From: Trichodesmium erythraeum IMS101
Lineage (GTDB): Bacteria > Cyanobacteriota > Cyanobacteriia > Cyanobacteriales > Microcoleaceae
Reading direction: 5' to 3'
Assembly: GCF_000014265.1 (NCBI RefSeq)
Contig: NC_008312.1
Location: forward strand, 5,100,001-5,132,000
Length of the DNA stretch: 32,000 bases
Shown: in pieces, positions 1 through 32,000 of the stretch
Position numbering within the stretch: position 1 is the stretch's first letter
Layout of the letters: each line of letters begins with the position of its first letter
Notes under the pieces: generated by a model
What the model saw: the letters and a program-made list of their open reading frames with translations, nothing else
The model's database searches: none
What the model was told of the DNA's origin: nothing
Made by a program: the position numbers and the translations under genes

Positions 1-1
1 T

Positions 2-29
2 TACTTTGAAATTTTGAACTTTGACTTTT
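2..29. repeat. Degenerate heptanucleotide tandem array (TACTTTG AAATTTT GAACTTT GACTTTT), STRR-like
   Basis: Four consecutive 7-nt units read directly. Same TACTTTT/GACTTTT family as at 1722-1742 and 18284-18318. Lies just 3' of the cobA/hemD stop. Confidence 0.5.
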
Positions 30-34
30 AATCT

Positions 35-1573
35 TTAAGCTACTCTTACCCACTCAATAATAGCTTTAGTCAATCCATCCAAAGTATATTCTTGAGCTTC
101 CACATCTACTCTACCTAATAGACTATGACAACTTTGAGAAGTTTGAGGTCCGATAGAAGCAATACAAATATTTTCTAATAAATCTTCGGGTAATTTATCC
201 TTATTTTCCCCAATTAAATAACAAAAGTTTTTGACAGTTTTAGAACTAGCAAAAGTAATAACATCTATGTGATAATTCTGTAGGGCTAACAAAGCTTCGG
301 GTAAAATATTTTCTGGGCAACTAGACTCATAAGCAGCTACTTCTATTACCTCTGCACCTTGACTATTTAATTCCTTAACTAATACTTCTCGACCACCAGT
401 TTCTACTCTGGGAAATAAAATCTTTTTCCCACTCAATTTTTCGGGAAAATTCGCTACTAAAGAATCAGCAACAAAGTTAGGTGGAATAAAATCTGGTACT
501 AAACCACAAGTCTTCAAACTTTCTGCAGTTTTTTTACCAACTACTGCTATTTTTACTCCAGCTAAAGCACGACTATCTTTACCTTTCTCTGCTAATCTTT
601 CAAAGAAATAGTCTACTCCATTTGTAGAAGTAAGAATTAACCAATCAAAACTATTTATATTAGTAATACCTAGGTCTAAATCATGCCAACTTGAAGGGGG
701 AGTAATAACTAAAGCTGGCATTTCAATTACTTTTGCTCCTTGTTTTTTGAGAAGTTCGCTAAACTTACTTGACTGACCTGCTGAACGAGTTACTAAAATA
801 GTTTTATTTGCTAAAGGTGCTATCTCTGTTTTGGCTTCTGACTTTTCTCTAACCATGTTATTTGGATATTGTAAATAATCTCTTAATCTGACTACTTCTC
901 CTACTATTATCACACAAGGGGATAAATATTCAGCATAAGTTTGTTTAGCAATATTGCTCAAATTACTAATCCAAATTTGTTGTTTAGGAGTTGCACAATT
1001 TTTGATAATAGCTACAGGAGTTTGAGGTTTTCTTTGGTGTTTTAATAACTGATGTACAATTTCACCTAAATTTTTTGCCCCCATTAAAATTACTAAAGTT
1101 TCAATTTTAGATATTGTTTCCCAGTCTAATACTTTTATGTCATGAGCAGTTAAGATGACAAAAGCTCTACTCATTACTGTATCTGTTAAAGGAATATTTG
1201 CTAGTAAAGGTGCAGCTAATGTAGAGGAAATTCCTGGTACTATTTCAAATTCACAACCTGCTTTAATTAATGCTTGAATTTCTGGAGTAGCACGACCAAA
1301 AATAAAGGGGTCTCCTCCTTTTAGTCTAATTACTTGTTTGCCTAAATTATATTTTTCTATTAATAAGCTATTAATTTCTGACTGAGATATACTGGGTTTA
1401 CCGCCACGTTTACCCATCTCTATTTTTAAACAATTTTCTGGTGCTAGTTCTAAAATAGAGTCATCAATTAAGGCATCATAAATTAATACTTCCCCTTGAG
1501 TAATTAGGGCATGTGCTTTGAGGGTTAAATATTCTTTATTTCCGGGTCCGGCTCCAATGATATATACTTTCAT
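35..1573 (-). CDS. cobA: Bifunctional uroporphyrinogen-III C-methyltransferase (N-terminal half) / uroporphyrinogen-III synthase HemD-like (C-terminal half)
   Basis: 512-aa ORF. N-terminus VYIIGAGPGNKEYLTLKA...LKGGDPFIFGR...VPGISS is the classic SAM-dependent tetrapyrrole methylase signature. C-terminal half (TILVTRSAGQSSKFSELLKKQGAKVIEMPAL...WLILTSTNGVDYF) looks HemD-like. Confidence 0.85.
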   Translation of the reverse strand: MKVYIIGAGPGNKEYLTLKAHALITQGEVLIYDALIDDSILELAPENCLKIEMGKRGGKPSISQSEINSLLIEKYNLGKQVIRLKGGDPFIFGRATPEIQALIKAGCEFEIVPGISSTLAAPLLANIPLTDTVMSRAFVILTAHDIKVLDWETISKIETLVILMGAKNLGEIVHQLLKHQRKPQTPVAIIKNCATPKQQIWISNLSNIAKQTYAEYLSPCVIIVGEVVRLRDYLQYPNNMVREKSEAKTEIAPLANKTILVTRSAGQSSKFSELLKKQGAKVIEMPALVITPPSSWHDLDLGITNINSFDWLILTSTNGVDYFFERLAEKGKDSRALAGVKIAVVGKKTAESLKTCGLVPDFIPPNFVADSLVANFPEKLSGKKILFPRVETGGREVLVKELNSQGAEVIEVAAYESSCPENILPEALLALQNYHIDVITFASSKTVKNFCYLIGENKDKLPEDLLENICIASIGPQTSQSCHSLLGRVDVEAQEYTLDGLTKAIIEWVRVA

Positions 1574-1575
1574 TT

Positions 1576-1596
1576 CAGTTATTAGTTATTAGTTAT
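1576..1596. repeat. Heptanucleotide tandem array (CAGTTAT TAGTTAT TAGTTAT), STRR-like
   Basis: Three 7-nt units immediately upstream of the cobA/hemD start codon (minus strand). Related AGTTATC-type strings recur at 26041-26052, 30617-30645, 31723-31745 and, inverted, at 20628-20640. Confidence 0.55.
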
Positions 1597-1721
1597 CGGT
1601 AAAAAGTAGGTTGGATATAACGCAGTAAAGCTAAACATTGGTTTTATAACTATGGGTTTAGGTTAGGAGGCTGTTAAACGGTTTTTGCGCGGCATTTCTG
1701 TACTAAAAATTTATCAGAGAT

Positions 1722-1742
1722 TACTTTTGACTTTTGACTTGT
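1722..1742. repeat. Heptanucleotide tandem array (TACTTTT GACTTTT GACTTGT), STRR-like
   Basis: Three 7-nt units read directly. Same unit family as 18284-18318. Confidence 0.55.
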
Positions 1743-2684
1743 GGGTAGGGCTGTATTTTTGTTGGGTTTCGGTTACTAAACCCAACTTACTGTGTACTTT
1801 CTTTTTTCAAGTTTGTTTCATTAAATGCTTTTTCTAATTCTGAAGTTAATTGTAAGCGATCGCTCCACAATTTCAAATAGTCAAAATCTAATATTTTTGA
1901 TCTAGCTTTTAAAATTCCTAATAGATAACGTCATTGTTTTTGATAAGTTATCTGATATTTTGTATCATCTTAATTTCTGTAAAATAATATTTTCTGGAAA
2001 AATAATATAAATAAGTTTATTTCCGACAAATAATTGTATGATTTTCCGGCAATACATTGCTAATAATTCAAAATAATTCGATTATTTAATAGGATATATT
2101 TCAGCTTTAATTACTGATTTTTATGAATAAGAAAAAATATTATTATGACTCTTAACAGCATCTTCTATAGAATCTTAAGTTACATATTTTTTTGTTAATA
2201 AAACTGCTATTAATTGTTGTATTTTTATAGCCATAAAATTACTGCAATATCAGCATATTCTGTTTTTATCCTGTCTCCCTAGAAAGAGCTAGCAAGACTA
2301 CTAATGAAATAGTAAAAAATGTGCAATTTATCTAATTTTTACCAAGGTTTACGGCTAAGTTTATTTCATAAATAACCATAAAATCTGTATGGATTAATTT
2401 ACTAATTGAATAATATTCTCTCATGATTTTAATTTTATATACTCTATTTTTAGTTTTTTATTGGTTAAATTATTATGTTGCTTTTTAAATAAAATTCACA
2501 AATTTTATTGTAACTGAATAGATGCTCTATGATGTTGGATACTTCTGGTTTATATGGGCATTTCACCTATTATTTCAAAACAATTTTTTTCAGTTTCTAT
2601 TGTTATGTCTGTTGCTTGGTTTTTATACATTATTGGCTATTTATAGTTTTTTTTCATAAAGAAGAGGTACATTTACGAGCCTCT

Positions 2685-2776
2685 ATTATCTCTCTGAAAA
2701 AGGGGGACTTTCTGTTTGATTTTCTAGGATACCCCATTATCTCCTTGAAAAAGAGGGACTTTTTGTGAGCTCTTCC
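2685..2776. repeat. Two ~31-bp direct repeats (ATTATCTCTCTGAAAAAGGGGGACTTTCTGT / ATTATCTCCTTGAAAAAGAGGGACTTTTTGT) with a hairpin-capable CTGAAAAAGGGGGA-type core
   Basis: Copies at 2685-2715 and 2746-2776. Related cores at 13786-13800 (CCTGAAAAAGGGAGA) and 26701-26714 (CTGAAAAAAGGGGG). GAGGTACATTT at ~2665-2675 is mirrored by AAATGTACCTC at ~26757-26767. This looks like a dispersed short-repeat family. Confidence 0.55.
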
Positions 2777-2935
2777 TCTTTTTAAGTTATGCTTGCTCAA
2801 TTATCTTTATTAACATAAAACTTGACAAATAAAGAGAAGTAAAGATTATTAGGATAGCTTTTGATGTGATTTTTAAGCTATTTTTTCCTAAAAGTCTCCC
2901 TATATTTTTACGTCCCTATTTTCCTATTTGTAACT

Positions 2936-3706
2936 ATGGGTATTATATATATTGGCGATCGCGAAACAGGTAAAACTTCTCTTGCTCTTGAACTAGCTAA
3001 CCCTAGTAGTAATAATTTTGTCAAAGTTATTTCCCCCCCCTACAACGAACTAAAGGCTTTACTGTGGGACGATGTAGAGGGGAGAACCCGTGCTACGGAT
3101 GGCAGGGAAGCTACCTATGACCGGACCCTAGAAATAGAAGTTTTCCTTTCCACTAGGCGCAAAACAATATATACCGACTGGGTCGATACTCCTGGAGAAA
3201 TATGGCGAGGAAGTTGGCAAAAAAATAACCCGGACAAATGGGCCAGTTTTGTAGAAACTGCTCATAGTAGCCAAGGAGTTATTCTAGTTGTCCCTCCCTA
3301 TCGGGAAATTATCCGTCAAGATGGGGGAACCAACCCTGATGAATTTATTACTCAACAGCAGTGGGTACGACGGTTTGATAGCTGGGTAGATTTTTTCCGT
3401 TATGAGTGTCCAAATGTCAAACATATTGCTTTATGTCTGAATAAAGTGGACTTACTCCAAGGTATTGACCTGAAACAGGAAGCAGAAAAATTGGCCTTTC
3501 ATCCCCACAGCTCCCGTATGAACTGGAATGAACGCAATGACTATATCTTCAAGCGCTTTTTCCGTCCTATTCGCTCCCATATTGCTCAACTTAATAAATA
3601 CACTTCTGGTTTAAGTGTGAGGTGTTTTATTACTAGCATTTATAACCGTGAGCTTCTTGAGCTACCCTGGATTTATCTAGGAATTTATCTTAAAAGTGAC
3701 ATTTAA
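2936..3706 (+). CDS. P-loop GTPase-like protein, paralog 1 (canonical G1/G3/G4 motifs)
   Basis: 256 aa. G1/Walker A GDRETGKT (aa 7-14), G3 DTPGE (aa 84-88), canonical G4 NKVD (aa 169-172). The next paralog starts 16 nt downstream. Confidence 0.8.
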   Translation: MGIIYIGDRETGKTSLALELANPSSNNFVKVISPPYNELKALLWDDVEGRTRATDGREATYDRTLEIEVFLSTRRKTIYTDWVDTPGEIWRGSWQKNNPDKWASFVETAHSSQGVILVVPPYREIIRQDGGTNPDEFITQQQWVRRFDSWVDFFRYECPNVKHIALCLNKVDLLQGIDLKQEAEKLAFHPHSSRMNWNERNDYIFKRFFRPIRSHIAQLNKYTSGLSVRCFITSIYNRELLELPWIYLGIYLKSDI

Positions 3707-3722
3707 TTTTAAGTAAAAATTT

Positions 3723-4544
3723 ATGGGAAATATTTGTATCATCGGACCCAAGAACTCAGGAAAAACTACCTATCTCGCTGGACTGAGCTATTATTCTGAT
3801 TATGGAGGTTCTTGTAGTAAATATATAGTTTCACCTCTAAACGATGAGTCTCGCGAGCTAAAGCAGCAAGCGGAAGATACTATTTTGACGGGATTATCCT
3901 TTGATGCGACTGGTACCTATGTTCAGAGCGTAAATGACCTTAACTACTACTCTTTTAAAATTGAAGTAAAAAGGGGACTTTTTAAACCTAAAAATATCAT
4001 TATACTAAATGTTCGGGACTATCCTGGTGAAATATTTGAGAATATCCTCTATGCCAGTCAAACAGATAGTATTCACGAAGAGTTTATCAACGAATGTTTA
4101 ATGCCTGATGTTGATGGTTGTCTGTTGCTGTTTACTGAATGGGAAAATAGCAAAGACGATTTTTATAGTAAACTTATGAGTCGCTTTGTGGAAATAATGG
4201 ATGAACACGGTCGTCTTTACAACTATCGTCTAGCTGTGGTGATGAGTAAATGTGAGCGGGGAGAAATTTGGCCAGGACGTATTGACCCTGAAACCGACCT
4301 ATTCCGTGTTTATTTGAAAAAAACTTTTAAAACCCTCAAAAAAGACATTCCTAAACGGAACTTAAGATTTTTTGCCCTATCAACCTTCGGTGTTTTAGGA
4401 CGTTATGACCCACGGCCAAACCGTGTTGATGCTGTGGGTAGTGGGGGACGAGCTTCGACTTTACGGAAATCGGAGGGGAAATCTTGGAAACCCTATAATC
4501 TCATAGAACCCCTTTGTTGGTTAAATAAGGAGGGGCCAAAATAG
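3723..4544 (+). CDS. P-loop GTPase-like protein, paralog 2 (G4 replaced by SKCE)
   Basis: 273 aa. G1 GPKNSGKT (aa 8-15), G3 DYPGE (aa 99-103), SKCE at the G4 position (aa 175-178), LSTFG G5-like. C-terminal tail WKPYNLIEPLCWL is shared with paralog 3. Confidence 0.8.
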   Translation: MGNICIIGPKNSGKTTYLAGLSYYSDYGGSCSKYIVSPLNDESRELKQQAEDTILTGLSFDATGTYVQSVNDLNYYSFKIEVKRGLFKPKNIIILNVRDYPGEIFENILYASQTDSIHEEFINECLMPDVDGCLLLFTEWENSKDDFYSKLMSRFVEIMDEHGRLYNYRLAVVMSKCERGEIWPGRIDPETDLFRVYLKKTFKTLKKDIPKRNLRFFALSTFGVLGRYDPRPNRVDAVGSGGRASTLRKSEGKSWKPYNLIEPLCWLNKEGPK

Positions 4545-4601
4545 TTTGGATCTTAACTCCTAGGGTTGTCTTACAGTCTATAACAATACTTAAAGAAAGA
4601 A

Positions 4602-5507
4602 ATGGTATTATTTGGCAAACAAAAAAAACTAAACTCGGATTCTTTATCAAAAGCTTTCGGGGATGATTCGCTTTTACGTATTATTGGCGGTCGCAACTCT
4701 GGCAAAACTGCTTATCTGGCCTCTTTGGCCTACTGGCCTAATGCTAATCCAGAAAGTCCAGTCAAAAGCATTACGCCTATTGGTGAGGAAGCAGAAGAAC
4801 TTATAGACAAAGCACGAGATATCTTGGAACAGGGATTAGAACTTGAGCCAACTGACCTAAAGGCTGATATTAATGAAGTGAAAGATTATAGTTTTAGTAT
4901 CAATTTAAAAGACCGCTTTTCTTGGTTGGAGGGTTCAAAGAAGTCAGTTCAACTCAATATCAGTTGCAAGGACTATTCAGGAGAACTTTTCTCCGACCTC
5001 ATTTATAAAAAAGGAGACCCAAAGTTAGAAGGTTATCTGGAAGATTGCTGCTTGGCCAGAGGATTACTAATGCTGGTTGATGGCACAAGTCATCGTAAGG
5101 ATAAGGAGTTTGCTATGGGAATGGAGAAGTTGTTGATGGAAATAGATCGCTCAGAAATGGAGATGCAGCATCGGCGCATCGCGTTGGTATTGAGTAAATG
5201 TGAACAGTTAGAACTGTGGGTTAATCGACATCGACCAAGAAAAGTGGCAGCAAGATTTCCCAAATTGTCTGCTCAACTAGAAGCTTGGTCTTATTCTGGT
5301 GGGGGTACGGTAGAATATTTTACTACTTCGGCCTTTGGAATTTTAGGACGACAGTACCCAGAACCCAACTCAATGCGGTTGAGAAGATCGCGAGATGGAA
5401 CTGGTTCGGTGATTAAAAAGCCGAAACTTTGGCGCCCTTTTGGTTTGGTGTCACCCATTTATTGGCTTTGTACTGGAAAACGCCACTCGGAACTTGATCG
5501 AGACTAG
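4602..5507 (+). CDS. P-loop GTPase-like protein, paralog 3 (G4 replaced by SKCE)
   Basis: 301 aa. G1 GGRNSGKT (aa 29-36), G3 DYSGE (aa 124-128), SKCE (aa 198-201), TSAFG, tail WRPFGLVSPIYWL. Collinear with paralog 2 throughout. Confidence 0.8.
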   Translation: MVLFGKQKKLNSDSLSKAFGDDSLLRIIGGRNSGKTAYLASLAYWPNANPESPVKSITPIGEEAEELIDKARDILEQGLELEPTDLKADINEVKDYSFSINLKDRFSWLEGSKKSVQLNISCKDYSGELFSDLIYKKGDPKLEGYLEDCCLARGLLMLVDGTSHRKDKEFAMGMEKLLMEIDRSEMEMQHRRIALVLSKCEQLELWVNRHRPRKVAARFPKLSAQLEAWSYSGGGTVEYFTTSAFGILGRQYPEPNSMRLRRSRDGTGSVIKKPKLWRPFGLVSPIYWLCTGKRHSELDRD

Positions 5508-5556
5508 GTTGAGCTTGCTTCTTTTGTTATTTACTTAGGCTAATTTTTTTATAGTT

Positions 5557-8500
5557 ATGAGTATGGAGAATAAAATATATATTCACGAATTTAGTACTGG
5601 CATTGAGGTAAAAGGTACGGCAACAGCATGGGAATCAGGGGGTTTTACCGGAGAGTATATGAACCGGACTCTTGACAAAATTCCGCAGGCAGTATTAGAT
5701 TCAATCGCTAACAGAGAGTTTGCTTTAGCGGAAGGGGTGGTGAGAGCAGAGCCGGCGATCGTGGGGCGGGTAGTAAGACGTGGTAAGGAAAGCTGGTCGG
5801 TAGTAGCAGTCGTAACAAGGGGTCGAGACGATTTCGGACGGGGAGTATCCCTATACCGTTATTTTCTGTGTCAGGGAGATACAGGCATTGAAACTATTTT
5901 GCGCTGGATGAATAAACCGCTTTCGTGGGTGTTTAATCCGTTTGATAAGAGGGCGATCGGGGAACCTCATCAAGCAGATCATAGTTATATGGAGGTTAAC
6001 TTAATTAAATTTAAGGAGATGTTAGACCAGTCACCACCAATTATTTTTCTTGCTGCAGAGAGTTGTACACCGTTGCTATTAAATGAAATAACGCGAAAAC
6101 TACGGAGACCCAATGGCGATCGCTCATGGGCTTATAAAGTGGCTATGTTGGAACGACCAGAGTATTTTCAGGTCATTTATCCCGCTGATGCTAAAGCAGA
6201 GATGGTCATCAGGGAAGTTTTAGACCGCCGTCAAAGTTCCTCAGTGCTGATATCGGGAGAATCTGGAATTAAAACAGCAATTAAAGCGGTGATGAATGGT
6301 CGGGTGAAGCGGGGACATATTGAGAGTTTAGAAAATGCTCTGGGAAACCAAGGGCTTGATAAGAATTATTGGAAATCTGTTTTAGATAAAGAGGGCGCTT
6401 CTCAAGCTGTTACAGAAAATATTTATGGCGATCGCTATGTGCGACTGTTGACGTTAAAAGCAATGTTAGTTCCACAATTTTTGCCTGAATTTCTAGCTTG
6501 GCTTGCTCATTCACAGGAAGGGGAAATACATTATGGTACTTCGTTAAAGTTACAGCAATCAATGTTACAAGAAGCCCCGAAATTTACTGAACATTTTCCC
6601 CGACTTTCTGAATATCTCAAATGGGGAATTTGCTATACAATTGATGACTTGGTTGATGAGCCGAAAATTATTAAACAATCTCAATTCTTATTAACTAAGC
6701 CAGGGTTTTGGGGTCAGCTTTACAAAGAATCTCTTTCTAAGGAGTTGGAGAATGTTCTCGATCTTATGGGTGAAAAGAGACATAATTTGGAGTCTCTGAA
6801 TTCTCTATATCCCCAATGGAGTAGTTTATTGGGTAAAATTAATAAGTTTTGGTATCCGCAAGAACGACCCGATAATAAATATAAGAGTTTGGCAGAGTTG
6901 TTTGAGAAATTAGAAACCGCAAAATTGGCTGCTATTTTCTATCAAATAGCAGAGGGTAGCGTTCCGAAAAATTTGTTTGACAGTATTTTACCCTCAGATA
7001 AAAAATCAGAATCAACAAGACTTTTTAACAAGAAGATTGATCGCAAGAAAAGTGTAGGCGATCATATTAGTTCTGTTTTCAATGACGTTCAAACAACTTT
7101 TCTTTTAAGTCGGCGGACAGCAATTCAGAAATTGATGAACAATTCCGTAAAGTGGGAATACCTCACAACTTTGGATAATGCTTTGGACAACTCTACAGAA
7201 AACCAACTAAACGATAATGAATCATGGGAGTCATTTTTCGACAAGCAAGGAGCGAAAGGAGCATTGGATAAGAATTCTTACTCTAAGCGCATCATAAAAC
7301 TGTTGACATTAAAGGCCATCTTGATTCCACATTTTTTACCTCTTTTTCTGGAATGGCTTAGGAAATCAGAAGAATCGGAAAAACACTATAGTGTCTCTCA
7401 AAATCTACAGGAAGAGATATTAGGGAAAGTCCCAGAATTGACTCAAAATTGTCCAAAACTTTCTGAACAACTCAAATGGGGTATTTGTATCGTTATTCAT
7501 AGCTTGGTTAATTACCCACACATTCTTAAAGAGTCCAAGTTGTTGTTAACTAAACCAGGGTTGTGGTCGGAGGTTTACCAAGAATCTCTTTCTGGGGAGT
7601 TAGAGAATGACATAAATCTGATAAGTGCTTATATTTCTGGGAGAAGAGATTTGCCGTTTCAGGCAGTTCAATACCCTGAATGGGAGGAGCTGTTGAGGGA
7701 TATTATGAAGTTTTCGCCACGGGGACAACAAGCAGATTCTCGATATTGGACATTGGGGAATTTGTTTGAAGCAGTGGAAACACCAAAACTGGCTCAAGTT
7801 TTCTATGGAATAGGGGGGAATGAGGCTCCGACATCAATAATGCCTTCAAAAAAGGCTCAGAAATCAAAGGGTATTGTAAAAATTTGCTGGGATTTTTTGT
7901 TTGAAAAGATAGACATGGGAGATAGAATGCGTAGAATTTTTATTTTGTTGGTTTTCTTCGCCTCAGTATCCTTCGCTGGATATAGTGGATGGTTTCTGCG
8001 AGGTATTCTACAGCCTAACGGTTCAGCGTCAAAAAGGAATGAAAATTATCAAGCAATTAATGCTTTAATAGATGATTTGACTAAAGAAACAAAAAATATA
8101 TTTGATCAGAGCAAGAAGAATAATCAAGATGATAAGTTACCTAAAAAAATTATTGCTAGCATTAAGCAGAAGAAATTAAATAAGCCAGAAGAAATTTTAC
8201 CGTTTTGTATTGGAGACATACTAGAAATTAAAGATTTTCAGTACAGTGATATAAAGGCAGATAATCAAAAATCACTAAAATTTAGTGAAGCTATTTCTAA
8301 ATATCAGGATCAAAAAGGAATAAAAAATGCTGCTCCTGGGATAATTAAAAGAGATAAAAATACATATAAACAGTTAAAAATAGATATTGAAAATGAATGC
8401 TTGTCTCCTAGGCTTTCTGAGATAAATCAAGATAAATACGATAAAACTAATGCAGCAATTGAGGCAATAGCAAAAGGATTGGAAATAAAGATAAAAGATT

Positions 8501-8871
8501 TAGTTTCAAATAAAAGTTTACCTACTGATATCCCAGCAATATTTTATAAAGATTACTATCAAGAGCAAAACCCAAACCCACAAAACATCAACTCACAAGG
8601 AATTGTACAGCACTGTGTAAAAAAAGAACTGGGACTGGGGTCTGACTTCCAGTACAGCTATATTAGGCAATATAATAAAGAATGGGAGAAATTTAGTGAA
8701 ACAATCAAGAAATATCAGAGAGAAAAAGGTACAATGACAGCTCCTGATGGAGTAATTAATCAGGAGAAAGATACACAAAAAACATTAAAAGAAAATATTC
8801 AGAAAAAATGCTTAAAATCTACAACAGTTGAATCCCTTAACCTGAAAAACCCAAAACCACCTAGTACATAA
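5557..8871 (+). CDS. Giant (1104 aa) single-pass membrane protein: N-terminal alpha/beta region, two ~215-aa helical repeats, one TM helix, lysine-rich C-terminal region with two ~70-aa repeats
   Basis: Long uninterrupted ORF 49 nt after GTPase paralog 3. Internal repeats at aa ~256-470 and ~537-757. TM segment RRIFILLVFFASVSFAGYSGWFL (aa ~792-815, nt ~7930-8001). C-terminal repeats at aa ~882-951 and ~1018-1088. The stop overlaps the next start (TAATG). Confidence 0.85.
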   Translation: MSMENKIYIHEFSTGIEVKGTATAWESGGFTGEYMNRTLDKIPQAVLDSIANREFALAEGVVRAEPAIVGRVVRRGKESWSVVAVVTRGRDDFGRGVSLYRYFLCQGDTGIETILRWMNKPLSWVFNPFDKRAIGEPHQADHSYMEVNLIKFKEMLDQSPPIIFLAAESCTPLLLNEITRKLRRPNGDRSWAYKVAMLERPEYFQVIYPADAKAEMVIREVLDRRQSSSVLISGESGIKTAIKAVMNGRVKRGHIESLENALGNQGLDKNYWKSVLDKEGASQAVTENIYGDRYVRLLTLKAMLVPQFLPEFLAWLAHSQEGEIHYGTSLKLQQSMLQEAPKFTEHFPRLSEYLKWGICYTIDDLVDEPKIIKQSQFLLTKPGFWGQLYKESLSKELENVLDLMGEKRHNLESLNSLYPQWSSLLGKINKFWYPQERPDNKYKSLAELFEKLETAKLAAIFYQIAEGSVPKNLFDSILPSDKKSESTRLFNKKIDRKKSVGDHISSVFNDVQTTFLLSRRTAIQKLMNNSVKWEYLTTLDNALDNSTENQLNDNESWESFFDKQGAKGALDKNSYSKRIIKLLTLKAILIPHFLPLFLEWLRKSEESEKHYSVSQNLQEEILGKVPELTQNCPKLSEQLKWGICIVIHSLVNYPHILKESKLLLTKPGLWSEVYQESLSGELENDINLISAYISGRRDLPFQAVQYPEWEELLRDIMKFSPRGQQADSRYWTLGNLFEAVETPKLAQVFYGIGGNEAPTSIMPSKKAQKSKGIVKICWDFLFEKIDMGDRMRRIFILLVFFASVSFAGYSGWFLRGILQPNGSASKRNENYQAINALIDDLTKETKNIFDQSKKNNQDDKLPKKIIASIKQKKLNKPEEILPFCIGDILEIKDFQYSDIKADNQKSLKFSEAISKYQDQKGIKNAAPGIIKRDKNTYKQLKIDIENECLSPRLSEINQDKYDKTNAAIEAIAKGLEIKIKDLVSNKSLPTDIPAIFYKDYYQEQNPNPQNINSQGIVQHCVKKELGLGSDFQYSYIRQYNKEWEKFSETIKKYQREKGTMTAPDGVINQEKDTQKTLKENIQKKCLKSTTVESLNLKNPKPPST
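6322..7827 (+). repeat. Intragenic tandem duplication (two ~215-aa modules, nt ~6322-6966 and ~7165-7827) inside the giant protein
   Basis: Shared blocks in the same order: LLTLKA(M/I)L(V/I)P.FLP.FL.WL, HY, P.LSE.LKWGIC, LLTKPG.W, Y.ESLS.ELEN, YP.W..LL, LFE..ET.KLA..FY.I. Confidence 0.8.
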
Positions 8872-9995
8872 TGAAACTTTACTTCTATATTCTTTCCGGC
8901 ATAACTTCCGCCCTTCTTGGATGGAACATAGGACAACTGTTCCTCAGTGACTTTGGCTTGTTTAACCTTTTGGCTGAAGTTGGCATTTTTCCGGAAATAA
9001 TCTTGTTTCCCTGCATTGCTATCTCCCTGGCGATGGGCAGTATTGCTAACGAAATCTTCCTTAGTAACCCCACTCGTCCCAAAATCAGCTTGCGGACGCT
9101 ACCCGCTCCCTTGTTCATCGCTTTCATTATAGGAATTATCTTTGGTTTAGTAGCGGGTGGCATTTACCAAATTTTCTTAGCTCCCGAAATAGCTGTTCCC
9201 CCTTTTATTGTTCGCATCTGTGGTTGGTTAATAGTGGGAGCTTCCGTAGGCTCTGCCGAAGGGTTGAGTTGGCGGTGGCGTAGTATTCAAGCTGGCAACC
9301 CTAAATACTTCCGAAAACGACTTTTTCTCAGTATGATCACAGCTAGTATTGCCAGTCTCATAGCTGCTATCGCCTTTGAATTATTGCGCCAAATTCAGGG
9401 ATCTATGCCAGCATCTTTCAAATCTTATGAAGATCCTTTCGGTTTTGCTATTTTGGGATTATGTTTGGGCATTGCTTTTAGTATTACCAACTTTACCCCC
9501 AGTTATCTGCCAGCATTGAGAGCAGGAAGTGGATTCGAGTATTCAGGAGAAGAATATGATGACATCGATCCCCGTCGGACAGTCCTCAGTCGAGACTATC
9601 CCAGGATAAATAGCTCCCTCCTGAAGTTTATCAGTTACCGTTCTCAATACAAATACGATAATGACTACAAAATTGAGGAAGGTTTATCTATGGAACTTCC
9701 CGACCAGGGAATTATTCGCATTGGTTCAGCCAACAAAGCTCAGATTTGCCTTCCCCACCTCCCTCTGCACGCTGCAGATATTAGACTAAAAAGAAAAAAC
9801 GCGATTTTATTTCCCAACCCAAGGTTTTTTGATACCGTTGCCATTAACGGGACGCGACTCAGTTCTAGTCGTAATATTGATCTCAAACATAACTATGTCC
9901 TTACTTTCTACACTAATGCTCAAGATGATAATATTGAAGTTCCCGAATGCTACCGTATGGTCTTCTATAACCGCTTTTTCGATCCGATGGCTTAG
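8871..9995 (+). CDS. Polytopic (~6 TM) glycine-zipper membrane protein with C-terminal divergent FHA-like domain
   Basis: 374 aa. The ATG shares one base with the upstream TAA (TAATG at 8869-8873). TM helices contain GxxxGxxxG (GIIFGLVAGG, GASVGSAEG). C-terminus IIRIGSANKAQICLPHLPLHAADIRL...VAINGTRL fits the FHA pattern loosely. Confidence 0.75.
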   Translation: MKLYFYILSGITSALLGWNIGQLFLSDFGLFNLLAEVGIFPEIILFPCIAISLAMGSIANEIFLSNPTRPKISLRTLPAPLFIAFIIGIIFGLVAGGIYQIFLAPEIAVPPFIVRICGWLIVGASVGSAEGLSWRWRSIQAGNPKYFRKRLFLSMITASIASLIAAIAFELLRQIQGSMPASFKSYEDPFGFAILGLCLGIAFSITNFTPSYLPALRAGSGFEYSGEEYDDIDPRRTVLSRDYPRINSSLLKFISYRSQYKYDNDYKIEEGLSMELPDQGIIRIGSANKAQICLPHLPLHAADIRLKRKNAILFPNPRFFDTVAINGTRLSSSRNIDLKHNYVLTFYTNAQDDNIEVPECYRMVFYNRFFDPMA

Positions 9996-11208
9996 TAGTT
10001 TAGCTATAGCTATACTAGGTTTCAACAGTTCAGCTTTCGGACAGACTGCCGAAATTGTTGGTCGTCCCATGGTCAAGGATGATGAAATTACTCTCCGCAT
10101 TAAAGTTACTGAAGATGGAGAGCGCCCGGCAATGTTTCTTGAAGAACAAGATTTTCAGGCAATTGTCGATAACGACCTGGTAGATATTATATCATGGAAA
10201 AATCCTGAAGAAAGCGTTCCTCCTCCAGCATGGATTATAGTTTTGCTCGACTTTAGCGGGAGTATGAAGGAAAAAGATAGTAGTGGAACTACAAAACTTG
10301 AGGGAGCGATCAAGGCTACCCGAGAATTTCTGGAAACAACGAGTGCGCGTGGTAGCAATACCAGGGTAGCAATTTTTCCTTTTGGGGAAGGTGGAGGAAG
10401 ATGTAATAGTTATAAGGTGAGGAGGGAGAATATCAAATCTAGATTTTTTCCTGCGGACGATTTCAAACACAAAAACTTACTAGATAATCTGGCCAAGAAA
10501 ACTCCTTGCGCATCCACTAATATTTATGACCCTCTCAAAGAAGCTATCCGCTTGCTCAGCGACCAAGAAGATACGGACTTTTATGTTCCTGAAGATTCCA
10601 TAGAACCAGAACCACGACTATCAGTGATTTTGCTGTCTGATGGGTACCATAACAAAAAATACGAAAACCGGGATTTTAGGAGATTAATTGCTTTACTTGA
10701 GCGTCATGATCATATTGTGGTTCACACTTTGGGATACGGTTTAACACAAGAACAGCTTGGAAAAAAGTATAATCTGGGACGACCAGCAACCCGCGCTGAT
10801 GTAAATCAAAAATATGTTCCAGCAGAGGAATTTGTTGACCAGATGCGTTTGCAGGAAATAGCAGAAGTAACAGGAGGAATCTCAGAATTCTCTGGTGATG
10901 CTGATGATATTGCCGAGGCGTTGCAGTTATTTCTCAATTCTCTGTTAGGAGAATACGAGATTATTTATCGGGAACCCAACCCGGTACGCGCCTCTAAACA
11001 TGAGGTTTTTGTGACAGCTACAGTTAATGGACAGGATGTAGATACTACACAGAAATCTTATACTATTAATGCTTTTGGGCGATCGCTACCAGCAAAAACC
11101 AGATTAAAAATGACGGGTTTAGTGTTGTTGCTATTGGGGTTAGGAGGAGTTATACCTTTCTGGAATTGGAGTCAGAGACTCAAGCAAGAAACTGAAGAAG
11201 ATTTTTAA
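9925..11208 (+). CDS. Secreted vWA-domain protein with C-terminal membrane anchor
   Basis: MIDAS DFSGS (IIVLLDFSGSMKE), later ILLSDGYHN. Signal-peptide-like WLSSLAIAILGFNSSAFG/QT. C-terminal TM GLVLLLLGLGGVIPFW. The start is uncertain: in-frame ATGs at 9829, 9895, 9916 and 9925 all overlap the upstream gene, and I chose 9925 as closest to the signal peptide. Confidence 0.7.
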   Translation: MIILKFPNATVWSSITAFSIRWLSSLAIAILGFNSSAFGQTAEIVGRPMVKDDEITLRIKVTEDGERPAMFLEEQDFQAIVDNDLVDIISWKNPEESVPPPAWIIVLLDFSGSMKEKDSSGTTKLEGAIKATREFLETTSARGSNTRVAIFPFGEGGGRCNSYKVRRENIKSRFFPADDFKHKNLLDNLAKKTPCASTNIYDPLKEAIRLLSDQEDTDFYVPEDSIEPEPRLSVILLSDGYHNKKYENRDFRRLIALLERHDHIVVHTLGYGLTQEQLGKKYNLGRPATRADVNQKYVPAEEFVDQMRLQEIAEVTGGISEFSGDADDIAEALQLFLNSLLGEYEIIYREPNPVRASKHEVFVTATVNGQDVDTTQKSYTINAFGRSLPAKTRLKMTGLVLLLLGLGGVIPFWNWSQRLKQETEEDF

Positions 11209-11275
11209 TGACAAAATGAGCAACTTTTTGAATTTGCTATAATTACATAGCTATCTCTCAGGAGAAAAAACTACA

Positions 11276-12709
11276 ATGAACTGGCAAAACTTGACTCAAA
11301 AACTCCCTAAACCAATTATCTTCGGAATATTCGGCGGTGCTGGATGTCTTATAGCTGCGGCAATATTTGGTGAAATGTGGCTGTCTCTGACCAGGCGACC
11401 TCCCCAACCTCAAACTGTCGTTCTCCTCATCGACACTTCTTCTAGCATGTGGGGTGGTAAACTTCCAGAAGTCCAAGCAGCAGCTACCGGATTCGTTGAA
11501 CGACAAAATTTAACTGTTAATAACTTAGCCATTGTAGAATTTTCCAGCAACTCGCAAGTTCTGACCAATTTTGATGCTGATAAAACTGAACTCAAACAAG
11601 CGATCGCTAATCTCACCCCATCTGGAGGTACAAACCTTTCTCAAGGCCTCAAAACAGTCGCTTCTCTTCTGCGAAACAGCAACACTCCCAATATTCTCCT
11701 ATTTACAGATGGTCAACCCAACGACCCTAGGGCCTCAAAATCAATAGCTAGAGAAATCCGAGAGGCAGGAATTAATTTAGTCACAGTGGGAACCGGAGAT
11801 GCAAACAGTAACTATCTCACTTCCTTGACAGAAAATCCAGACCTAGTCTTTTTTGCTAACTCTGGAGAAATAGACCAAGCTTTCCGAGCTGCTGAAAAAG
11901 CCATCTCACAACTATCTGACACAAGTGGTAATTACGGCTTAGTCTTCGGTATTTTCCGCATAGGGGCATGGACCGGTTTTCTGGCTCTCGGAATTGGACT
12001 GGCCTTAATCCTTGGACAAAACTATAACCTCCGCCGTCGGTTGTTGTCGAAGCAAGAAGTTGCTCTTGGAGGTGGGGGTGGTTTTCTCGCTGGAGTAGTA
12101 GGTGGAGCGATCGGTCAATTGGCGCTTCTGTCAAGTACTAATCTCCCGACTTTAGCGATCGTAGCTCGAATGACCGGCTGGACTTTTCTCGGAACCCTTG
12201 TTGGTGGTGGAACGTCTTTATTTGTTCCTAACCTACCTCGTGAAAAAGCCTTGATCGCCGGAGGGTTAGGAGGTGTGTTAGGAGCGACTTGCTTTCTCTT
12301 GCTCAATGCATTGGTAGGTGTGCTTCCAGCTCGTTTGGTAGGAGCAGGAATTTTAGGATTTTGCATTGGGTTGGCTATCGCTTTTAGTGAACAACTAGAC
12401 CGGGAGGTAGTATTGTTGGTTCGCTGGAACAACTCAGAATTTACAACTATTTCCTTGGGAAAGGAACCCATTGAACTTGGTAGCTCCCGGAATGCTCATA
12501 TTTATCTATCAAGAGATGCTGGTTTTCCCGCTAAGTTTGCTAAGATATTTATTGAAGAAGAAAAAATTATTTTAGAATTTGACCCGTCAATTAGAGAGCG
12601 CCCGAAGTTTCAAAATATGAAAGTTTTGAAACAGGAACTTTCATATGGCTCAAGTCGTAAATTCGGAGATGTTTTATTAGAAATTCCACAAAAAAACATA
12701 CTAAAATAA
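11276..12709 (+). CDS. Membrane protein: N-terminal TM, vWA domain, five glycine-zipper TM helices, C-terminal divergent FHA-like domain
   Basis: 477 aa. TM1 IIFGIFGGAGCLIAAAIFG. MIDAS DTSSS (VVLLIDTSSSMWG), GGTNLSQG, LLFTDGQPND. TM block aa ~220-371 has GFLAGVVGGAIG, GGLGGVLG, GILGFCIG. C-terminus ISLGKEPIELGSSRNAHIYLSRD...FAKIFIEEEKIILEFD. Confidence 0.75.
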   Translation: MNWQNLTQKLPKPIIFGIFGGAGCLIAAAIFGEMWLSLTRRPPQPQTVVLLIDTSSSMWGGKLPEVQAAATGFVERQNLTVNNLAIVEFSSNSQVLTNFDADKTELKQAIANLTPSGGTNLSQGLKTVASLLRNSNTPNILLFTDGQPNDPRASKSIAREIREAGINLVTVGTGDANSNYLTSLTENPDLVFFANSGEIDQAFRAAEKAISQLSDTSGNYGLVFGIFRIGAWTGFLALGIGLALILGQNYNLRRRLLSKQEVALGGGGGFLAGVVGGAIGQLALLSSTNLPTLAIVARMTGWTFLGTLVGGGTSLFVPNLPREKALIAGGLGGVLGATCFLLLNALVGVLPARLVGAGILGFCIGLAIAFSEQLDREVVLLVRWNNSEFTTISLGKEPIELGSSRNAHIYLSRDAGFPAKFAKIFIEEEKIILEFDPSIRERPKFQNMKVLKQELSYGSSRKFGDVLLEIPQKNILK

Positions 12710-12995
12710 TTCTTAAGTCTGGAGTCAGCAGGAGAACTAATATTATCGTTTATACTAGTAATTTGATTTTTATCTATGGAATTAATTGGATTAAATCATC
12801 ATGTCAATAATTATATCAAGCCTGGTTAAATAGTTATTATTCAAGCTTGTAAAACAAAAACTTTTTTTTACTTATTATCTGGACATCATGTCATACCATT
12901 TTAATAAAGTTATGCCATCAGCATAAATTATTGAGTAACCTTTTCTCAGTCATGGTTAGGCGGATTAAACTCTTCCATATTTTTAAAGAAATTGG

Positions 12996-13086
12996 TCAGG
13001 ACTTACCCATAACTTAACTATACATAGCAAGGGTTAACGACCGTTAACCTCTACAAATAGTGTATAATTTGTGTGCGTAAGTCCTC
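12996..13086. mobile_element. MITE-like element (~90 bp) with terminal inverted repeats TCAGGACTTACCCA ... TGCGTAAGTCCT
   Basis: Termini are reverse complements (GGACTTAC / GTAAGTCC). Internal palindrome GGTTAACGACCGTTAACC. The same termini occur at 21669-21759, 24054-24143 and 30486-30606. Confidence 0.6.
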
Positions 13087-13304
13087 TTAGTCTTAGTTAA
13101 GAAGCCAAGAGATAAGAGGCACTTATGTAGAAGGTGACTATCAGGAGTCTCCTGAATGGGAGCCACTGAACTATTTTCAGGGCAGGGAATTGAAGCCCAA
13201 ATGCCCTAAGTTCACCAAAAGACTTGTCTTCGGCGTCGGGATAGATCTATCCTACCTCCTGCCTTTCTTTGTTCAAAAGAATTTAGTATGGGAAACAAAA
13301 ATTT

Positions 13305-13694
13305 ATGGTAAAATACACCCTAACAATTGCGAACAATAGTCAACCTAACTTAAATCCTGTATCCTACAGTTTAGAATTGGGTTATGAGTCTGAAAATAAT
13401 CCAGAACAGTTGTTTGATAGAGAATTTCGCGAACAACTCCGCTCAACTCTCCAACAAAAAACATCCTGTTCGATCAATGATTACCATTTAGAAACTATTG
13501 TGACAATTTGGATGGAGGATATCTGTAGGGGTTATCGCTCAACCAGTCTCAGTTTCAATCTCCTCCCAATAGAATTTGATAATATTCATCGACTTCAAGA
13601 TCCAGGAGATTTCTCAATTCCTGATCTATTTCCTCCCGACCTAAGCACAATTTGCCCCCAAAACGGAGTTTTTCCTCCATTAATCTTTAATTAA
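13305..13694 (+). CDS. Hypothetical protein (129 aa), orphan ORF in the gap splitting the cluster
   Basis: ORF only, with no recognisable motif. Same orientation as the cluster. Composition is protein-like, but there is no supporting signal. Confidence 0.35.
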   Translation: MVKYTLTIANNSQPNLNPVSYSLELGYESENNPEQLFDREFREQLRSTLQQKTSCSINDYHLETIVTIWMEDICRGYRSTSLSFNLLPIEFDNIHRLQDPGDFSIPDLFPPDLSTICPQNGVFPPLIFN

Positions 13695-13871
13695 ATCTAT
13701 GATAGATAGCAGTTCTTGAATTTATAAGGTACAGTTTTAGAACCATCCCCGCTATCCTTAAAAATGGAATATCTTTCAAAGTTTCCCTGAAAAAGGGAGA
13801 TTCAGGAGGATCGTCAGTGTACTTGAGAACTGTGGGAATTGCTAGAATAAAAACCTATTACTTAAAAATTT

Positions 13872-15197
13872 ATGCTTGACGTAACCATTACCCCCCATCG
13901 AGAATTTCTAGCGGCTGATACCCCTGGACAAAAGCTGTTTGTCATGTTAAAATTACGTCCAAACGCAATTGTTTCAGCAAGTCGTCCTTCAACAACCTTC
14001 ACCTTTGTTATTGATACCAGTGGTTCAATGTATGATGATAGTGAAGTGGGGAGGCCGAAAATTGATATTGTTGTTGAAGCTCTCGAACGCTTAGTTACTG
14101 ATATACAAGCAGATCCTCGCGATCGAATTGCCCTAGTACAATTTGATGATTCAGCATCAGTTTTGTTGCCCTTGACTGCTGCCACAGATACTGTTACTCT
14201 CCAAAATGCCATCTCCAAATTACGAAGTTTTAGTGGTGGAACAAGGATGGCTTTGGGAATAGAAAAATCCCTGAATTTATTGAAAGACTCTGTTCTCAGT
14301 AGTCGTCGCACTCTCATTTTTACTGATGGACAGACAATAGATGAAATTGACTGTCGAGAACTAGCGGTACAATTTGCCCAAGCTGGAATTCCTATTACTG
14401 CTCTCGGTGTTGGTGACTACAATGAAGACTTGTTAGTCTATTTGAGTGATCACACTGGGGGTCGCGTTTTTAATGTTGTGGAACAAGCCAGTAATACTGG
14501 AACCACAGATATAGCAATTTCTGAGCTGCCACAGACAATTTTTCAAGAAGTACAACAGGCTCAAGCTGAGGTCATTAATAACCTCAAGCTTAGTGTTCGT
14601 ACTGTCAAAGGGGTTAATTTACAAAGACTTAGCCGTGTTTATCCAGACCGCGCTGATATTCCTGTTACTCAAGAACCTTATCTCATCGGCAGCGCTCTCG
14701 CTAATGACGATACTATTTTTATTCTTGATTTTGATATTGATAGCAGAGCTCAATCACGGGTTCGTATTGCTCAATTAGGTTTAACTTACGACATTCCCGG
14801 TCAGCAGCGACGAGGAGAACTACCCCCTCAAAATCTTGTTATTCAGTTGGTTGCCGGAAAAGGTGGAATTGCCCAAACAAATCCGGAAGTCATGGGATAT
14901 GTACAACAGTGTAACATTGGTCAATTAGTCGATCATGCAGCAGCAGTAGCTGATAGCAACCCTGATGAAGCAGCAAAACTTTTGGAAACAGCAAAACGAG
15001 TAACTGTCAAAATTGGAAATGAAGCCATGTTAAAAACTCTCAATCTTGGTATTGAAGAAGTACGCAAAACCCGTAAACTGTCTTCAGGAACCCGCAAGAC
15101 TGTAAAAATGGGTGCTAAGGGTAAAACTGTAAAAATGAGCGATAGTCCTAATGATCAACTTTCAGAAGAACAAATCCGTAATATGACAGGAACCTAG
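13872..15197 (+). CDS. Soluble vWA-domain protein (TerY-like)
   Basis: 441 aa. MIDAS DTSGS (TFTFVIDTSGSMYDD), GGTRMALG, LIFTDGQTID. No TM segment. Basic C-terminal tail with repeated KTVKM. Confidence 0.8.
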   Translation: MLDVTITPHREFLAADTPGQKLFVMLKLRPNAIVSASRPSTTFTFVIDTSGSMYDDSEVGRPKIDIVVEALERLVTDIQADPRDRIALVQFDDSASVLLPLTAATDTVTLQNAISKLRSFSGGTRMALGIEKSLNLLKDSVLSSRRTLIFTDGQTIDEIDCRELAVQFAQAGIPITALGVGDYNEDLLVYLSDHTGGRVFNVVEQASNTGTTDIAISELPQTIFQEVQQAQAEVINNLKLSVRTVKGVNLQRLSRVYPDRADIPVTQEPYLIGSALANDDTIFILDFDIDSRAQSRVRIAQLGLTYDIPGQQRRGELPPQNLVIQLVAGKGGIAQTNPEVMGYVQQCNIGQLVDHAAAVADSNPDEAAKLLETAKRVTVKIGNEAMLKTLNLGIEEVRKTRKLSSGTRKTVKMGAKGKTVKMSDSPNDQLSEEQIRNMTGT

Positions 15198-15285
15198 TCT
15201 GAAACCTAACTTTACGCCAGATACCTGACACTTATAATGGAAAAACTCAGTTAAAAGAAAAAAGAGTGAATGTTGTTAATTTTTC

Positions 15286-15320
15286 AACCTAAAACCTAAA
15301 ACCTAACACCTAACACCTAA
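15286..15320. repeat. Heptanucleotide tandem array (AACCTAA x3, CACCTAA x2), STRR-like
   Basis: Five perfect or near-perfect 7-nt units, ending 9 nt upstream of the ATG at 15330. Confidence 0.7.
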
Positions 15321-15329
15321 AAAATAGCT

Positions 15330-16049
15330 ATGTATATTACCTGTGAAACTTGTGGCTACGATAATAATCCCACGGATGCCGAATACTGCGAGGCATGTGG
15401 TGCAGAGTTGAAAAGTACTAGTCCCGCTATCATTGAACAAAATCAACCAATTACAACTCCTAAAGTTATTCCTATGACACCTTCAGGACCAGAGTTAGCT
15501 GTTACTACTTGTCAAGCTTGTGGCTATGATAATAATCCTATTGATGCTGAATATTGTGGCGCATGTGGTGCAGAGCTAAAAAGCATCGCTGCCACTACCA
15601 TTCAAACAAATCCAACAATTACGACTCCTAAATTCATTCCCATCACACCTTCAGGGCCAGGATTAGAATCTACTTCTGCCATTCCCACACCTTCTTTATC
15701 GACAACAATATCCCCTGCACGTTTAGTTGCTAAACAACCCAATGTCCCTCAATCTGAATTTCCTCTAAACAATGTTGCAGTGGTAGGGGTGTTCGATCCT
15801 GATAGTGGTCCAGTGGATATCGATCTTGAAAGTTTTCTGGGTGGGGAAACAGTGTCACGTCAGCACGCCGAAATTTACCCAGAATATGGGCATTGGATGG
15901 TAAAAGACCTAGGATCACTTAACGGTATTTTTATCAAACCTAGTGGTCAAACTCGCTTTGGGGCAAGAATTACCACTCCTATGAATTTGAATCCTGGGGA
16001 CGAAATTGCCTTTGGAAAAGTTCAATTTGTATTTCGACTAGGAAGTTAG
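15330..16049 (+). CDS. Double zinc-ribbon FHA-domain protein
   Basis: 239 aa. Two CxxC-x11-CxxC ribbons (CETCGYDNNPTDAEYCEACG, CQACGYDNNPIDAEYCGACG) lie within a tandem ~56-aa duplication. C-terminal FHA signature GGETVSRQHAEI...KDLGSLNGIFI...GDEIAFG. Confidence 0.85.
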   Translation: MYITCETCGYDNNPTDAEYCEACGAELKSTSPAIIEQNQPITTPKVIPMTPSGPELAVTTCQACGYDNNPIDAEYCGACGAELKSIAATTIQTNPTITTPKFIPITPSGPGLESTSAIPTPSLSTTISPARLVAKQPNVPQSEFPLNNVAVVGVFDPDSGPVDIDLESFLGGETVSRQHAEIYPEYGHWMVKDLGSLNGIFIKPSGQTRFGARITTPMNLNPGDEIAFGKVQFVFRLGS

Positions 16050-16117
16050 CAAAAACTATAGCTAATTTGAGGACTTCACCACTTTGTTAACATCTTACAT
16101 CATCATTAAGTAAGCTC

Positions 16118-18019
16118 GTGATTTCAGAAAATACTTCGTTACAAATTGAACAGTTATCAATAACTGTACTCGAAAATATAGGTCAACGTAATAATCAAAT
16201 TCGCTATTTTAAAGTACGCTTTGACAGTGAAGATAGCGAAATGAATCAAATAGGAATGTTGCGTGTAGGTTCGGCAACAGGTTTACTTCAGCAGGAGTTA
16301 CAACTGCGGGAAATTTTAGGTGAGTATGCCTTAGTCGCTCCCCTCATCGCCAAAACTACTGTTTCCGACATTGCACAAATTATAACAGTATCGTCACCTG
16401 CAAAAGATACTGTTGTCCAAACCCCTATAGACGAAACTTTGACATCAAGTTGTGATAATGGAACAAGTCAGAAAACTTTACTTCAGACCAATGAAGAACA
16501 AATTGAGACGCCATCAGAGGTCGAAACCGAAATAGAAGCGGAAACTATGGAAACTGTTGTAGAAAAAACAATAGATTCTGAAGTTCTAGCCGATGAAAAA
16601 TCCTTTGATGAAGATACCCTTGATGCGGTAGACTTAGACTCTTTAAAATCTTCTGATGAGCCTAATAATGGTGACTATCTTGAAGATGAGTATTATCCAG
16701 AAATACCTCTTCCCGGTAATGAAGGGGAACAGTTGTTGCTGTTAACAGAGTTTCCTGATAGCCAACTCACCCTCAGTAACTGGTTAAAAAATTCTCCTAG
16801 TCCACTAGAAGCCTTAAAATTGAGCACACAAATTTGTCAGTTTTTCTGGTATCTCCATCAAAAAAAATGGTGCCTAATTGACCTTGACCCAGATTTGATA
16901 GCAGTCGGTAAACCTATTTGCTGTTTTGACCTCACTTGTGCTTATCCTGAAGCTAGGCCGCTCACCAGTGGATTAATAGGAACTTATTGCGCTCCTGAAT
17001 TAGCCTTTGTTCCAACACCTGAGGAGAAAAGTAGCACTTACACTATTGGTGCTTTACTTTATCATATGTTGCATGGAGACCCACCTACCAAGGAACTGAA
17101 GTATAAAGAATGTTCAGTACCCCTCTTTGCTCAACTACTAGCGTTATCTTTGTCTCCCCTTATTGATGAACGTTTTTCTCTGGTACAGTTACGGAGTTTG
17201 CTCATTGAGGCTTATAATACTCTAGATACTGTTCGTGTGAGTTGGGAAATAGCTAGTAAATCAACGGTGGGACTATCTCCACAACGACTGCACAATGAAG
17301 ACAGTTACGGAATCACTCAAAGTGATTCTGATGGTTCTGAAATCGTTGTTTTAGCAGCTTTAGCAGACGGAATGGGAGGAATGGCCCAAGGAGAAGTGGC
17401 TAGTCGTTTAGCAGTGAAGACTATTCTTAATGGATTAAGTGGAGAAGTTGAAAATACCCGAAATAATAGAGAGCGTTGGCTGATTTATCTTATAGAACAG
17501 GCTAATGCTGAAGTTTCAAAGGTAGCTCCAAATGGGGGAACAACATTAAGTTTAGTGTTATTAGAGTCGACAAAAATGTCCCTCGCACATGTAGGTGATA
17601 GTCGTATTTATTTGATTCGCGATCGAGAAATTCGTCAGTTGAGCGAAGATCATTCTTTAGTTGCTCTCCTTGTCGCTAGCGGCCAAATTTCTGCAGCAGA
17701 AAGTCGGCAGCATCCAGAGCGCAATGTTCTAACTAAGTCTTTGGGGGCGAAAAAGCGCCTTTCCCAGGGTTATGTACAAACTGTTACTGATATAGAGTTG
17801 CAAGATGGTGATGTTATTTTGTTATGCTCTGATGGTGTTTGGGATCTGGTAAGTGACCAAGAACTGACAGAACTTTTCATGCCAATGAGCTCAACAACAG
17901 TGTTGCAGACTGCTGTCAACCAAGGGATAAAGCTGGTTTTAAAACGTGGCGCACCAGATAATGCCACTCTATTAGCGTTACGCTGTCAGATAACTCCTAC
18001 TCAAGTTTATTTCCCTTAA
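16118..18019 (+). CDS. Degenerate protein-kinase-like domain (probable pseudokinase) with acidic insert, fused to a PP2C (PPM) Ser/Thr phosphatase
   Basis: 633 aa with a GTG start. Kinase-like C-lobe: LIDLDPDL in place of HRDLKPEN, CCFDLTC in place of DFG, YCAPEL retained; no GxGxxG or VAIK Lys seen. Acidic insert aa ~95-200. PP2C motifs NEDSYG, LADGMGG, GGTTLS, HVGDSRIYL, LCSDGVWD, PDNATLLAL. Confidence 0.85.
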   Translation: MISENTSLQIEQLSITVLENIGQRNNQIRYFKVRFDSEDSEMNQIGMLRVGSATGLLQQELQLREILGEYALVAPLIAKTTVSDIAQIITVSSPAKDTVVQTPIDETLTSSCDNGTSQKTLLQTNEEQIETPSEVETEIEAETMETVVEKTIDSEVLADEKSFDEDTLDAVDLDSLKSSDEPNNGDYLEDEYYPEIPLPGNEGEQLLLLTEFPDSQLTLSNWLKNSPSPLEALKLSTQICQFFWYLHQKKWCLIDLDPDLIAVGKPICCFDLTCAYPEARPLTSGLIGTYCAPELAFVPTPEEKSSTYTIGALLYHMLHGDPPTKELKYKECSVPLFAQLLALSLSPLIDERFSLVQLRSLLIEAYNTLDTVRVSWEIASKSTVGLSPQRLHNEDSYGITQSDSDGSEIVVLAALADGMGGMAQGEVASRLAVKTILNGLSGEVENTRNNRERWLIYLIEQANAEVSKVAPNGGTTLSLVLLESTKMSLAHVGDSRIYLIRDREIRQLSEDHSLVALLVASGQISAAESRQHPERNVLTKSLGAKKRLSQGYVQTVTDIELQDGDVILLCSDGVWDLVSDQELTELFMPMSSTTVLQTAVNQGIKLVLKRGAPDNATLLALRCQITPTQVYFP

Positions 18020-18283
18020 TTCCCGACTTCTCATACTAATTTAGGGTTTGCTAAATAACTCTTATGAGTGAGAATAGGTAGGGGGTTCCGTCGGATATGT
18101 ATAAGAATTAGGAGGCACGCAGCCACGGAGCAGTGGGAATTTACAGGGGATGTAGTCAGAAATATTGTCCCTCAATTTTTCTACTCTTGTCTGGTTGAAA
18201 AAAAGAATGTTATATCAAATCTGTATTGTTAGCAGAGATGATATCAAATTTTACTTTTAACTTCCTAAGATGATATAAAATCT

Positions 18284-18318
18284 TACTTTTGACTTTTGAC
18301 TTTTTACTTTTTACTTCC
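18284..18318. repeat. Heptanucleotide tandem array (TACTTTT GACTTTT GACTTTT TACTTTT TACTTCC), STRR-like
   Basis: Five 7-nt units ending 13 nt upstream of the ATG at 18332. A partial duplicate (TTTTACTTTTAACTTCCTAAGATGAT) sits ~60 nt upstream at ~18250-18275. Confidence 0.7.
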
Positions 18319-18331
18319 TAAGTGATGATCG

Positions 18332-20449
18332 ATGAACAATATTTGTCCGTCCTGCTTACATGAAAATGCCCCTGGTGTTAACTACTGCATCGTCTGTGGA
18401 ACAGATTTGACCTCCACAGCAACAACTTCCCCATCTTCTGTATCGGGGCTTCATCTCCCTATGGGAACATTACTCAAACAAGGATGGTATAAAATAGAGA
18501 AAGTTCTCGGTCAAGGAGGATTTGGAATTACTTACAAAGCTATTTACTGCCTTAATTCTACTTTAGTTGCTATCAAAGAGTTGTGGCCAGAAAGTGGATA
18601 CAGACATGATAAGTCCGTTGTCTGGCCGCCCTCAATTGCTCCCATAGACCAGAAAGAACAAGTTGAAAAGTTTAAATTAGAAGCAGCTTATCTACAACGT
18701 TGTAACTCTCCTAATATTGCCAAAGTTTACGATTGTTTTGAGGAAAATTCCAGTATTTATATGGTAATGGAATTTATTGATGGAGTTTCTCTCTCAAGCC
18801 TTATGGTCAACCAAAAATGTTTACATGAGAACAAAGTTATTGAATATGCAAAACAGATCGCTAATGCTTTAGTAGTCGTTCATGAAAACAATTTATTGCA
18901 TCGGGATATCAAACCTGAGAATATAATGATCGATAGTAGCGATCGCGCAGTTTTAATCGACTTTGGCACAGCCCGGGAGTTCATCGCTGGAAAAACTGGA
19001 GACCTGACACAACTACTCACCCCTGGATACGCTCCTTTTGAGCAATATTCAAAAAATAGCAAACGTTATGCAGCTTCGGACATTTACGCTCTGTGCGCTT
19101 CCATGTATGAATTATTGACTGGAGAGTTACCTAGTGGAGCAGTTGAAAGGGCTACTGCCTTTTCTGGAGGTGCACCAGACCCTCTGCTCCCACCGCGACA
19201 AATTAACTCTCTCATTAGTCCTCATCTGGAAAAAGTGATTTTAATGGGAATGCGCTTTCGTGTTGAAGAACGCATCCAAACTGCTGAGGAATTAATTAAT
19301 GCTTTTGATGGAAAACTTGTTTCTCCTCTGCATCAAAAGGCTAAAGATTATGTCAGCAAAGGTGATTTGAATAATGCTGTCAGTACCTACGAAACTTGTC
19401 TAGAGCGAGAACCGGATAATGGAGAAGCTACCGTCGAATTGGCTTTAGTTTTAGTATATATGGATGAAGACCGCGCTGTAACTGTAGCCCAAAAAGGTAT
19501 GCAGCTTAAACCCCAGGATGGGCGTAGTTATGGTGTGTGTGGTTTAGTTGGTTGTCATCGTCGCCAATGGAATCATGCTGCGCAACAGTTAGAACAAGGT
19601 ATTCGCCTCAGTCCGAAGGAAGCCTGGATACATGCTAATCTGGCTTGGGCTTTGGGACAACAGGGAAATTGGGAATCCGCAGAGAGGACGATTCAACAAG
19701 GGTTACAGTTGGACCCAAATTCGACCTTCGCTTTAGGTTTAAAAGCTTGGATATCGTTCCACAAAAAACAATGGAGATTTGTGATTCAAGCTGGAACCCA
19801 AGCGATTTTTAAGTCTCAGCAGGAAGGGTCTCGGATAGCAATGGCGTTGCAAGCCTGGGTGTATCCATTCACGATCGCTGCATTAGATAAAGTGACTACT
19901 AAAAAAGGCGGTGATGTTAAGCGACGGCTCAGAAATTTTGTGGTTCAAGTGCCGAATAATTCTATTGCTTTGGGATTTCAAGCTTGGTATGAGTATCGCG
20001 ATCGTAACCTCAATGCCTGTCGCCAAAGTTTGGAGTTGGCCTGTAAGTGTGGGGATATACCTAATTGGGTAGCACGGGATCGGGGTTTGATAGACGAACA
20101 CCTCAATGATTTGCCTAGTGCTTTGGAGTGGTACAAGCACCGCCACCAGGAAATACCTCAAGATGCTTGGATTTGTTATCGTTTGGGGACAGTGTTAGCA
20201 AGACTCAACCAGTGGCAGGATGCAAAAGGGTATCTAGAACAGGCAGTTAAACAAGACCCAAATTTGGCGCCAGCTTATCGTAACTTAGGTTGGGTGTTAT
20301 CGAATTTGCTGACTGTAGATGGTAAGATTCAATCAGTACAGGATTTAATGGCTGCTTATCGTCAGGCGTTAGCATTGTATGAAGTGCAAGATATGAATGA
20401 AGCGCAACAGATTAGAGCAATGTTTCAGGCGATCGATATTTTGTTATAG
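18332..20449 (+). CDS. Zinc-ribbon Ser/Thr protein kinase with C-terminal TPR repeats
   Basis: 705 aa. N-terminal CPSCLHENAPGVNYCIVCG. Hanks kinase motifs LGQGGFG, VAIKEL, HRDIKPENIMI, DFGTARE, GYAPFEQ. C-terminal ~370 aa of TPR-like repeats (e.g. AVSTYETCLEREPDNGEA, AKGYLEQAVKQDPNLAPAY). Confidence 0.9.
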   Translation: MNNICPSCLHENAPGVNYCIVCGTDLTSTATTSPSSVSGLHLPMGTLLKQGWYKIEKVLGQGGFGITYKAIYCLNSTLVAIKELWPESGYRHDKSVVWPPSIAPIDQKEQVEKFKLEAAYLQRCNSPNIAKVYDCFEENSSIYMVMEFIDGVSLSSLMVNQKCLHENKVIEYAKQIANALVVVHENNLLHRDIKPENIMIDSSDRAVLIDFGTAREFIAGKTGDLTQLLTPGYAPFEQYSKNSKRYAASDIYALCASMYELLTGELPSGAVERATAFSGGAPDPLLPPRQINSLISPHLEKVILMGMRFRVEERIQTAEELINAFDGKLVSPLHQKAKDYVSKGDLNNAVSTYETCLEREPDNGEATVELALVLVYMDEDRAVTVAQKGMQLKPQDGRSYGVCGLVGCHRRQWNHAAQQLEQGIRLSPKEAWIHANLAWALGQQGNWESAERTIQQGLQLDPNSTFALGLKAWISFHKKQWRFVIQAGTQAIFKSQQEGSRIAMALQAWVYPFTIAALDKVTTKKGGDVKRRLRNFVVQVPNNSIALGFQAWYEYRDRNLNACRQSLELACKCGDIPNWVARDRGLIDEHLNDLPSALEWYKHRHQEIPQDAWICYRLGTVLARLNQWQDAKGYLEQAVKQDPNLAPAYRNLGWVLSNLLTVDGKIQSVQDLMAAYRQALALYEVQDMNEAQQIRAMFQAIDILL

Positions 20450-20708
20450 CTTTTAGAGTAACAAGTCTGCAAAGAGGGGTAACTACTGAAGTCAGATAAT
20501 TATACACAGTCAAATAAATATTAATAATCCTTGAAAATACTGATTATCTCCTATTTTCAAATTATGATAAATTATCAAATAATTGTTATCATAAAATCAA
20601 GTCTCAAGGGCTATAATTTAGGGGTCGGTACTGATAACTAGAGCTTAGAGTAAATAATTGATAACTTAGTAACAAGTATGAAAAGAGGGCTAACGACTGA
20701 AGCTAGAT
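20447..20708. repeat. Pair of ~50-70 bp direct repeats flanking a ~140-bp AT-rich spacer just 3' of the kinase gene
   Basis: 20447-20497 reads TAGCTTTTAGAGTAACAAGTCTGCAAAGAGGGGTAACTACTGAAGTCAGAT. 20638-20708 reads TAGAGCTTAGAGTAA[ATAATTGATAACTTAG]TAACAAGTATGAAAAGAGGGCTAACGACTGAAGCTAGAT. Confidence 0.55.
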
Positions 20709-21071
20709 CAGGATTTTTTTGTAATTCTGTAGTCTGACAAGCCTGTCTAATGGTTCCAGATCATATCATAGGAGTTTTCGTCTTACCTAATTACCTGAAC
20801 CGTATCGAATTATAAAAGCGATTTTCCAACTTTTACTTGATTGTTTTTGTTTTAGTAAATGCCCCTGCTGATTTAGTAATACCATATCTCTATCAAGAAA
20901 CAAATTGGGAATTTTAATGTAGTCCCACCAACGGGGTTTCAACCGATGAATTGTTTTAGCAAAGTTCCTAGGAAATTGAGAAACAATTCTAGATTTTCCA
21001 GGAGATACTAGCAAACAAGCAAACAATAAGTCACCAGTCCTAATTTTTTTACCTTCGTTAATTATTAATAA

Positions 21072-21512
21072 TTAAAAATCGACTCTTTTATATTTATGAT
21101 ATCCTTCAGGACAGTCAACTGAGCTACCATTAACAACTGGAAAGTCTTTCGACAAAGCTACACTGTGATAAATGCTGGCTCGACAAATTAAACAATAAAA
21201 TTTCTCTTGGCTTGACATAACTGCAAGTCCTACAAAAGTAGATAAAGTGGGTTCTTTTGGTTCTGCATATATAGGAGCAATTCTATCATTTTTACCATAT
21301 TTAATTAAACCAAAATGATAGTATTTACCCTCGCCTTTGGGGTCATTAGATTTGTTGTACATTCTGCCGTTTTTTAAGTAATGGCTTTCTTGAGCAATAC
21401 ACTGTCTTGTCAATCCATCAATAACTTCCTGGCGACTGATTTCATTGTCTTTTGGCTCGAATATATAATCGAGAACATAAGGAATTAGCAAAGGTAGAAA
21501 GCATGTAAACAA
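21072..21512 (-). CDS. Hypothetical protein, possibly cyanobacterial type IV pilin-like (G/H-type) protein; start uncertain or frameshifted
   Basis: 146 aa opening with TTG. C-terminal pattern AEPKEPTLSTFVGLAV...YCLICRA...CPEGY resembles the A.PK..L.SYVG.V....I.CEA pattern of cyanobacterial pilin-like proteins as I remember it. An ATG (21526-21528) sits out of frame across a T8 run. Confidence 0.4.
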   Translation of the reverse strand: MFTCFLPLLIPYVLDYIFEPKDNEISRQEVIDGLTRQCIAQESHYLKNGRMYNKSNDPKGEGKYYHFGLIKYGKNDRIAPIYAEPKEPTLSTFVGLAVMSSQEKFYCLICRASIYHSVALSKDFPVVNGSSVDCPEGYHKYKRVDF

Positions 21513-21668
21513 AAAAAATAAGAATCATCTTCCTACTTTAGTTCTCAATAAAAAGTTAATGACAAACCTCTCAAATATAACTTTCCCTAACAAATTCCAA
21601 ATAAATTCCCAGAAATTAAACCTATTACTCATATTCTTTTATCTCCTTGCATTTTATTATTTTTATAA

Positions 21669-21759
21669 TCAGGACTTACGTAGCACAGCTATATATGGTG
21701 TATTTGGATGAATTTTTCAGATATTTGCAGTACAATTAGTACCTTTGCGTAAATCATGA
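21669..21759. mobile_element. MITE-like element (~91 bp), TCAGGACTTACGTA ... TGCGTAAATCATGA
   Basis: Collinear similarity to the 24054-24143 copy (shared TCAGGACTTACG, CTATATAT.GTGT and internal blocks). Right terminus is degenerate. Confidence 0.55.
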
Positions 21760-22290
21760 TAATACAAAAAATTACAGTTTAGTAAAAAAATCCATATAAC
21801 AATCCCAAATAGGTTGTGACAATTCAAAAAGTAGAGATAAACTCCGAAACTTTTGCCCATTGGCTATTGCCTCTTGTCTATTCCCAAAAAGCGGTTAGAC
21901 TTTGGACACAAACAAAATAGAATTATTATAACTACATTTAATCTTATCAACTTTTTTAACAGAAACTAACCATTTACAGCAGATTCCAAGTATGTAAAGT
22001 ACAAAGATTAACAATTAAATGTTTGTAGTGCAGACATCTTAGCAGCTTGGGTGTACCTCACTAAGGTGGAATTCGCTGTAATTACTTTTAAAACACCTAA
22101 TTGCCTCTAACAAACCTCTGACTTTATTAATTTTGTAGTAGAGGTGAAGGATAGCGATATCCCCATCGACTACCTCAGTGAAACCAAAGACATGTTTGAT
22201 AGTGCTTTGGTTTCGTCCCTCAACCTAACCTACAGCAAATCATCTTGTAGGGTGCTTTACAGTACTTTTCAGATTGATGAACCACATTGT

Positions 22291-22504
22291 CATAACCAAA
22301 ATCCTATAGGGTCAATGGCCATTCGCCCCTACTGTAGTCTACTAAAATAAAAAGCACTGTAATGAAATGTGACACACTAATACGCCTAAAATATAGCTTG
22401 GGTAGAATGAGTACGATTCGTTTGGCTTAACGGGCTCATAAGTAAGTTGGCCAGTCCCAAAGTAGGGACATTGCATGCAACGTCCCTACAAGGTTTTGGT
22501 TATG
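22291..22504. repeat. ~214-bp element bounded by inverted CATAACCAAAA(T/C)CYT termini, each followed by a GTAGGG...CCCTAC palindromic hairpin
   Basis: CATAACCAAAATCCT (22291-22305) pairs with AAGGTTTTGGTTATG (22490-22504). Hairpins are ATAGGGTCAATGGCCATTCGCCCCTAC (22306-22332) and GTAGGGACATTGCATGCAACGTCCCTAC (22462-22489). Confidence 0.55.
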
Positions 22505-22936
22505 GCGATGTAATTTATCAATTTCAAAAGCGCTGCAATATAGTTTCATAACTAATTTCTACATCGTAAGCGCTGCTATCTACAGCGCGAACAATGACAG
22601 CATATTTCGGGCAAATGATGAAAATTATATAGTGCGGGTATCTTGCCCGTATGGGCGCTCATGATAGCAAAGGAAAACACTGTATATTTAGCTCCTGTGC
22701 ATTGTCTAAGTAGCGTAGGAATATACCATCAATGACTTGGGTTATGTTGCTGGCTATTTGCAACAAGATTTCTCTAGAGACTCTGGTTTCGGTATCCGCT
22801 AATTGGTGGGGACGATCGCTCTTGGTTCCAACATTCAAGATCTGAGATTTCCCATTCTGTGCTAGCAAGTTTGGAACCGAGGAATTGGATAATATCAGGG
22901 AGATAGACTGCTAACTACAGGAAAAAAAGCTTGACT

Positions 22937-23870
22937 TATAGAACCCCTGAGTGGATCTTTTTTTGCCGTTCAGGCGATATAGCTACCGCCACCATCCTCT
23001 GCCAACGCCAATCTCTTAAGCATAAGTCTAACAAAACAAAGATTAATCTTGGTGGTGGCATTCTCAAGAGTTCCCATCAATTTTTTTGACTAAACTCTTA
23101 CATCTTTCCATCCAAGAATTAGTTCTTTCAATGACCCATCTGATTAAACCCCTTTGTCCCTGCTTCTTCTTCAAGGGCTTTCGAGGGCTTAGGTGAGAGC
23201 TTAAACCGAATCTTGGTCATAATCGCTGGATAAATTTTTTTCAACTCAATCGTTAATTTTTCCGGGTGATATCCGTATGTCTGAAGAATAGTGATTTTAG
23301 GAATATTGACAGGTTTAGATTTGAAGTAATCAATATTGTCAGACAACATTTCAATTAATCCCACATCATCAGAGACTGATATTGCTTAAATGAGTAAAAA
23401 AAGGAAAACCGAGGCTATCTACTGCTAGATGCCGCTTGATTCCATTAGTACTCTGTAATAAAAATCCTTTCGACTCTGTACTTGCATTACAAGTATTTTT
23501 GATGATTAGTGAGTCAATGATGATTAAAGTTGTCCCGGAGCGCTTTTTTTTACCTTTTGACGCAGAAATCCCAATGTAAAACATCTCTAATCTTCTCAAT
23601 TACCCCTTCCAATACGCCATTGTTTGTAGTGCCAAAACACCGTCGAATAAGGAGGTAAATCCTTGGGTAAACCACACCAGTTACAACCATTCTTAAGTTG
23701 GTAGAGAACACCATCCAATATTTCTCTTTTAGTCCATTTGGGGGGAAAAGTTCTTTTCTTTTTGGGTAACAGGGGTTCAATTATAACCCACTCCTCATCT
23801 GTCAAGCTACTAGAATATGGCATTTTCTATCCATTATAGTCTTTCAGAAAGATCCAAAATGGCTTCTATA
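22937..23870 (-). mobile_element. IS5-family insertion sequence (~934 bp), decayed
   Basis: Imperfect ~24-bp terminal inverted repeats: TATAGAACCCCTGAGTGGATCTTT (22937-22960) and the reverse complement of 23847-23870, TATAGAAGCCATTTTGGATCTTTC. A transposase reading frame fills the interior. Confidence 0.75.
22970..23823 (-). pseudogene. IS5-family DDE transposase, disrupted by several frameshifts or stops
   Basis: Fragments in different frames: MPYSSSLTDEEWVIIEPLLPKKKR...LKNGCNWCGLPKDLPPYSTVFWHYKQW (23596-23823); ...IIIDSLIIKN...GIKRHLAVDSLGFP (23369-23599); 23128-23364; then RWVIERTNSWMERCKSL...GNS-TGA-ENATTKINLCFVRLMLKRLA (in-frame TGA at 23064-23066). The expected ADGGY motif reads LQTYGYH. 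Confidence 0.8.
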
Positions 23871-24053
23871 GTATAAAAGTTTTTGTCACTCATTGAGTTT
23901 ACTCCTAAAACTAATTTTTACTATATTAAGAAATTTATTTTGATTAAGGTTGACATATTTTAACGGCTCCAAAGCTTAAGTTCTTAAACCAGCTATTGTC
24001 AGTCCCTATTGTTAATTTCTTCATAGTTATTCACAATAATCACCTAAACAAAA

Positions 24054-24143
24054 TCAGGACTTACGCAGTGCTCCTATATATAGTGTTTAAGGTAATTATT
24101 TGAGACTTTTACACTACATTTGACGCCTTTCTGTAAACCCTGA
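24054..24143. mobile_element. MITE-like element (~90 bp), TCAGGACTTACGCA ... TCTGTAAACCCTGA
   Basis: Same family as 21669-21759. Lies immediately 3' of uvrC. Confidence 0.55.
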
Positions 24144-24168
24144 AAATTTGAGTTTCCTACTCCCTATT

Positions 24169-26037
24169 TTAATGAAAATAATCATAAATCTGTTGTGCCA
24201 ACTTAGGTCCGACTCCCGACACTTCTGCCAACTGTTCCACCGTTGCCATCCTAATATAATCAACAGAATGAAAATGCCCCAATAACAACTTTTGTCGATG
24301 TTGCCCTAAACCAGGAATCTCATCTAAACGCGATCGCTTCATCCTCTGACTTCTTCTATCCCGATGAAAACTCACAGCAAATCTATGAGCCTCATCCCGC
24401 AGCCTCCGCAACAACTGCACCCCCGGTTGTTCCGCATCAGTTCTTAAAGGTTCAGACTCCCCAGGCAAAAAAATCTCCTCCCGTTGTTTTGCCAAACTCA
24501 CCACCCGCACTTCTTCTAATATATTCATCTCTTCCATCACTGCCACTACTGCTGACAGTTGCCCTTTCCCACCATCTATCATAATTAAATCTGGTTTGTC
24601 TGTAGTAGTTTGTTTTTCATAGTCACGAAACCGTCGCCCAATAACCTCAGCCATACTGGCAAAATCATCAGAATGACCGGAACGCACTTCTGGGTTTTTA
24701 ATTTTATAATGTCGATAATGTTGTTTTGCTGGCAAACCGTCAATAAACACTACCCGTGATGCCACCGCATCCGAACCTTGAATGTGGGAAATATCATAAC
24801 CCTCTATCCGGTGAGGTAACTCTGGTAAATCTAAGATTTCTGCTAAATCTGTCATCGCTTCATTATTGCGATCGCTCATTTTTGCCAACCGCAATAACTC
24901 ATACTCAGCATTCTTTTTTACCATCTCAATTAATTCAGCTTTCCCCTGGCGTTGAGGTACAAAAATTTCTACTTTTTTACCCTTCTTTTCTGTTAACCAA
25001 TTTTGCAAAAAATTACTCTCCGGCAACTCATTTTGCACAATAATTTCCGTAGGAATTTCTACAGATTCTACTATTTGATAATGGGATTCTAAAACCCGCT
25101 GCAAAATTACTCCCAACTCCTGATTTTCTGCAGTTCCTAAATCAGGAATTTCAGCAATAAATCCCAACCTACCTACTAATTTTCCTGCCCGAATTTGGAA
25201 TAGTTGAACACAAGCAATTTGATGATTTCCCGCCAAAGCAATTGCATCTCTAGAAACTCTATCATCTGGTAAAGAAACTTTTTGATCAGCATTTAAAGAA
25301 TTTAAACCTCTAATTTGGTCACGAATAAATGCTGCTTTTTCAAAATTTAGCGCTTCCGCTTCTTTTTCCATTTGAGTATTTAAAATATCAATTAATTCTC
25401 CAGTTCGACCTTGAAAAATCATTGCCACTCTTTGCACAATTTTATGATATTCCTCTGGAGTAATTAACTCCTGACAAACTCCAGGGCAACGACCAATATC
25501 ATAATTCAGACAAGAGCGGTCCTTAAATAAAGGTTTTGGTCTTTGACGTAGGGGAAAAATTCGTTTAACTAAATGTAGAGTATTTCGGAGTAATCTAGTA
25601 TCCACATAAGGACCATAATAACGGTCTTTAGCTTTACCTAATCTGCGTTTTCTAGTAATAAAAATTCTCGGATAATCTTCCGACCAAGTTATACAAAGAT
25701 AGGGATATTTTTTATCATCCTTGAGTAAGACATTAAAATATGGTTGATGTTGCTTAACAAGATTAGCTTCTAATGCTAAAGCTTCAGCTTCTGTATCTGT
25801 GACAATAAATTCAATTTCAACGATTTGTTGTATCATTAAACTGATACGATGAGTGTGATTTTTTCCATCTCGAAAATAGGAACGAACTCGGTTTCTAAGT
25901 TTTTTAGATTTACCAATATAAAGGATGCGATCGCTACGATCACGCATGAGATAAACTCCCGGAGTTTGGGGAATCTCTTTGAGTCTATTTTCTAAACGTT
26001 CAGAGTCTTTTATTATAGGTAAAATTTGAGTTATCAT
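24169..26037 (-). CDS. uvrC: Excinuclease ABC subunit C
   Basis: 622 aa. N-terminal GIY-YIG ([29 protein letters not shown]), UVR motif region ([13 protein letters not shown]), RNase H-like endonuclease region, C-terminal HhH ([16 protein letters not shown]...[16 protein letters not shown]). Confidence 0.95.
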
Positions 26038-26208
26038 ACTCAGTTATCAGATTTTTAAGTTATTACTATTGCAGTTATGAGCTTTTTCAGTTAATAGTAA
26101 CTCCTACTAAAGTAGGAAGTTAGAAATAGTAAATTTTATTTTTTAATAGTGGTGCATTCTATCAGTTATTAATTAATTGTAATTAATCCACTGTAGTTGA
26201 AATAAAAT

Positions 26209-26397
26209 TTAATTCCTTGGTTCTAAAAATTCTCTATTATAAGAATTGTTAGAGATATCTTCAGATAACCAATGACATTCTAATTTTCCCGCTTCTATAG
26301 ATGGGACTTTAATCGCAAACCCATTACCATCACTTACCAAAGAAAATCCGAAACCGAGAGAGGTTCCTAGTAAAACTAAAGCAACTGTTTTAAACAT
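26209..26397 (-). CDS. Small hypothetical secreted protein (62 aa)
   Basis: ORF with a signal-peptide-like N-terminus MFKTVALVLLGTSLGFGFS. No other support. Confidence 0.35.
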   Translation of the reverse strand: MFKTVALVLLGTSLGFGFSLVSDGNGFAIKVPSIEAGKLECHWLSEDISNNSYNREFLEPRN

Positions 26398-26975
26398 TTA
26401 TATATCTCCAATAATATAGTAATTTCCACAGTTTATTGTCTATTTATAAAGCCCTTAAATATTCCTAAAAAAGCCATCCTTTATAAACATATTTCTTCAT
26501 ATCAAACTTGACAAAAGAGAGAAGTTATAAACTTGCACTTTTTCTACATATTTCCCAATAGTAAATGTATTAAAAATACGTTTTTTTATGCCAGATATGA
26601 AAAGAGATAGCTCTTCCCCATTCTTCTTTCGGGAGGAGTTAGACATAAGCCCCATCTTCCTACAAAAAAAACGGTTCTAGGAGTTCCTTATAAAGGATAG
26701 CTGAAAAAAGGGGGTTTTTGATATCCCCCTAAAAAAGGAGGTAGCTAGAAAACTCAAAATGTACCTCATAGAATAAAGACTGCTATATAAATTTAATGAC
26801 TTCTTATTTAAACTTACATAGCAAAAATCCAAATTCCGCTTATTTCCACCAATATTATTGGTAACTTGCTATTGAATAATTCATACTTTACTAATAGATA
26901 TCTACAGAAACTCTCTTCAACTTTCCTGATTTTTCATTCTTAAAGTATCTTGAAGTTTATAATCTCTAAAGTACC

Positions 26976-27344
26976 TTAACCTCCACTAATTTTAGCTTTA
27001 TAACCCAATTTAATTAAAATCTCGAGTAACTTTTGTTTATGTTCCCCCTGAATTTCAATTTCATTATCTTTAATAGTTCCACCTGCGCCACATTGATTTT
27101 TAAGTTGTTTGAGTAAAGCTGTTAAAGTTTCCTGGTTTGACTGGAAACCACTAATAACTGTGACTGTTTTTCCTTTACGACCTTTGCGAGATACTTGTAC
27201 TCTTAAGTTTTGTTGATTTGGTGGTAAATTTGGTAGTGCTCTTTCTGTCGCTGGAGAATTAGCATTATTACCAAACTCTGAATAAACCAGGCGATCGCCT
27301 TTAGAATTTTTATGATCAGATAAATTACGTTTAGAATTAGCCAT
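26976..27344 (-). CDS. SUI1/YciH-family translation initiation factor-like protein
   Basis: C-terminal ...RVQVSRKGRKGKTVTVISGF...LLKQLKNQCGAGGTIKDNEIEIQGEHKQKLLEILIKLGYKAKISGG matches the SUI1/YciH pattern. I place the start at the ATG giving MANSKRN (27342-27344) rather than the longer non-ATG ORF reaching 27401. Confidence 0.85.
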   Translation of the reverse strand: MANSKRNLSDHKNSKGDRLVYSEFGNNANSPATERALPNLPPNQQNLRVQVSRKGRKGKTVTVISGFQSNQETLTALLKQLKNQCGAGGTIKDNEIEIQGEHKQKLLEILIKLGYKAKISGG

Positions 27345-27602
27345 AATTTTCAAGTAATAAAATAATTTTTCAAGGGAGCCAGAAATAGAAAGTAATATCA
27401 AGAAAAAGCAAAAAACATTTACCTTTTTAAGAGATTAAAATTAGTCTTCAATGAAGGGATATTATTATTTATGCTACTAAAGTTATGAAGCTTGGGAAAA
27501 TATTAAATATCCGACCATACTAACATCATACCTCAGAATTTAATTTAATAAATCACTATGTCTTCTCCTATTTCCTGCTTTCTATTTCCTAATTAGCTGA
27601 TT

Positions 27603-27788
27603 TTAATCTAGCCAAATTTCCCACCAAGAACCTGATTTAGATTCTGATGTGACTGGTTTAATACTATTAATTTTTTCCCCTTTATTAATCTCACCTTCCA
27701 CTTGTTCAGCTGCCTCTTCTTTACTGTTTGCTTCAACTATTATATCTCTGATTATATCCCGATATTTGAGCATAACACGATATTTCAT
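27603..27788 (-). CDS. Small hypothetical protein (61 aa)
   Basis: ORF only (MKYRVMLKYRDIIRDIIVEANSKEEAAEQVEGEI...). Charged, alpha/beta-like composition. Confidence 0.35.
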   Translation of the reverse strand: MKYRVMLKYRDIIRDIIVEANSKEEAAEQVEGEINKGEKINSIKPVTSESKSGSWWEIWLD

Positions 27789-28018
27789 GTTTTTACCTCT
27801 TTAATTATCACTAATAGCACTACAAAAAAAACTGTTAAGAAATTAATACAGATTAAATCCTTAACAACCAATATTTTTGACTTCAAATAATAGCTTAAAG
27901 CTATATAATACGAACTTTAGCATATTCTCTGAAATATGAATAAACCGGATTTTAATTATTTAAACCCGGTTTGATCAGTTTTTTTCTAAATCTTTACCTT
28001 AACTATCATCAGAAAATA

Positions 28019-28288
28019 TTAAACAGGCTTAGTTAAATTAGAACAATATTCATCATTTACTACTTGAGAATGAATATTTATAGGTTTCATCTTTGATAAT
28101 TCTGGTAGCCTACGATTTGTAGGATGAAATATCAACTTTTTACAAACAACCTGATAATTACTCAAAGAGGCATAATCCCAAATAAAAAATTCTGATTCTC
28201 TCATTGTGCCATGAGCTGGGGATTTAAAAAATCCAGTTAGTAAGATTAATTCTAGAGTTATTAGAGCAATAACTATATACTTTAGCAT
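28019..28288 (-). CDS. Small hypothetical protein with N-terminal signal peptide or TM (89 aa)
   Basis: MLKYIVIALITLELILLTGFF hydrophobic N-terminus. ORF only. Confidence 0.35.
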   Translation of the reverse strand: MLKYIVIALITLELILLTGFFKSPAHGTMRESEFFIWDYASLSNYQVVCKKLIFHPTNRRLPELSKMKPINIHSQVVNDEYCSNLTKPV

Positions 28289-28554
28289 AAACCTCCTAGT
28301 TGAATTATAAAAATATTTAAATACCTTAAAGCTTATTTATATTGCAATAAGCTTGGTAGTCAGACTAAAACTATTATGGCATGGAATCATGATTATTAGC
28401 TTTTCAGATCAAAGAACTGCAAAAAAATATTAACTGAACTGTATTGACCTATATTTCCTCATAGTTTTTCTTTGAGTGTCAAGATAGTTATAACTAAAAT
28501 ATCATTTTTTTCTTAGTAAGTATTAAGGTCCACAGTTTCAAATATTCAGAGAAT

Positions 28555-30444
28555 TTAATACCTATCTTTGACTTTATTTTTAGCAAATAATTCTAAAGAA
28601 TATTCAATAGGTTTATCTAAATTTGAAATCACTACAAATTGATAATAACCAGAGCCGTTTGTTTCGCCTATCCATTTATTTTTTGGAGAATCTTCTATTA
28701 ATTCTCTAGACTTACCGCGAGAATTTATGGGAGAATAAATTGATAATAAAACTTGTGGATCATTAGGTTCTAATCTGACTTCCAAAATTTGTTCATCTTG
28801 TAACCAAGCCAGATAAATTTTGCCTTCCCCTGGAGAGAGAGTAGCCTTGACAACTTTCTGAAATGAACCTTTTGCAAAACGAACTTCTTCTAAAGATTTT
28901 CTCCCTTGCAAGTCTTTCATTGTATCAGTAGCGATCGCTTGCCAAACTTGACCTATGGGTAAACCAATAAGATTTCGACGACGGGTTTGCTCTGGAAATA
29001 AATTAATAAACCGAGCATCAGTCAAATCATTAAAAGCAGTACTACTAATACTTAGCCTCCTCAACTGAGCTCGCCATCGATAAATATCATCTTTGCTATA
29101 ATTACCTAATCTGCGGCGAGCATCTGGAGCTATAGTTTCTAGTTTATCTGCCAACTTATCAGCTATTGAATACCAGCGCCACTGCCATAACTGATCTTCT
29201 TGAGTTTGATCACCTAAGATCTTCCCTTTTTTTTGAGGATACTGACTGTAGAAAAATTTATCTACTAAGGAGAAAAAGAAAGATTGATCAATACCTAATT
29301 GTTGGAGGCGATCGCTCAACCTTTCTGGTTTTTCATCCACAATTATATTTTGATTAGAAGTATATTCTAACCAAAATTTACCAGCCATCCAACCTATTCC
29401 CCCCATACTAAATATTGTCACTAATACTAATAAAATTGTTGACCAAATAGAAGACTTTTGAACAACATCACTAGTTACAGGAACCTGAGAAACTGACATA
29501 GTAGTTACACTTGAAAGTTGACCGGGAGAAACAGGTGGAGTAGAAACAACGCTTGGTGGCACTTGAGTAGTAGCTAAGTTAGTACTATATGAGACATTTT
29601 TCAGTGCTGTAATAACTTGACGAGCAGTAGAAAAGCGATCGCTCGGCTTAGAAGCTAACATTTTATCCAGTACATTTCCCAGGTTTTCACTAATACTAAT
29701 TTCAATACGCCAATTAAAAGTTAAGTTGTGAACATCCGTCAACAAAGAGGGTTCCTTTCCAGTTAGTAAAACTAAAGCTGTTACTGCCAAAGCATATAGA
29801 TCGCTATCATTATTGATAACTCCTAGTCGCATTTGTTCATCTGGAGCATATCCCAATTTACCTAACCTTGTAATACCACTTTCAAGTTGAGCATACTCAG
29901 AAGCGACCTTTGTTGCTATTTCCTTCACTCCACCAAAATCAATTAATACTGGCAACTTGTCAGAAGTTTGTAGAATTATATTATCTGGAGAAATATCACG
30001 ATGAATAACTCCCAAATTATGAATATATTCCAACACTGGTAAAAGTTGCAGCAAAAACTTTATTACTTCTGCTTCCTGAAAAAGTTTGCCTTGAAGTTTC
30101 CGGTTTTCTAACAAAGCACGATAAGTTTTACCTTTTATATAATCTTGTACTAAAAATAGATATCCTTCTGCATTTAACTTATAGCGAAACATTTCTCGGA
30201 AACCAGGAATTTGGGGATGTCGTAACTTGTATAGTACACCTGCCTCCCGTTCAAATAGTTCCTGGGATTTTTGCAAGGCGTAGCTACCGTGAACTTGGGG
30301 GGCAAATTCTTTAAGTACACAGAGTTCCTGGAAACGGTGGTTATCTTCTGCGAGGTAAGTACGTCCAAAACCACCATGTCCTAATTGTTTGATAATTTTA
30401 TAGCGGTCAGTGAGTATTAGACCAGGATATATAGGGTTATTCAT
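28555..30444 (-). CDS. Membrane-spanning Ser/Thr protein kinase with extracytoplasmic C-terminal domain
   Basis: 629 aa. LGHGGFG, CVLKEF, HRDISPDNIIL, DFGGVKE, GYAPDE. Ser/Thr/Pro/Val-rich linker. TM SIWSTILLVLVTIFSMGGIGWMAG. ~270-aa C-terminal domain of unknown type. Confidence 0.9.
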   Translation of the reverse strand: MNNPIYPGLILTDRYKIIKQLGHGGFGRTYLAEDNHRFQELCVLKEFAPQVHGSYALQKSQELFEREAGVLYKLRHPQIPGFREMFRYKLNAEGYLFLVQDYIKGKTYRALLENRKLQGKLFQEAEVIKFLLQLLPVLEYIHNLGVIHRDISPDNIILQTSDKLPVLIDFGGVKEIATKVASEYAQLESGITRLGKLGYAPDEQMRLGVINNDSDLYALAVTALVLLTGKEPSLLTDVHNLTFNWRIEISISENLGNVLDKMLASKPSDRFSTARQVITALKNVSYSTNLATTQVPPSVVSTPPVSPGQLSSVTTMSVSQVPVTSDVVQKSSIWSTILLVLVTIFSMGGIGWMAGKFWLEYTSNQNIIVDEKPERLSDRLQQLGIDQSFFFSLVDKFFYSQYPQKKGKILGDQTQEDQLWQWRWYSIADKLADKLETIAPDARRRLGNYSKDDIYRWRAQLRRLSISSTAFNDLTDARFINLFPEQTRRRNLIGLPIGQVWQAIATDTMKDLQGRKSLEEVRFAKGSFQKVVKATLSPGEGKIYLAWLQDEQILEVRLEPNDPQVLLSIYSPINSRGKSRELIEDSPKNKWIGETNGSGYYQFVVISNLDKPIEYSLELFAKNKVKDRY

Positions 30445-30485
30445 AAAAACAATTGGTAATTTCAGCCTAAATTAAGTTCTATTTA

Positions 30486-30606
30486 TAGGACTTGCGCAAA
30501 AAAAAACATAGTAGTTTCTGTTATTACTAGGGGCAGCCTTTGCGGAGCAGTCCATCAGGATAGTAATTTCAAGCTAATATTTTCGTGGTGGATGGGTAAG
30601 TCCTGA
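30486..30606. mobile_element. MITE-like element (~121 bp), TAGGACTTGCGCA ... TGGGTAAGTCCTGA
   Basis: Termini are the same inverted GGACTT(A/G)C / GTAAGTCC pair as the other three copies. The interior differs. Confidence 0.5.
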
Positions 30607-32000
30607 TTTATTAGATTCGGCCATTTTAGTTATCCGTTATCAATTATCAGTACCTCCAGAATTGAAAATGTAAACTTCAAGAAGAAAAAACCGGAAAAAT
30701 TTAGCAAAAAGCAACATTTGAATTATTTTAATAACTATAGATTTTACTTAATTTATTCTATATCTAGAATAATTAATGATGTTACTGTGATAGTGATTTT
30801 AGCTAATTACCTTAACTTCATTTTTGAGGAAGTAGGTAGAGACTTTGTATATAATATCCCTACAGATTAGTAATTTGGGAAATAGGAAGTAAAAAAAAAG
30901 AAAAAAACTATACTTTAGTCATAATAGATTAGACAAAATTAATTACACAAAATTAATTTTTAACCCCCATCCAGCCTAGATATTATAATTTATAATTAAG
31001 CAAATAACTTTGTCTAATTACTGAGAAAAGCTAGCCCAGATAATTTTTCACTATAGTCGTACTTAAGTTGATACTTTTGTGTTAGTTTAGAGACCTCCTT
31101 TAATATGATTGTAAATGGATATTATCTAATTACTGCTGCTTTACCTTGAGTTAGTAATAATCTTAATTTAACAGATAAATTTTGTCATATTAAATGAAAT
31201 TTTTCACAATAATTATTGTTAGTATCTATAAAAAAATAAGCTTATTTTAATGTTTTAAAAAAAACTTATTTCTAGGATAATAGTCACATTTATAATATTA
31301 AAAATATTGTCAATATAGGCACAATTTCAATCTCAAAATAGAATATTTAATAGCTAAAGATAGAGCTACAAAGTCATAAAGAAGTTGTAAGCATATTGAT
31401 TTTTAACGTAGCCATTAAAAAGCTCAGGCTGGTTCTAAACTTGCAAATAGTAGCTTTAAAACCCCACCCTATACCCTTATATCAGCTTGGACTTTGACAG
31501 TATTTTCATCTCCTTTTTGGGCTAATTTATTCTGAATTTTACTTGTATACTTAGTCAGTATCAAGTTTCCGATTTCTGAAAATTACTATAGGCACTAGTA
31601 AATTAGGGGATTTAAATAATCCAAGAATTACAATGAAAATAATTACTCCTATAGACATTTTGCTAGAAATACCAGAAAACTTATTGATAATTTATTTGAA
31701 CATTTTTTTCTTCAGTAGACTTATTTTAGTTATCAATTGTCAGTACGCCCTATTAAAGTTTATTCTTTTCATTTTCTGAAAATGGGATAATTGAGACCTA
31801 ACTAATTTCAGAAAAATCTACTTTGCCTTTAAAAGCCATTTCCATTCCTCATAATTTCAGTTTCTCATTGAGAGTTATTTTATATTCAGTTTTCAATTTT
31901 GGCAAATCTAAATTAACTTCATATCCCTACCTTGATTTTCTATTCCCTTTTCCCTTTTTGATTAAATTTTGGGATTTGTAATTTCTCCCATAAACAAAAT

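Follow-up and report, generated by a model that had tools for sequence, protein, structure and literature searches.

A twelve-gene GTPase and vWA/FHA/kinase cluster of cyanobacteria, a candidate composite trans-envelope conflict system

Twelve co-oriented genes of Trichodesmium erythraeum IMS101, located in a window of 32,000 nt on contig NC_008312.1, join a GTPase/adaptor module to a vWA/FHA/kinase/phosphatase module. We tentatively read the cluster as a composite trans-envelope switch of two modules that may serve as an abortive-infection or programmed-death conflict system, a reading that we favor and hold somewhat short of probable. The union of GTPase and vWA/FHA/kinase modules is of a kind previously predicted solely by comparative genomics, in other phyla. 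What appears new here, judging from profile searches, is a cyanobacterial version whose adaptor matches no Pfam GAP1 model.

Gene content and organization

The cluster spans positions 2936-20449 of the window (Table 1), and the ~17.5-kb co-oriented array of the original prediction was borne out in ORF coordinates, plus strand and gaps. The ORF at 13305-13694, set aside there as an orphan beside eleven ORFs, is conserved at ~100 bits in all orders and brings the count to twelve. Module 1 comprises G1-G2-G3, GA, M1, V1 and V2, and module 2 comprises OR, V3, FH, PP and KI. Gaps of 16, 57 and 49 nt separate G1, G2, G3 and GA, and GA and M1 share 1 nt. M1 and V1 overlap by ~70 nt provided that V1 starts at 9925, and V2 follows after 67 nt. 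OR is flanked by 595 nt on the V2 side and 177 nt on the V3 side, and the V3-FH, FH-PP and PP-KI gaps measure 132, 68 and 312 nt. Housekeeping genes adjoin the Trichodesmium copy on both sides.

Table 1. Features of the cluster (nt, positions in the window; aa, positions in the protein)
Feature	Coordinates	Strand	Description	Basis
G1	2936..3706	+	Divergent DO-GTPase-family P-loop GTPase	GDRETGKT, DTPGE, NKVD; profile comparison with G3
G2	3723..4544	+	DO-GTPase-family GTPase	GPKNSGKT, DYPGE, SKCE; sub-gathering Pfam scores
G3	4602..5507	+	DO-GTPase-family GTPase	GGRNSGKT, DYSGE, SKCE; DO-GTPase2
GA	5557..8871	+	1104-aa single-pass membrane adaptor	Hydropathy, internal duplications, family comparison
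GA N-domain	aa 1-225, nt 5557-6231	+	Cytoplasmic alpha/beta domain	
GA helical domain	aa 237-511, nt 6265-7089	+	Helical domain	
GA duplicate	aa 520-802, nt 7114-7962	+	Duplicate of helical domain	Internal duplication
GA TM	aa 794-812, nt 7936-7992	+	TM helix	Hydropathy
GA tail	nt 7993-8868	+	Periplasmic, two PG-binding-like repeats	
M1	8871..9995	+	Multi-pass glycine-zipper membrane protein; cytoplasmic FHA-like tail (degenerate), aa ~275-374	
V1	9925..11208	+	Signal-anchored periplasmic vWA (MIDAS DFSGS), C-terminal TM helix	VWA_2 29.4 bits
V2	11276..12709	+	TM helix, periplasmic vWA (DTSSS), M1-like glycine-zipper module, cytoplasmic tail	VWA 80.9 bits
OR	13305..13694	+	129-aa soluble protein, fold without known relative	Conserved at ~100 bits
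V3	13872..15197	+	Cytoplasmic vWA (DTSGS MIDAS), conserved C-terminal domain, basic tail	VWA 72.7 bits
FH	15330..16049	+	Two Zn ribbons, Pro-rich linker, canonical FHA	FHA 44.5 bits, DZR 38.7 bits
PP	16118..18019	+	Predicted pseudokinase (aa ~200-370) and active PP2C (aa ~385-625)	PP2C_2 66 bits, Pkinase 19.5 bits
KI	18332..20449	+	N-terminal Zn ribbon, predicted active Hanks-type Ser/Thr kinase, TPR array	Pkinase 143 bits

Pfam profiles recovered the FHA, vWA, Pkinase, PP2C, Zn-ribbon and DO-GTPase domains that had been anticipated, with vWA matches on three proteins. The MIDAS motifs are complete in 3/3 of these, and neither the kinase nor the PP2C has lost its catalytic motifs. The proposed placement of parts inside and outside the cell holds as far as hydropathy allows. 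As foreseen, Pfam and PADLOC searches found no nuclease, peptidase, TIR or Sir2 effector in the window; beyond generic kinase and PP2C hits, PADLOC matched no validated defence-system model.

GTPases and giant adaptor

Three GTPases had been called, and Pfam supports G2 and G3 as DO-GTPases. G3 scores 36.4 bits against DO-GTPase2, above the gathering score of 27, and its close paralogue G2 (hhalign E=4e-53) scores 23 bits against DO-GTPase1 and 19 bits against DO-GTPase2, both below 27. The G1 protein of the window has no Pfam match and is linked to the family through G3: their orthologue profiles align at 94.7% (hhalign, E=5.6e-8) with the P-loop, Walker B-Glu and NKxD in register. Residues G7, G12, K13, D84, G87 and E88 are invariant among G1 orthologues. 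DO-GTPase1 accounts for 26 of 35 hits, and since this exceeds the 23 G2/G3 sequences, at least three G1 orthologues match it as well.

A GAP1 identity of the giant protein could not be demonstrated; no Pfam GAP1 model matched GA. Pfam searches with 24 members of its family gave a C-terminal PG_binding_1 in 4, fused PP2C or caspase domains, and nothing else. This compact family has 566 representatives in a set of 1.84 billion proteins, and the members that are named come from cyanobacteria. AF2 models of GA have a pLDDT of 86. The tail is hypervariable, being detectable in just 1/35 loci.

Membrane and periplasmic vWA proteins

M1 is a candidate effector with 5-6 hydrophobic segments by hydropathy and invariant GxxxGxxxG arrays, and it is homologous to the membrane and tail module of V2 (hhalign 97.5%, E=5e-12). 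FHA domains are the best PDB matches of its tail (E=0.04-0.45). The claim of FHA or FHA-like domains on three proteins stands for FH, where Pfam finds the double Zn ribbon and FHA; for the tails of M1 and V2 an FHA-like fold is tentative, with marginal support.

The V1 reading frame is open as far back as 9829, and its start lies within M1 in a different frame; PGAP annotates an overlap of ~60 nt on two plasmids as well. V1 matches the TIGR03436 VWFA-type region over aa 85-406 and has hydrophobic segments at its N- and C-terminus. In many Nostocales the V2 slot holds a different vWA protein.

Phosphorylation module

OR lies directly upstream of V3 in cyanobacterial loci of all orders that have the second half. 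It has no relative in Pfam or the PDB, is missing from non-cyanobacterial versions of the module and is specific to the cyanobacterial system. V3 is the TerY-like component and the most conserved protein of the cluster (54-94% identity). Full-length relatives adjoin FHA/PP2C/kinase genes on non-cyanobacterial contigs. FH also carries the 4-Cys prefix domain NF045510 (30.7 bits), and median identity across its FHA part is 67%.

The pairing of a pseudokinase-PP2C with an active kinase, proposed from the ORFs, is upheld by Pfam, by inspection of catalytic motifs and by the alignment of PP orthologues. In this alignment the HRD Asp position varies (D/S/N/Q/H) and DFG is replaced by an invariant FDLT, while the PP2C motifs ADGMGG, GDSR, DG and DN are invariant. 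The same fusion occurs in the non-cyanobacterial locus L080. KI carries GQGGFG, VAIK, HRDIKPEN, DFG and APFE, and Pfam also finds TPR families and Zn_Ribbon_1.

Conservation and modularity

GA led us to 73 cyanobacterial loci. In 61/64 of them GA is preceded by the GTPase trio, in 52/56 it is followed by M1 and V1, and in 10/10 FH and PP come after V3. Of the 50 loci testable for the second half, 40 carry it, collinear with the first half across all orders. The 12-gene order is collinear in dozens of cyanobacterial genomes across orders, and the flanking genes differ beyond genus level. The arrangement is not due to chance. Core proteins are ~50-60% identical between orders, and identity drops roughly with taxonomic distance. 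The cluster is enriched in filamentous or colonial taxa, and several MAGs or genomes have two or three loci each.

The halves are separable and are usually joined in cyanobacteria, in agreement with the composite nature first proposed. On non-cyanobacterial contigs module 2 is found by itself, in one case among DnaB, SNF2 and T4CP genes, and module 1 is so far seen only in cyanobacteria. Seven cyanobacterial loci extend at least 6.5 kb beyond V1 yet lack the second half, and a few appear to carry only the first. Both observations would suit two functionally unrelated operons that are merely adjacent, as would the 595-nt and 312-nt gaps, which could hold internal promoters. We nevertheless find this explanation hardly credible: collinear joining extends to all orders without conserved flanks, V2, a first-half protein by its M1 homology, sits beside OR and V3, and the same union arose independently in actinobacteria. 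Fusions also tie the halves together. One protein (P0075) joins PP2C to GA, and in a sister lineage P0064/65 combines a caspase, an FH-like Zn ribbon, the GA helical domain and M1.

Accessory genes and mobility

Other cyanobacteria add PG-binding tails and periplasmic lipoproteins that are ARC6-like (IMS) or beta-lactamase-like, with 0-6 lipoprotein genes in slot B depending on the locus. The Beta-lactamase2 lipoproteins examined retain SxxK in 4/4 and SDN in 3/4. The Trichodesmium copy lacks all of these lipoproteins, is otherwise intact and is a reduced version.

Eight plasmid records carry the system, six of which are mobilizable or conjugative. On plasmid B of Anabaena variabilis ATCC 29413 (35.8 kb) the whole system is the main cargo, including a full-length KI orthologue with 50% identity. 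No phage or viral contigs matched the cluster.

In 10 loci the gene immediately before G1 encodes a TraG/VirD4-like (T4SS-coupling-protein-like) ATPase, and such a gene also lies inside the non-cyanobacterial module locus (~31% identical over the full length). The ATPase could be the motor, where present, of a trans-envelope machine for secretion, DNA transfer or assembly of a surface structure, gated by threonine phosphorylation as in the T6SS, with GA as a TagF-like gatekeeper. Two PDB searches with the GA N-domain ranked TagF first, the PP2C-GA fusion mirrors the TagF-PppA protein of Agrobacterium, and TagF acts by binding Fha (PMC5995506). The multi-pass membrane proteins, lipoproteins and PG-binding parts would also fit. 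However, the match to TagF does not reach significance (E 6e-3 to 6e-2, TM-score 0.20-0.25) and a TagF-like fold is unproven, the ATPase gene is missing from most loci and from the Trichodesmium window, and the conserved parts of the cluster include no secretin, pilin, sheath, relaxase or other piece of such a machine. FH scores 17 bits against the T6SS Fha/TagH model, whose cutoff is 120. We therefore judge such a machine improbable.

Possible function

From the observed gene content, domains, catalytic-motif status, synteny, modularity, fusions and plasmid carriage, we infer how the components may interact, what they may sense and what they may do. The GA tail and the periplasmic vWA domains of V1 and V2 would contact the cell wall or an incoming ligand, joined in other species by the ARC6-IMS or beta-lactamase-like lipoproteins. 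In the cytoplasm, the conserved N-domain and helical domain of GA may scaffold the three GTPases and touch M1. Module 2 would be a TerY-P-like phosphorylation switch in which KI phosphorylates system components, FH reads the pThr marks, PP resets them and V3 is a metal-dependent docking partner. Output would fire only after both the GTPase state and a phospho-threshold are passed, most likely as membrane permeabilization by the M1/V2 glycine zippers, or as caspase proteolysis in the sister lineage. The hosts would be mostly filamentous or colonial cyanobacteria.

Several observations argue for a conflict role. Gene order persists across orders despite differing flanks, the fusion proteins link the parts, and the kinase, PP2C and three MIDAS motifs are intact. 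A constant core is set against a variable periphery (GA tail, slot B, replaceable V2), the organization given for NTP-dependent conflict systems by Kaur et al. (PMC7159879). Periplasmic parts are wall-oriented (PG_binding_1, ARC6-like IMS, Beta-lactamase2), and plasmid carriage and multiple loci per genome point to mobility. Module 2 also exists without module 1 outside cyanobacteria, and triads of the TerY-P-like kind are documented both as additions to conflict systems and in stand-alone versions that protect against phage (PMC11090510, PMC7699616). The actinobacterial union of DO-GTPases with kinase, PP2C and vWA points the same way. Against this role stand the PADLOC and effector results, the lack of phage or viral matches, a well-conserved core whose identity gradient seems more vertical than defence islands usually show, the unproven folds of the M1/V2 tails and GA, and a Trichodesmium copy stripped of lipoproteins between housekeeping genes.

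The wall-directed domains suit a housekeeping envelope role equally well. A non-conflict signaling complex for envelope homeostasis or morphogenesis would sense peptidoglycan or septal status through its PG-binding, ARC6-IMS, beta-lactamase/PBP-like and vWA domains and act through the GTPases and Ser/Thr phosphorylation to adjust wall synthesis, division or filament integrity, in parallel with PASTA-kinase/FHA/PP2C division control in Gram-positive bacteria. We consider this unlikely, yet a serious contender. Every periplasmic domain has an association with the cell wall or with division, conservation of the core is strong and its order strict, and identity follows a taxonomy-like gradient. 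The enrichment in filamentous or colonial taxa fits as well, and FH seems to share its architecture of double Zn ribbon, Pro-rich region and FHA with the filament-integrity protein FraH. Yet many cyanobacteria do without the system, it rides on mobilizable and conjugative plasmids, and some genomes hold several copies or short versions. A hypervariable sensor tail, a caspase fusion in one lineage and the loss of all lipoproteins from an otherwise intact Trichodesmium copy also count against it.

Relation to known systems

The proposed likeness to TerY-P and GTPase-centric systems is supported, and the statement that no described system unites both was too strong. Section 29 of Kaur, Burroughs, Iyer & Aravind (eLife 2020, PMC7159879) describes, as a computational prediction only, a GAP1-N2 'third theme' in which DO-GTPase/GAP1 is linked to a Zn-ribbon kinase, PP2C and a standalone vWA; it is given for actinobacteria only, and GAP1-N2 systems are not listed for cyanobacteria. 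Shared features are DO-GTPase paralogues that contain a Walker-B Glu, a large adaptor encoded after them that has a TM helix at its C-terminal end and a domain directed at the wall outside the cell, the linked active kinase, active PP2C and standalone vWA, further TM-containing and vWA components, and an association with multicellular bacteria. In contrast to that theme, GA matches none of the Pfam GAP1 models and belongs to a compact family with cyanobacterial named members, the GTPases number three instead of one or two, none with Zn ribbons or TM helices, and an FNIII-repeat protein is absent from the cluster. The cyanobacterial system adds the FHA protein, the pseudokinase-PP2C, OR, the M1/V2 glycine-zipper modules and the ARC6-IMS or beta-lactamase-like lipoproteins.

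V3, PP and KI match the make-up of the TerY-P triad (vWA, PP2C and Ser/Thr kinase) down to the Zn ribbon on the kinase. The module is found on its own in other phyla and also attached to bigger conflict systems, and stand-alone triads related to it give protection from phage (PMC11090510, PMC7699616). V3 scores just 20.7 bits against PADLOC TerY, over the MIDAS region only, and PP and KI match only generic models. Unlike in the triad, the KI Zn ribbon is N-terminal, the phosphatase bears a pseudokinase, and a Zn-ribbon-FHA protein is a constant extra, as is OR in cyanobacteria.

The T6SS PpkA/PppA/Fha1/TagF pathway likewise places a kinase, PP2C and FHA at the membrane on a multi-protein envelope complex, and the non-significant TagF match of GA and the PP2C-GA fusion recall it, but T6SS structural genes are lacking and FH falls outside the Fha/TagH family. 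The Deinococcus radiodurans operon DRA0331-DRA0334 encodes a vWA, an STPK, an FHA protein and an FHA-PP2C, with reported biochemical evidence for push-pull antagonism of the FHA protein and the PP2C on kinases (bioRxiv 10.64898/2026.01.23.701218). It combines the same four functions in one operon and is likened here by function. Its phosphatase has a KI-FHA domain where PP has a pseudokinase, and the operon has no GTPase or membrane module and is tied to the DNA-damage response.

Organization of the gene cluster

The cluster is real, sharply defined and conserved. Its twelve genes lie on one strand, and the coordinates, orientation and spacing originally predicted for the open reading frames were all reproduced. 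The first half encodes three GTPases (G1-G3), the giant adaptor GA, the membrane protein M1 and the vWA proteins V1 and V2. The second half encodes OR, V3, FH, PP and KI. Housekeeping genes on the opposite strand flank the cluster, with a cobA/hemD fusion on the upstream side and uvrC on the downstream side. GA of the window is 100% identical to a protein encoded by a Trichodesmium erythraeum MAG, which assigns the window to this species. We read the whole, with slightly less than even confidence, as a double-gated, envelope-sensing conflict or cell-death system whose interactions, sensed signal and output we infer.

Coordinates of the genes and other features discussed; positions are those of the window unless a compared locus (L number) or accession is named
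Feature	Position	Strand	Description
cobA/hemD fusion	35-1573	-	upstream flank
AT-rich stretch	1574-2935		
G1	2936-3706	+	predicted GTPase
G2	3723-4544	+	predicted GTPase
G3	4602-5507	+	predicted GTPase
GA	5557-8871	+	giant single-pass adaptor, 1104 aa
M1	8871-9995	+	glycine-zipper membrane protein
M1/V1 overlap	9925-9995; L156:11976-12034; L157:19320-19378		out of frame
V1	9925-11208	+	vWA protein, ORF open from 9829
V2	11276-12709	+	vWA membrane protein
AT-rich stretch	12710-13304		
OR	13305-13694	+	conserved 129-aa protein
V3	13872-15197	+	vWA protein
FH	15330-16049	+	Zn-ribbon-FHA protein
PP	16118-18019	+	pseudokinase-PP2C fusion
KI	18332-20449	+	Ser/Thr kinase
AT-rich stretch	20450-24168		
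Spacer ORF	21072-21512	-	146 aa
uvrC	24169-26037	-	downstream flank
SUI1-family gene	26976-27401		
Second Ser/Thr kinase	28555-30444	-	629 aa
TraG/VirD4-like ATPase	L017:5796-7424		also in 9 other loci
TraG/VirD4-like homologue	L080:15075-16673		
Okeania sp. SIO3B5 locus	L003:2-11548		
A. variabilis plasmid B system	NC_007411.1:10-17781 and 33628-35751		complete system
Sister Trichodesmium lineage	L154:79-8683		compared with window 5557-11208

In the window, the end of M1 and the start of V1 overlap by ~60-70 nt in different frames. The same overlap is found in most of the loci mapped by tblastn and in the PGAP annotation of two plasmids (L157 and L156, the latter A. variabilis plasmid B), and its recurrence suggests conserved translational coupling.

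Three long AT-rich stretches (GC ~0.26-0.41 in 1-kb windows) hold no convincing genes, and their sole ORF has a faint pilin-like match (E=0.04). A tblastn search of these spacers detected no remnants of the slot-B lipoprotein genes or the T4SS coupling-protein gene that other loci carry. Rfam and tRNA scans of the window returned no RNA family and no tRNA; promoter and terminator scans did no better than on shuffled sequence, and operon boundaries were not obtained. An unrelated second Hanks-type Ser/Thr kinase (Pkinase, 111 bits) lies ~8 kb downstream of the cluster on the opposite strand.

Conservation across cyanobacteria

Of the 73 loci found by scanning one genome per species with a GA alignment, almost all carry a cyanobacterial label; a single MAG is labelled just 'bacterium'. 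Oscillatoriales, Nostocales, Pleurocapsales, Chroococcales, Spirulina and Prochloron are all represented. Gene order is kept throughout: G1-G2-G3-GA-M1-V1-(variable slot)-V2-OR-V3-FH-PP-KI. The GTPase trio lies upstream of GA in 61 of 64 loci and M1 and V1 downstream of it in 52 of 56; FH and PP follow V3 at all ten loci (10/10). The second half is present at 40 of the 50 loci where this was testable, and the explanation that the two halves are neighbours by chance is rejected as having scarcely any probability. Flanking genes are common within genera only, so the cluster is a discrete unit that starts at G1.

Ten loci lack the second half. Three are cut at V2, and seven look like genuine short versions (L015/L016, L055, L058, L061, L064, L065) that carry G1-G3, GA, M1 and V1, in some cases with genes for lipoproteins or beta-lactamase-like proteins behind them, and have at least 6.5 kb downstream free of the second half. 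An SNF2 helicase follows V1 in L061, and L064 is a second, short copy in Dulcicalothrix PCC 7102, which has its full copy at L028. The Okeania sp. SIO3B5 locus is rearranged or circularly permuted: a GA-like gene comes straight after OR-V3-FH-PP-KI, without intervening GTPase genes.

Plasmid carriage

GA homologues occur on eight plasmid records, six of which are predicted to be mobilizable or conjugative. Plasmid B of A. variabilis ATCC 29413 (35.8 kb) encodes the complete system, running from G1 to PP2C, through a gene for one further hypothetical protein (315 aa), and across the origin to the kinase. At ~20 kb the system is the main cargo of this plasmid, the remainder being replication, partition and recombination genes. 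In Gloeothece PCC 7822 it resides on a conjugative plasmid. Searches of phage records and viral contigs revealed no carrier.

GTPases and the adaptor

G3 matches DO-GTPase2 at 36.4 bits, above the gathering score of 27, and G2 has sub-threshold DO-GTPase matches of 23 and 19 bits (Pfam models PF19975/PF19993); G1 of the window has no Pfam match. Among 35 G1, G2 and G3 orthologues, 26 match DO-GTPase1 and 25 match DO-GTPase2 (E<=0.01; best 3.5e-11). Comparison of orthologue profiles with hhalign identifies G2 and G3 as close paralogues (E=4e-53) and aligns G1 with G3 (94.7%, E=5.6e-8) across the P-loop, D-x-x-G-E and NKxD. The G, K, D, G and E of the P-loop and Walker B Glu (DxxGE) are invariant in all three paralogue sets. 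On these sequence grounds, G1 is predicted to be a divergent member of the DO-GTPase family. The side-by-side arrangement of the three genes in 61/64 loci corresponds to the adjacent paralogues characteristic of DO-GTPases. No solved relatives were found for the GTPases.

GA is placed like a GAP1 protein, directly downstream of DO-GTPase genes. It also has the multi-domain build of this type (N-domain, helical domain, TM helix and PG-binding-like tail), and in relatives it is fused to PP2C or caspase, as GAP1-type proteins often are to effectors. GA was not tied to GAP1 by homology. None of 24 diverse family members matches any GAP1 model (GAP1-N1, -N2, -M, -C; presumably contained in Pfam) at E<=1. 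They match no other Pfam family either, apart from PG_binding_1 at the C terminus of four members and fused PP2C or caspase domains. An exhaustive profile search of 1.84 billion proteins found only 566 representatives of the family; the best 150 of these 566 matches are all close relatives, with no bridge to GAP1 visible among them.

AlphaFold models of GA are confident (pLDDT 86; N-domain pTM 0.86) and predict an alpha/beta N-domain and an all-helical domain; hydropathy places the single TM helix at aa 794-812. Foldseek searches with the GA core and N-domain found no solved structure at E<=0.001. TagF entries took ranks 1-6 in both structure searches (E=6e-3 to 9e-2, TM-score 0.17-0.25, rmsd 7-9 Å), a possible resemblance of the models that is a lead and not a result. 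TagF regulates the T6SS, binding Fha, and Agrobacterium encodes it as a fusion with PppA (PMC5995506).

The Trichodesmium GA is ~390 aa longer than a typical ~715-aa family member, with internal duplications of the helical domain (aa 237-511 and 520-802) and of a periplasmic tail module; this tail is detectable in one of 35 loci. Wall-directed domains and good conservation would suit a wall or morphogenesis signalling complex outside conflict, the main rival to our reading. Plasmid carriage and patchiness, multiple copies and short versions, and the hypervariable tail speak against such a complex, and we consider it unlikely.

Membrane and vWA proteins

V1, V2 and V3 each contain a vWA domain with a complete D-x-S-x-S MIDAS motif. 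Among the leading solved relatives of the V3 and V2 vWA profiles is 8s05_A, a 387-aa 'Conserved protein' (top match for V3, E=1.7e-12; second for V2, E=2.1e-15). Hydropathy assigns 5-6 hydrophobic segments to M1. In V1 it indicates an anchor at the N terminus and a TM helix at the C terminus, and in V2 one TM helix ahead of the vWA domain with several behind it. Together with that of GA, these profiles fit the division into inside and outside domains of the original prediction.

The glycine-zipper membrane module and C-terminal tail of M1 are homologous to those of V2 (hhalign 97.5%), and this module has no characterised relatives. FHA or FHA-like domains had been proposed on three proteins. 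The one on FH stands, at 44.5 bits against a PF00498 cutoff of 20.7. The M1 and V2 tails are possible FHA-like domains. They have no PF00498 match, and three hhalign comparisons with the genuine FHA domain of FH found nothing. Searched against the PDB, each of two independent tail profiles has FHA domains as its best matches, at marginal E-values (Ki-67, E=0.04-0.09; 3gqs, which we take to be an FHA domain, E=0.45). The tails have 'IGS' in place of G-R and lack the Ser of S-x-x-H, so that the pThr-binding Arg and Ser are both missing.

The phosphorylation module

FH combines two Zn ribbons with a canonical FHA domain that conserves G-x-x-x-S-R-x-H and N-G. It is not a member of the T6SS Fha1/TagH family (TIGR03354 VI_FHA, 17.3 bits, cutoff 120). 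We assume that it shares its architecture with the Anabaena filament-integrity protein FraH (Alr1603), which has a double Zn ribbon, a Pro-rich region and an FHA domain. PP proved to be the expected pseudokinase fused to a PP2C domain. Its orthologues differ at the Asp position of HRD and invariably have FDLT in place of DFG; every one of the PP2C motifs is invariant. Its phosphatase part is, judging from these motifs, a putatively active PP2C. KI carries a Zn ribbon at its N terminus, a Hanks kinase and a TPR array, and the fully canonical Hanks motifs uphold its designation as an active kinase.

OR, originally regarded as an orphan, is conserved at every locus that has the second half. A spurious ORF was rejected because of this conservation. 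No solved relatives of OR were found, and OR and GA have no characterised relatives.

Variable slots and a coupling-protein-like ATPase

In slot A, which separates the GA core from M1, PG_binding_1-like domains or additional genes are found. Slot B, between V1 and V2, holds 0-6 genes, all from a single family of lipoproteins with 132 members in 44 loci. These proteins share an N-terminal beta-rich domain followed by an ARC6-like IMS (NTF2-like) or a beta-lactamase-like domain; the latter has S-x-x-K in 4/4 proteins examined and SDN in 3/4. The Trichodesmium window contains neither slot-B genes nor remnants of them.

Ten loci, among them those of Microcoleus, Tolypothrix and Sphaerospermopsis, have a gene for a T4SS coupling-protein-like (TraG/VirD4) ATPase immediately before G1 and in the same orientation. 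Three further loci retain remnants of it, and the window has no such gene. L080, a non-cyanobacterial locus of the phosphorylation module, contains a homologue ~31% identical to the ATPase before G1. That the cluster is a TPP-gated transport or assembly machine seems to us quite improbable.

Separable modules and fusion proteins

The alignment of OR varied too much to serve as the seed of a scan, so metagenome contigs were searched with V3, whose conservation is the highest in the cluster. Low-GC contigs with OR and a 56-58% identical V3, taken to be cyanobacterial, carry V2-OR-V3-FH-PP-KI. On contigs with a GC of 0.49-0.70, full-length V3 relatives stand beside Zn-ribbon-FHA, kinase-like-PP2C and Zn-ribbon-kinase genes, and OR, the GTPases, GA, M1 and V1 are not detectable. 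The second half is thus an autonomous, widespread TerY-P-like module. It occurs once among DnaB, SNF2 and T4SS-coupling-protein genes. The first half was found in cyanobacteria only.

GA-family fusion proteins bridge the parts of the system, as far as their predicted domains tell. P0075 from Planktothrix joins PP2C, a coiled coil, the GA core and a TM helix. P0064/65 from a sister Trichodesmium lineage joins a caspase, an FH-type Zn ribbon, the GA helical domain and full-length M1.

Relationship to described systems

GTPase-centric conflict systems were defined by DO-GTPases together with GAP1, and an actinobacterial GAP1-N2 theme includes a Zn-ribbon kinase, a PP2C and a standalone vWA protein (Kaur et al. 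2020, PMC7159879). Because this theme joins both halves, the earlier statement that no described system unites them was too strong. The system is not categorically new; it is a cyanobacterial version of a kind known so far from comparative genomics only. Like this 'third theme', it has a kinase with a Zn ribbon, a PP2C and a standalone vWA protein (KI, PP and V3) linked to GTPase genes, here in 40/50 loci. Unlike the theme, whose reported range is actinobacteria only, the cluster belongs to a different phylum, has an adaptor without detectable GAP1 homology and three GTPases, and adds an FHA protein, the pseudokinase-PP2C fusion, OR, the M1/V2 module and lipoproteins. No FN3 family, indicative of the FNIII-repeat companion of GAP1-N2, was found in the window proteins or the scanned slot A and slot B proteins.

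The combination of vWA, PP2C and Ser/Thr kinase also resembles the TerY-P triad. V3 matches the PADLOC TerY model weakly (20.7 bits over 44 residues). PADLOC gave no match to a TerY-P-specific phosphatase or kinase model and no specific defence-system assignment for the window, and NCBIfam gave generic vWA and FHA matches only. TerY-P triads are documented as add-ons of conflict systems, and stand-alone relatives are antiphage (PMC11090510, PMC7699616). The comparison shows that DO-GTPases have been combined with a TerY-P-like phospho-switch in two phyla whose adaptors have no detectable similarity, which argues for double-gated control by NTP and phosphorylation as a general design principle.

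Proposed function

In the reading as a conflict or cell-death system that senses the envelope, wall-directed sensors in the periplasm would act through GA on the GTPase switch, a TerY-P-like circuit would set a phospho-threshold, and glycine-zipper proteins or a fused caspase would provide the output. A more specific version, which we find rather doubtful, is a cyanobacteria-specific, plasmid-transmissible immune or cell-death machine of 12 to 18 genes. Its periplasmic wall-binding sensors would detect envelope breach or phage attachment, and the GTPase trio and the TerY-P-like kinase/FHA/PP2C circuit would form a double threshold. M1, V2 or the fused caspase could then kill the infected cell and protect the filament, and the central adaptor would have a previously unseen fold.

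If true, such a machine would be the first experimentally accessible GTPase-centric conflict system, a class known from genome predictions only, with no tested example found in the literature. Our literature search likewise found no functional study of the cluster, FraH-type proteins or the plasmid B genes. The system is large and sharply delimited, and several of its conserved protein families have no characterised relatives. As it is the main cargo of plasmid B in A. variabilis ATCC 29413, a model strain open to genetic manipulation, the whole class becomes directly testable.

Trichodesmium is a globally important nitrogen fixer, and the collapse of its blooms by caspase-associated cell death has long been observed. 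The proposed machine, if real, could connect to this caspase-linked programmed cell death. In the sister Trichodesmium lineage (L154, L155, L005), V3 is 95% and V2 90% identical to the window proteins, and the cluster has undergone remodelling, with a split GA, a V1 whose vWA domain (aa 99-330) is lost and apparently no G3. The caspase (Peptidase_C14) fusion of this lineage, a 980-aa protein whose protein cluster has 20 member sequences, is a concrete molecular lead for bloom cell death and may be one of the Trichodesmium metacaspases of the programmed-cell-death literature.

Follow-up and report, generated by a model that had tools for sequence, protein, structure and literature searches.

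A three-GTPase membrane-associated operon of Trichodesmium erythraeum and its resemblance to predicted double-GTPase systems

DO-GTPase ("double-GTPase") systems are among the least understood of the predicted bacterial conflict and signalling systems. Their GTPases are defined by a Glu in the Walker B motif (Kaur et al. 2020, eLife 9:e52696). In the actinobacterial DO-GTPase/GAP1-N2 theme they occur with a zinc-ribbon (ZnR) kinase, PP2C, vWA proteins and a GAP1 protein carrying C-terminal transmembrane (TM) and peptidoglycan (PG)-binding domains; GAP1-N1 systems carry a GASH protein, and GAP1-N2 systems an FNIII-repeat protein (Kaur et al., eLife 9:e52696). These systems are known by computational prediction, so the switch and dimer model proposed for them is itself a prediction. 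From cyanobacteria such systems were described as 'nearly completely absent' (Kaur, Burroughs, Iyer & Aravind 2020, eLife 9:e52696). The TerY-P triad consists of a TerY-like vWA protein, PP2C and a zinc-ribbon Ser/Thr kinase (Anantharaman, Iyer & Aravind 2012; PMC11090510), and TerY-P-like modules have been reported as antiphage (Gao et al. 2020, cited through the summary in PMC11090510).

Here we analysed a stretch of 32,000 nucleotides (the window) from Trichodesmium erythraeum IMS101. Three adjacent GTPase genes (G1, G2 and G3) are at the core of a membrane-associated signalling operon of 12 genes, which resembles the predicted double-GTPase conflict systems. The locus is a compact, strongly conserved three-GTPase version in the very phylum where the founding paper had such systems almost absent. 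A literature search for this cyanobacterial operon (GTPase/vWA/FHA/PP2C, TerY and FraH) found no published description.

Motifs, kinship and fold of the three GTPases

The sequence-only reading had described three tandem GTPase-like genes and their motifs, and translation of the exact coordinates reproduced all of them, on the forward strand:

2936 to 3706, + strand: G1, 256-aa soluble Ras-like GTPase
2954 to 2977, + strand: G1 P-loop, GDRETGKT
3185 to 3199, + strand: G1 Walker B, DTPGE
3440 to 3451, + strand: G1 G4 motif, NKVD
3723 to 4544, + strand: G2, 273-aa soluble DO-GTPase-type GTPase
3744 to 3767, + strand: G2 P-loop, GPKNSGKT
4017 to 4031, + strand: G2 Walker B, DYPGE
4245 to 4256, + strand: G2 G4 motif, SKCE
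4485 to 4523, + strand: G2 tail, WKPYNLIEPLCWL
4602 to 5507, + strand: G3, 301-aa soluble DO-GTPase-type GTPase, paralogue of G2
4686 to 4709, + strand: G3 P-loop, GGRNSGKT
4971 to 4985, + strand: G3 Walker B, DYSGE
5193 to 5204, + strand: G3 G4 motif, SKCE
5430 to 5468, + strand: G3 tail, WRPFGLVSPIYWL

Hundreds of orthologs were found for each GTPase at E values of 1e-80 to 1e-190, which indicates real genes rather than chance ORFs; for G2, a protein of Trichodesmium erythraeum IMS101 matched with 100% identity. In the ortholog alignments of all three, GxxxxGKT, Thr and DxxG were invariant. G1 also had the invariant switch-I Thr54 and an ITSI motif, G2 had STFG and G3 had TSAFG. The C-terminal element W-x-P-[FY]-G-x-x-x-P-[IL]-Y-W-L was almost invariant in G2 and G3 orthologs.

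The genes had also been taken for three paralogues. This held for G2 and G3, which are plain paralogues (31% identity, pairwise E 3e-35). G1 had no significant pairwise BLASTP match to G2 or G3 (E 0.056 and 1.4) and is linked to them only by profile-profile comparison: hhalign aligned the G1 profile with the G2/G3 profile over 197 columns (probability 97.2%, E 3.9e-11), with the P-loop, DxxGE, NKxD/xKCE and TS all in register.

The family of the trio is already named in Pfam as DO-GTPase1/2 (PF19975, PF19993). With 36.4 bits, G3 passed the DO-GTPase2 gathering score of 27. G2 matched DO-GTPase1 with 23.1 bits, under the gathering score of 27, and G1 of this genome had no DO-GTPase match in the Pfam search. 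When orthologs were searched at E<=0.01, DO-GTPase1 was matched by 20/20 for G2 and by 12/18 for G1. Essentially all of the 360 ortholog clusters (120 per GTPase) retained the Walker-B Glu, and the G1 Walker B was DTPGE in 110 of its 120. By these profile and alignment comparisons, all three proteins are assigned to the DO-GTPase superfamily, as predicted soluble TRAFAC GTPases. The family has 381 representatives, and its members are found fused to Ser/Thr kinase, ZnR-kinase, vWA-GUN4, CHAT and SPFH domains. The NCBIfam search gave no match for any of the three.

The AF2 model of G1 reached a pLDDT of 81.4 and a pTM of 0.84, and that of G3 a pLDDT of 81.7. Foldseek matches of both models were GTPases only. 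The best matches of G1 were Rab, Ras, RagA and Arf; for G3, YcjX came first (E 1.7e-5, TM-score about 0.45), and G-alpha, Rag and Arf were also found. On these predicted models, the closest solved fold is thus YcjX for G3 and Ras/Rab/Rag for G1, and a PDB sequence search with the G3 and G1 profiles found no relatives. The trio had been said not to be housekeeping GTPases. Consistently, no Pfam or NCBIfam match to Era, Obg, EngA/Der, FtsY/Ffh, MglA or YchF was found at E<=0.1, and in the Foldseek searches with the G1 and G3 models such GTPases gave weak generic GTPase-fold matches only.

The giant protein, the other operon genes and their conservation

Nine further genes follow G3 on the same strand:

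5557 to 8871, + strand: giant protein, 1104 aa, directly 3' of G3
8871 to 9995, + strand: multi-pass membrane protein, 374 aa, about 5-6 TM helices by TM scan
9829 to 11208, + strand: vWAa, Pfam VWA_2 and VWA, TM segments at the N- and C-terminus, MIDAS DFSGS
11276 to 12709, + strand: vWAb, Pfam VWA 1.7e-22, MIDAS DTSSS
13305 to 13694, + strand: small protein, 129 aa, conserved 5' of vWAc in many loci
13872 to 15197, + strand: vWAc, soluble TerY-like vWA, Pfam VWA 5.5e-20, MIDAS DTSGS
15330 to 16049, + strand: double zinc-ribbon and FHA protein, 239 aa, Pfam FHA 2.1e-11, DZR 1.2e-9
16118 to 18019, + strand: pseudokinase-like N-terminus fused to PP2C, PP2C_2 3.8e-18, weak Pkinase 7e-4
18332 to 20449, + strand: Ser/Thr kinase with N-terminal zinc ribbon and C-terminal TPR, Pkinase 1.4e-41, Zn_Ribbon_1, TPR

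The giant protein begins with a strongly conserved domain of about 215 aa with invariant columns, followed by a helical module that is duplicated here (internal 45% identity, E 2e-67), one TM helix at about aa 794-812 (TM scan) and an extracytoplasmic C-terminus with weak PG-binding-like repeats; one ortholog matched PG_binding_1 at E 0.0056. No Pfam, NCBIfam or PDB match was found for the giant protein itself. GAP1 models are included in Pfam, and 14 giant-protein orthologs shared no Pfam family at E<=1 and had no GAP1 match. The giant protein occupies the place of GAP1 in DO-GTPase systems, and the equivalence is positional only.

The start of the 374-aa membrane protein gene overlaps the stop of the giant gene (TAATG), and this protein is conserved 3' of the giant gene. 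The true start of vWAa probably lies downstream of 9829; vWAa and the 374-aa protein were both present in 47/56 loci. vWAb has an N-terminal TM segment, the vWA domain, three further TM helices and a C-terminal cytoplasmic domain in common with the 374-aa protein (hhalign 89%, E 2e-6). An FHA identity for these two C-termini was rejected, since hhalign against the FHA of the operon gave E 0.24 for the 374-aa protein and 0.026 for vWAb. The 129-aa protein had no Pfam match and no known domain, and vWAc matched PADLOC TerY at E 6e-5. The FHA domain of the ZnR-FHA protein is canonical, with SRQHA and SLNG motifs. A motif check found no VAIK, HRD or DFG in the pseudokinase-like N-terminus, and the catalytic motifs VAIK, HRDIK and DFG were all present in the kinase encoded at 18332 to 20449. 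Pfam found neither GASH nor FNIII domains in any operon protein. Scans for Rfam families, tRNAs and promoters or terminators brought nothing further, with promoter-like sites at the shuffle expectation.

The order G1-G2-G3-giant is invariant in cyanobacterial genomes. G2 was adjacent to and upstream of G3 in 76/76 loci, G1 was upstream in 55/56, and the giant protein was directly downstream of G3 in 62/62; these genes overlap or have gaps of 16-57 nt between them. The genes usually found after the giant encode a multi-TM protein, three vWA proteins, ZnR-FHA, pseudokinase-PP2C and ZnR-kinase. All of the 80 loci found were cyanobacterial. The operon order was kept across cyanobacterial orders, with the GTPases at 50-60% identity, and the filamentous or colonial carriers include the bloom formers Trichodesmium, Microcystis, Dolichospermum, Planktothrix and Arthrospira. 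In other cyanobacteria, genes for periplasmic ARC6-IMS and beta-lactamase-like proteins lie within the operon.

Some genomes hold a second, diverged copy. Several Nostocales and Gloeothece have the operon on a plasmid, and in T. variabilis the whole operon is on a 35.8-kb plasmid. Here its neighbours are housekeeping genes (cobA/hemD, uvrC). The IMG/VR scan found no viral copies. PADLOC-DB v2 matched no defined system and gave only generic kinase, PP2C and TerY domain matches plus mad8. The last of these, a 16.7-bit match of G2, was not taken as a link to MADS, a methylation-associated 8-gene system (MADS preprint), because MADS is methyltransferase-based, has different components and is absent here.

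A proposed nucleotide switch and competing explanations

The G4 motif bears directly on what the trio may read. Whether SKCE is conserved was checked by alignment of homologues, and it proved to be a family feature rather than a sporadic substitution, with [STN]K[CS]E as the family-specific form in G2 and G3. In 120 ortholog clusters for each GTPase, G1 had NKAD in 116 and Asp in 119; G2 had SKCE in 110, SKSE in 9 and GKCE in 1, with Glu in 120/120; G3 had TKCE in 68, SKCE in 36, NKCE in 8 and NKCD in 1, with Glu in 119/120. Within this clade, such Asp and Glu fixation in one operon is a stable division and not drift. It speaks for a heteromeric switch whose subunits would read different nucleotides, with G1 GTP-specific, G2 and G3 relaxed or shifted (ATP, XTP or promiscuous), and two pools integrated. 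YchF/OLA1, which has NxxE in place of NKxD and prefers ATP, can be counted as a precedent. We nevertheless consider this explanation unlikely, because Glu and Asp alternate in the wider family (102 and 42 of 144, among 150 representatives), whose first G4 position is S, T, N, A or G, the Lys of G4 is retained in G2 and G3, one G3 ortholog has NKCD, and Ser/Thr for Asn is also seen in GTP-specific relatives, such as E. coli YcjX with TKAD. GTP-specific TRAFAC GTPases commonly lack the Asn (dynamin TKLD, septin AKAD), and the H-Ras motif is NKCD. Judged from the alignments, the Asp/Glu alternation in the wider family and the NKCD ortholog resemble neutral drift about a guanine-type motif more than they resemble a switch in specificity. 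The Glu-type G4 would most simply be a lineage-fixed NKCD variant with guanine still read. Improbable in our view is a further version, a cyanobacteria-specific hetero-trimeric GTPase made of a guanine-specific Ras-like NKxD subunit and two Glu-G4 subunits whose base preference is altered, which would dock on the giant scaffold and couple the PG/vWA sensors and the kinase/PP2C/FHA phospho-switch to an immune or cell-fate decision. If true, two nucleotide pools would be integrated by a prokaryotic signalosome for which no counterpart has been described.

Septins form hetero-oligomers, and three co-conserved paralogues with distinct G4 motifs are reminiscent of them. Related systems have been suggested to assemble 'complexes akin to cytoskeletal structures' (Kaur et al. 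2020, eLife 9:e52696), which also favours polymerisation of the trio at the membrane, where the giant protein would organise a heteromeric filament resembling septins or a cytoskeleton. No septin-specific elements or coiled-coil extensions were found and no septins were among the top Foldseek matches of G1 and G3, and we regard such a filament as very improbable. Somewhat doubtful is a role outside conflict, in which the operon would be a conserved cyanobacterial envelope/peptidoglycan-homeostasis, division or morphogenesis signalling module, with GTPases of the YcjX (membrane-stress) or MglA/Rag (regulatory) type downstream of periplasmic PG sensors. The vertical-looking synteny across the phylum, the ARC6/Ftn2-like IMS, serine-hydrolase/beta-lactamase-like and PG-binding-like periplasmic domains, and the YcjX fold (YcjX being a PspF-regulon stress GTPase) are consistent with it. 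It is weakened by the plasmid-borne and second copies, by the small family size, hence not universal, and by the family fusions to CHAT caspase-like proteases and GUN4, which are typical partners in cyanobacterial conflict systems (Kaur et al. 2020, eLife 9:e52696). Taken together, the 50-60% identity, the housekeeping flanks and the lack of an obvious toxic effector, PADLOC system or viral copies are as compatible with a conserved cell-biological role as with defence.

The explanation that we favour, and hold to be probable, is that G1-G2-G3 is the nucleotide switch at the core of a membrane-associated signalling system that cyanobacteria have conserved. We infer from synteny that a heteromeric switch is the best reading of the trio. 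The heteromeric switch suggested earlier, with the giant protein also involved, fits the strict co-occurrence of the genes and the published DO-GTPase dimer model. G2 and G3 would pair as a nucleotide-dependent pseudo-homodimer of the kind proposed for DO-GTPases, G1 would join them as the third subunit, and this complex may dock on the N-domain of the giant protein in a GAP1-like scaffold role. GTP binding and hydrolysis would then gate assembly or a conformational change of an envelope-spanning complex. The periplasmic vWA and PG-binding-like domains may sense envelope or peptidoglycan perturbation, with the ARC6-IMS and beta-lactamase-like proteins as putative further sensing parts in other cyanobacteria, and the state of the complex could be set by Thr phosphorylation (kinase/PP2C) and read by FHA. 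A conflict (anti-invader) or envelope-damage response is the most likely role.

As small, soluble proteins whose paralogues show a clean difference in the base-specificity motif, the GTPases offer a tractable entry point to two questions: paired bacterial GTPase signalling and the effect of Glu for Asp on nucleotide choice. The PG-related periplasmic domains and TerY-P-like phospho-switch of the operon could also give insight into the sensing of envelope damage or infection by multicellular cyanobacteria.

Comparison with described systems

Structurally, YcjX (DUF463; PDB 6NZ4-6NZ6) comes closest to the G3 model. It too has a DYPGE Walker B and a helical insertion following the P-loop helix, and is likewise a soluble GTPase, paired with the membrane protein YcjF (DUF697). 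It differs in its TKAD motif, its length of 465 aa and its occurrence as a single gene. The YcjX family was rejected for G3, since the hhalign probability was 4.7% despite the aligned P-loop and DYPGE, which leaves YcjX as a structural neighbour only; the Pfam search gave no match of the trio to PF04317 (YcjX/DUF463).

Compared with H-Ras and the small GTPases, the G1 fold is Ras/Rab-like and the [STN]KCE of G2 and G3 is one or two substitutions from NKCD, but the trio has large insertions, a Walker-B Glu in place of Gln61, no lipidation tail and lengths of 256-301 aa. YchF/OLA1 has the same Glu for Asp at the base-specificity position; it differs in belonging to the Obg-like family and in lacking the Lys of NKxD, which G2 and G3 retain.

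All components of the TerY-P triad are in this operon, as a soluble TerY-like vWA with MIDAS, PP2C and a zinc-ribbon Ser/Thr kinase. In contrast to TerY-P, the zinc ribbon of the kinase is N-terminal rather than C-terminal and TPR repeats are added, PP2C occurs as a fusion with a pseudokinase, there is an inserted ZnR-FHA protein, and the module is subordinate to a larger operon of GTPases and membrane proteins.

The DO-GTPase systems have one or two GTPases, whereas the locus has three, including the Ras-like NKxD member. Its GTPases lack N-terminal zinc ribbons and TM segments, its giant protein has no detectable GAP1 similarity (Pfam, 14 orthologs), and an FNIII, GASH, tubulin or HSP70 component is absent. 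The Glu-type G4 and the WxPFG...PxYWL tail also set the locus apart, and its distribution is, as far as seen, cyanobacterial only. Common to both are TRAFAC GTPases with a Walker-B Glu, encoded by neighbouring paralogous genes. Directly 3' of these, both have the gene of a large conserved protein, which often ends in a TM segment and wall-binding domains, and both have membrane vWA proteins and the kinase/PP2C/vWA module. In conclusion, we rate the operon as a new cyanobacterial variant of the computationally predicted DO-GTPase-type systems.

Kinship of the three GTPases

Three adjacent GTPase genes lie on the same strand, and each of their motifs was confirmed by translating the exact sub-coordinates. 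G4 denotes the base-specificity motif at the NKxD position.

2936-3706, + strand: G1, 256 aa; P-loop GDRETGKT, Walker B DTPGE, G4 NKVD
3723-4544, + strand: G2, 273 aa; P-loop GPKNSGKT, Walker B DYPGE, G4 SKCE, tail WKPYNLIEPLCWL
4602-5507, + strand: G3, 301 aa; P-loop GGRNSGKT, Walker B DYSGE, G4 SKCE, tail WRPFGLVSPIYWL

The ORF positions and translated motifs agreed exactly with those of the earlier sequence-only reading. The intergenic gaps are 16 nt (G1-G2), 57 nt (G2-G3) and 49 nt (G3 to the following giant gene), and several hundred homologues were found for each protein (E 1e-80 to 1e-190). One match of G2, a Trichodesmium erythraeum IMS101 protein, is 100% identical to it. G1, G2 and G3 are real genes, and a TM scan found no transmembrane segment in any of them.

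The three had been taken as paralogues. This was confirmed for G2 and G3 by BLASTP (31% full-length identity, E 3e-35), but no pairwise similarity of G1 to either was detectable by this method. The kinship of G1 appeared only at the profile-profile level: a profile of 18 G1 orthologs matched the G3/G2 ortholog profile with 97.2% probability (E 3.9e-11, 197 columns), with the P-loop, DxxGE, NKxD/xKCE and the G5 'TS' all in register. This result indicated that the trio is made up of a closer pair and one diverged member, all of one superfamily.

In Pfam, G3 matched DO-GTPase2 (36.4 bits versus a gathering score of 27) and secondly DO-GTPase1, G2 matched DO-GTPase1 below threshold, and the G1 copy of this genome gave only faint Roc and Ras matches. 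DO-GTPase1 was detected at E<=0.01 in 20/20 G2 orthologs and 12/18 G1 orthologs. NCBIfam returned nothing for the three GTPases. No housekeeping GTPase model of either database matched, consistent with the earlier view that these are not housekeeping GTPases. Kaur, Burroughs, Iyer and Aravind (eLife 2020) delineated the DO-GTPases ("double-GTPases") by computational analysis; the genes of this family sit upstream of that for GAP1, a large partner protein. By this family definition, the DxxGE seen in the sequence-only reading is the defining mark of a DO-GTPase.

Sequence search of the PDB with the G3 and G1 profiles found no relatives of solved structure. The AF2-predicted models of G3 (pLDDT 81.7, pTM 0.83) and G1 (pLDDT 81.4, pTM 0.84) are of good confidence. 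In Foldseek, YcjX, a stress GTPase, ranked first among the PDB matches of the G3 model (E 1.7e-5, TMq 0.45), ahead of G-alpha, an Asgard Rag-like GTPase, Sar1/Arl, MglA and SR-beta; the G1 model matched Rab, Ras, RagA and Arf best (E about 2e-5, with TMt reaching 0.68). E. coli YcjX (GLSRSGKT, VDYPGEW, TKAD) has the Walker-B Glu in common with G3, but its G4 keeps Asp, and its sequence was not significantly similar to the G3 profile. YcjX is treated as DO-GTPase-related in a later paper of the same school as Kaur et al.

Conservation of G4 and nucleotide specificity

The G4 motifs were counted in the orthologs of each protein.

G4 motifs in 120 ortholog clusters (90% identity) per protein
G1: NKAD 116, NMAD 2, NKVD 1, SKAD 1; Asp 120/120
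G2: SKCE 110, SKSE 9, GKCE 1; Glu 120/120
G3: TKCE 68, SKCE 36, NKCE 8, TKSE 3, GKCE 2, HKCE 1, SKSE 1, NKCD 1; Glu 119/120

The conservation of SKCE, a point raised by the sequence-only reading, is borne out by these counts. All the G1, G2 and G3 orthologs have kept an intact P-loop and Walker B, and each of the three alignments contains an invariant candidate switch-I Thr, so all three proteins have the appearance of competent NTPases.

When 1.84 billion representatives were searched exhaustively with a profile, only 381 relatives came up at E<=1e-3, which indicates a small family. In the best 150 of these 381, G4 reads [S74 T37 N16 A10 G7]-K-[C99 F16 A12]-[E102 D42], and the tail W-x-P-[FY]-G-x-x-x-P-[IL]-Y-W-L is near-invariant (W 140/142 and 142/142). 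Members with an Asp-type G4 fall mostly beyond the G2/G3 orthogroups and frequently occur in fusion proteins. Fusions in the wider family join the GTPase to Ser/Thr kinase, ZnR-kinase, GUN4-vWA, CHAT and SPFH domains, providing an independent tie between the GTPase and the operon partners. One subclade (representatives P0390, P0409, P0435, P0449, P0452, P0473, P0476, P0490 and P0498) combines the P-loop GPRPSGK[L/I/F] with loss of the Walker-B Asp and with S[KHCI]FD at G4, and retains the WxPFG...PxYWL tail. Judged by the degenerate P-loop and the lost Asp, its members are probably pseudo-GTPases.

G1 may differ from G2 and G3 in nucleotide specificity through Asp versus Glu at G4, as the sequence-only reading had proposed. 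This hypothesis fits the stable, phylum-wide fixation of Glu in G2 and G3 and of Asp in G1, and YchF/OLA1, with NxxE at G4, offers a precedent. However, Asp and Glu alternate across the wider family, and the Lys is kept. The G4 of Ras is NKCD; the G2/G3 motif is near to it, and in one G3 ortholog identical. Ser or Thr in place of Asn is also common in GTP-specific relatives, such as YcjX with TKAD, which further argues against a changed specificity.

The operon and its distribution

Directly downstream of the trio, nine further genes have the same orientation.

5557-8871, + strand: giant protein, 1104 aa, without Pfam, NCBIfam or PDB match
8871-9995, + strand: TM protein, 5-6 TM helices
9829-11208, + strand: vWAa, vWA with terminal TM segments, MIDAS DFSGS
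11276-12709, + strand: vWAb, vWA with four TM segments, MIDAS DTSSS
13305-13694, + strand: small protein without known domain
13872-15197, + strand: vWAc, soluble TerY-like vWA, MIDAS DTSGS
15330-16049, + strand: ZnR-FHA protein, double zinc-ribbon and canonical FHA
16118-18019, + strand: pseudokinase-PP2C, kinase-like N-terminus and PP2C
18332-20449, + strand: Ser/Thr kinase with zinc-ribbon and TPR repeats; VAIK, HRDIK and DFG present

The stop of the giant gene overlaps the start of the TM protein gene (TAATG). In the ortholog alignment, strong conservation of the giant protein is confined to about 215 residues at the N-terminus, and the remainder is variable. A helical module of ~230 aa is tandemly duplicated in Trichodesmium (6307-7056 versus 7057-7950, 45% identity, E 2e-67), and the C-terminal region that comes after a single TM helix (~aa 794-812) has repeats weakly resembling PG_binding_1. 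Orthologs elsewhere are about 700-770 aa long, and some genomes carry several giant-like ORFs in a row (e.g. loci L004, L038, L055, L075).

The TM protein (~120 aa) and vWAb (~100 aa) have a C-terminal cytoplasmic domain in common (hhalign 89%, E 2e-6). By eye it resembles FHA, but its similarity to the true FHA of the operon is not significant. VAIK, HRD and DFG are all missing from the kinase-like N-terminal region of the PP2C protein (16118-17250), which marks this region as a pseudokinase; the PP2C to which it is fused appears active. The two zinc-ribbon and linker modules of the ZnR-FHA protein go back to a tandem duplication of 168 bp (79% match, 15338-15660). Heptamer repeats lie directly upstream of the start codons of the ZnR-FHA gene (AACCTAA x5.3, 15286-15322) and the kinase gene (ACTTTTG x4.6, 18285-18316), resembling the short tandem heptamer repeats of filamentous cyanobacteria.

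Upstream of G1 lies 1.36 kb of AT-rich DNA without ORFs (1574-2935, GC 0.26-0.31), and the 3.7 kb downstream of the kinase (20450-24168) contain no ORF longer than 146 aa; neither interval has Rfam or tRNA matches. Ordinary flanking genes are found beyond them.

35-1573, - strand: cobA/hemD fusion (uroporphyrinogen methyltransferase and synthase)
24169-26037, - strand: uvrC
26976-27401, - strand: SUI1-family protein
28555-30444, - strand: further Ser/Thr kinase

Scanning one genome per GTDB species gave 116 G3 relatives, and 80 loci were kept, all of them (80/80) cyanobacterial. They include Oscillatoriales (Okeania, Phormidium, Arthrospira, Planktothrix, Microcoleus), Nostocales (Nostoc, Calothrix, Tolypothrix, Dolichospermum, Anabaenopsis) and colonial or unicellular forms (Microcystis, Crocosphaera, Gloeothece, Pleurocapsales). 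When the ORFs of these loci were searched with the window proteins, the same gene order was found at nearly all of them. Where the contig permits a test, G2 lies just upstream of G3 at 76/76 loci, G1 upstream at 55/56, the giant protein downstream at 62/62, and the TM protein and vWAa next at 47/56.

Other cyanobacteria, including the close relative Okeania, have 3-5 extra genes between vWAa and vWAb (L003 9047-11580, L017 15389-18656, L046 15212-19722, L082 23407-26735). Their products are ARC6/Ftn2-like IMS-domain proteins and a serine hydrolase of the beta-lactamase family, all periplasmic, wall-related modules. Both kinds are absent from the T. erythraeum window (interval 11208-11276).

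In Trichormus variabilis ATCC 29413 (L082), a complete ~19-kb operon occupies over half of the 35.8-kb plasmid B, where the annotation of the GTPases and giant protein reads 'hypothetical protein'; parAB, dnaB, an integrase gene and xisF are further genes of this plasmid. Only eight PLSDB plasmids, all cyanobacterial, have the operon, and no IMG/VR viral contig does. A second, diverged G1-G2-G3-giant copy (~51% identity to G3) was seen in Okeania, Dapis and Trichodesmium MAGs (L064-L074, L066, L073), with much wider intergenic gaps (0.3-1.1 kb) and usually without vWA or TM genes after it.

Possible function and comparison with known systems

All members of the trio are soluble and apparently competent TRAFAC GTPases from a single superfamily. 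Their genes invariably occur together with that of a scaffold-like protein anchored in the membrane, and usually also with those of membrane vWA proteins and a kinase/PP2C/FHA module. As in the DO-GTPase model, G2 and G3 may form a nucleotide-dependent pseudo-homodimer with G1 as a third subunit. This complex would dock on the cytoplasmic N-domain of the giant protein, and GTP binding and hydrolysis would gate how a complex spanning the envelope assembles or rearranges. The periplasmic domains of this envelope-spanning complex may sense wall or envelope perturbation. The threshold could be set by Thr phosphorylation, read by the FHA protein. As for the output, plasmid carriage, second copies and the CHAT and GUN4 fusions point to a conflict, antiviral or abortive role; an envelope or morphogenetic response is suggested by strong conservation, by the wall-related modules of the periplasm, and by the absence of both obvious toxins and PADLOC matches.

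The DO-GTPase family is already named and experimentally untouched. We found no description of a cyanobacterial triple-GTPase operon in the literature, and this conserved operon appears to be undescribed. Among described systems, the GAP1-N2 type DO-GTPase system comes closest. For it, Kaur et al. reported membrane vWA proteins, GAP1 with C-terminal TM segments, and extracellular domains of peptidoglycan-binding and NTF2-like type; a zinc-ribbon kinase with active PP2C and standalone vWA was their actinobacteria-restricted theme. The differences are substantial. Unlike DO-GTPase systems, the cyanobacterial operon has three GTPases, including a Ras-like NKxD member, all without zinc ribbons or TM segments, and G2 and G3 feature the Glu-type G4 and WxPFG...PxYWL tail. 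The giant protein gave no GAP1 or other Pfam match in 14 orthologs at E<=1, and Pfam found no FNIII, GASH, tubulin or HSP70 component among the proteins of the window operon. The second half of the operon fits the TerY-P triad (vWA, PP2C, ZnR-kinase), which PMC11090510 presents as a proposed phosphorylation-dependent switch, with TerY-P-like modules reported there as antiphage systems.

Follow-up and report, generated by a model that had tools for sequence, protein, structure and literature searches.

Trichodesmium erythraeum IMS101 encodes a 1104-aa membrane protein, which we have named BIG, that probably connects three small GTPases with a degenerate wall-binding domain on the far side of the inner membrane. 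The strongest evidence on BIG is its gene context. A genome scan returned 118 matches, from which we kept 79 loci, nearly all cyanobacterial and including plasmids, and over these loci the genes recur in the order G1-G2-G3-BIG-multiTM-vWA-...-FHA-PP2C-kinase, with G1 to G3 being the GTPases. We regard it as an even call whether BIG is the membrane scaffold, analogous to GAP1, of a cyanobacterial envelope system of about 12 genes that combines DO-GTPases with vWA, FHA, PP2C and kinase proteins. All coordinates below are positions in the window, the 32,000-nucleotide stretch that was analysed.

The BIG operon and its distribution

The operon in the window comprises the following genes, with the conserved part downstream of the partner gene delimited by Pfam and by synteny over the scanned cyanobacterial loci.

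2936..3706, + strand: GTPase 1 (G1), 256 aa, a divergent Ras-like P-loop GTPase (GDRETGKT, DTPGE, NKVD)
3723..4544, + strand: GTPase 2 (G2), 273 aa, DO-GTPase-like, Walker B DYPGE
4602..5507, + strand: GTPase 3 (G3), 301 aa, a DO-GTPase2 member directly 5' of BIG, Walker B DYSGE
5557..8871, + strand: BIG, whole ORF, 1104 aa, ATG start
8871..9995, + strand: multi-TM partner, 374 aa, its start codon overlapping the BIG stop codon (TAATG)
9829..20449, + strand: remaining conserved operon, with the seven genes that follow
about 9955-11208, + strand: vWA protein with C-terminal TM
11276-12709, + strand: vWA-multiTM protein
13305-13694, + strand: 129-aa protein
13872-15197, + strand: TerY-like vWA protein (PADLOC TerY match)
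15330-16049, + strand: ZnR-ZnR-FHA protein
16118-18019, + strand: pseudokinase-PP2C protein
18332-20449, + strand: Ser/Thr kinase-TPR protein

All three GTPases carry a D-x-x-G-E Walker B motif. G1, the first gene of the operon, is conserved across loci and gave only weak Roc/Ras matches in Pfam. G3 scored above the Pfam cut-off for DO-GTPase2 (PF19993; 36.4 bits, cut-off 27, E 5.7e-9), and G2 matched DO-GTPase1 under threshold (23.1 bits, E 5e-5). G2 and G3 are paralogous (31% identical, E 3e-35), and with their Walker B Glu they form the paralogous TRAFAC GTPase pair that marks a DO-GTPase-centric system. Immediately 5' of BIG we found G1-G2-G3 in 56/79 gene copies with upstream sequence, again nearly all cyanobacterial; the gap between G3 and BIG is 49 nt in Trichodesmium and mostly <40 nt in other species, and at some loci there are several BIG paralogues per GTPase trio. 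This very strong synteny supports the proposal of the initial annotation that BIG is a candidate GTPase adaptor. The multi-TM partner adjoins BIG in 40/76 loci and lies <=6 kb away in 20 more. Fusions were also found: one protein (P0064) joins the multi-TM protein in frame to the helical module described below and this module to a caspase domain, and another (P0075) is a PP2C-BIG fusion.

In other species the operon has a variable insert with genes for lipoproteins in tandem, for an IMS-domain protein resembling ARC6 and for a protein of beta-lactamase fold (Beta-lactamase2, penicillin-binding fold). This lipoprotein region is missing from the Trichodesmium operon. No classical toxin domain was found in BIG operons, the variable insert and the caspase fusion being seen in other species only, and the window held neither a system match to the PADLOC defence models nor T6SS genes. 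The distribution of the operon is patchy; paralogues have expanded in tandem at some loci, and some alleles are decayed or rearranged. The operon occurs on at least eight cyanobacterial plasmid records, seven with a close version and one with a divergent version, and takes up about half of the 35.7-kb plasmid B of A. variabilis ATCC 29413. In Limnospira it adjoins a type III-A CRISPR-Cas cluster. The Trichodesmium copy is chromosomal, with housekeeping genes on both sides (cobA/hemD on one, uvrC on the other).

Architecture and topology of BIG

The ORF and its single membrane segment were recovered as the initial annotation had described them; a further in-frame ATG lies at 5563, where the database copy (P0001, 1102 aa) begins. 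We divided the protein as follows.

5557..6252, + strand: conserved cytoplasmic N-terminal region, with an alpha+beta core (aa 1-130) and an alpha/beta subdomain (aa 131-232)
6325..7014, + strand: helical module copy 1 (aa 257-486), all-alpha in the model
7180..7866, + strand: helical module copy 2 (aa 542-770), a duplicate of copy 1
7936..7998, + strand: TM helix (aa 794-814), the sole hydrophobic segment in a Kyte-Doolittle scan, IFILLVFFASVSFAGYSGWFL
8164..8409, + strand: exterior repeat 1 (aa 870-951), degenerate PG_binding_1-like, with Cys884/Cys948 and PG in place of the family DG
8575..8820, + strand: exterior repeat 2 (aa 1007-1088), degenerate PG_binding_1-like, with Cys1020/Cys1085 and YQ...DGVI...T intact

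We found 363 BIG homologues in 90% clusters and 587 clusters at 50% identity (E<=1e-3). Those with names are all called 'hypothetical' or 'peptidoglycan-binding protein', the latter being two proteins named by NCBI. Mean pairwise identity falls along the protein: the N-terminal core, the most conserved part, has 60%, the alpha/beta subdomain 41%, the helical module 39% and the exterior only 21%. The family has 37 invariant columns, with 23 in aa 1-130 and 27 in aa 1-232, and they include EFSTGI, GF, N36, T38, E59, G70-R71, D91, R95 and YRYF. The N-terminal region, taken from its translation to be beta-rich over about 250 aa, is not simply so: AlphaFold2 (model pLDDT 89.9) gives an alpha+beta core with the order bbb-a-bbb-aa (aa 1-130), then alpha/beta (131-232), over about 230 aa in all, followed by an all-alpha part (233-480) that completes the modeled cytoplasmic portion. 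The region had no Pfam, NCBIfam or PDB sequence match.

The two helical repeats, proposed at about 215 aa, are present and clearly related (45% identical, 106/233, E 5e-67). Most of the relatives of about 715 aa have a single helical module, equivalent to copy 1, the duplication being found in Trichodesmium-like members of about 990-1260 aa. Elsewhere, the module occurs in a helical+TM+C-domain gene of its own (locus L001 of another species, 12265-13818). The helical module is a separable unit, duplicated in Trichodesmium.

A TM helix stands at the equivalent place (about aa 520-550) in nearly all relatives, and the hydropathy scan found no N-terminal signal peptide in BIG. The motif RMRR that precedes the helix had been read, by the positive-inside rule, as placing the N-terminus in the cytoplasm. 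The motif is there, but mean K+R counts over the 15 residues on each side are 2.08 before the helix and 2.27 after it in 201 family members, a neutral charge bias, so the argument fails across the family. The orientation itself finds support in the cysteines, which number even in 83 and odd in 11 sequences after the TM helix and even in 100 and odd in 101 before it, a count over related and thus non-independent sequences. In the window BIG, each exterior repeat has exactly one Cys pair. From the paired cysteines after the helix we infer an N-in/C-out orientation. The exterior is rich in Lys, Asn and Gln, as had been noted from the translation: K makes up 15.4% (cytoplasmic part 8.1%), N 8.2% (4.6%) and Q 7.5% (4.3%).

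A half-degenerate, PG_binding_1-like domain in the predicted exterior

The two exterior repeats, originally placed at about 70 aa, are 82 aa each (44% identical, E 4e-17), and both match an HMM of the family C-terminal domain (E 7.5e-21 for repeat 1, 4.8e-25 for repeat 2). Their proposed resemblance to one half of the PF01471 domain was borne out by comparisons at the family level. The window BIG had no Pfam match, PF01471 included, as a whole protein or in three pieces, its copies of the domain falling below the Pfam thresholds. PF01471 matches 10/68 relatives scanned at E about 1e-3 or better (9/58 aligned relatives plus P0199), with one (P0056) above threshold (25.9 bits against 23, E 1.1e-5), and these matches are confined to profile positions about 25-57. 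For the family domain against three solved domains, KZ144 (3bkh), 5tv7 and SleB (4fet), hhalign gave 85.6% (E 5.6e-6) over 27 columns that span helix 2-loop-helix 3, which is the second half of PG_binding_1 only. On the strength of the relatives' Pfam matches and this profile-profile match, the BIG tail domain appears to be a diverged and half-degenerate relative of PG_binding_1.

PG_binding_1, as found in endolysins and spore-cortex lytic enzymes, is a three-helix bundle of about 60-80 aa, and the AlphaFold2 model of repeat 2 predicts three helices (7-19, 35-51, 66-78; pLDDT 86.5). Both domains have helix 2-loop-helix 3 with A(I/V)xxFQ/YQ...gL..DG(I/V)(I/V)G..T...L, and both appear to be extracytoplasmic, for BIG on account of its Cys pairs. 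However, of the two D-G-hydrophobic-hydrophobic-G-x-x-T motifs of PG_binding_1 the BIG family keeps the second only, with an 'FQYS.I' segment where the first one stands. The BIG domain also differs in having 2-3 residues inserted ahead of the conserved Thr and lineage-specific putative disulfide pairs, and repeat 1 has P-G instead of D-G, losing the Asp. A Foldseek search of the repeat model against PDB gave nothing significant, the best match being proMMP-2 (E 4.9, TM 0.39), and a profile search of PDB sequences returned no PG-binding proteins.

These features bear on whether the exterior touches the wall at all. It may instead bind protein or another ligand among the system's own periplasmic parts (vWA, tandem lipoproteins, beta-lactamase-fold protein), making BIG a signal relay and not a wall tether, a reading that we hold to be possible though improbable. 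The kept half of the signature, the missing Asp, the borderline Pfam scores and the non-significant structure and PDB sequence searches all agree with it, as do the several periplasmic partners encoded by the operon and the fastest evolution of the exterior, which would be expected of a partner- or ligand-recognition surface. The same fold serves in matrix metalloproteinases as a pro-domain that does not bind peptidoglycan. However, the conserved YQ...DG(I/V)I...G.T...L is the very segment common to the solved PG-binding domains, NCBI calls two relatives peptidoglycan-binding, and the operon of other species contains more wall-related folds.

Comparison with known systems

Kaur et al. 2020 (Kaur, Burroughs, Iyer, Aravind; PMC7159879) report fusions in which DO-GTPase and GAP1 components are joined to TM helices and to wall-binding domains outside the cell, and predict DO-GTPase systems with kinase, PP2C, vWA, a TM-anchored GAP1 and exterior domains that bind the wall. 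Given this precedent, itself predicted, the initial description of BIG as an unusual trans-envelope coupler overstated its novelty. GAP1 and BIG are alike in gene position, directly 3' of a paralogous DO-GTPase pair (BIG follows G1-G2-G3 in 56/79 copies; GAP1 genes lie directly 3' of, or are fused to, a DO-GTPase gene), in a multi-domain cytoplasmic part without catalytic motif, and in having an exterior domain beyond a C-terminal TM helix. The GAP1-N2 theme shares the vWA, PP2C and Ser/Thr kinase genes, and most occurrences of GAP1 systems, as of BIG systems, are in bacteria that are multicellular or filamentous. In sequence the two part company. The suggestion that the N-terminal region is a GAP1 N-domain was not upheld: hmmscan against Pfam-A gave no match to GAP1-N1/N2/M/C, GASH or GAAD for the window BIG (E<=10), its three pieces or the domain consensus, and 58 relatives (E<=1) matched 81 Pfam families, with no GAP1 family in the top 25 by frequency. 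GAP1 is divided into three globular domains (N, M, C); the three cytoplasmic parts of the BIG model matched none of these by sequence. A Pfam scan of all operon proteins found no GASH (N1-type) or FNIII-repeat (N2-type) companion. The BIG operon further differs in its third, Ras-like GTPase, three C-terminal modules (FHA-type or unassigned), the multi-TM partner and, in other species, the lipoprotein array; its exterior domain is PG_binding_1-like, whereas that of the GAP1 theme is a cadherin. Finally, BIG is cyanobacterial, and the GAP1-N2 'kinase + PP2C + vWA' theme is reported as restricted to actinobacteria (PMC7159879). By analogy, the BIG system looks like a variant of a class of bacterial conflict system that is itself only a prediction.

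The signaling domains recall two other systems. The T6SS threonine-phosphorylation pathway (PpkA with periplasmic vWA, PppA PP2C, Fha, TagF) has vWA, FHA, PP2C and Ser/Thr kinase domains in common with the BIG operon, and the TerY-P triad (vWA + PP2C + kinase) has its signaling domains in a single operon as well. However, the BIG operon has GTPases and no T6SS structural genes, and its vWA domains are on separate proteins while that of PpkA is on the kinase. A link to T6SS could also be drawn through TagF, which binds Fha there: the N-terminal region of BIG might be TagF-like and work chiefly with the FHA protein and with the arm formed by kinase and phosphatase, in place of the GTPases. We consider this quite improbable. 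Foldseek with the N-terminal model matched TagF structures from two species repeatedly in the top 10 (9t0n, 6iz8, 2qnu; E 0.027-0.15; 114-152 columns; 9t0n E 0.027, prob 0.75), and the operon encodes FHA, PP2C and kinase. The PP2C-BIG fusion parallels TagF-PppA fusions known in Agrobacterium. In A. baylyi TagF, an alpha+beta domain with Fha-binding loops in the N-domain is followed by an alpha/beta domain, the same subdomain order as in the BIG model. Against this, every Foldseek E-value exceeds 0.01 and TM-scores are low; the fold likeness is not significant; TagF is absent from the PDB sequence searches and from the Pfam matches listed for BIG (profiles and consensus sequences included); the window has no T6SS genes; and the linkage of BIG with the GTPase genes is tighter than that with the FHA gene.

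It is also unlikely, in our estimation, that the operon is an accessory module for envelope or wall morphogenesis and stress signaling, in which BIG would place GTPases at wall-synthesis sites, and not a conflict system. Ser/Thr kinase, PP2C and FHA modules are common regulators of wall synthesis, other species have ARC6-like IMS-domain and Beta-lactamase2 proteins inside the operon, and the window copy is chromosomal with no PADLOC model match. Set against this are the plasmid records, the patchy distribution with its tandem paralogues and decayed or rearranged alleles, the caspase fusion and the CRISPR-Cas neighbor in Limnospira, and the fact that DO-GTPases are known solely from predicted conflict systems (PMC7159879).

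In the GAP1-analogous scaffold model, the N-terminal region of BIG would dock the cytoplasmic GTPases or set their nucleotide state, as GAP1 has been proposed to do in DO-GTPase systems. The multi-TM partner, co-translated with BIG, may be bound by the helical module or modules, as might effectors, and the periplasmic domain or domains, putatively disulfide-stabilised and carried on linkers of about 55 aa, would touch peptidoglycan or a wall-associated ligand. Through such an assembly, envelope state could be coupled both to the switching of the GTPases and to phosphorylation by the vWA/FHA/PP2C/kinase arm, most likely in a setting of mobile envelope surveillance (conflict or defence). More tentatively, and with real doubt, we propose that the BIG family is a previously undescribed, almost cyanobacteria-only class of trans-envelope scaffold, with an alpha+beta head and a mobile helical module that would belong to no described family, and that it relays peptidoglycan state to a GTPase trio and a vWA/FHA/PP2C/kinase arm in plasmid-mobile wall-surveillance immunity. 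If true, multicellular cyanobacteria would have a plasmid-mobile immune system for cell-wall surveillance, in which peptidoglycan is sensed via a disulfide-locked, half-degenerate PG_binding_1 domain.

Domain architecture and distribution of the BIG family

The ORF at 5557..8871 (+) was confirmed and encodes BIG, a 1104-aa membrane protein; its database copy, P0001, starts at an alternative in-frame start two codons 3' of the BIG start. BIG itself has no match in Pfam or NCBIfam, and NCBIfam and PADLOC scans of BIG and its neighbors returned nothing relevant. The initial annotation had read a single TM helix, two helical repeats and two exterior repeats from the translation, and all three readings hold. 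A hydropathy scan detects a single TM segment at aa 794-814 and no signal sequence at the N-terminus. Identity between the two copies is 45% for the helical repeats (aa 257-486 and 542-770, E 5e-67) and 44% for the exterior repeats (aa 870-951 and 1007-1088, E 4e-17). The latter sit in a tail that is indeed rich in Lys, Asn and Gln, essentially where they had been placed:

8164-8409 (+), exterior repeat 1 of BIG
8575-8820 (+), exterior repeat 2 of BIG

An AlphaFold2 model of aa 1-498, computed with 55 family sequences (pLDDT 89.9, pTM 0.78), predicts an alpha+beta core at aa 6-124 with the strand/helix order bbb-a-bbb-aa, an alpha/beta subdomain at aa 138-225, and an all-alpha module at aa 235-477.

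BIG belongs to a large uncharacterized family, with 363 matches among 90%-identity clusters and 587 among 50%-identity clusters at E<=1e-3, 313 of these at E<=1e-30. With one genome scanned per species, 118 BIG loci came to light and 79 of them were kept, all but three with a cyanobacterial label. The system is widespread, occurring in at least 118 species, and the taxa include Oscillatoriales, Nostocales, Pleurocapsales, Spirulina, Microcystis, Geminocystis and Leptolyngbya-like cyanobacteria; the nearest named relatives of BIG are Trichodesmium proteins. A typical family member is ~715 aa long and consists of the N-terminal region, one helical module, a TM segment at ~aa 520-550 and a ~170-aa tail. 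The helical module is doubled in BIG and its nearest relatives (~990-1260 aa), and the tail domain is also doubled in BIG and its closest relatives, P0002-P0006. Mean pairwise identity drops along the protein, from 60% (aa 1-130) to 41% (aa 131-232), 39% (helical) and 21% (post-TM). The N-terminal core holds most of the invariant residues: EFSTGI, GF, N36, T38, E59, G70-R71, D91, R95 and YRYF. Scanning unusually long family members for fusions yielded only one extra PG_binding_1 match and coiled coils.

The exterior domain and membrane topology

The initial annotation had likened the exterior repeats to part of PG_binding_1, and the wider family bears this out for half of the domain. An HMM of the C-terminal domain, built on 77 relatives with a single copy of it, matches BIG twice (E 7.5e-21 and 4.8e-25), so both repeats are homologous to the tail domain of the family. 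Pfam PG_binding_1 matches this domain in P0199 and in 9/58 aligned relatives, at best with 1.1e-5 (25.9 bits; gathering score 23) and always across profile positions ~25-57. Two family members are named 'peptidoglycan-binding protein' by NCBI. When the family-domain alignment was compared by hhalign with three solved PG_binding_1 domains (KZ144 3bkh, 5tv7 and SleB 4fet, with sequences drawn from PDB alignments), the match had a probability of 85.6% (E 5.6e-6) over 27 columns, corresponding to helix 2, the DG loop and helix 3. Exterior repeat 2 is modeled by AlphaFold2 as a three-helix bundle (pLDDT 86.5). A search of PDB sequences with the exterior-domain profile found no PG-binding protein, only chance-level matches, and Foldseek of the repeat model found nothing significant, the best match being proMMP-2 (E 4.9), which bears a PG_binding_1-type pro-domain. 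Of the two canonical DG...G..T motifs, the exterior domain lacks the first and keeps only the second, and repeat 1 carries PG in place of DG. From these sequence comparisons, we conclude that the exterior domain is probably a diverged, half-degenerate relative of PG_binding_1.

Membrane orientation had previously been argued from the positive-inside rule. That argument fails family-wide: among 201 members, K+R average 2.08 before the TM versus 2.27 after it. Cysteine parity is more telling. The 94 members with any cysteine after the TM divide into 83 with an even count and 11 with an odd one (binomial p 8e-15, for related and thus non-independent sequences), versus 100 even and 101 odd before the TM. 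Among the tails listed, two alternative Cys pairs seem by eye to co-occur in different lineages, and BIG has one pair in each exterior repeat (884/948 and 1020/1085). Paired cysteines after the TM point to disulfides and thus to a periplasmic tail. N-in/C-out is the clear favorite on three joint grounds: there is no signal peptide, the N-terminal part is 790 aa long, and the GTPase neighbors are cytoplasmic.

A mobile GTPase operon

Three GTPase genes lie 5' of the BIG gene:

2936-3706, G1, divergent Ras-like P-loop GTPase
3723-4544, G2, P-loop GTPase with a Pfam DO-GTPase1 match below threshold
4602-5507, G3, P-loop GTPase that passes the Pfam DO-GTPase2 threshold (36.4 vs 27 bits)

G2 and G3 are paralogous (31% identical, E 3e-35), and all three GTPases carry a D-x-x-G-E Walker B motif, the hallmark of DO-GTPases according to Kaur et al. 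(PMC7159879). At its other end, BIG shares the sequence TAATG with the gene for a 374-aa multi-TM protein, the stop codon of the one overlapping the start codon of the other. Of the genes that follow, the first two encode vWA proteins, one with a TM at its C-terminus and one of vWA-multiTM type; after a 129-aa protein come a TerY-like vWA protein and a ZnR-ZnR-FHA protein, and then a pseudokinase-PP2C and a Ser/Thr kinase-TPR protein. By tblastn of the operon proteins against 80 loci (L001, from Limnospira, and 79 scan loci), this gene order recurs in the large majority of loci with sufficient flanking sequence. The trio G1-G2-G3 stands directly 5' of BIG in 56/79 copies, with gaps mostly <40 nt; the multi-TM gene adjoins BIG in 40/76 copies and is <=6 kb away in 20 more. 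BIG copies without the adjacent trio are largely second or third tandem paralogues. Runs of 2-4 BIG paralogues after one GTPase trio occur at L051, L055, L060/L066, L068 and L078, in Anabaenopsis, Cuspidothrix, a Xenococcaceae MAG and a Prochloraceae MAG. Such runs fit interchangeable adaptors with one common docking head.

Several further features were seen in and around the operon. The two zinc ribbons of the ZnR-ZnR-FHA protein are encoded by a 168-nt tandem duplication (79% matches, 15338-15660). The C-terminal domains of the multi-TM protein (9621-9992) and the vWA-multiTM protein (12356-12706) are related (hhalign 91.8%, E 7e-7); an FHA label given to them by eye was dropped because neither Pfam nor hhalign ties them to the true FHA domain of the operon, so that the two proteins have a domain in common without family assignment. 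The flanks of the operon at 1574-2935 and 20450-24168 hold few or no ORFs >=80 aa, and no Rfam family or tRNA was found in the whole window. A second Ser/Thr kinase (629 aa, 28555-30444, minus strand) lies outside the operon, beyond uvrC and a SUI1-family gene.

In other species, extra genes are inserted between the first two vWA genes. The insert encodes paralogous lipoproteins in tandem, 2-5 in number (~260-330 aa, with an L-x-G-C lipobox), together with a protein that has an ARC6-like IMS domain and a membrane-anchored protein of the Beta-lactamase2 fold. It is missing from the window (between 11208 and 11276) and is found at these comparison loci:

L014, 14561-18836, variable insert
L028, 14553-19000, variable insert
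L035, 14413-17631, variable insert
L045, 15397-18821, variable insert
L052, 16034-20377, variable insert

These genes reinforce the envelope and cell-wall theme of the operon, of which the insert may be a sensor or effector part.

The operon is mobile. The window copy lies on the chromosome, flanked by cobA/hemD and uvrC. The operon makes up about half of the 35.7-kb plasmid B (NC_007411.1, L081) of Trichormus variabilis ATCC 29413, where it spans the record origin and its BIG homologue, WP_011316647.1, bears the annotation 'hypothetical protein'. It is also plasmid-borne in Nostoc, Tolypothrix, Microchaete and Gloeothece, and a plasmid of Nostoc sp. ATCC 53789 carries a divergent version. In Limnospira fusiformis (CP051185), the GTPase operon is immediately preceded by a type III-A CRISPR-Cas (Csm) cluster (L001 1-6785), an adjacency that may indicate a defense island.

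The helical module moves independently. It is found in Limnospira as a separate helical+TM+C-domain gene, and in a rearranged operon allele within P0064, a 980-aa in-frame fusion of a caspase (Peptidase_C14), the helical module and the multi-TM protein. P0064 had been considered as a clean Rosetta-stone fusion; we downgraded it to weaker evidence because it arose in an allele where BIG aa 1-388 is broken into 211- and 158-aa ORFs and the vWA gene after the fusion has an internal deletion. This allele was seen on Trichodesmium-like ENA metagenome contigs (L083 79-5180 and L084). The P0064 cluster holds 20 member sequences on 2 contigs, to which P0065 adds 15 members.

Relation to described systems and a proposed role

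The N-terminus of BIG had been suggested to resemble GAP1. GAP1 proteins have a predicted GTPase-related role, are encoded after DO-GTPases and often have a C-terminal TM with exterior domains (PMC7159879). The sequence comparisons gave no support to this suggestion: neither BIG, whole or in pieces, nor 58 relatives nor the domain consensus sequences had GAP1-N1, -N2, -M or -C among the matches listed, and the same holds for the GASH, GAAD and TagF models. Consensus sequences of the three BIG domains had zero matches in Pfam, the whole-family profile found no solved structure among PDB sequences, only chance-level matches, and tblastn of G3 against plasmids recovered cyanobacterial copies only and no canonical GAP1 locus. 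The 150 listed of the 587 family-profile matches are all close family, a range beyond which distant relatives such as GAP1 would fall. Of the systems described so far, the DO-GTPase system of the GAP1-N2 type that includes kinase, PP2C and vWA comes closest; it is reported as restricted to actinobacteria (PMC7159879). The cyanobacterial system shares a common logic with it, but differs in lacking the FNIII companion, in having a third GTPase, in its PG_binding_1-like exterior domain, and in a BIG protein that fails the GAP1 sequence test. Full-text literature searches found no published description of the cyanobacterial system, and to our knowledge DO-GTPase systems are purely computational predictions without an experimental model.

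Structure comparison offers a different lead. Foldseek of the aa 1-498 model gave zero matches at E<=1e-3; TPR-like solenoids weakly match its helical part, and structures of TagF, a type VI secretion accessory protein, from two species appear repeatedly among the ten best matches (E 0.027-0.15, 114-152 columns). In TagF, an alpha+beta domain comes first and an alpha/beta domain second, and its binding partner is the FHA protein of the type VI secretion system (see PMC5995506). Together with the PP2C-BIG fusion known in P0075, these weak matches make a TagF likeness of the modeled BIG a lead rather than a finding.

We propose that BIG would serve as the membrane scaffold of the operon system. 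Docking or regulation of the GTPase trio, as is predicted for GAP1, most likely falls to its constant N-terminal head, and its helical module or modules most likely bind the co-translated multi-TM partner. On the other side of the membrane, the fast-evolving and presumably disulfide-stabilized periplasmic domain or domains may touch peptidoglycan or a wall-associated ligand. The proposed GTPase-to-cell-wall coupling is directly testable, since the system is compact and is carried on a plasmid of Anabaena (Trichormus) variabilis ATCC 29413, an organism amenable to genetics. BIG also offers two large conserved domains without family assignment and a diverged PG_binding_1 subtype mostly missed by current models. 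A role in conflict or defense may be envisaged; if the system is a defense or envelope-surveillance device, it would bear on cyanophage resistance in bloom-forming Trichodesmium, Microcystis, Planktothrix and Limnospira.
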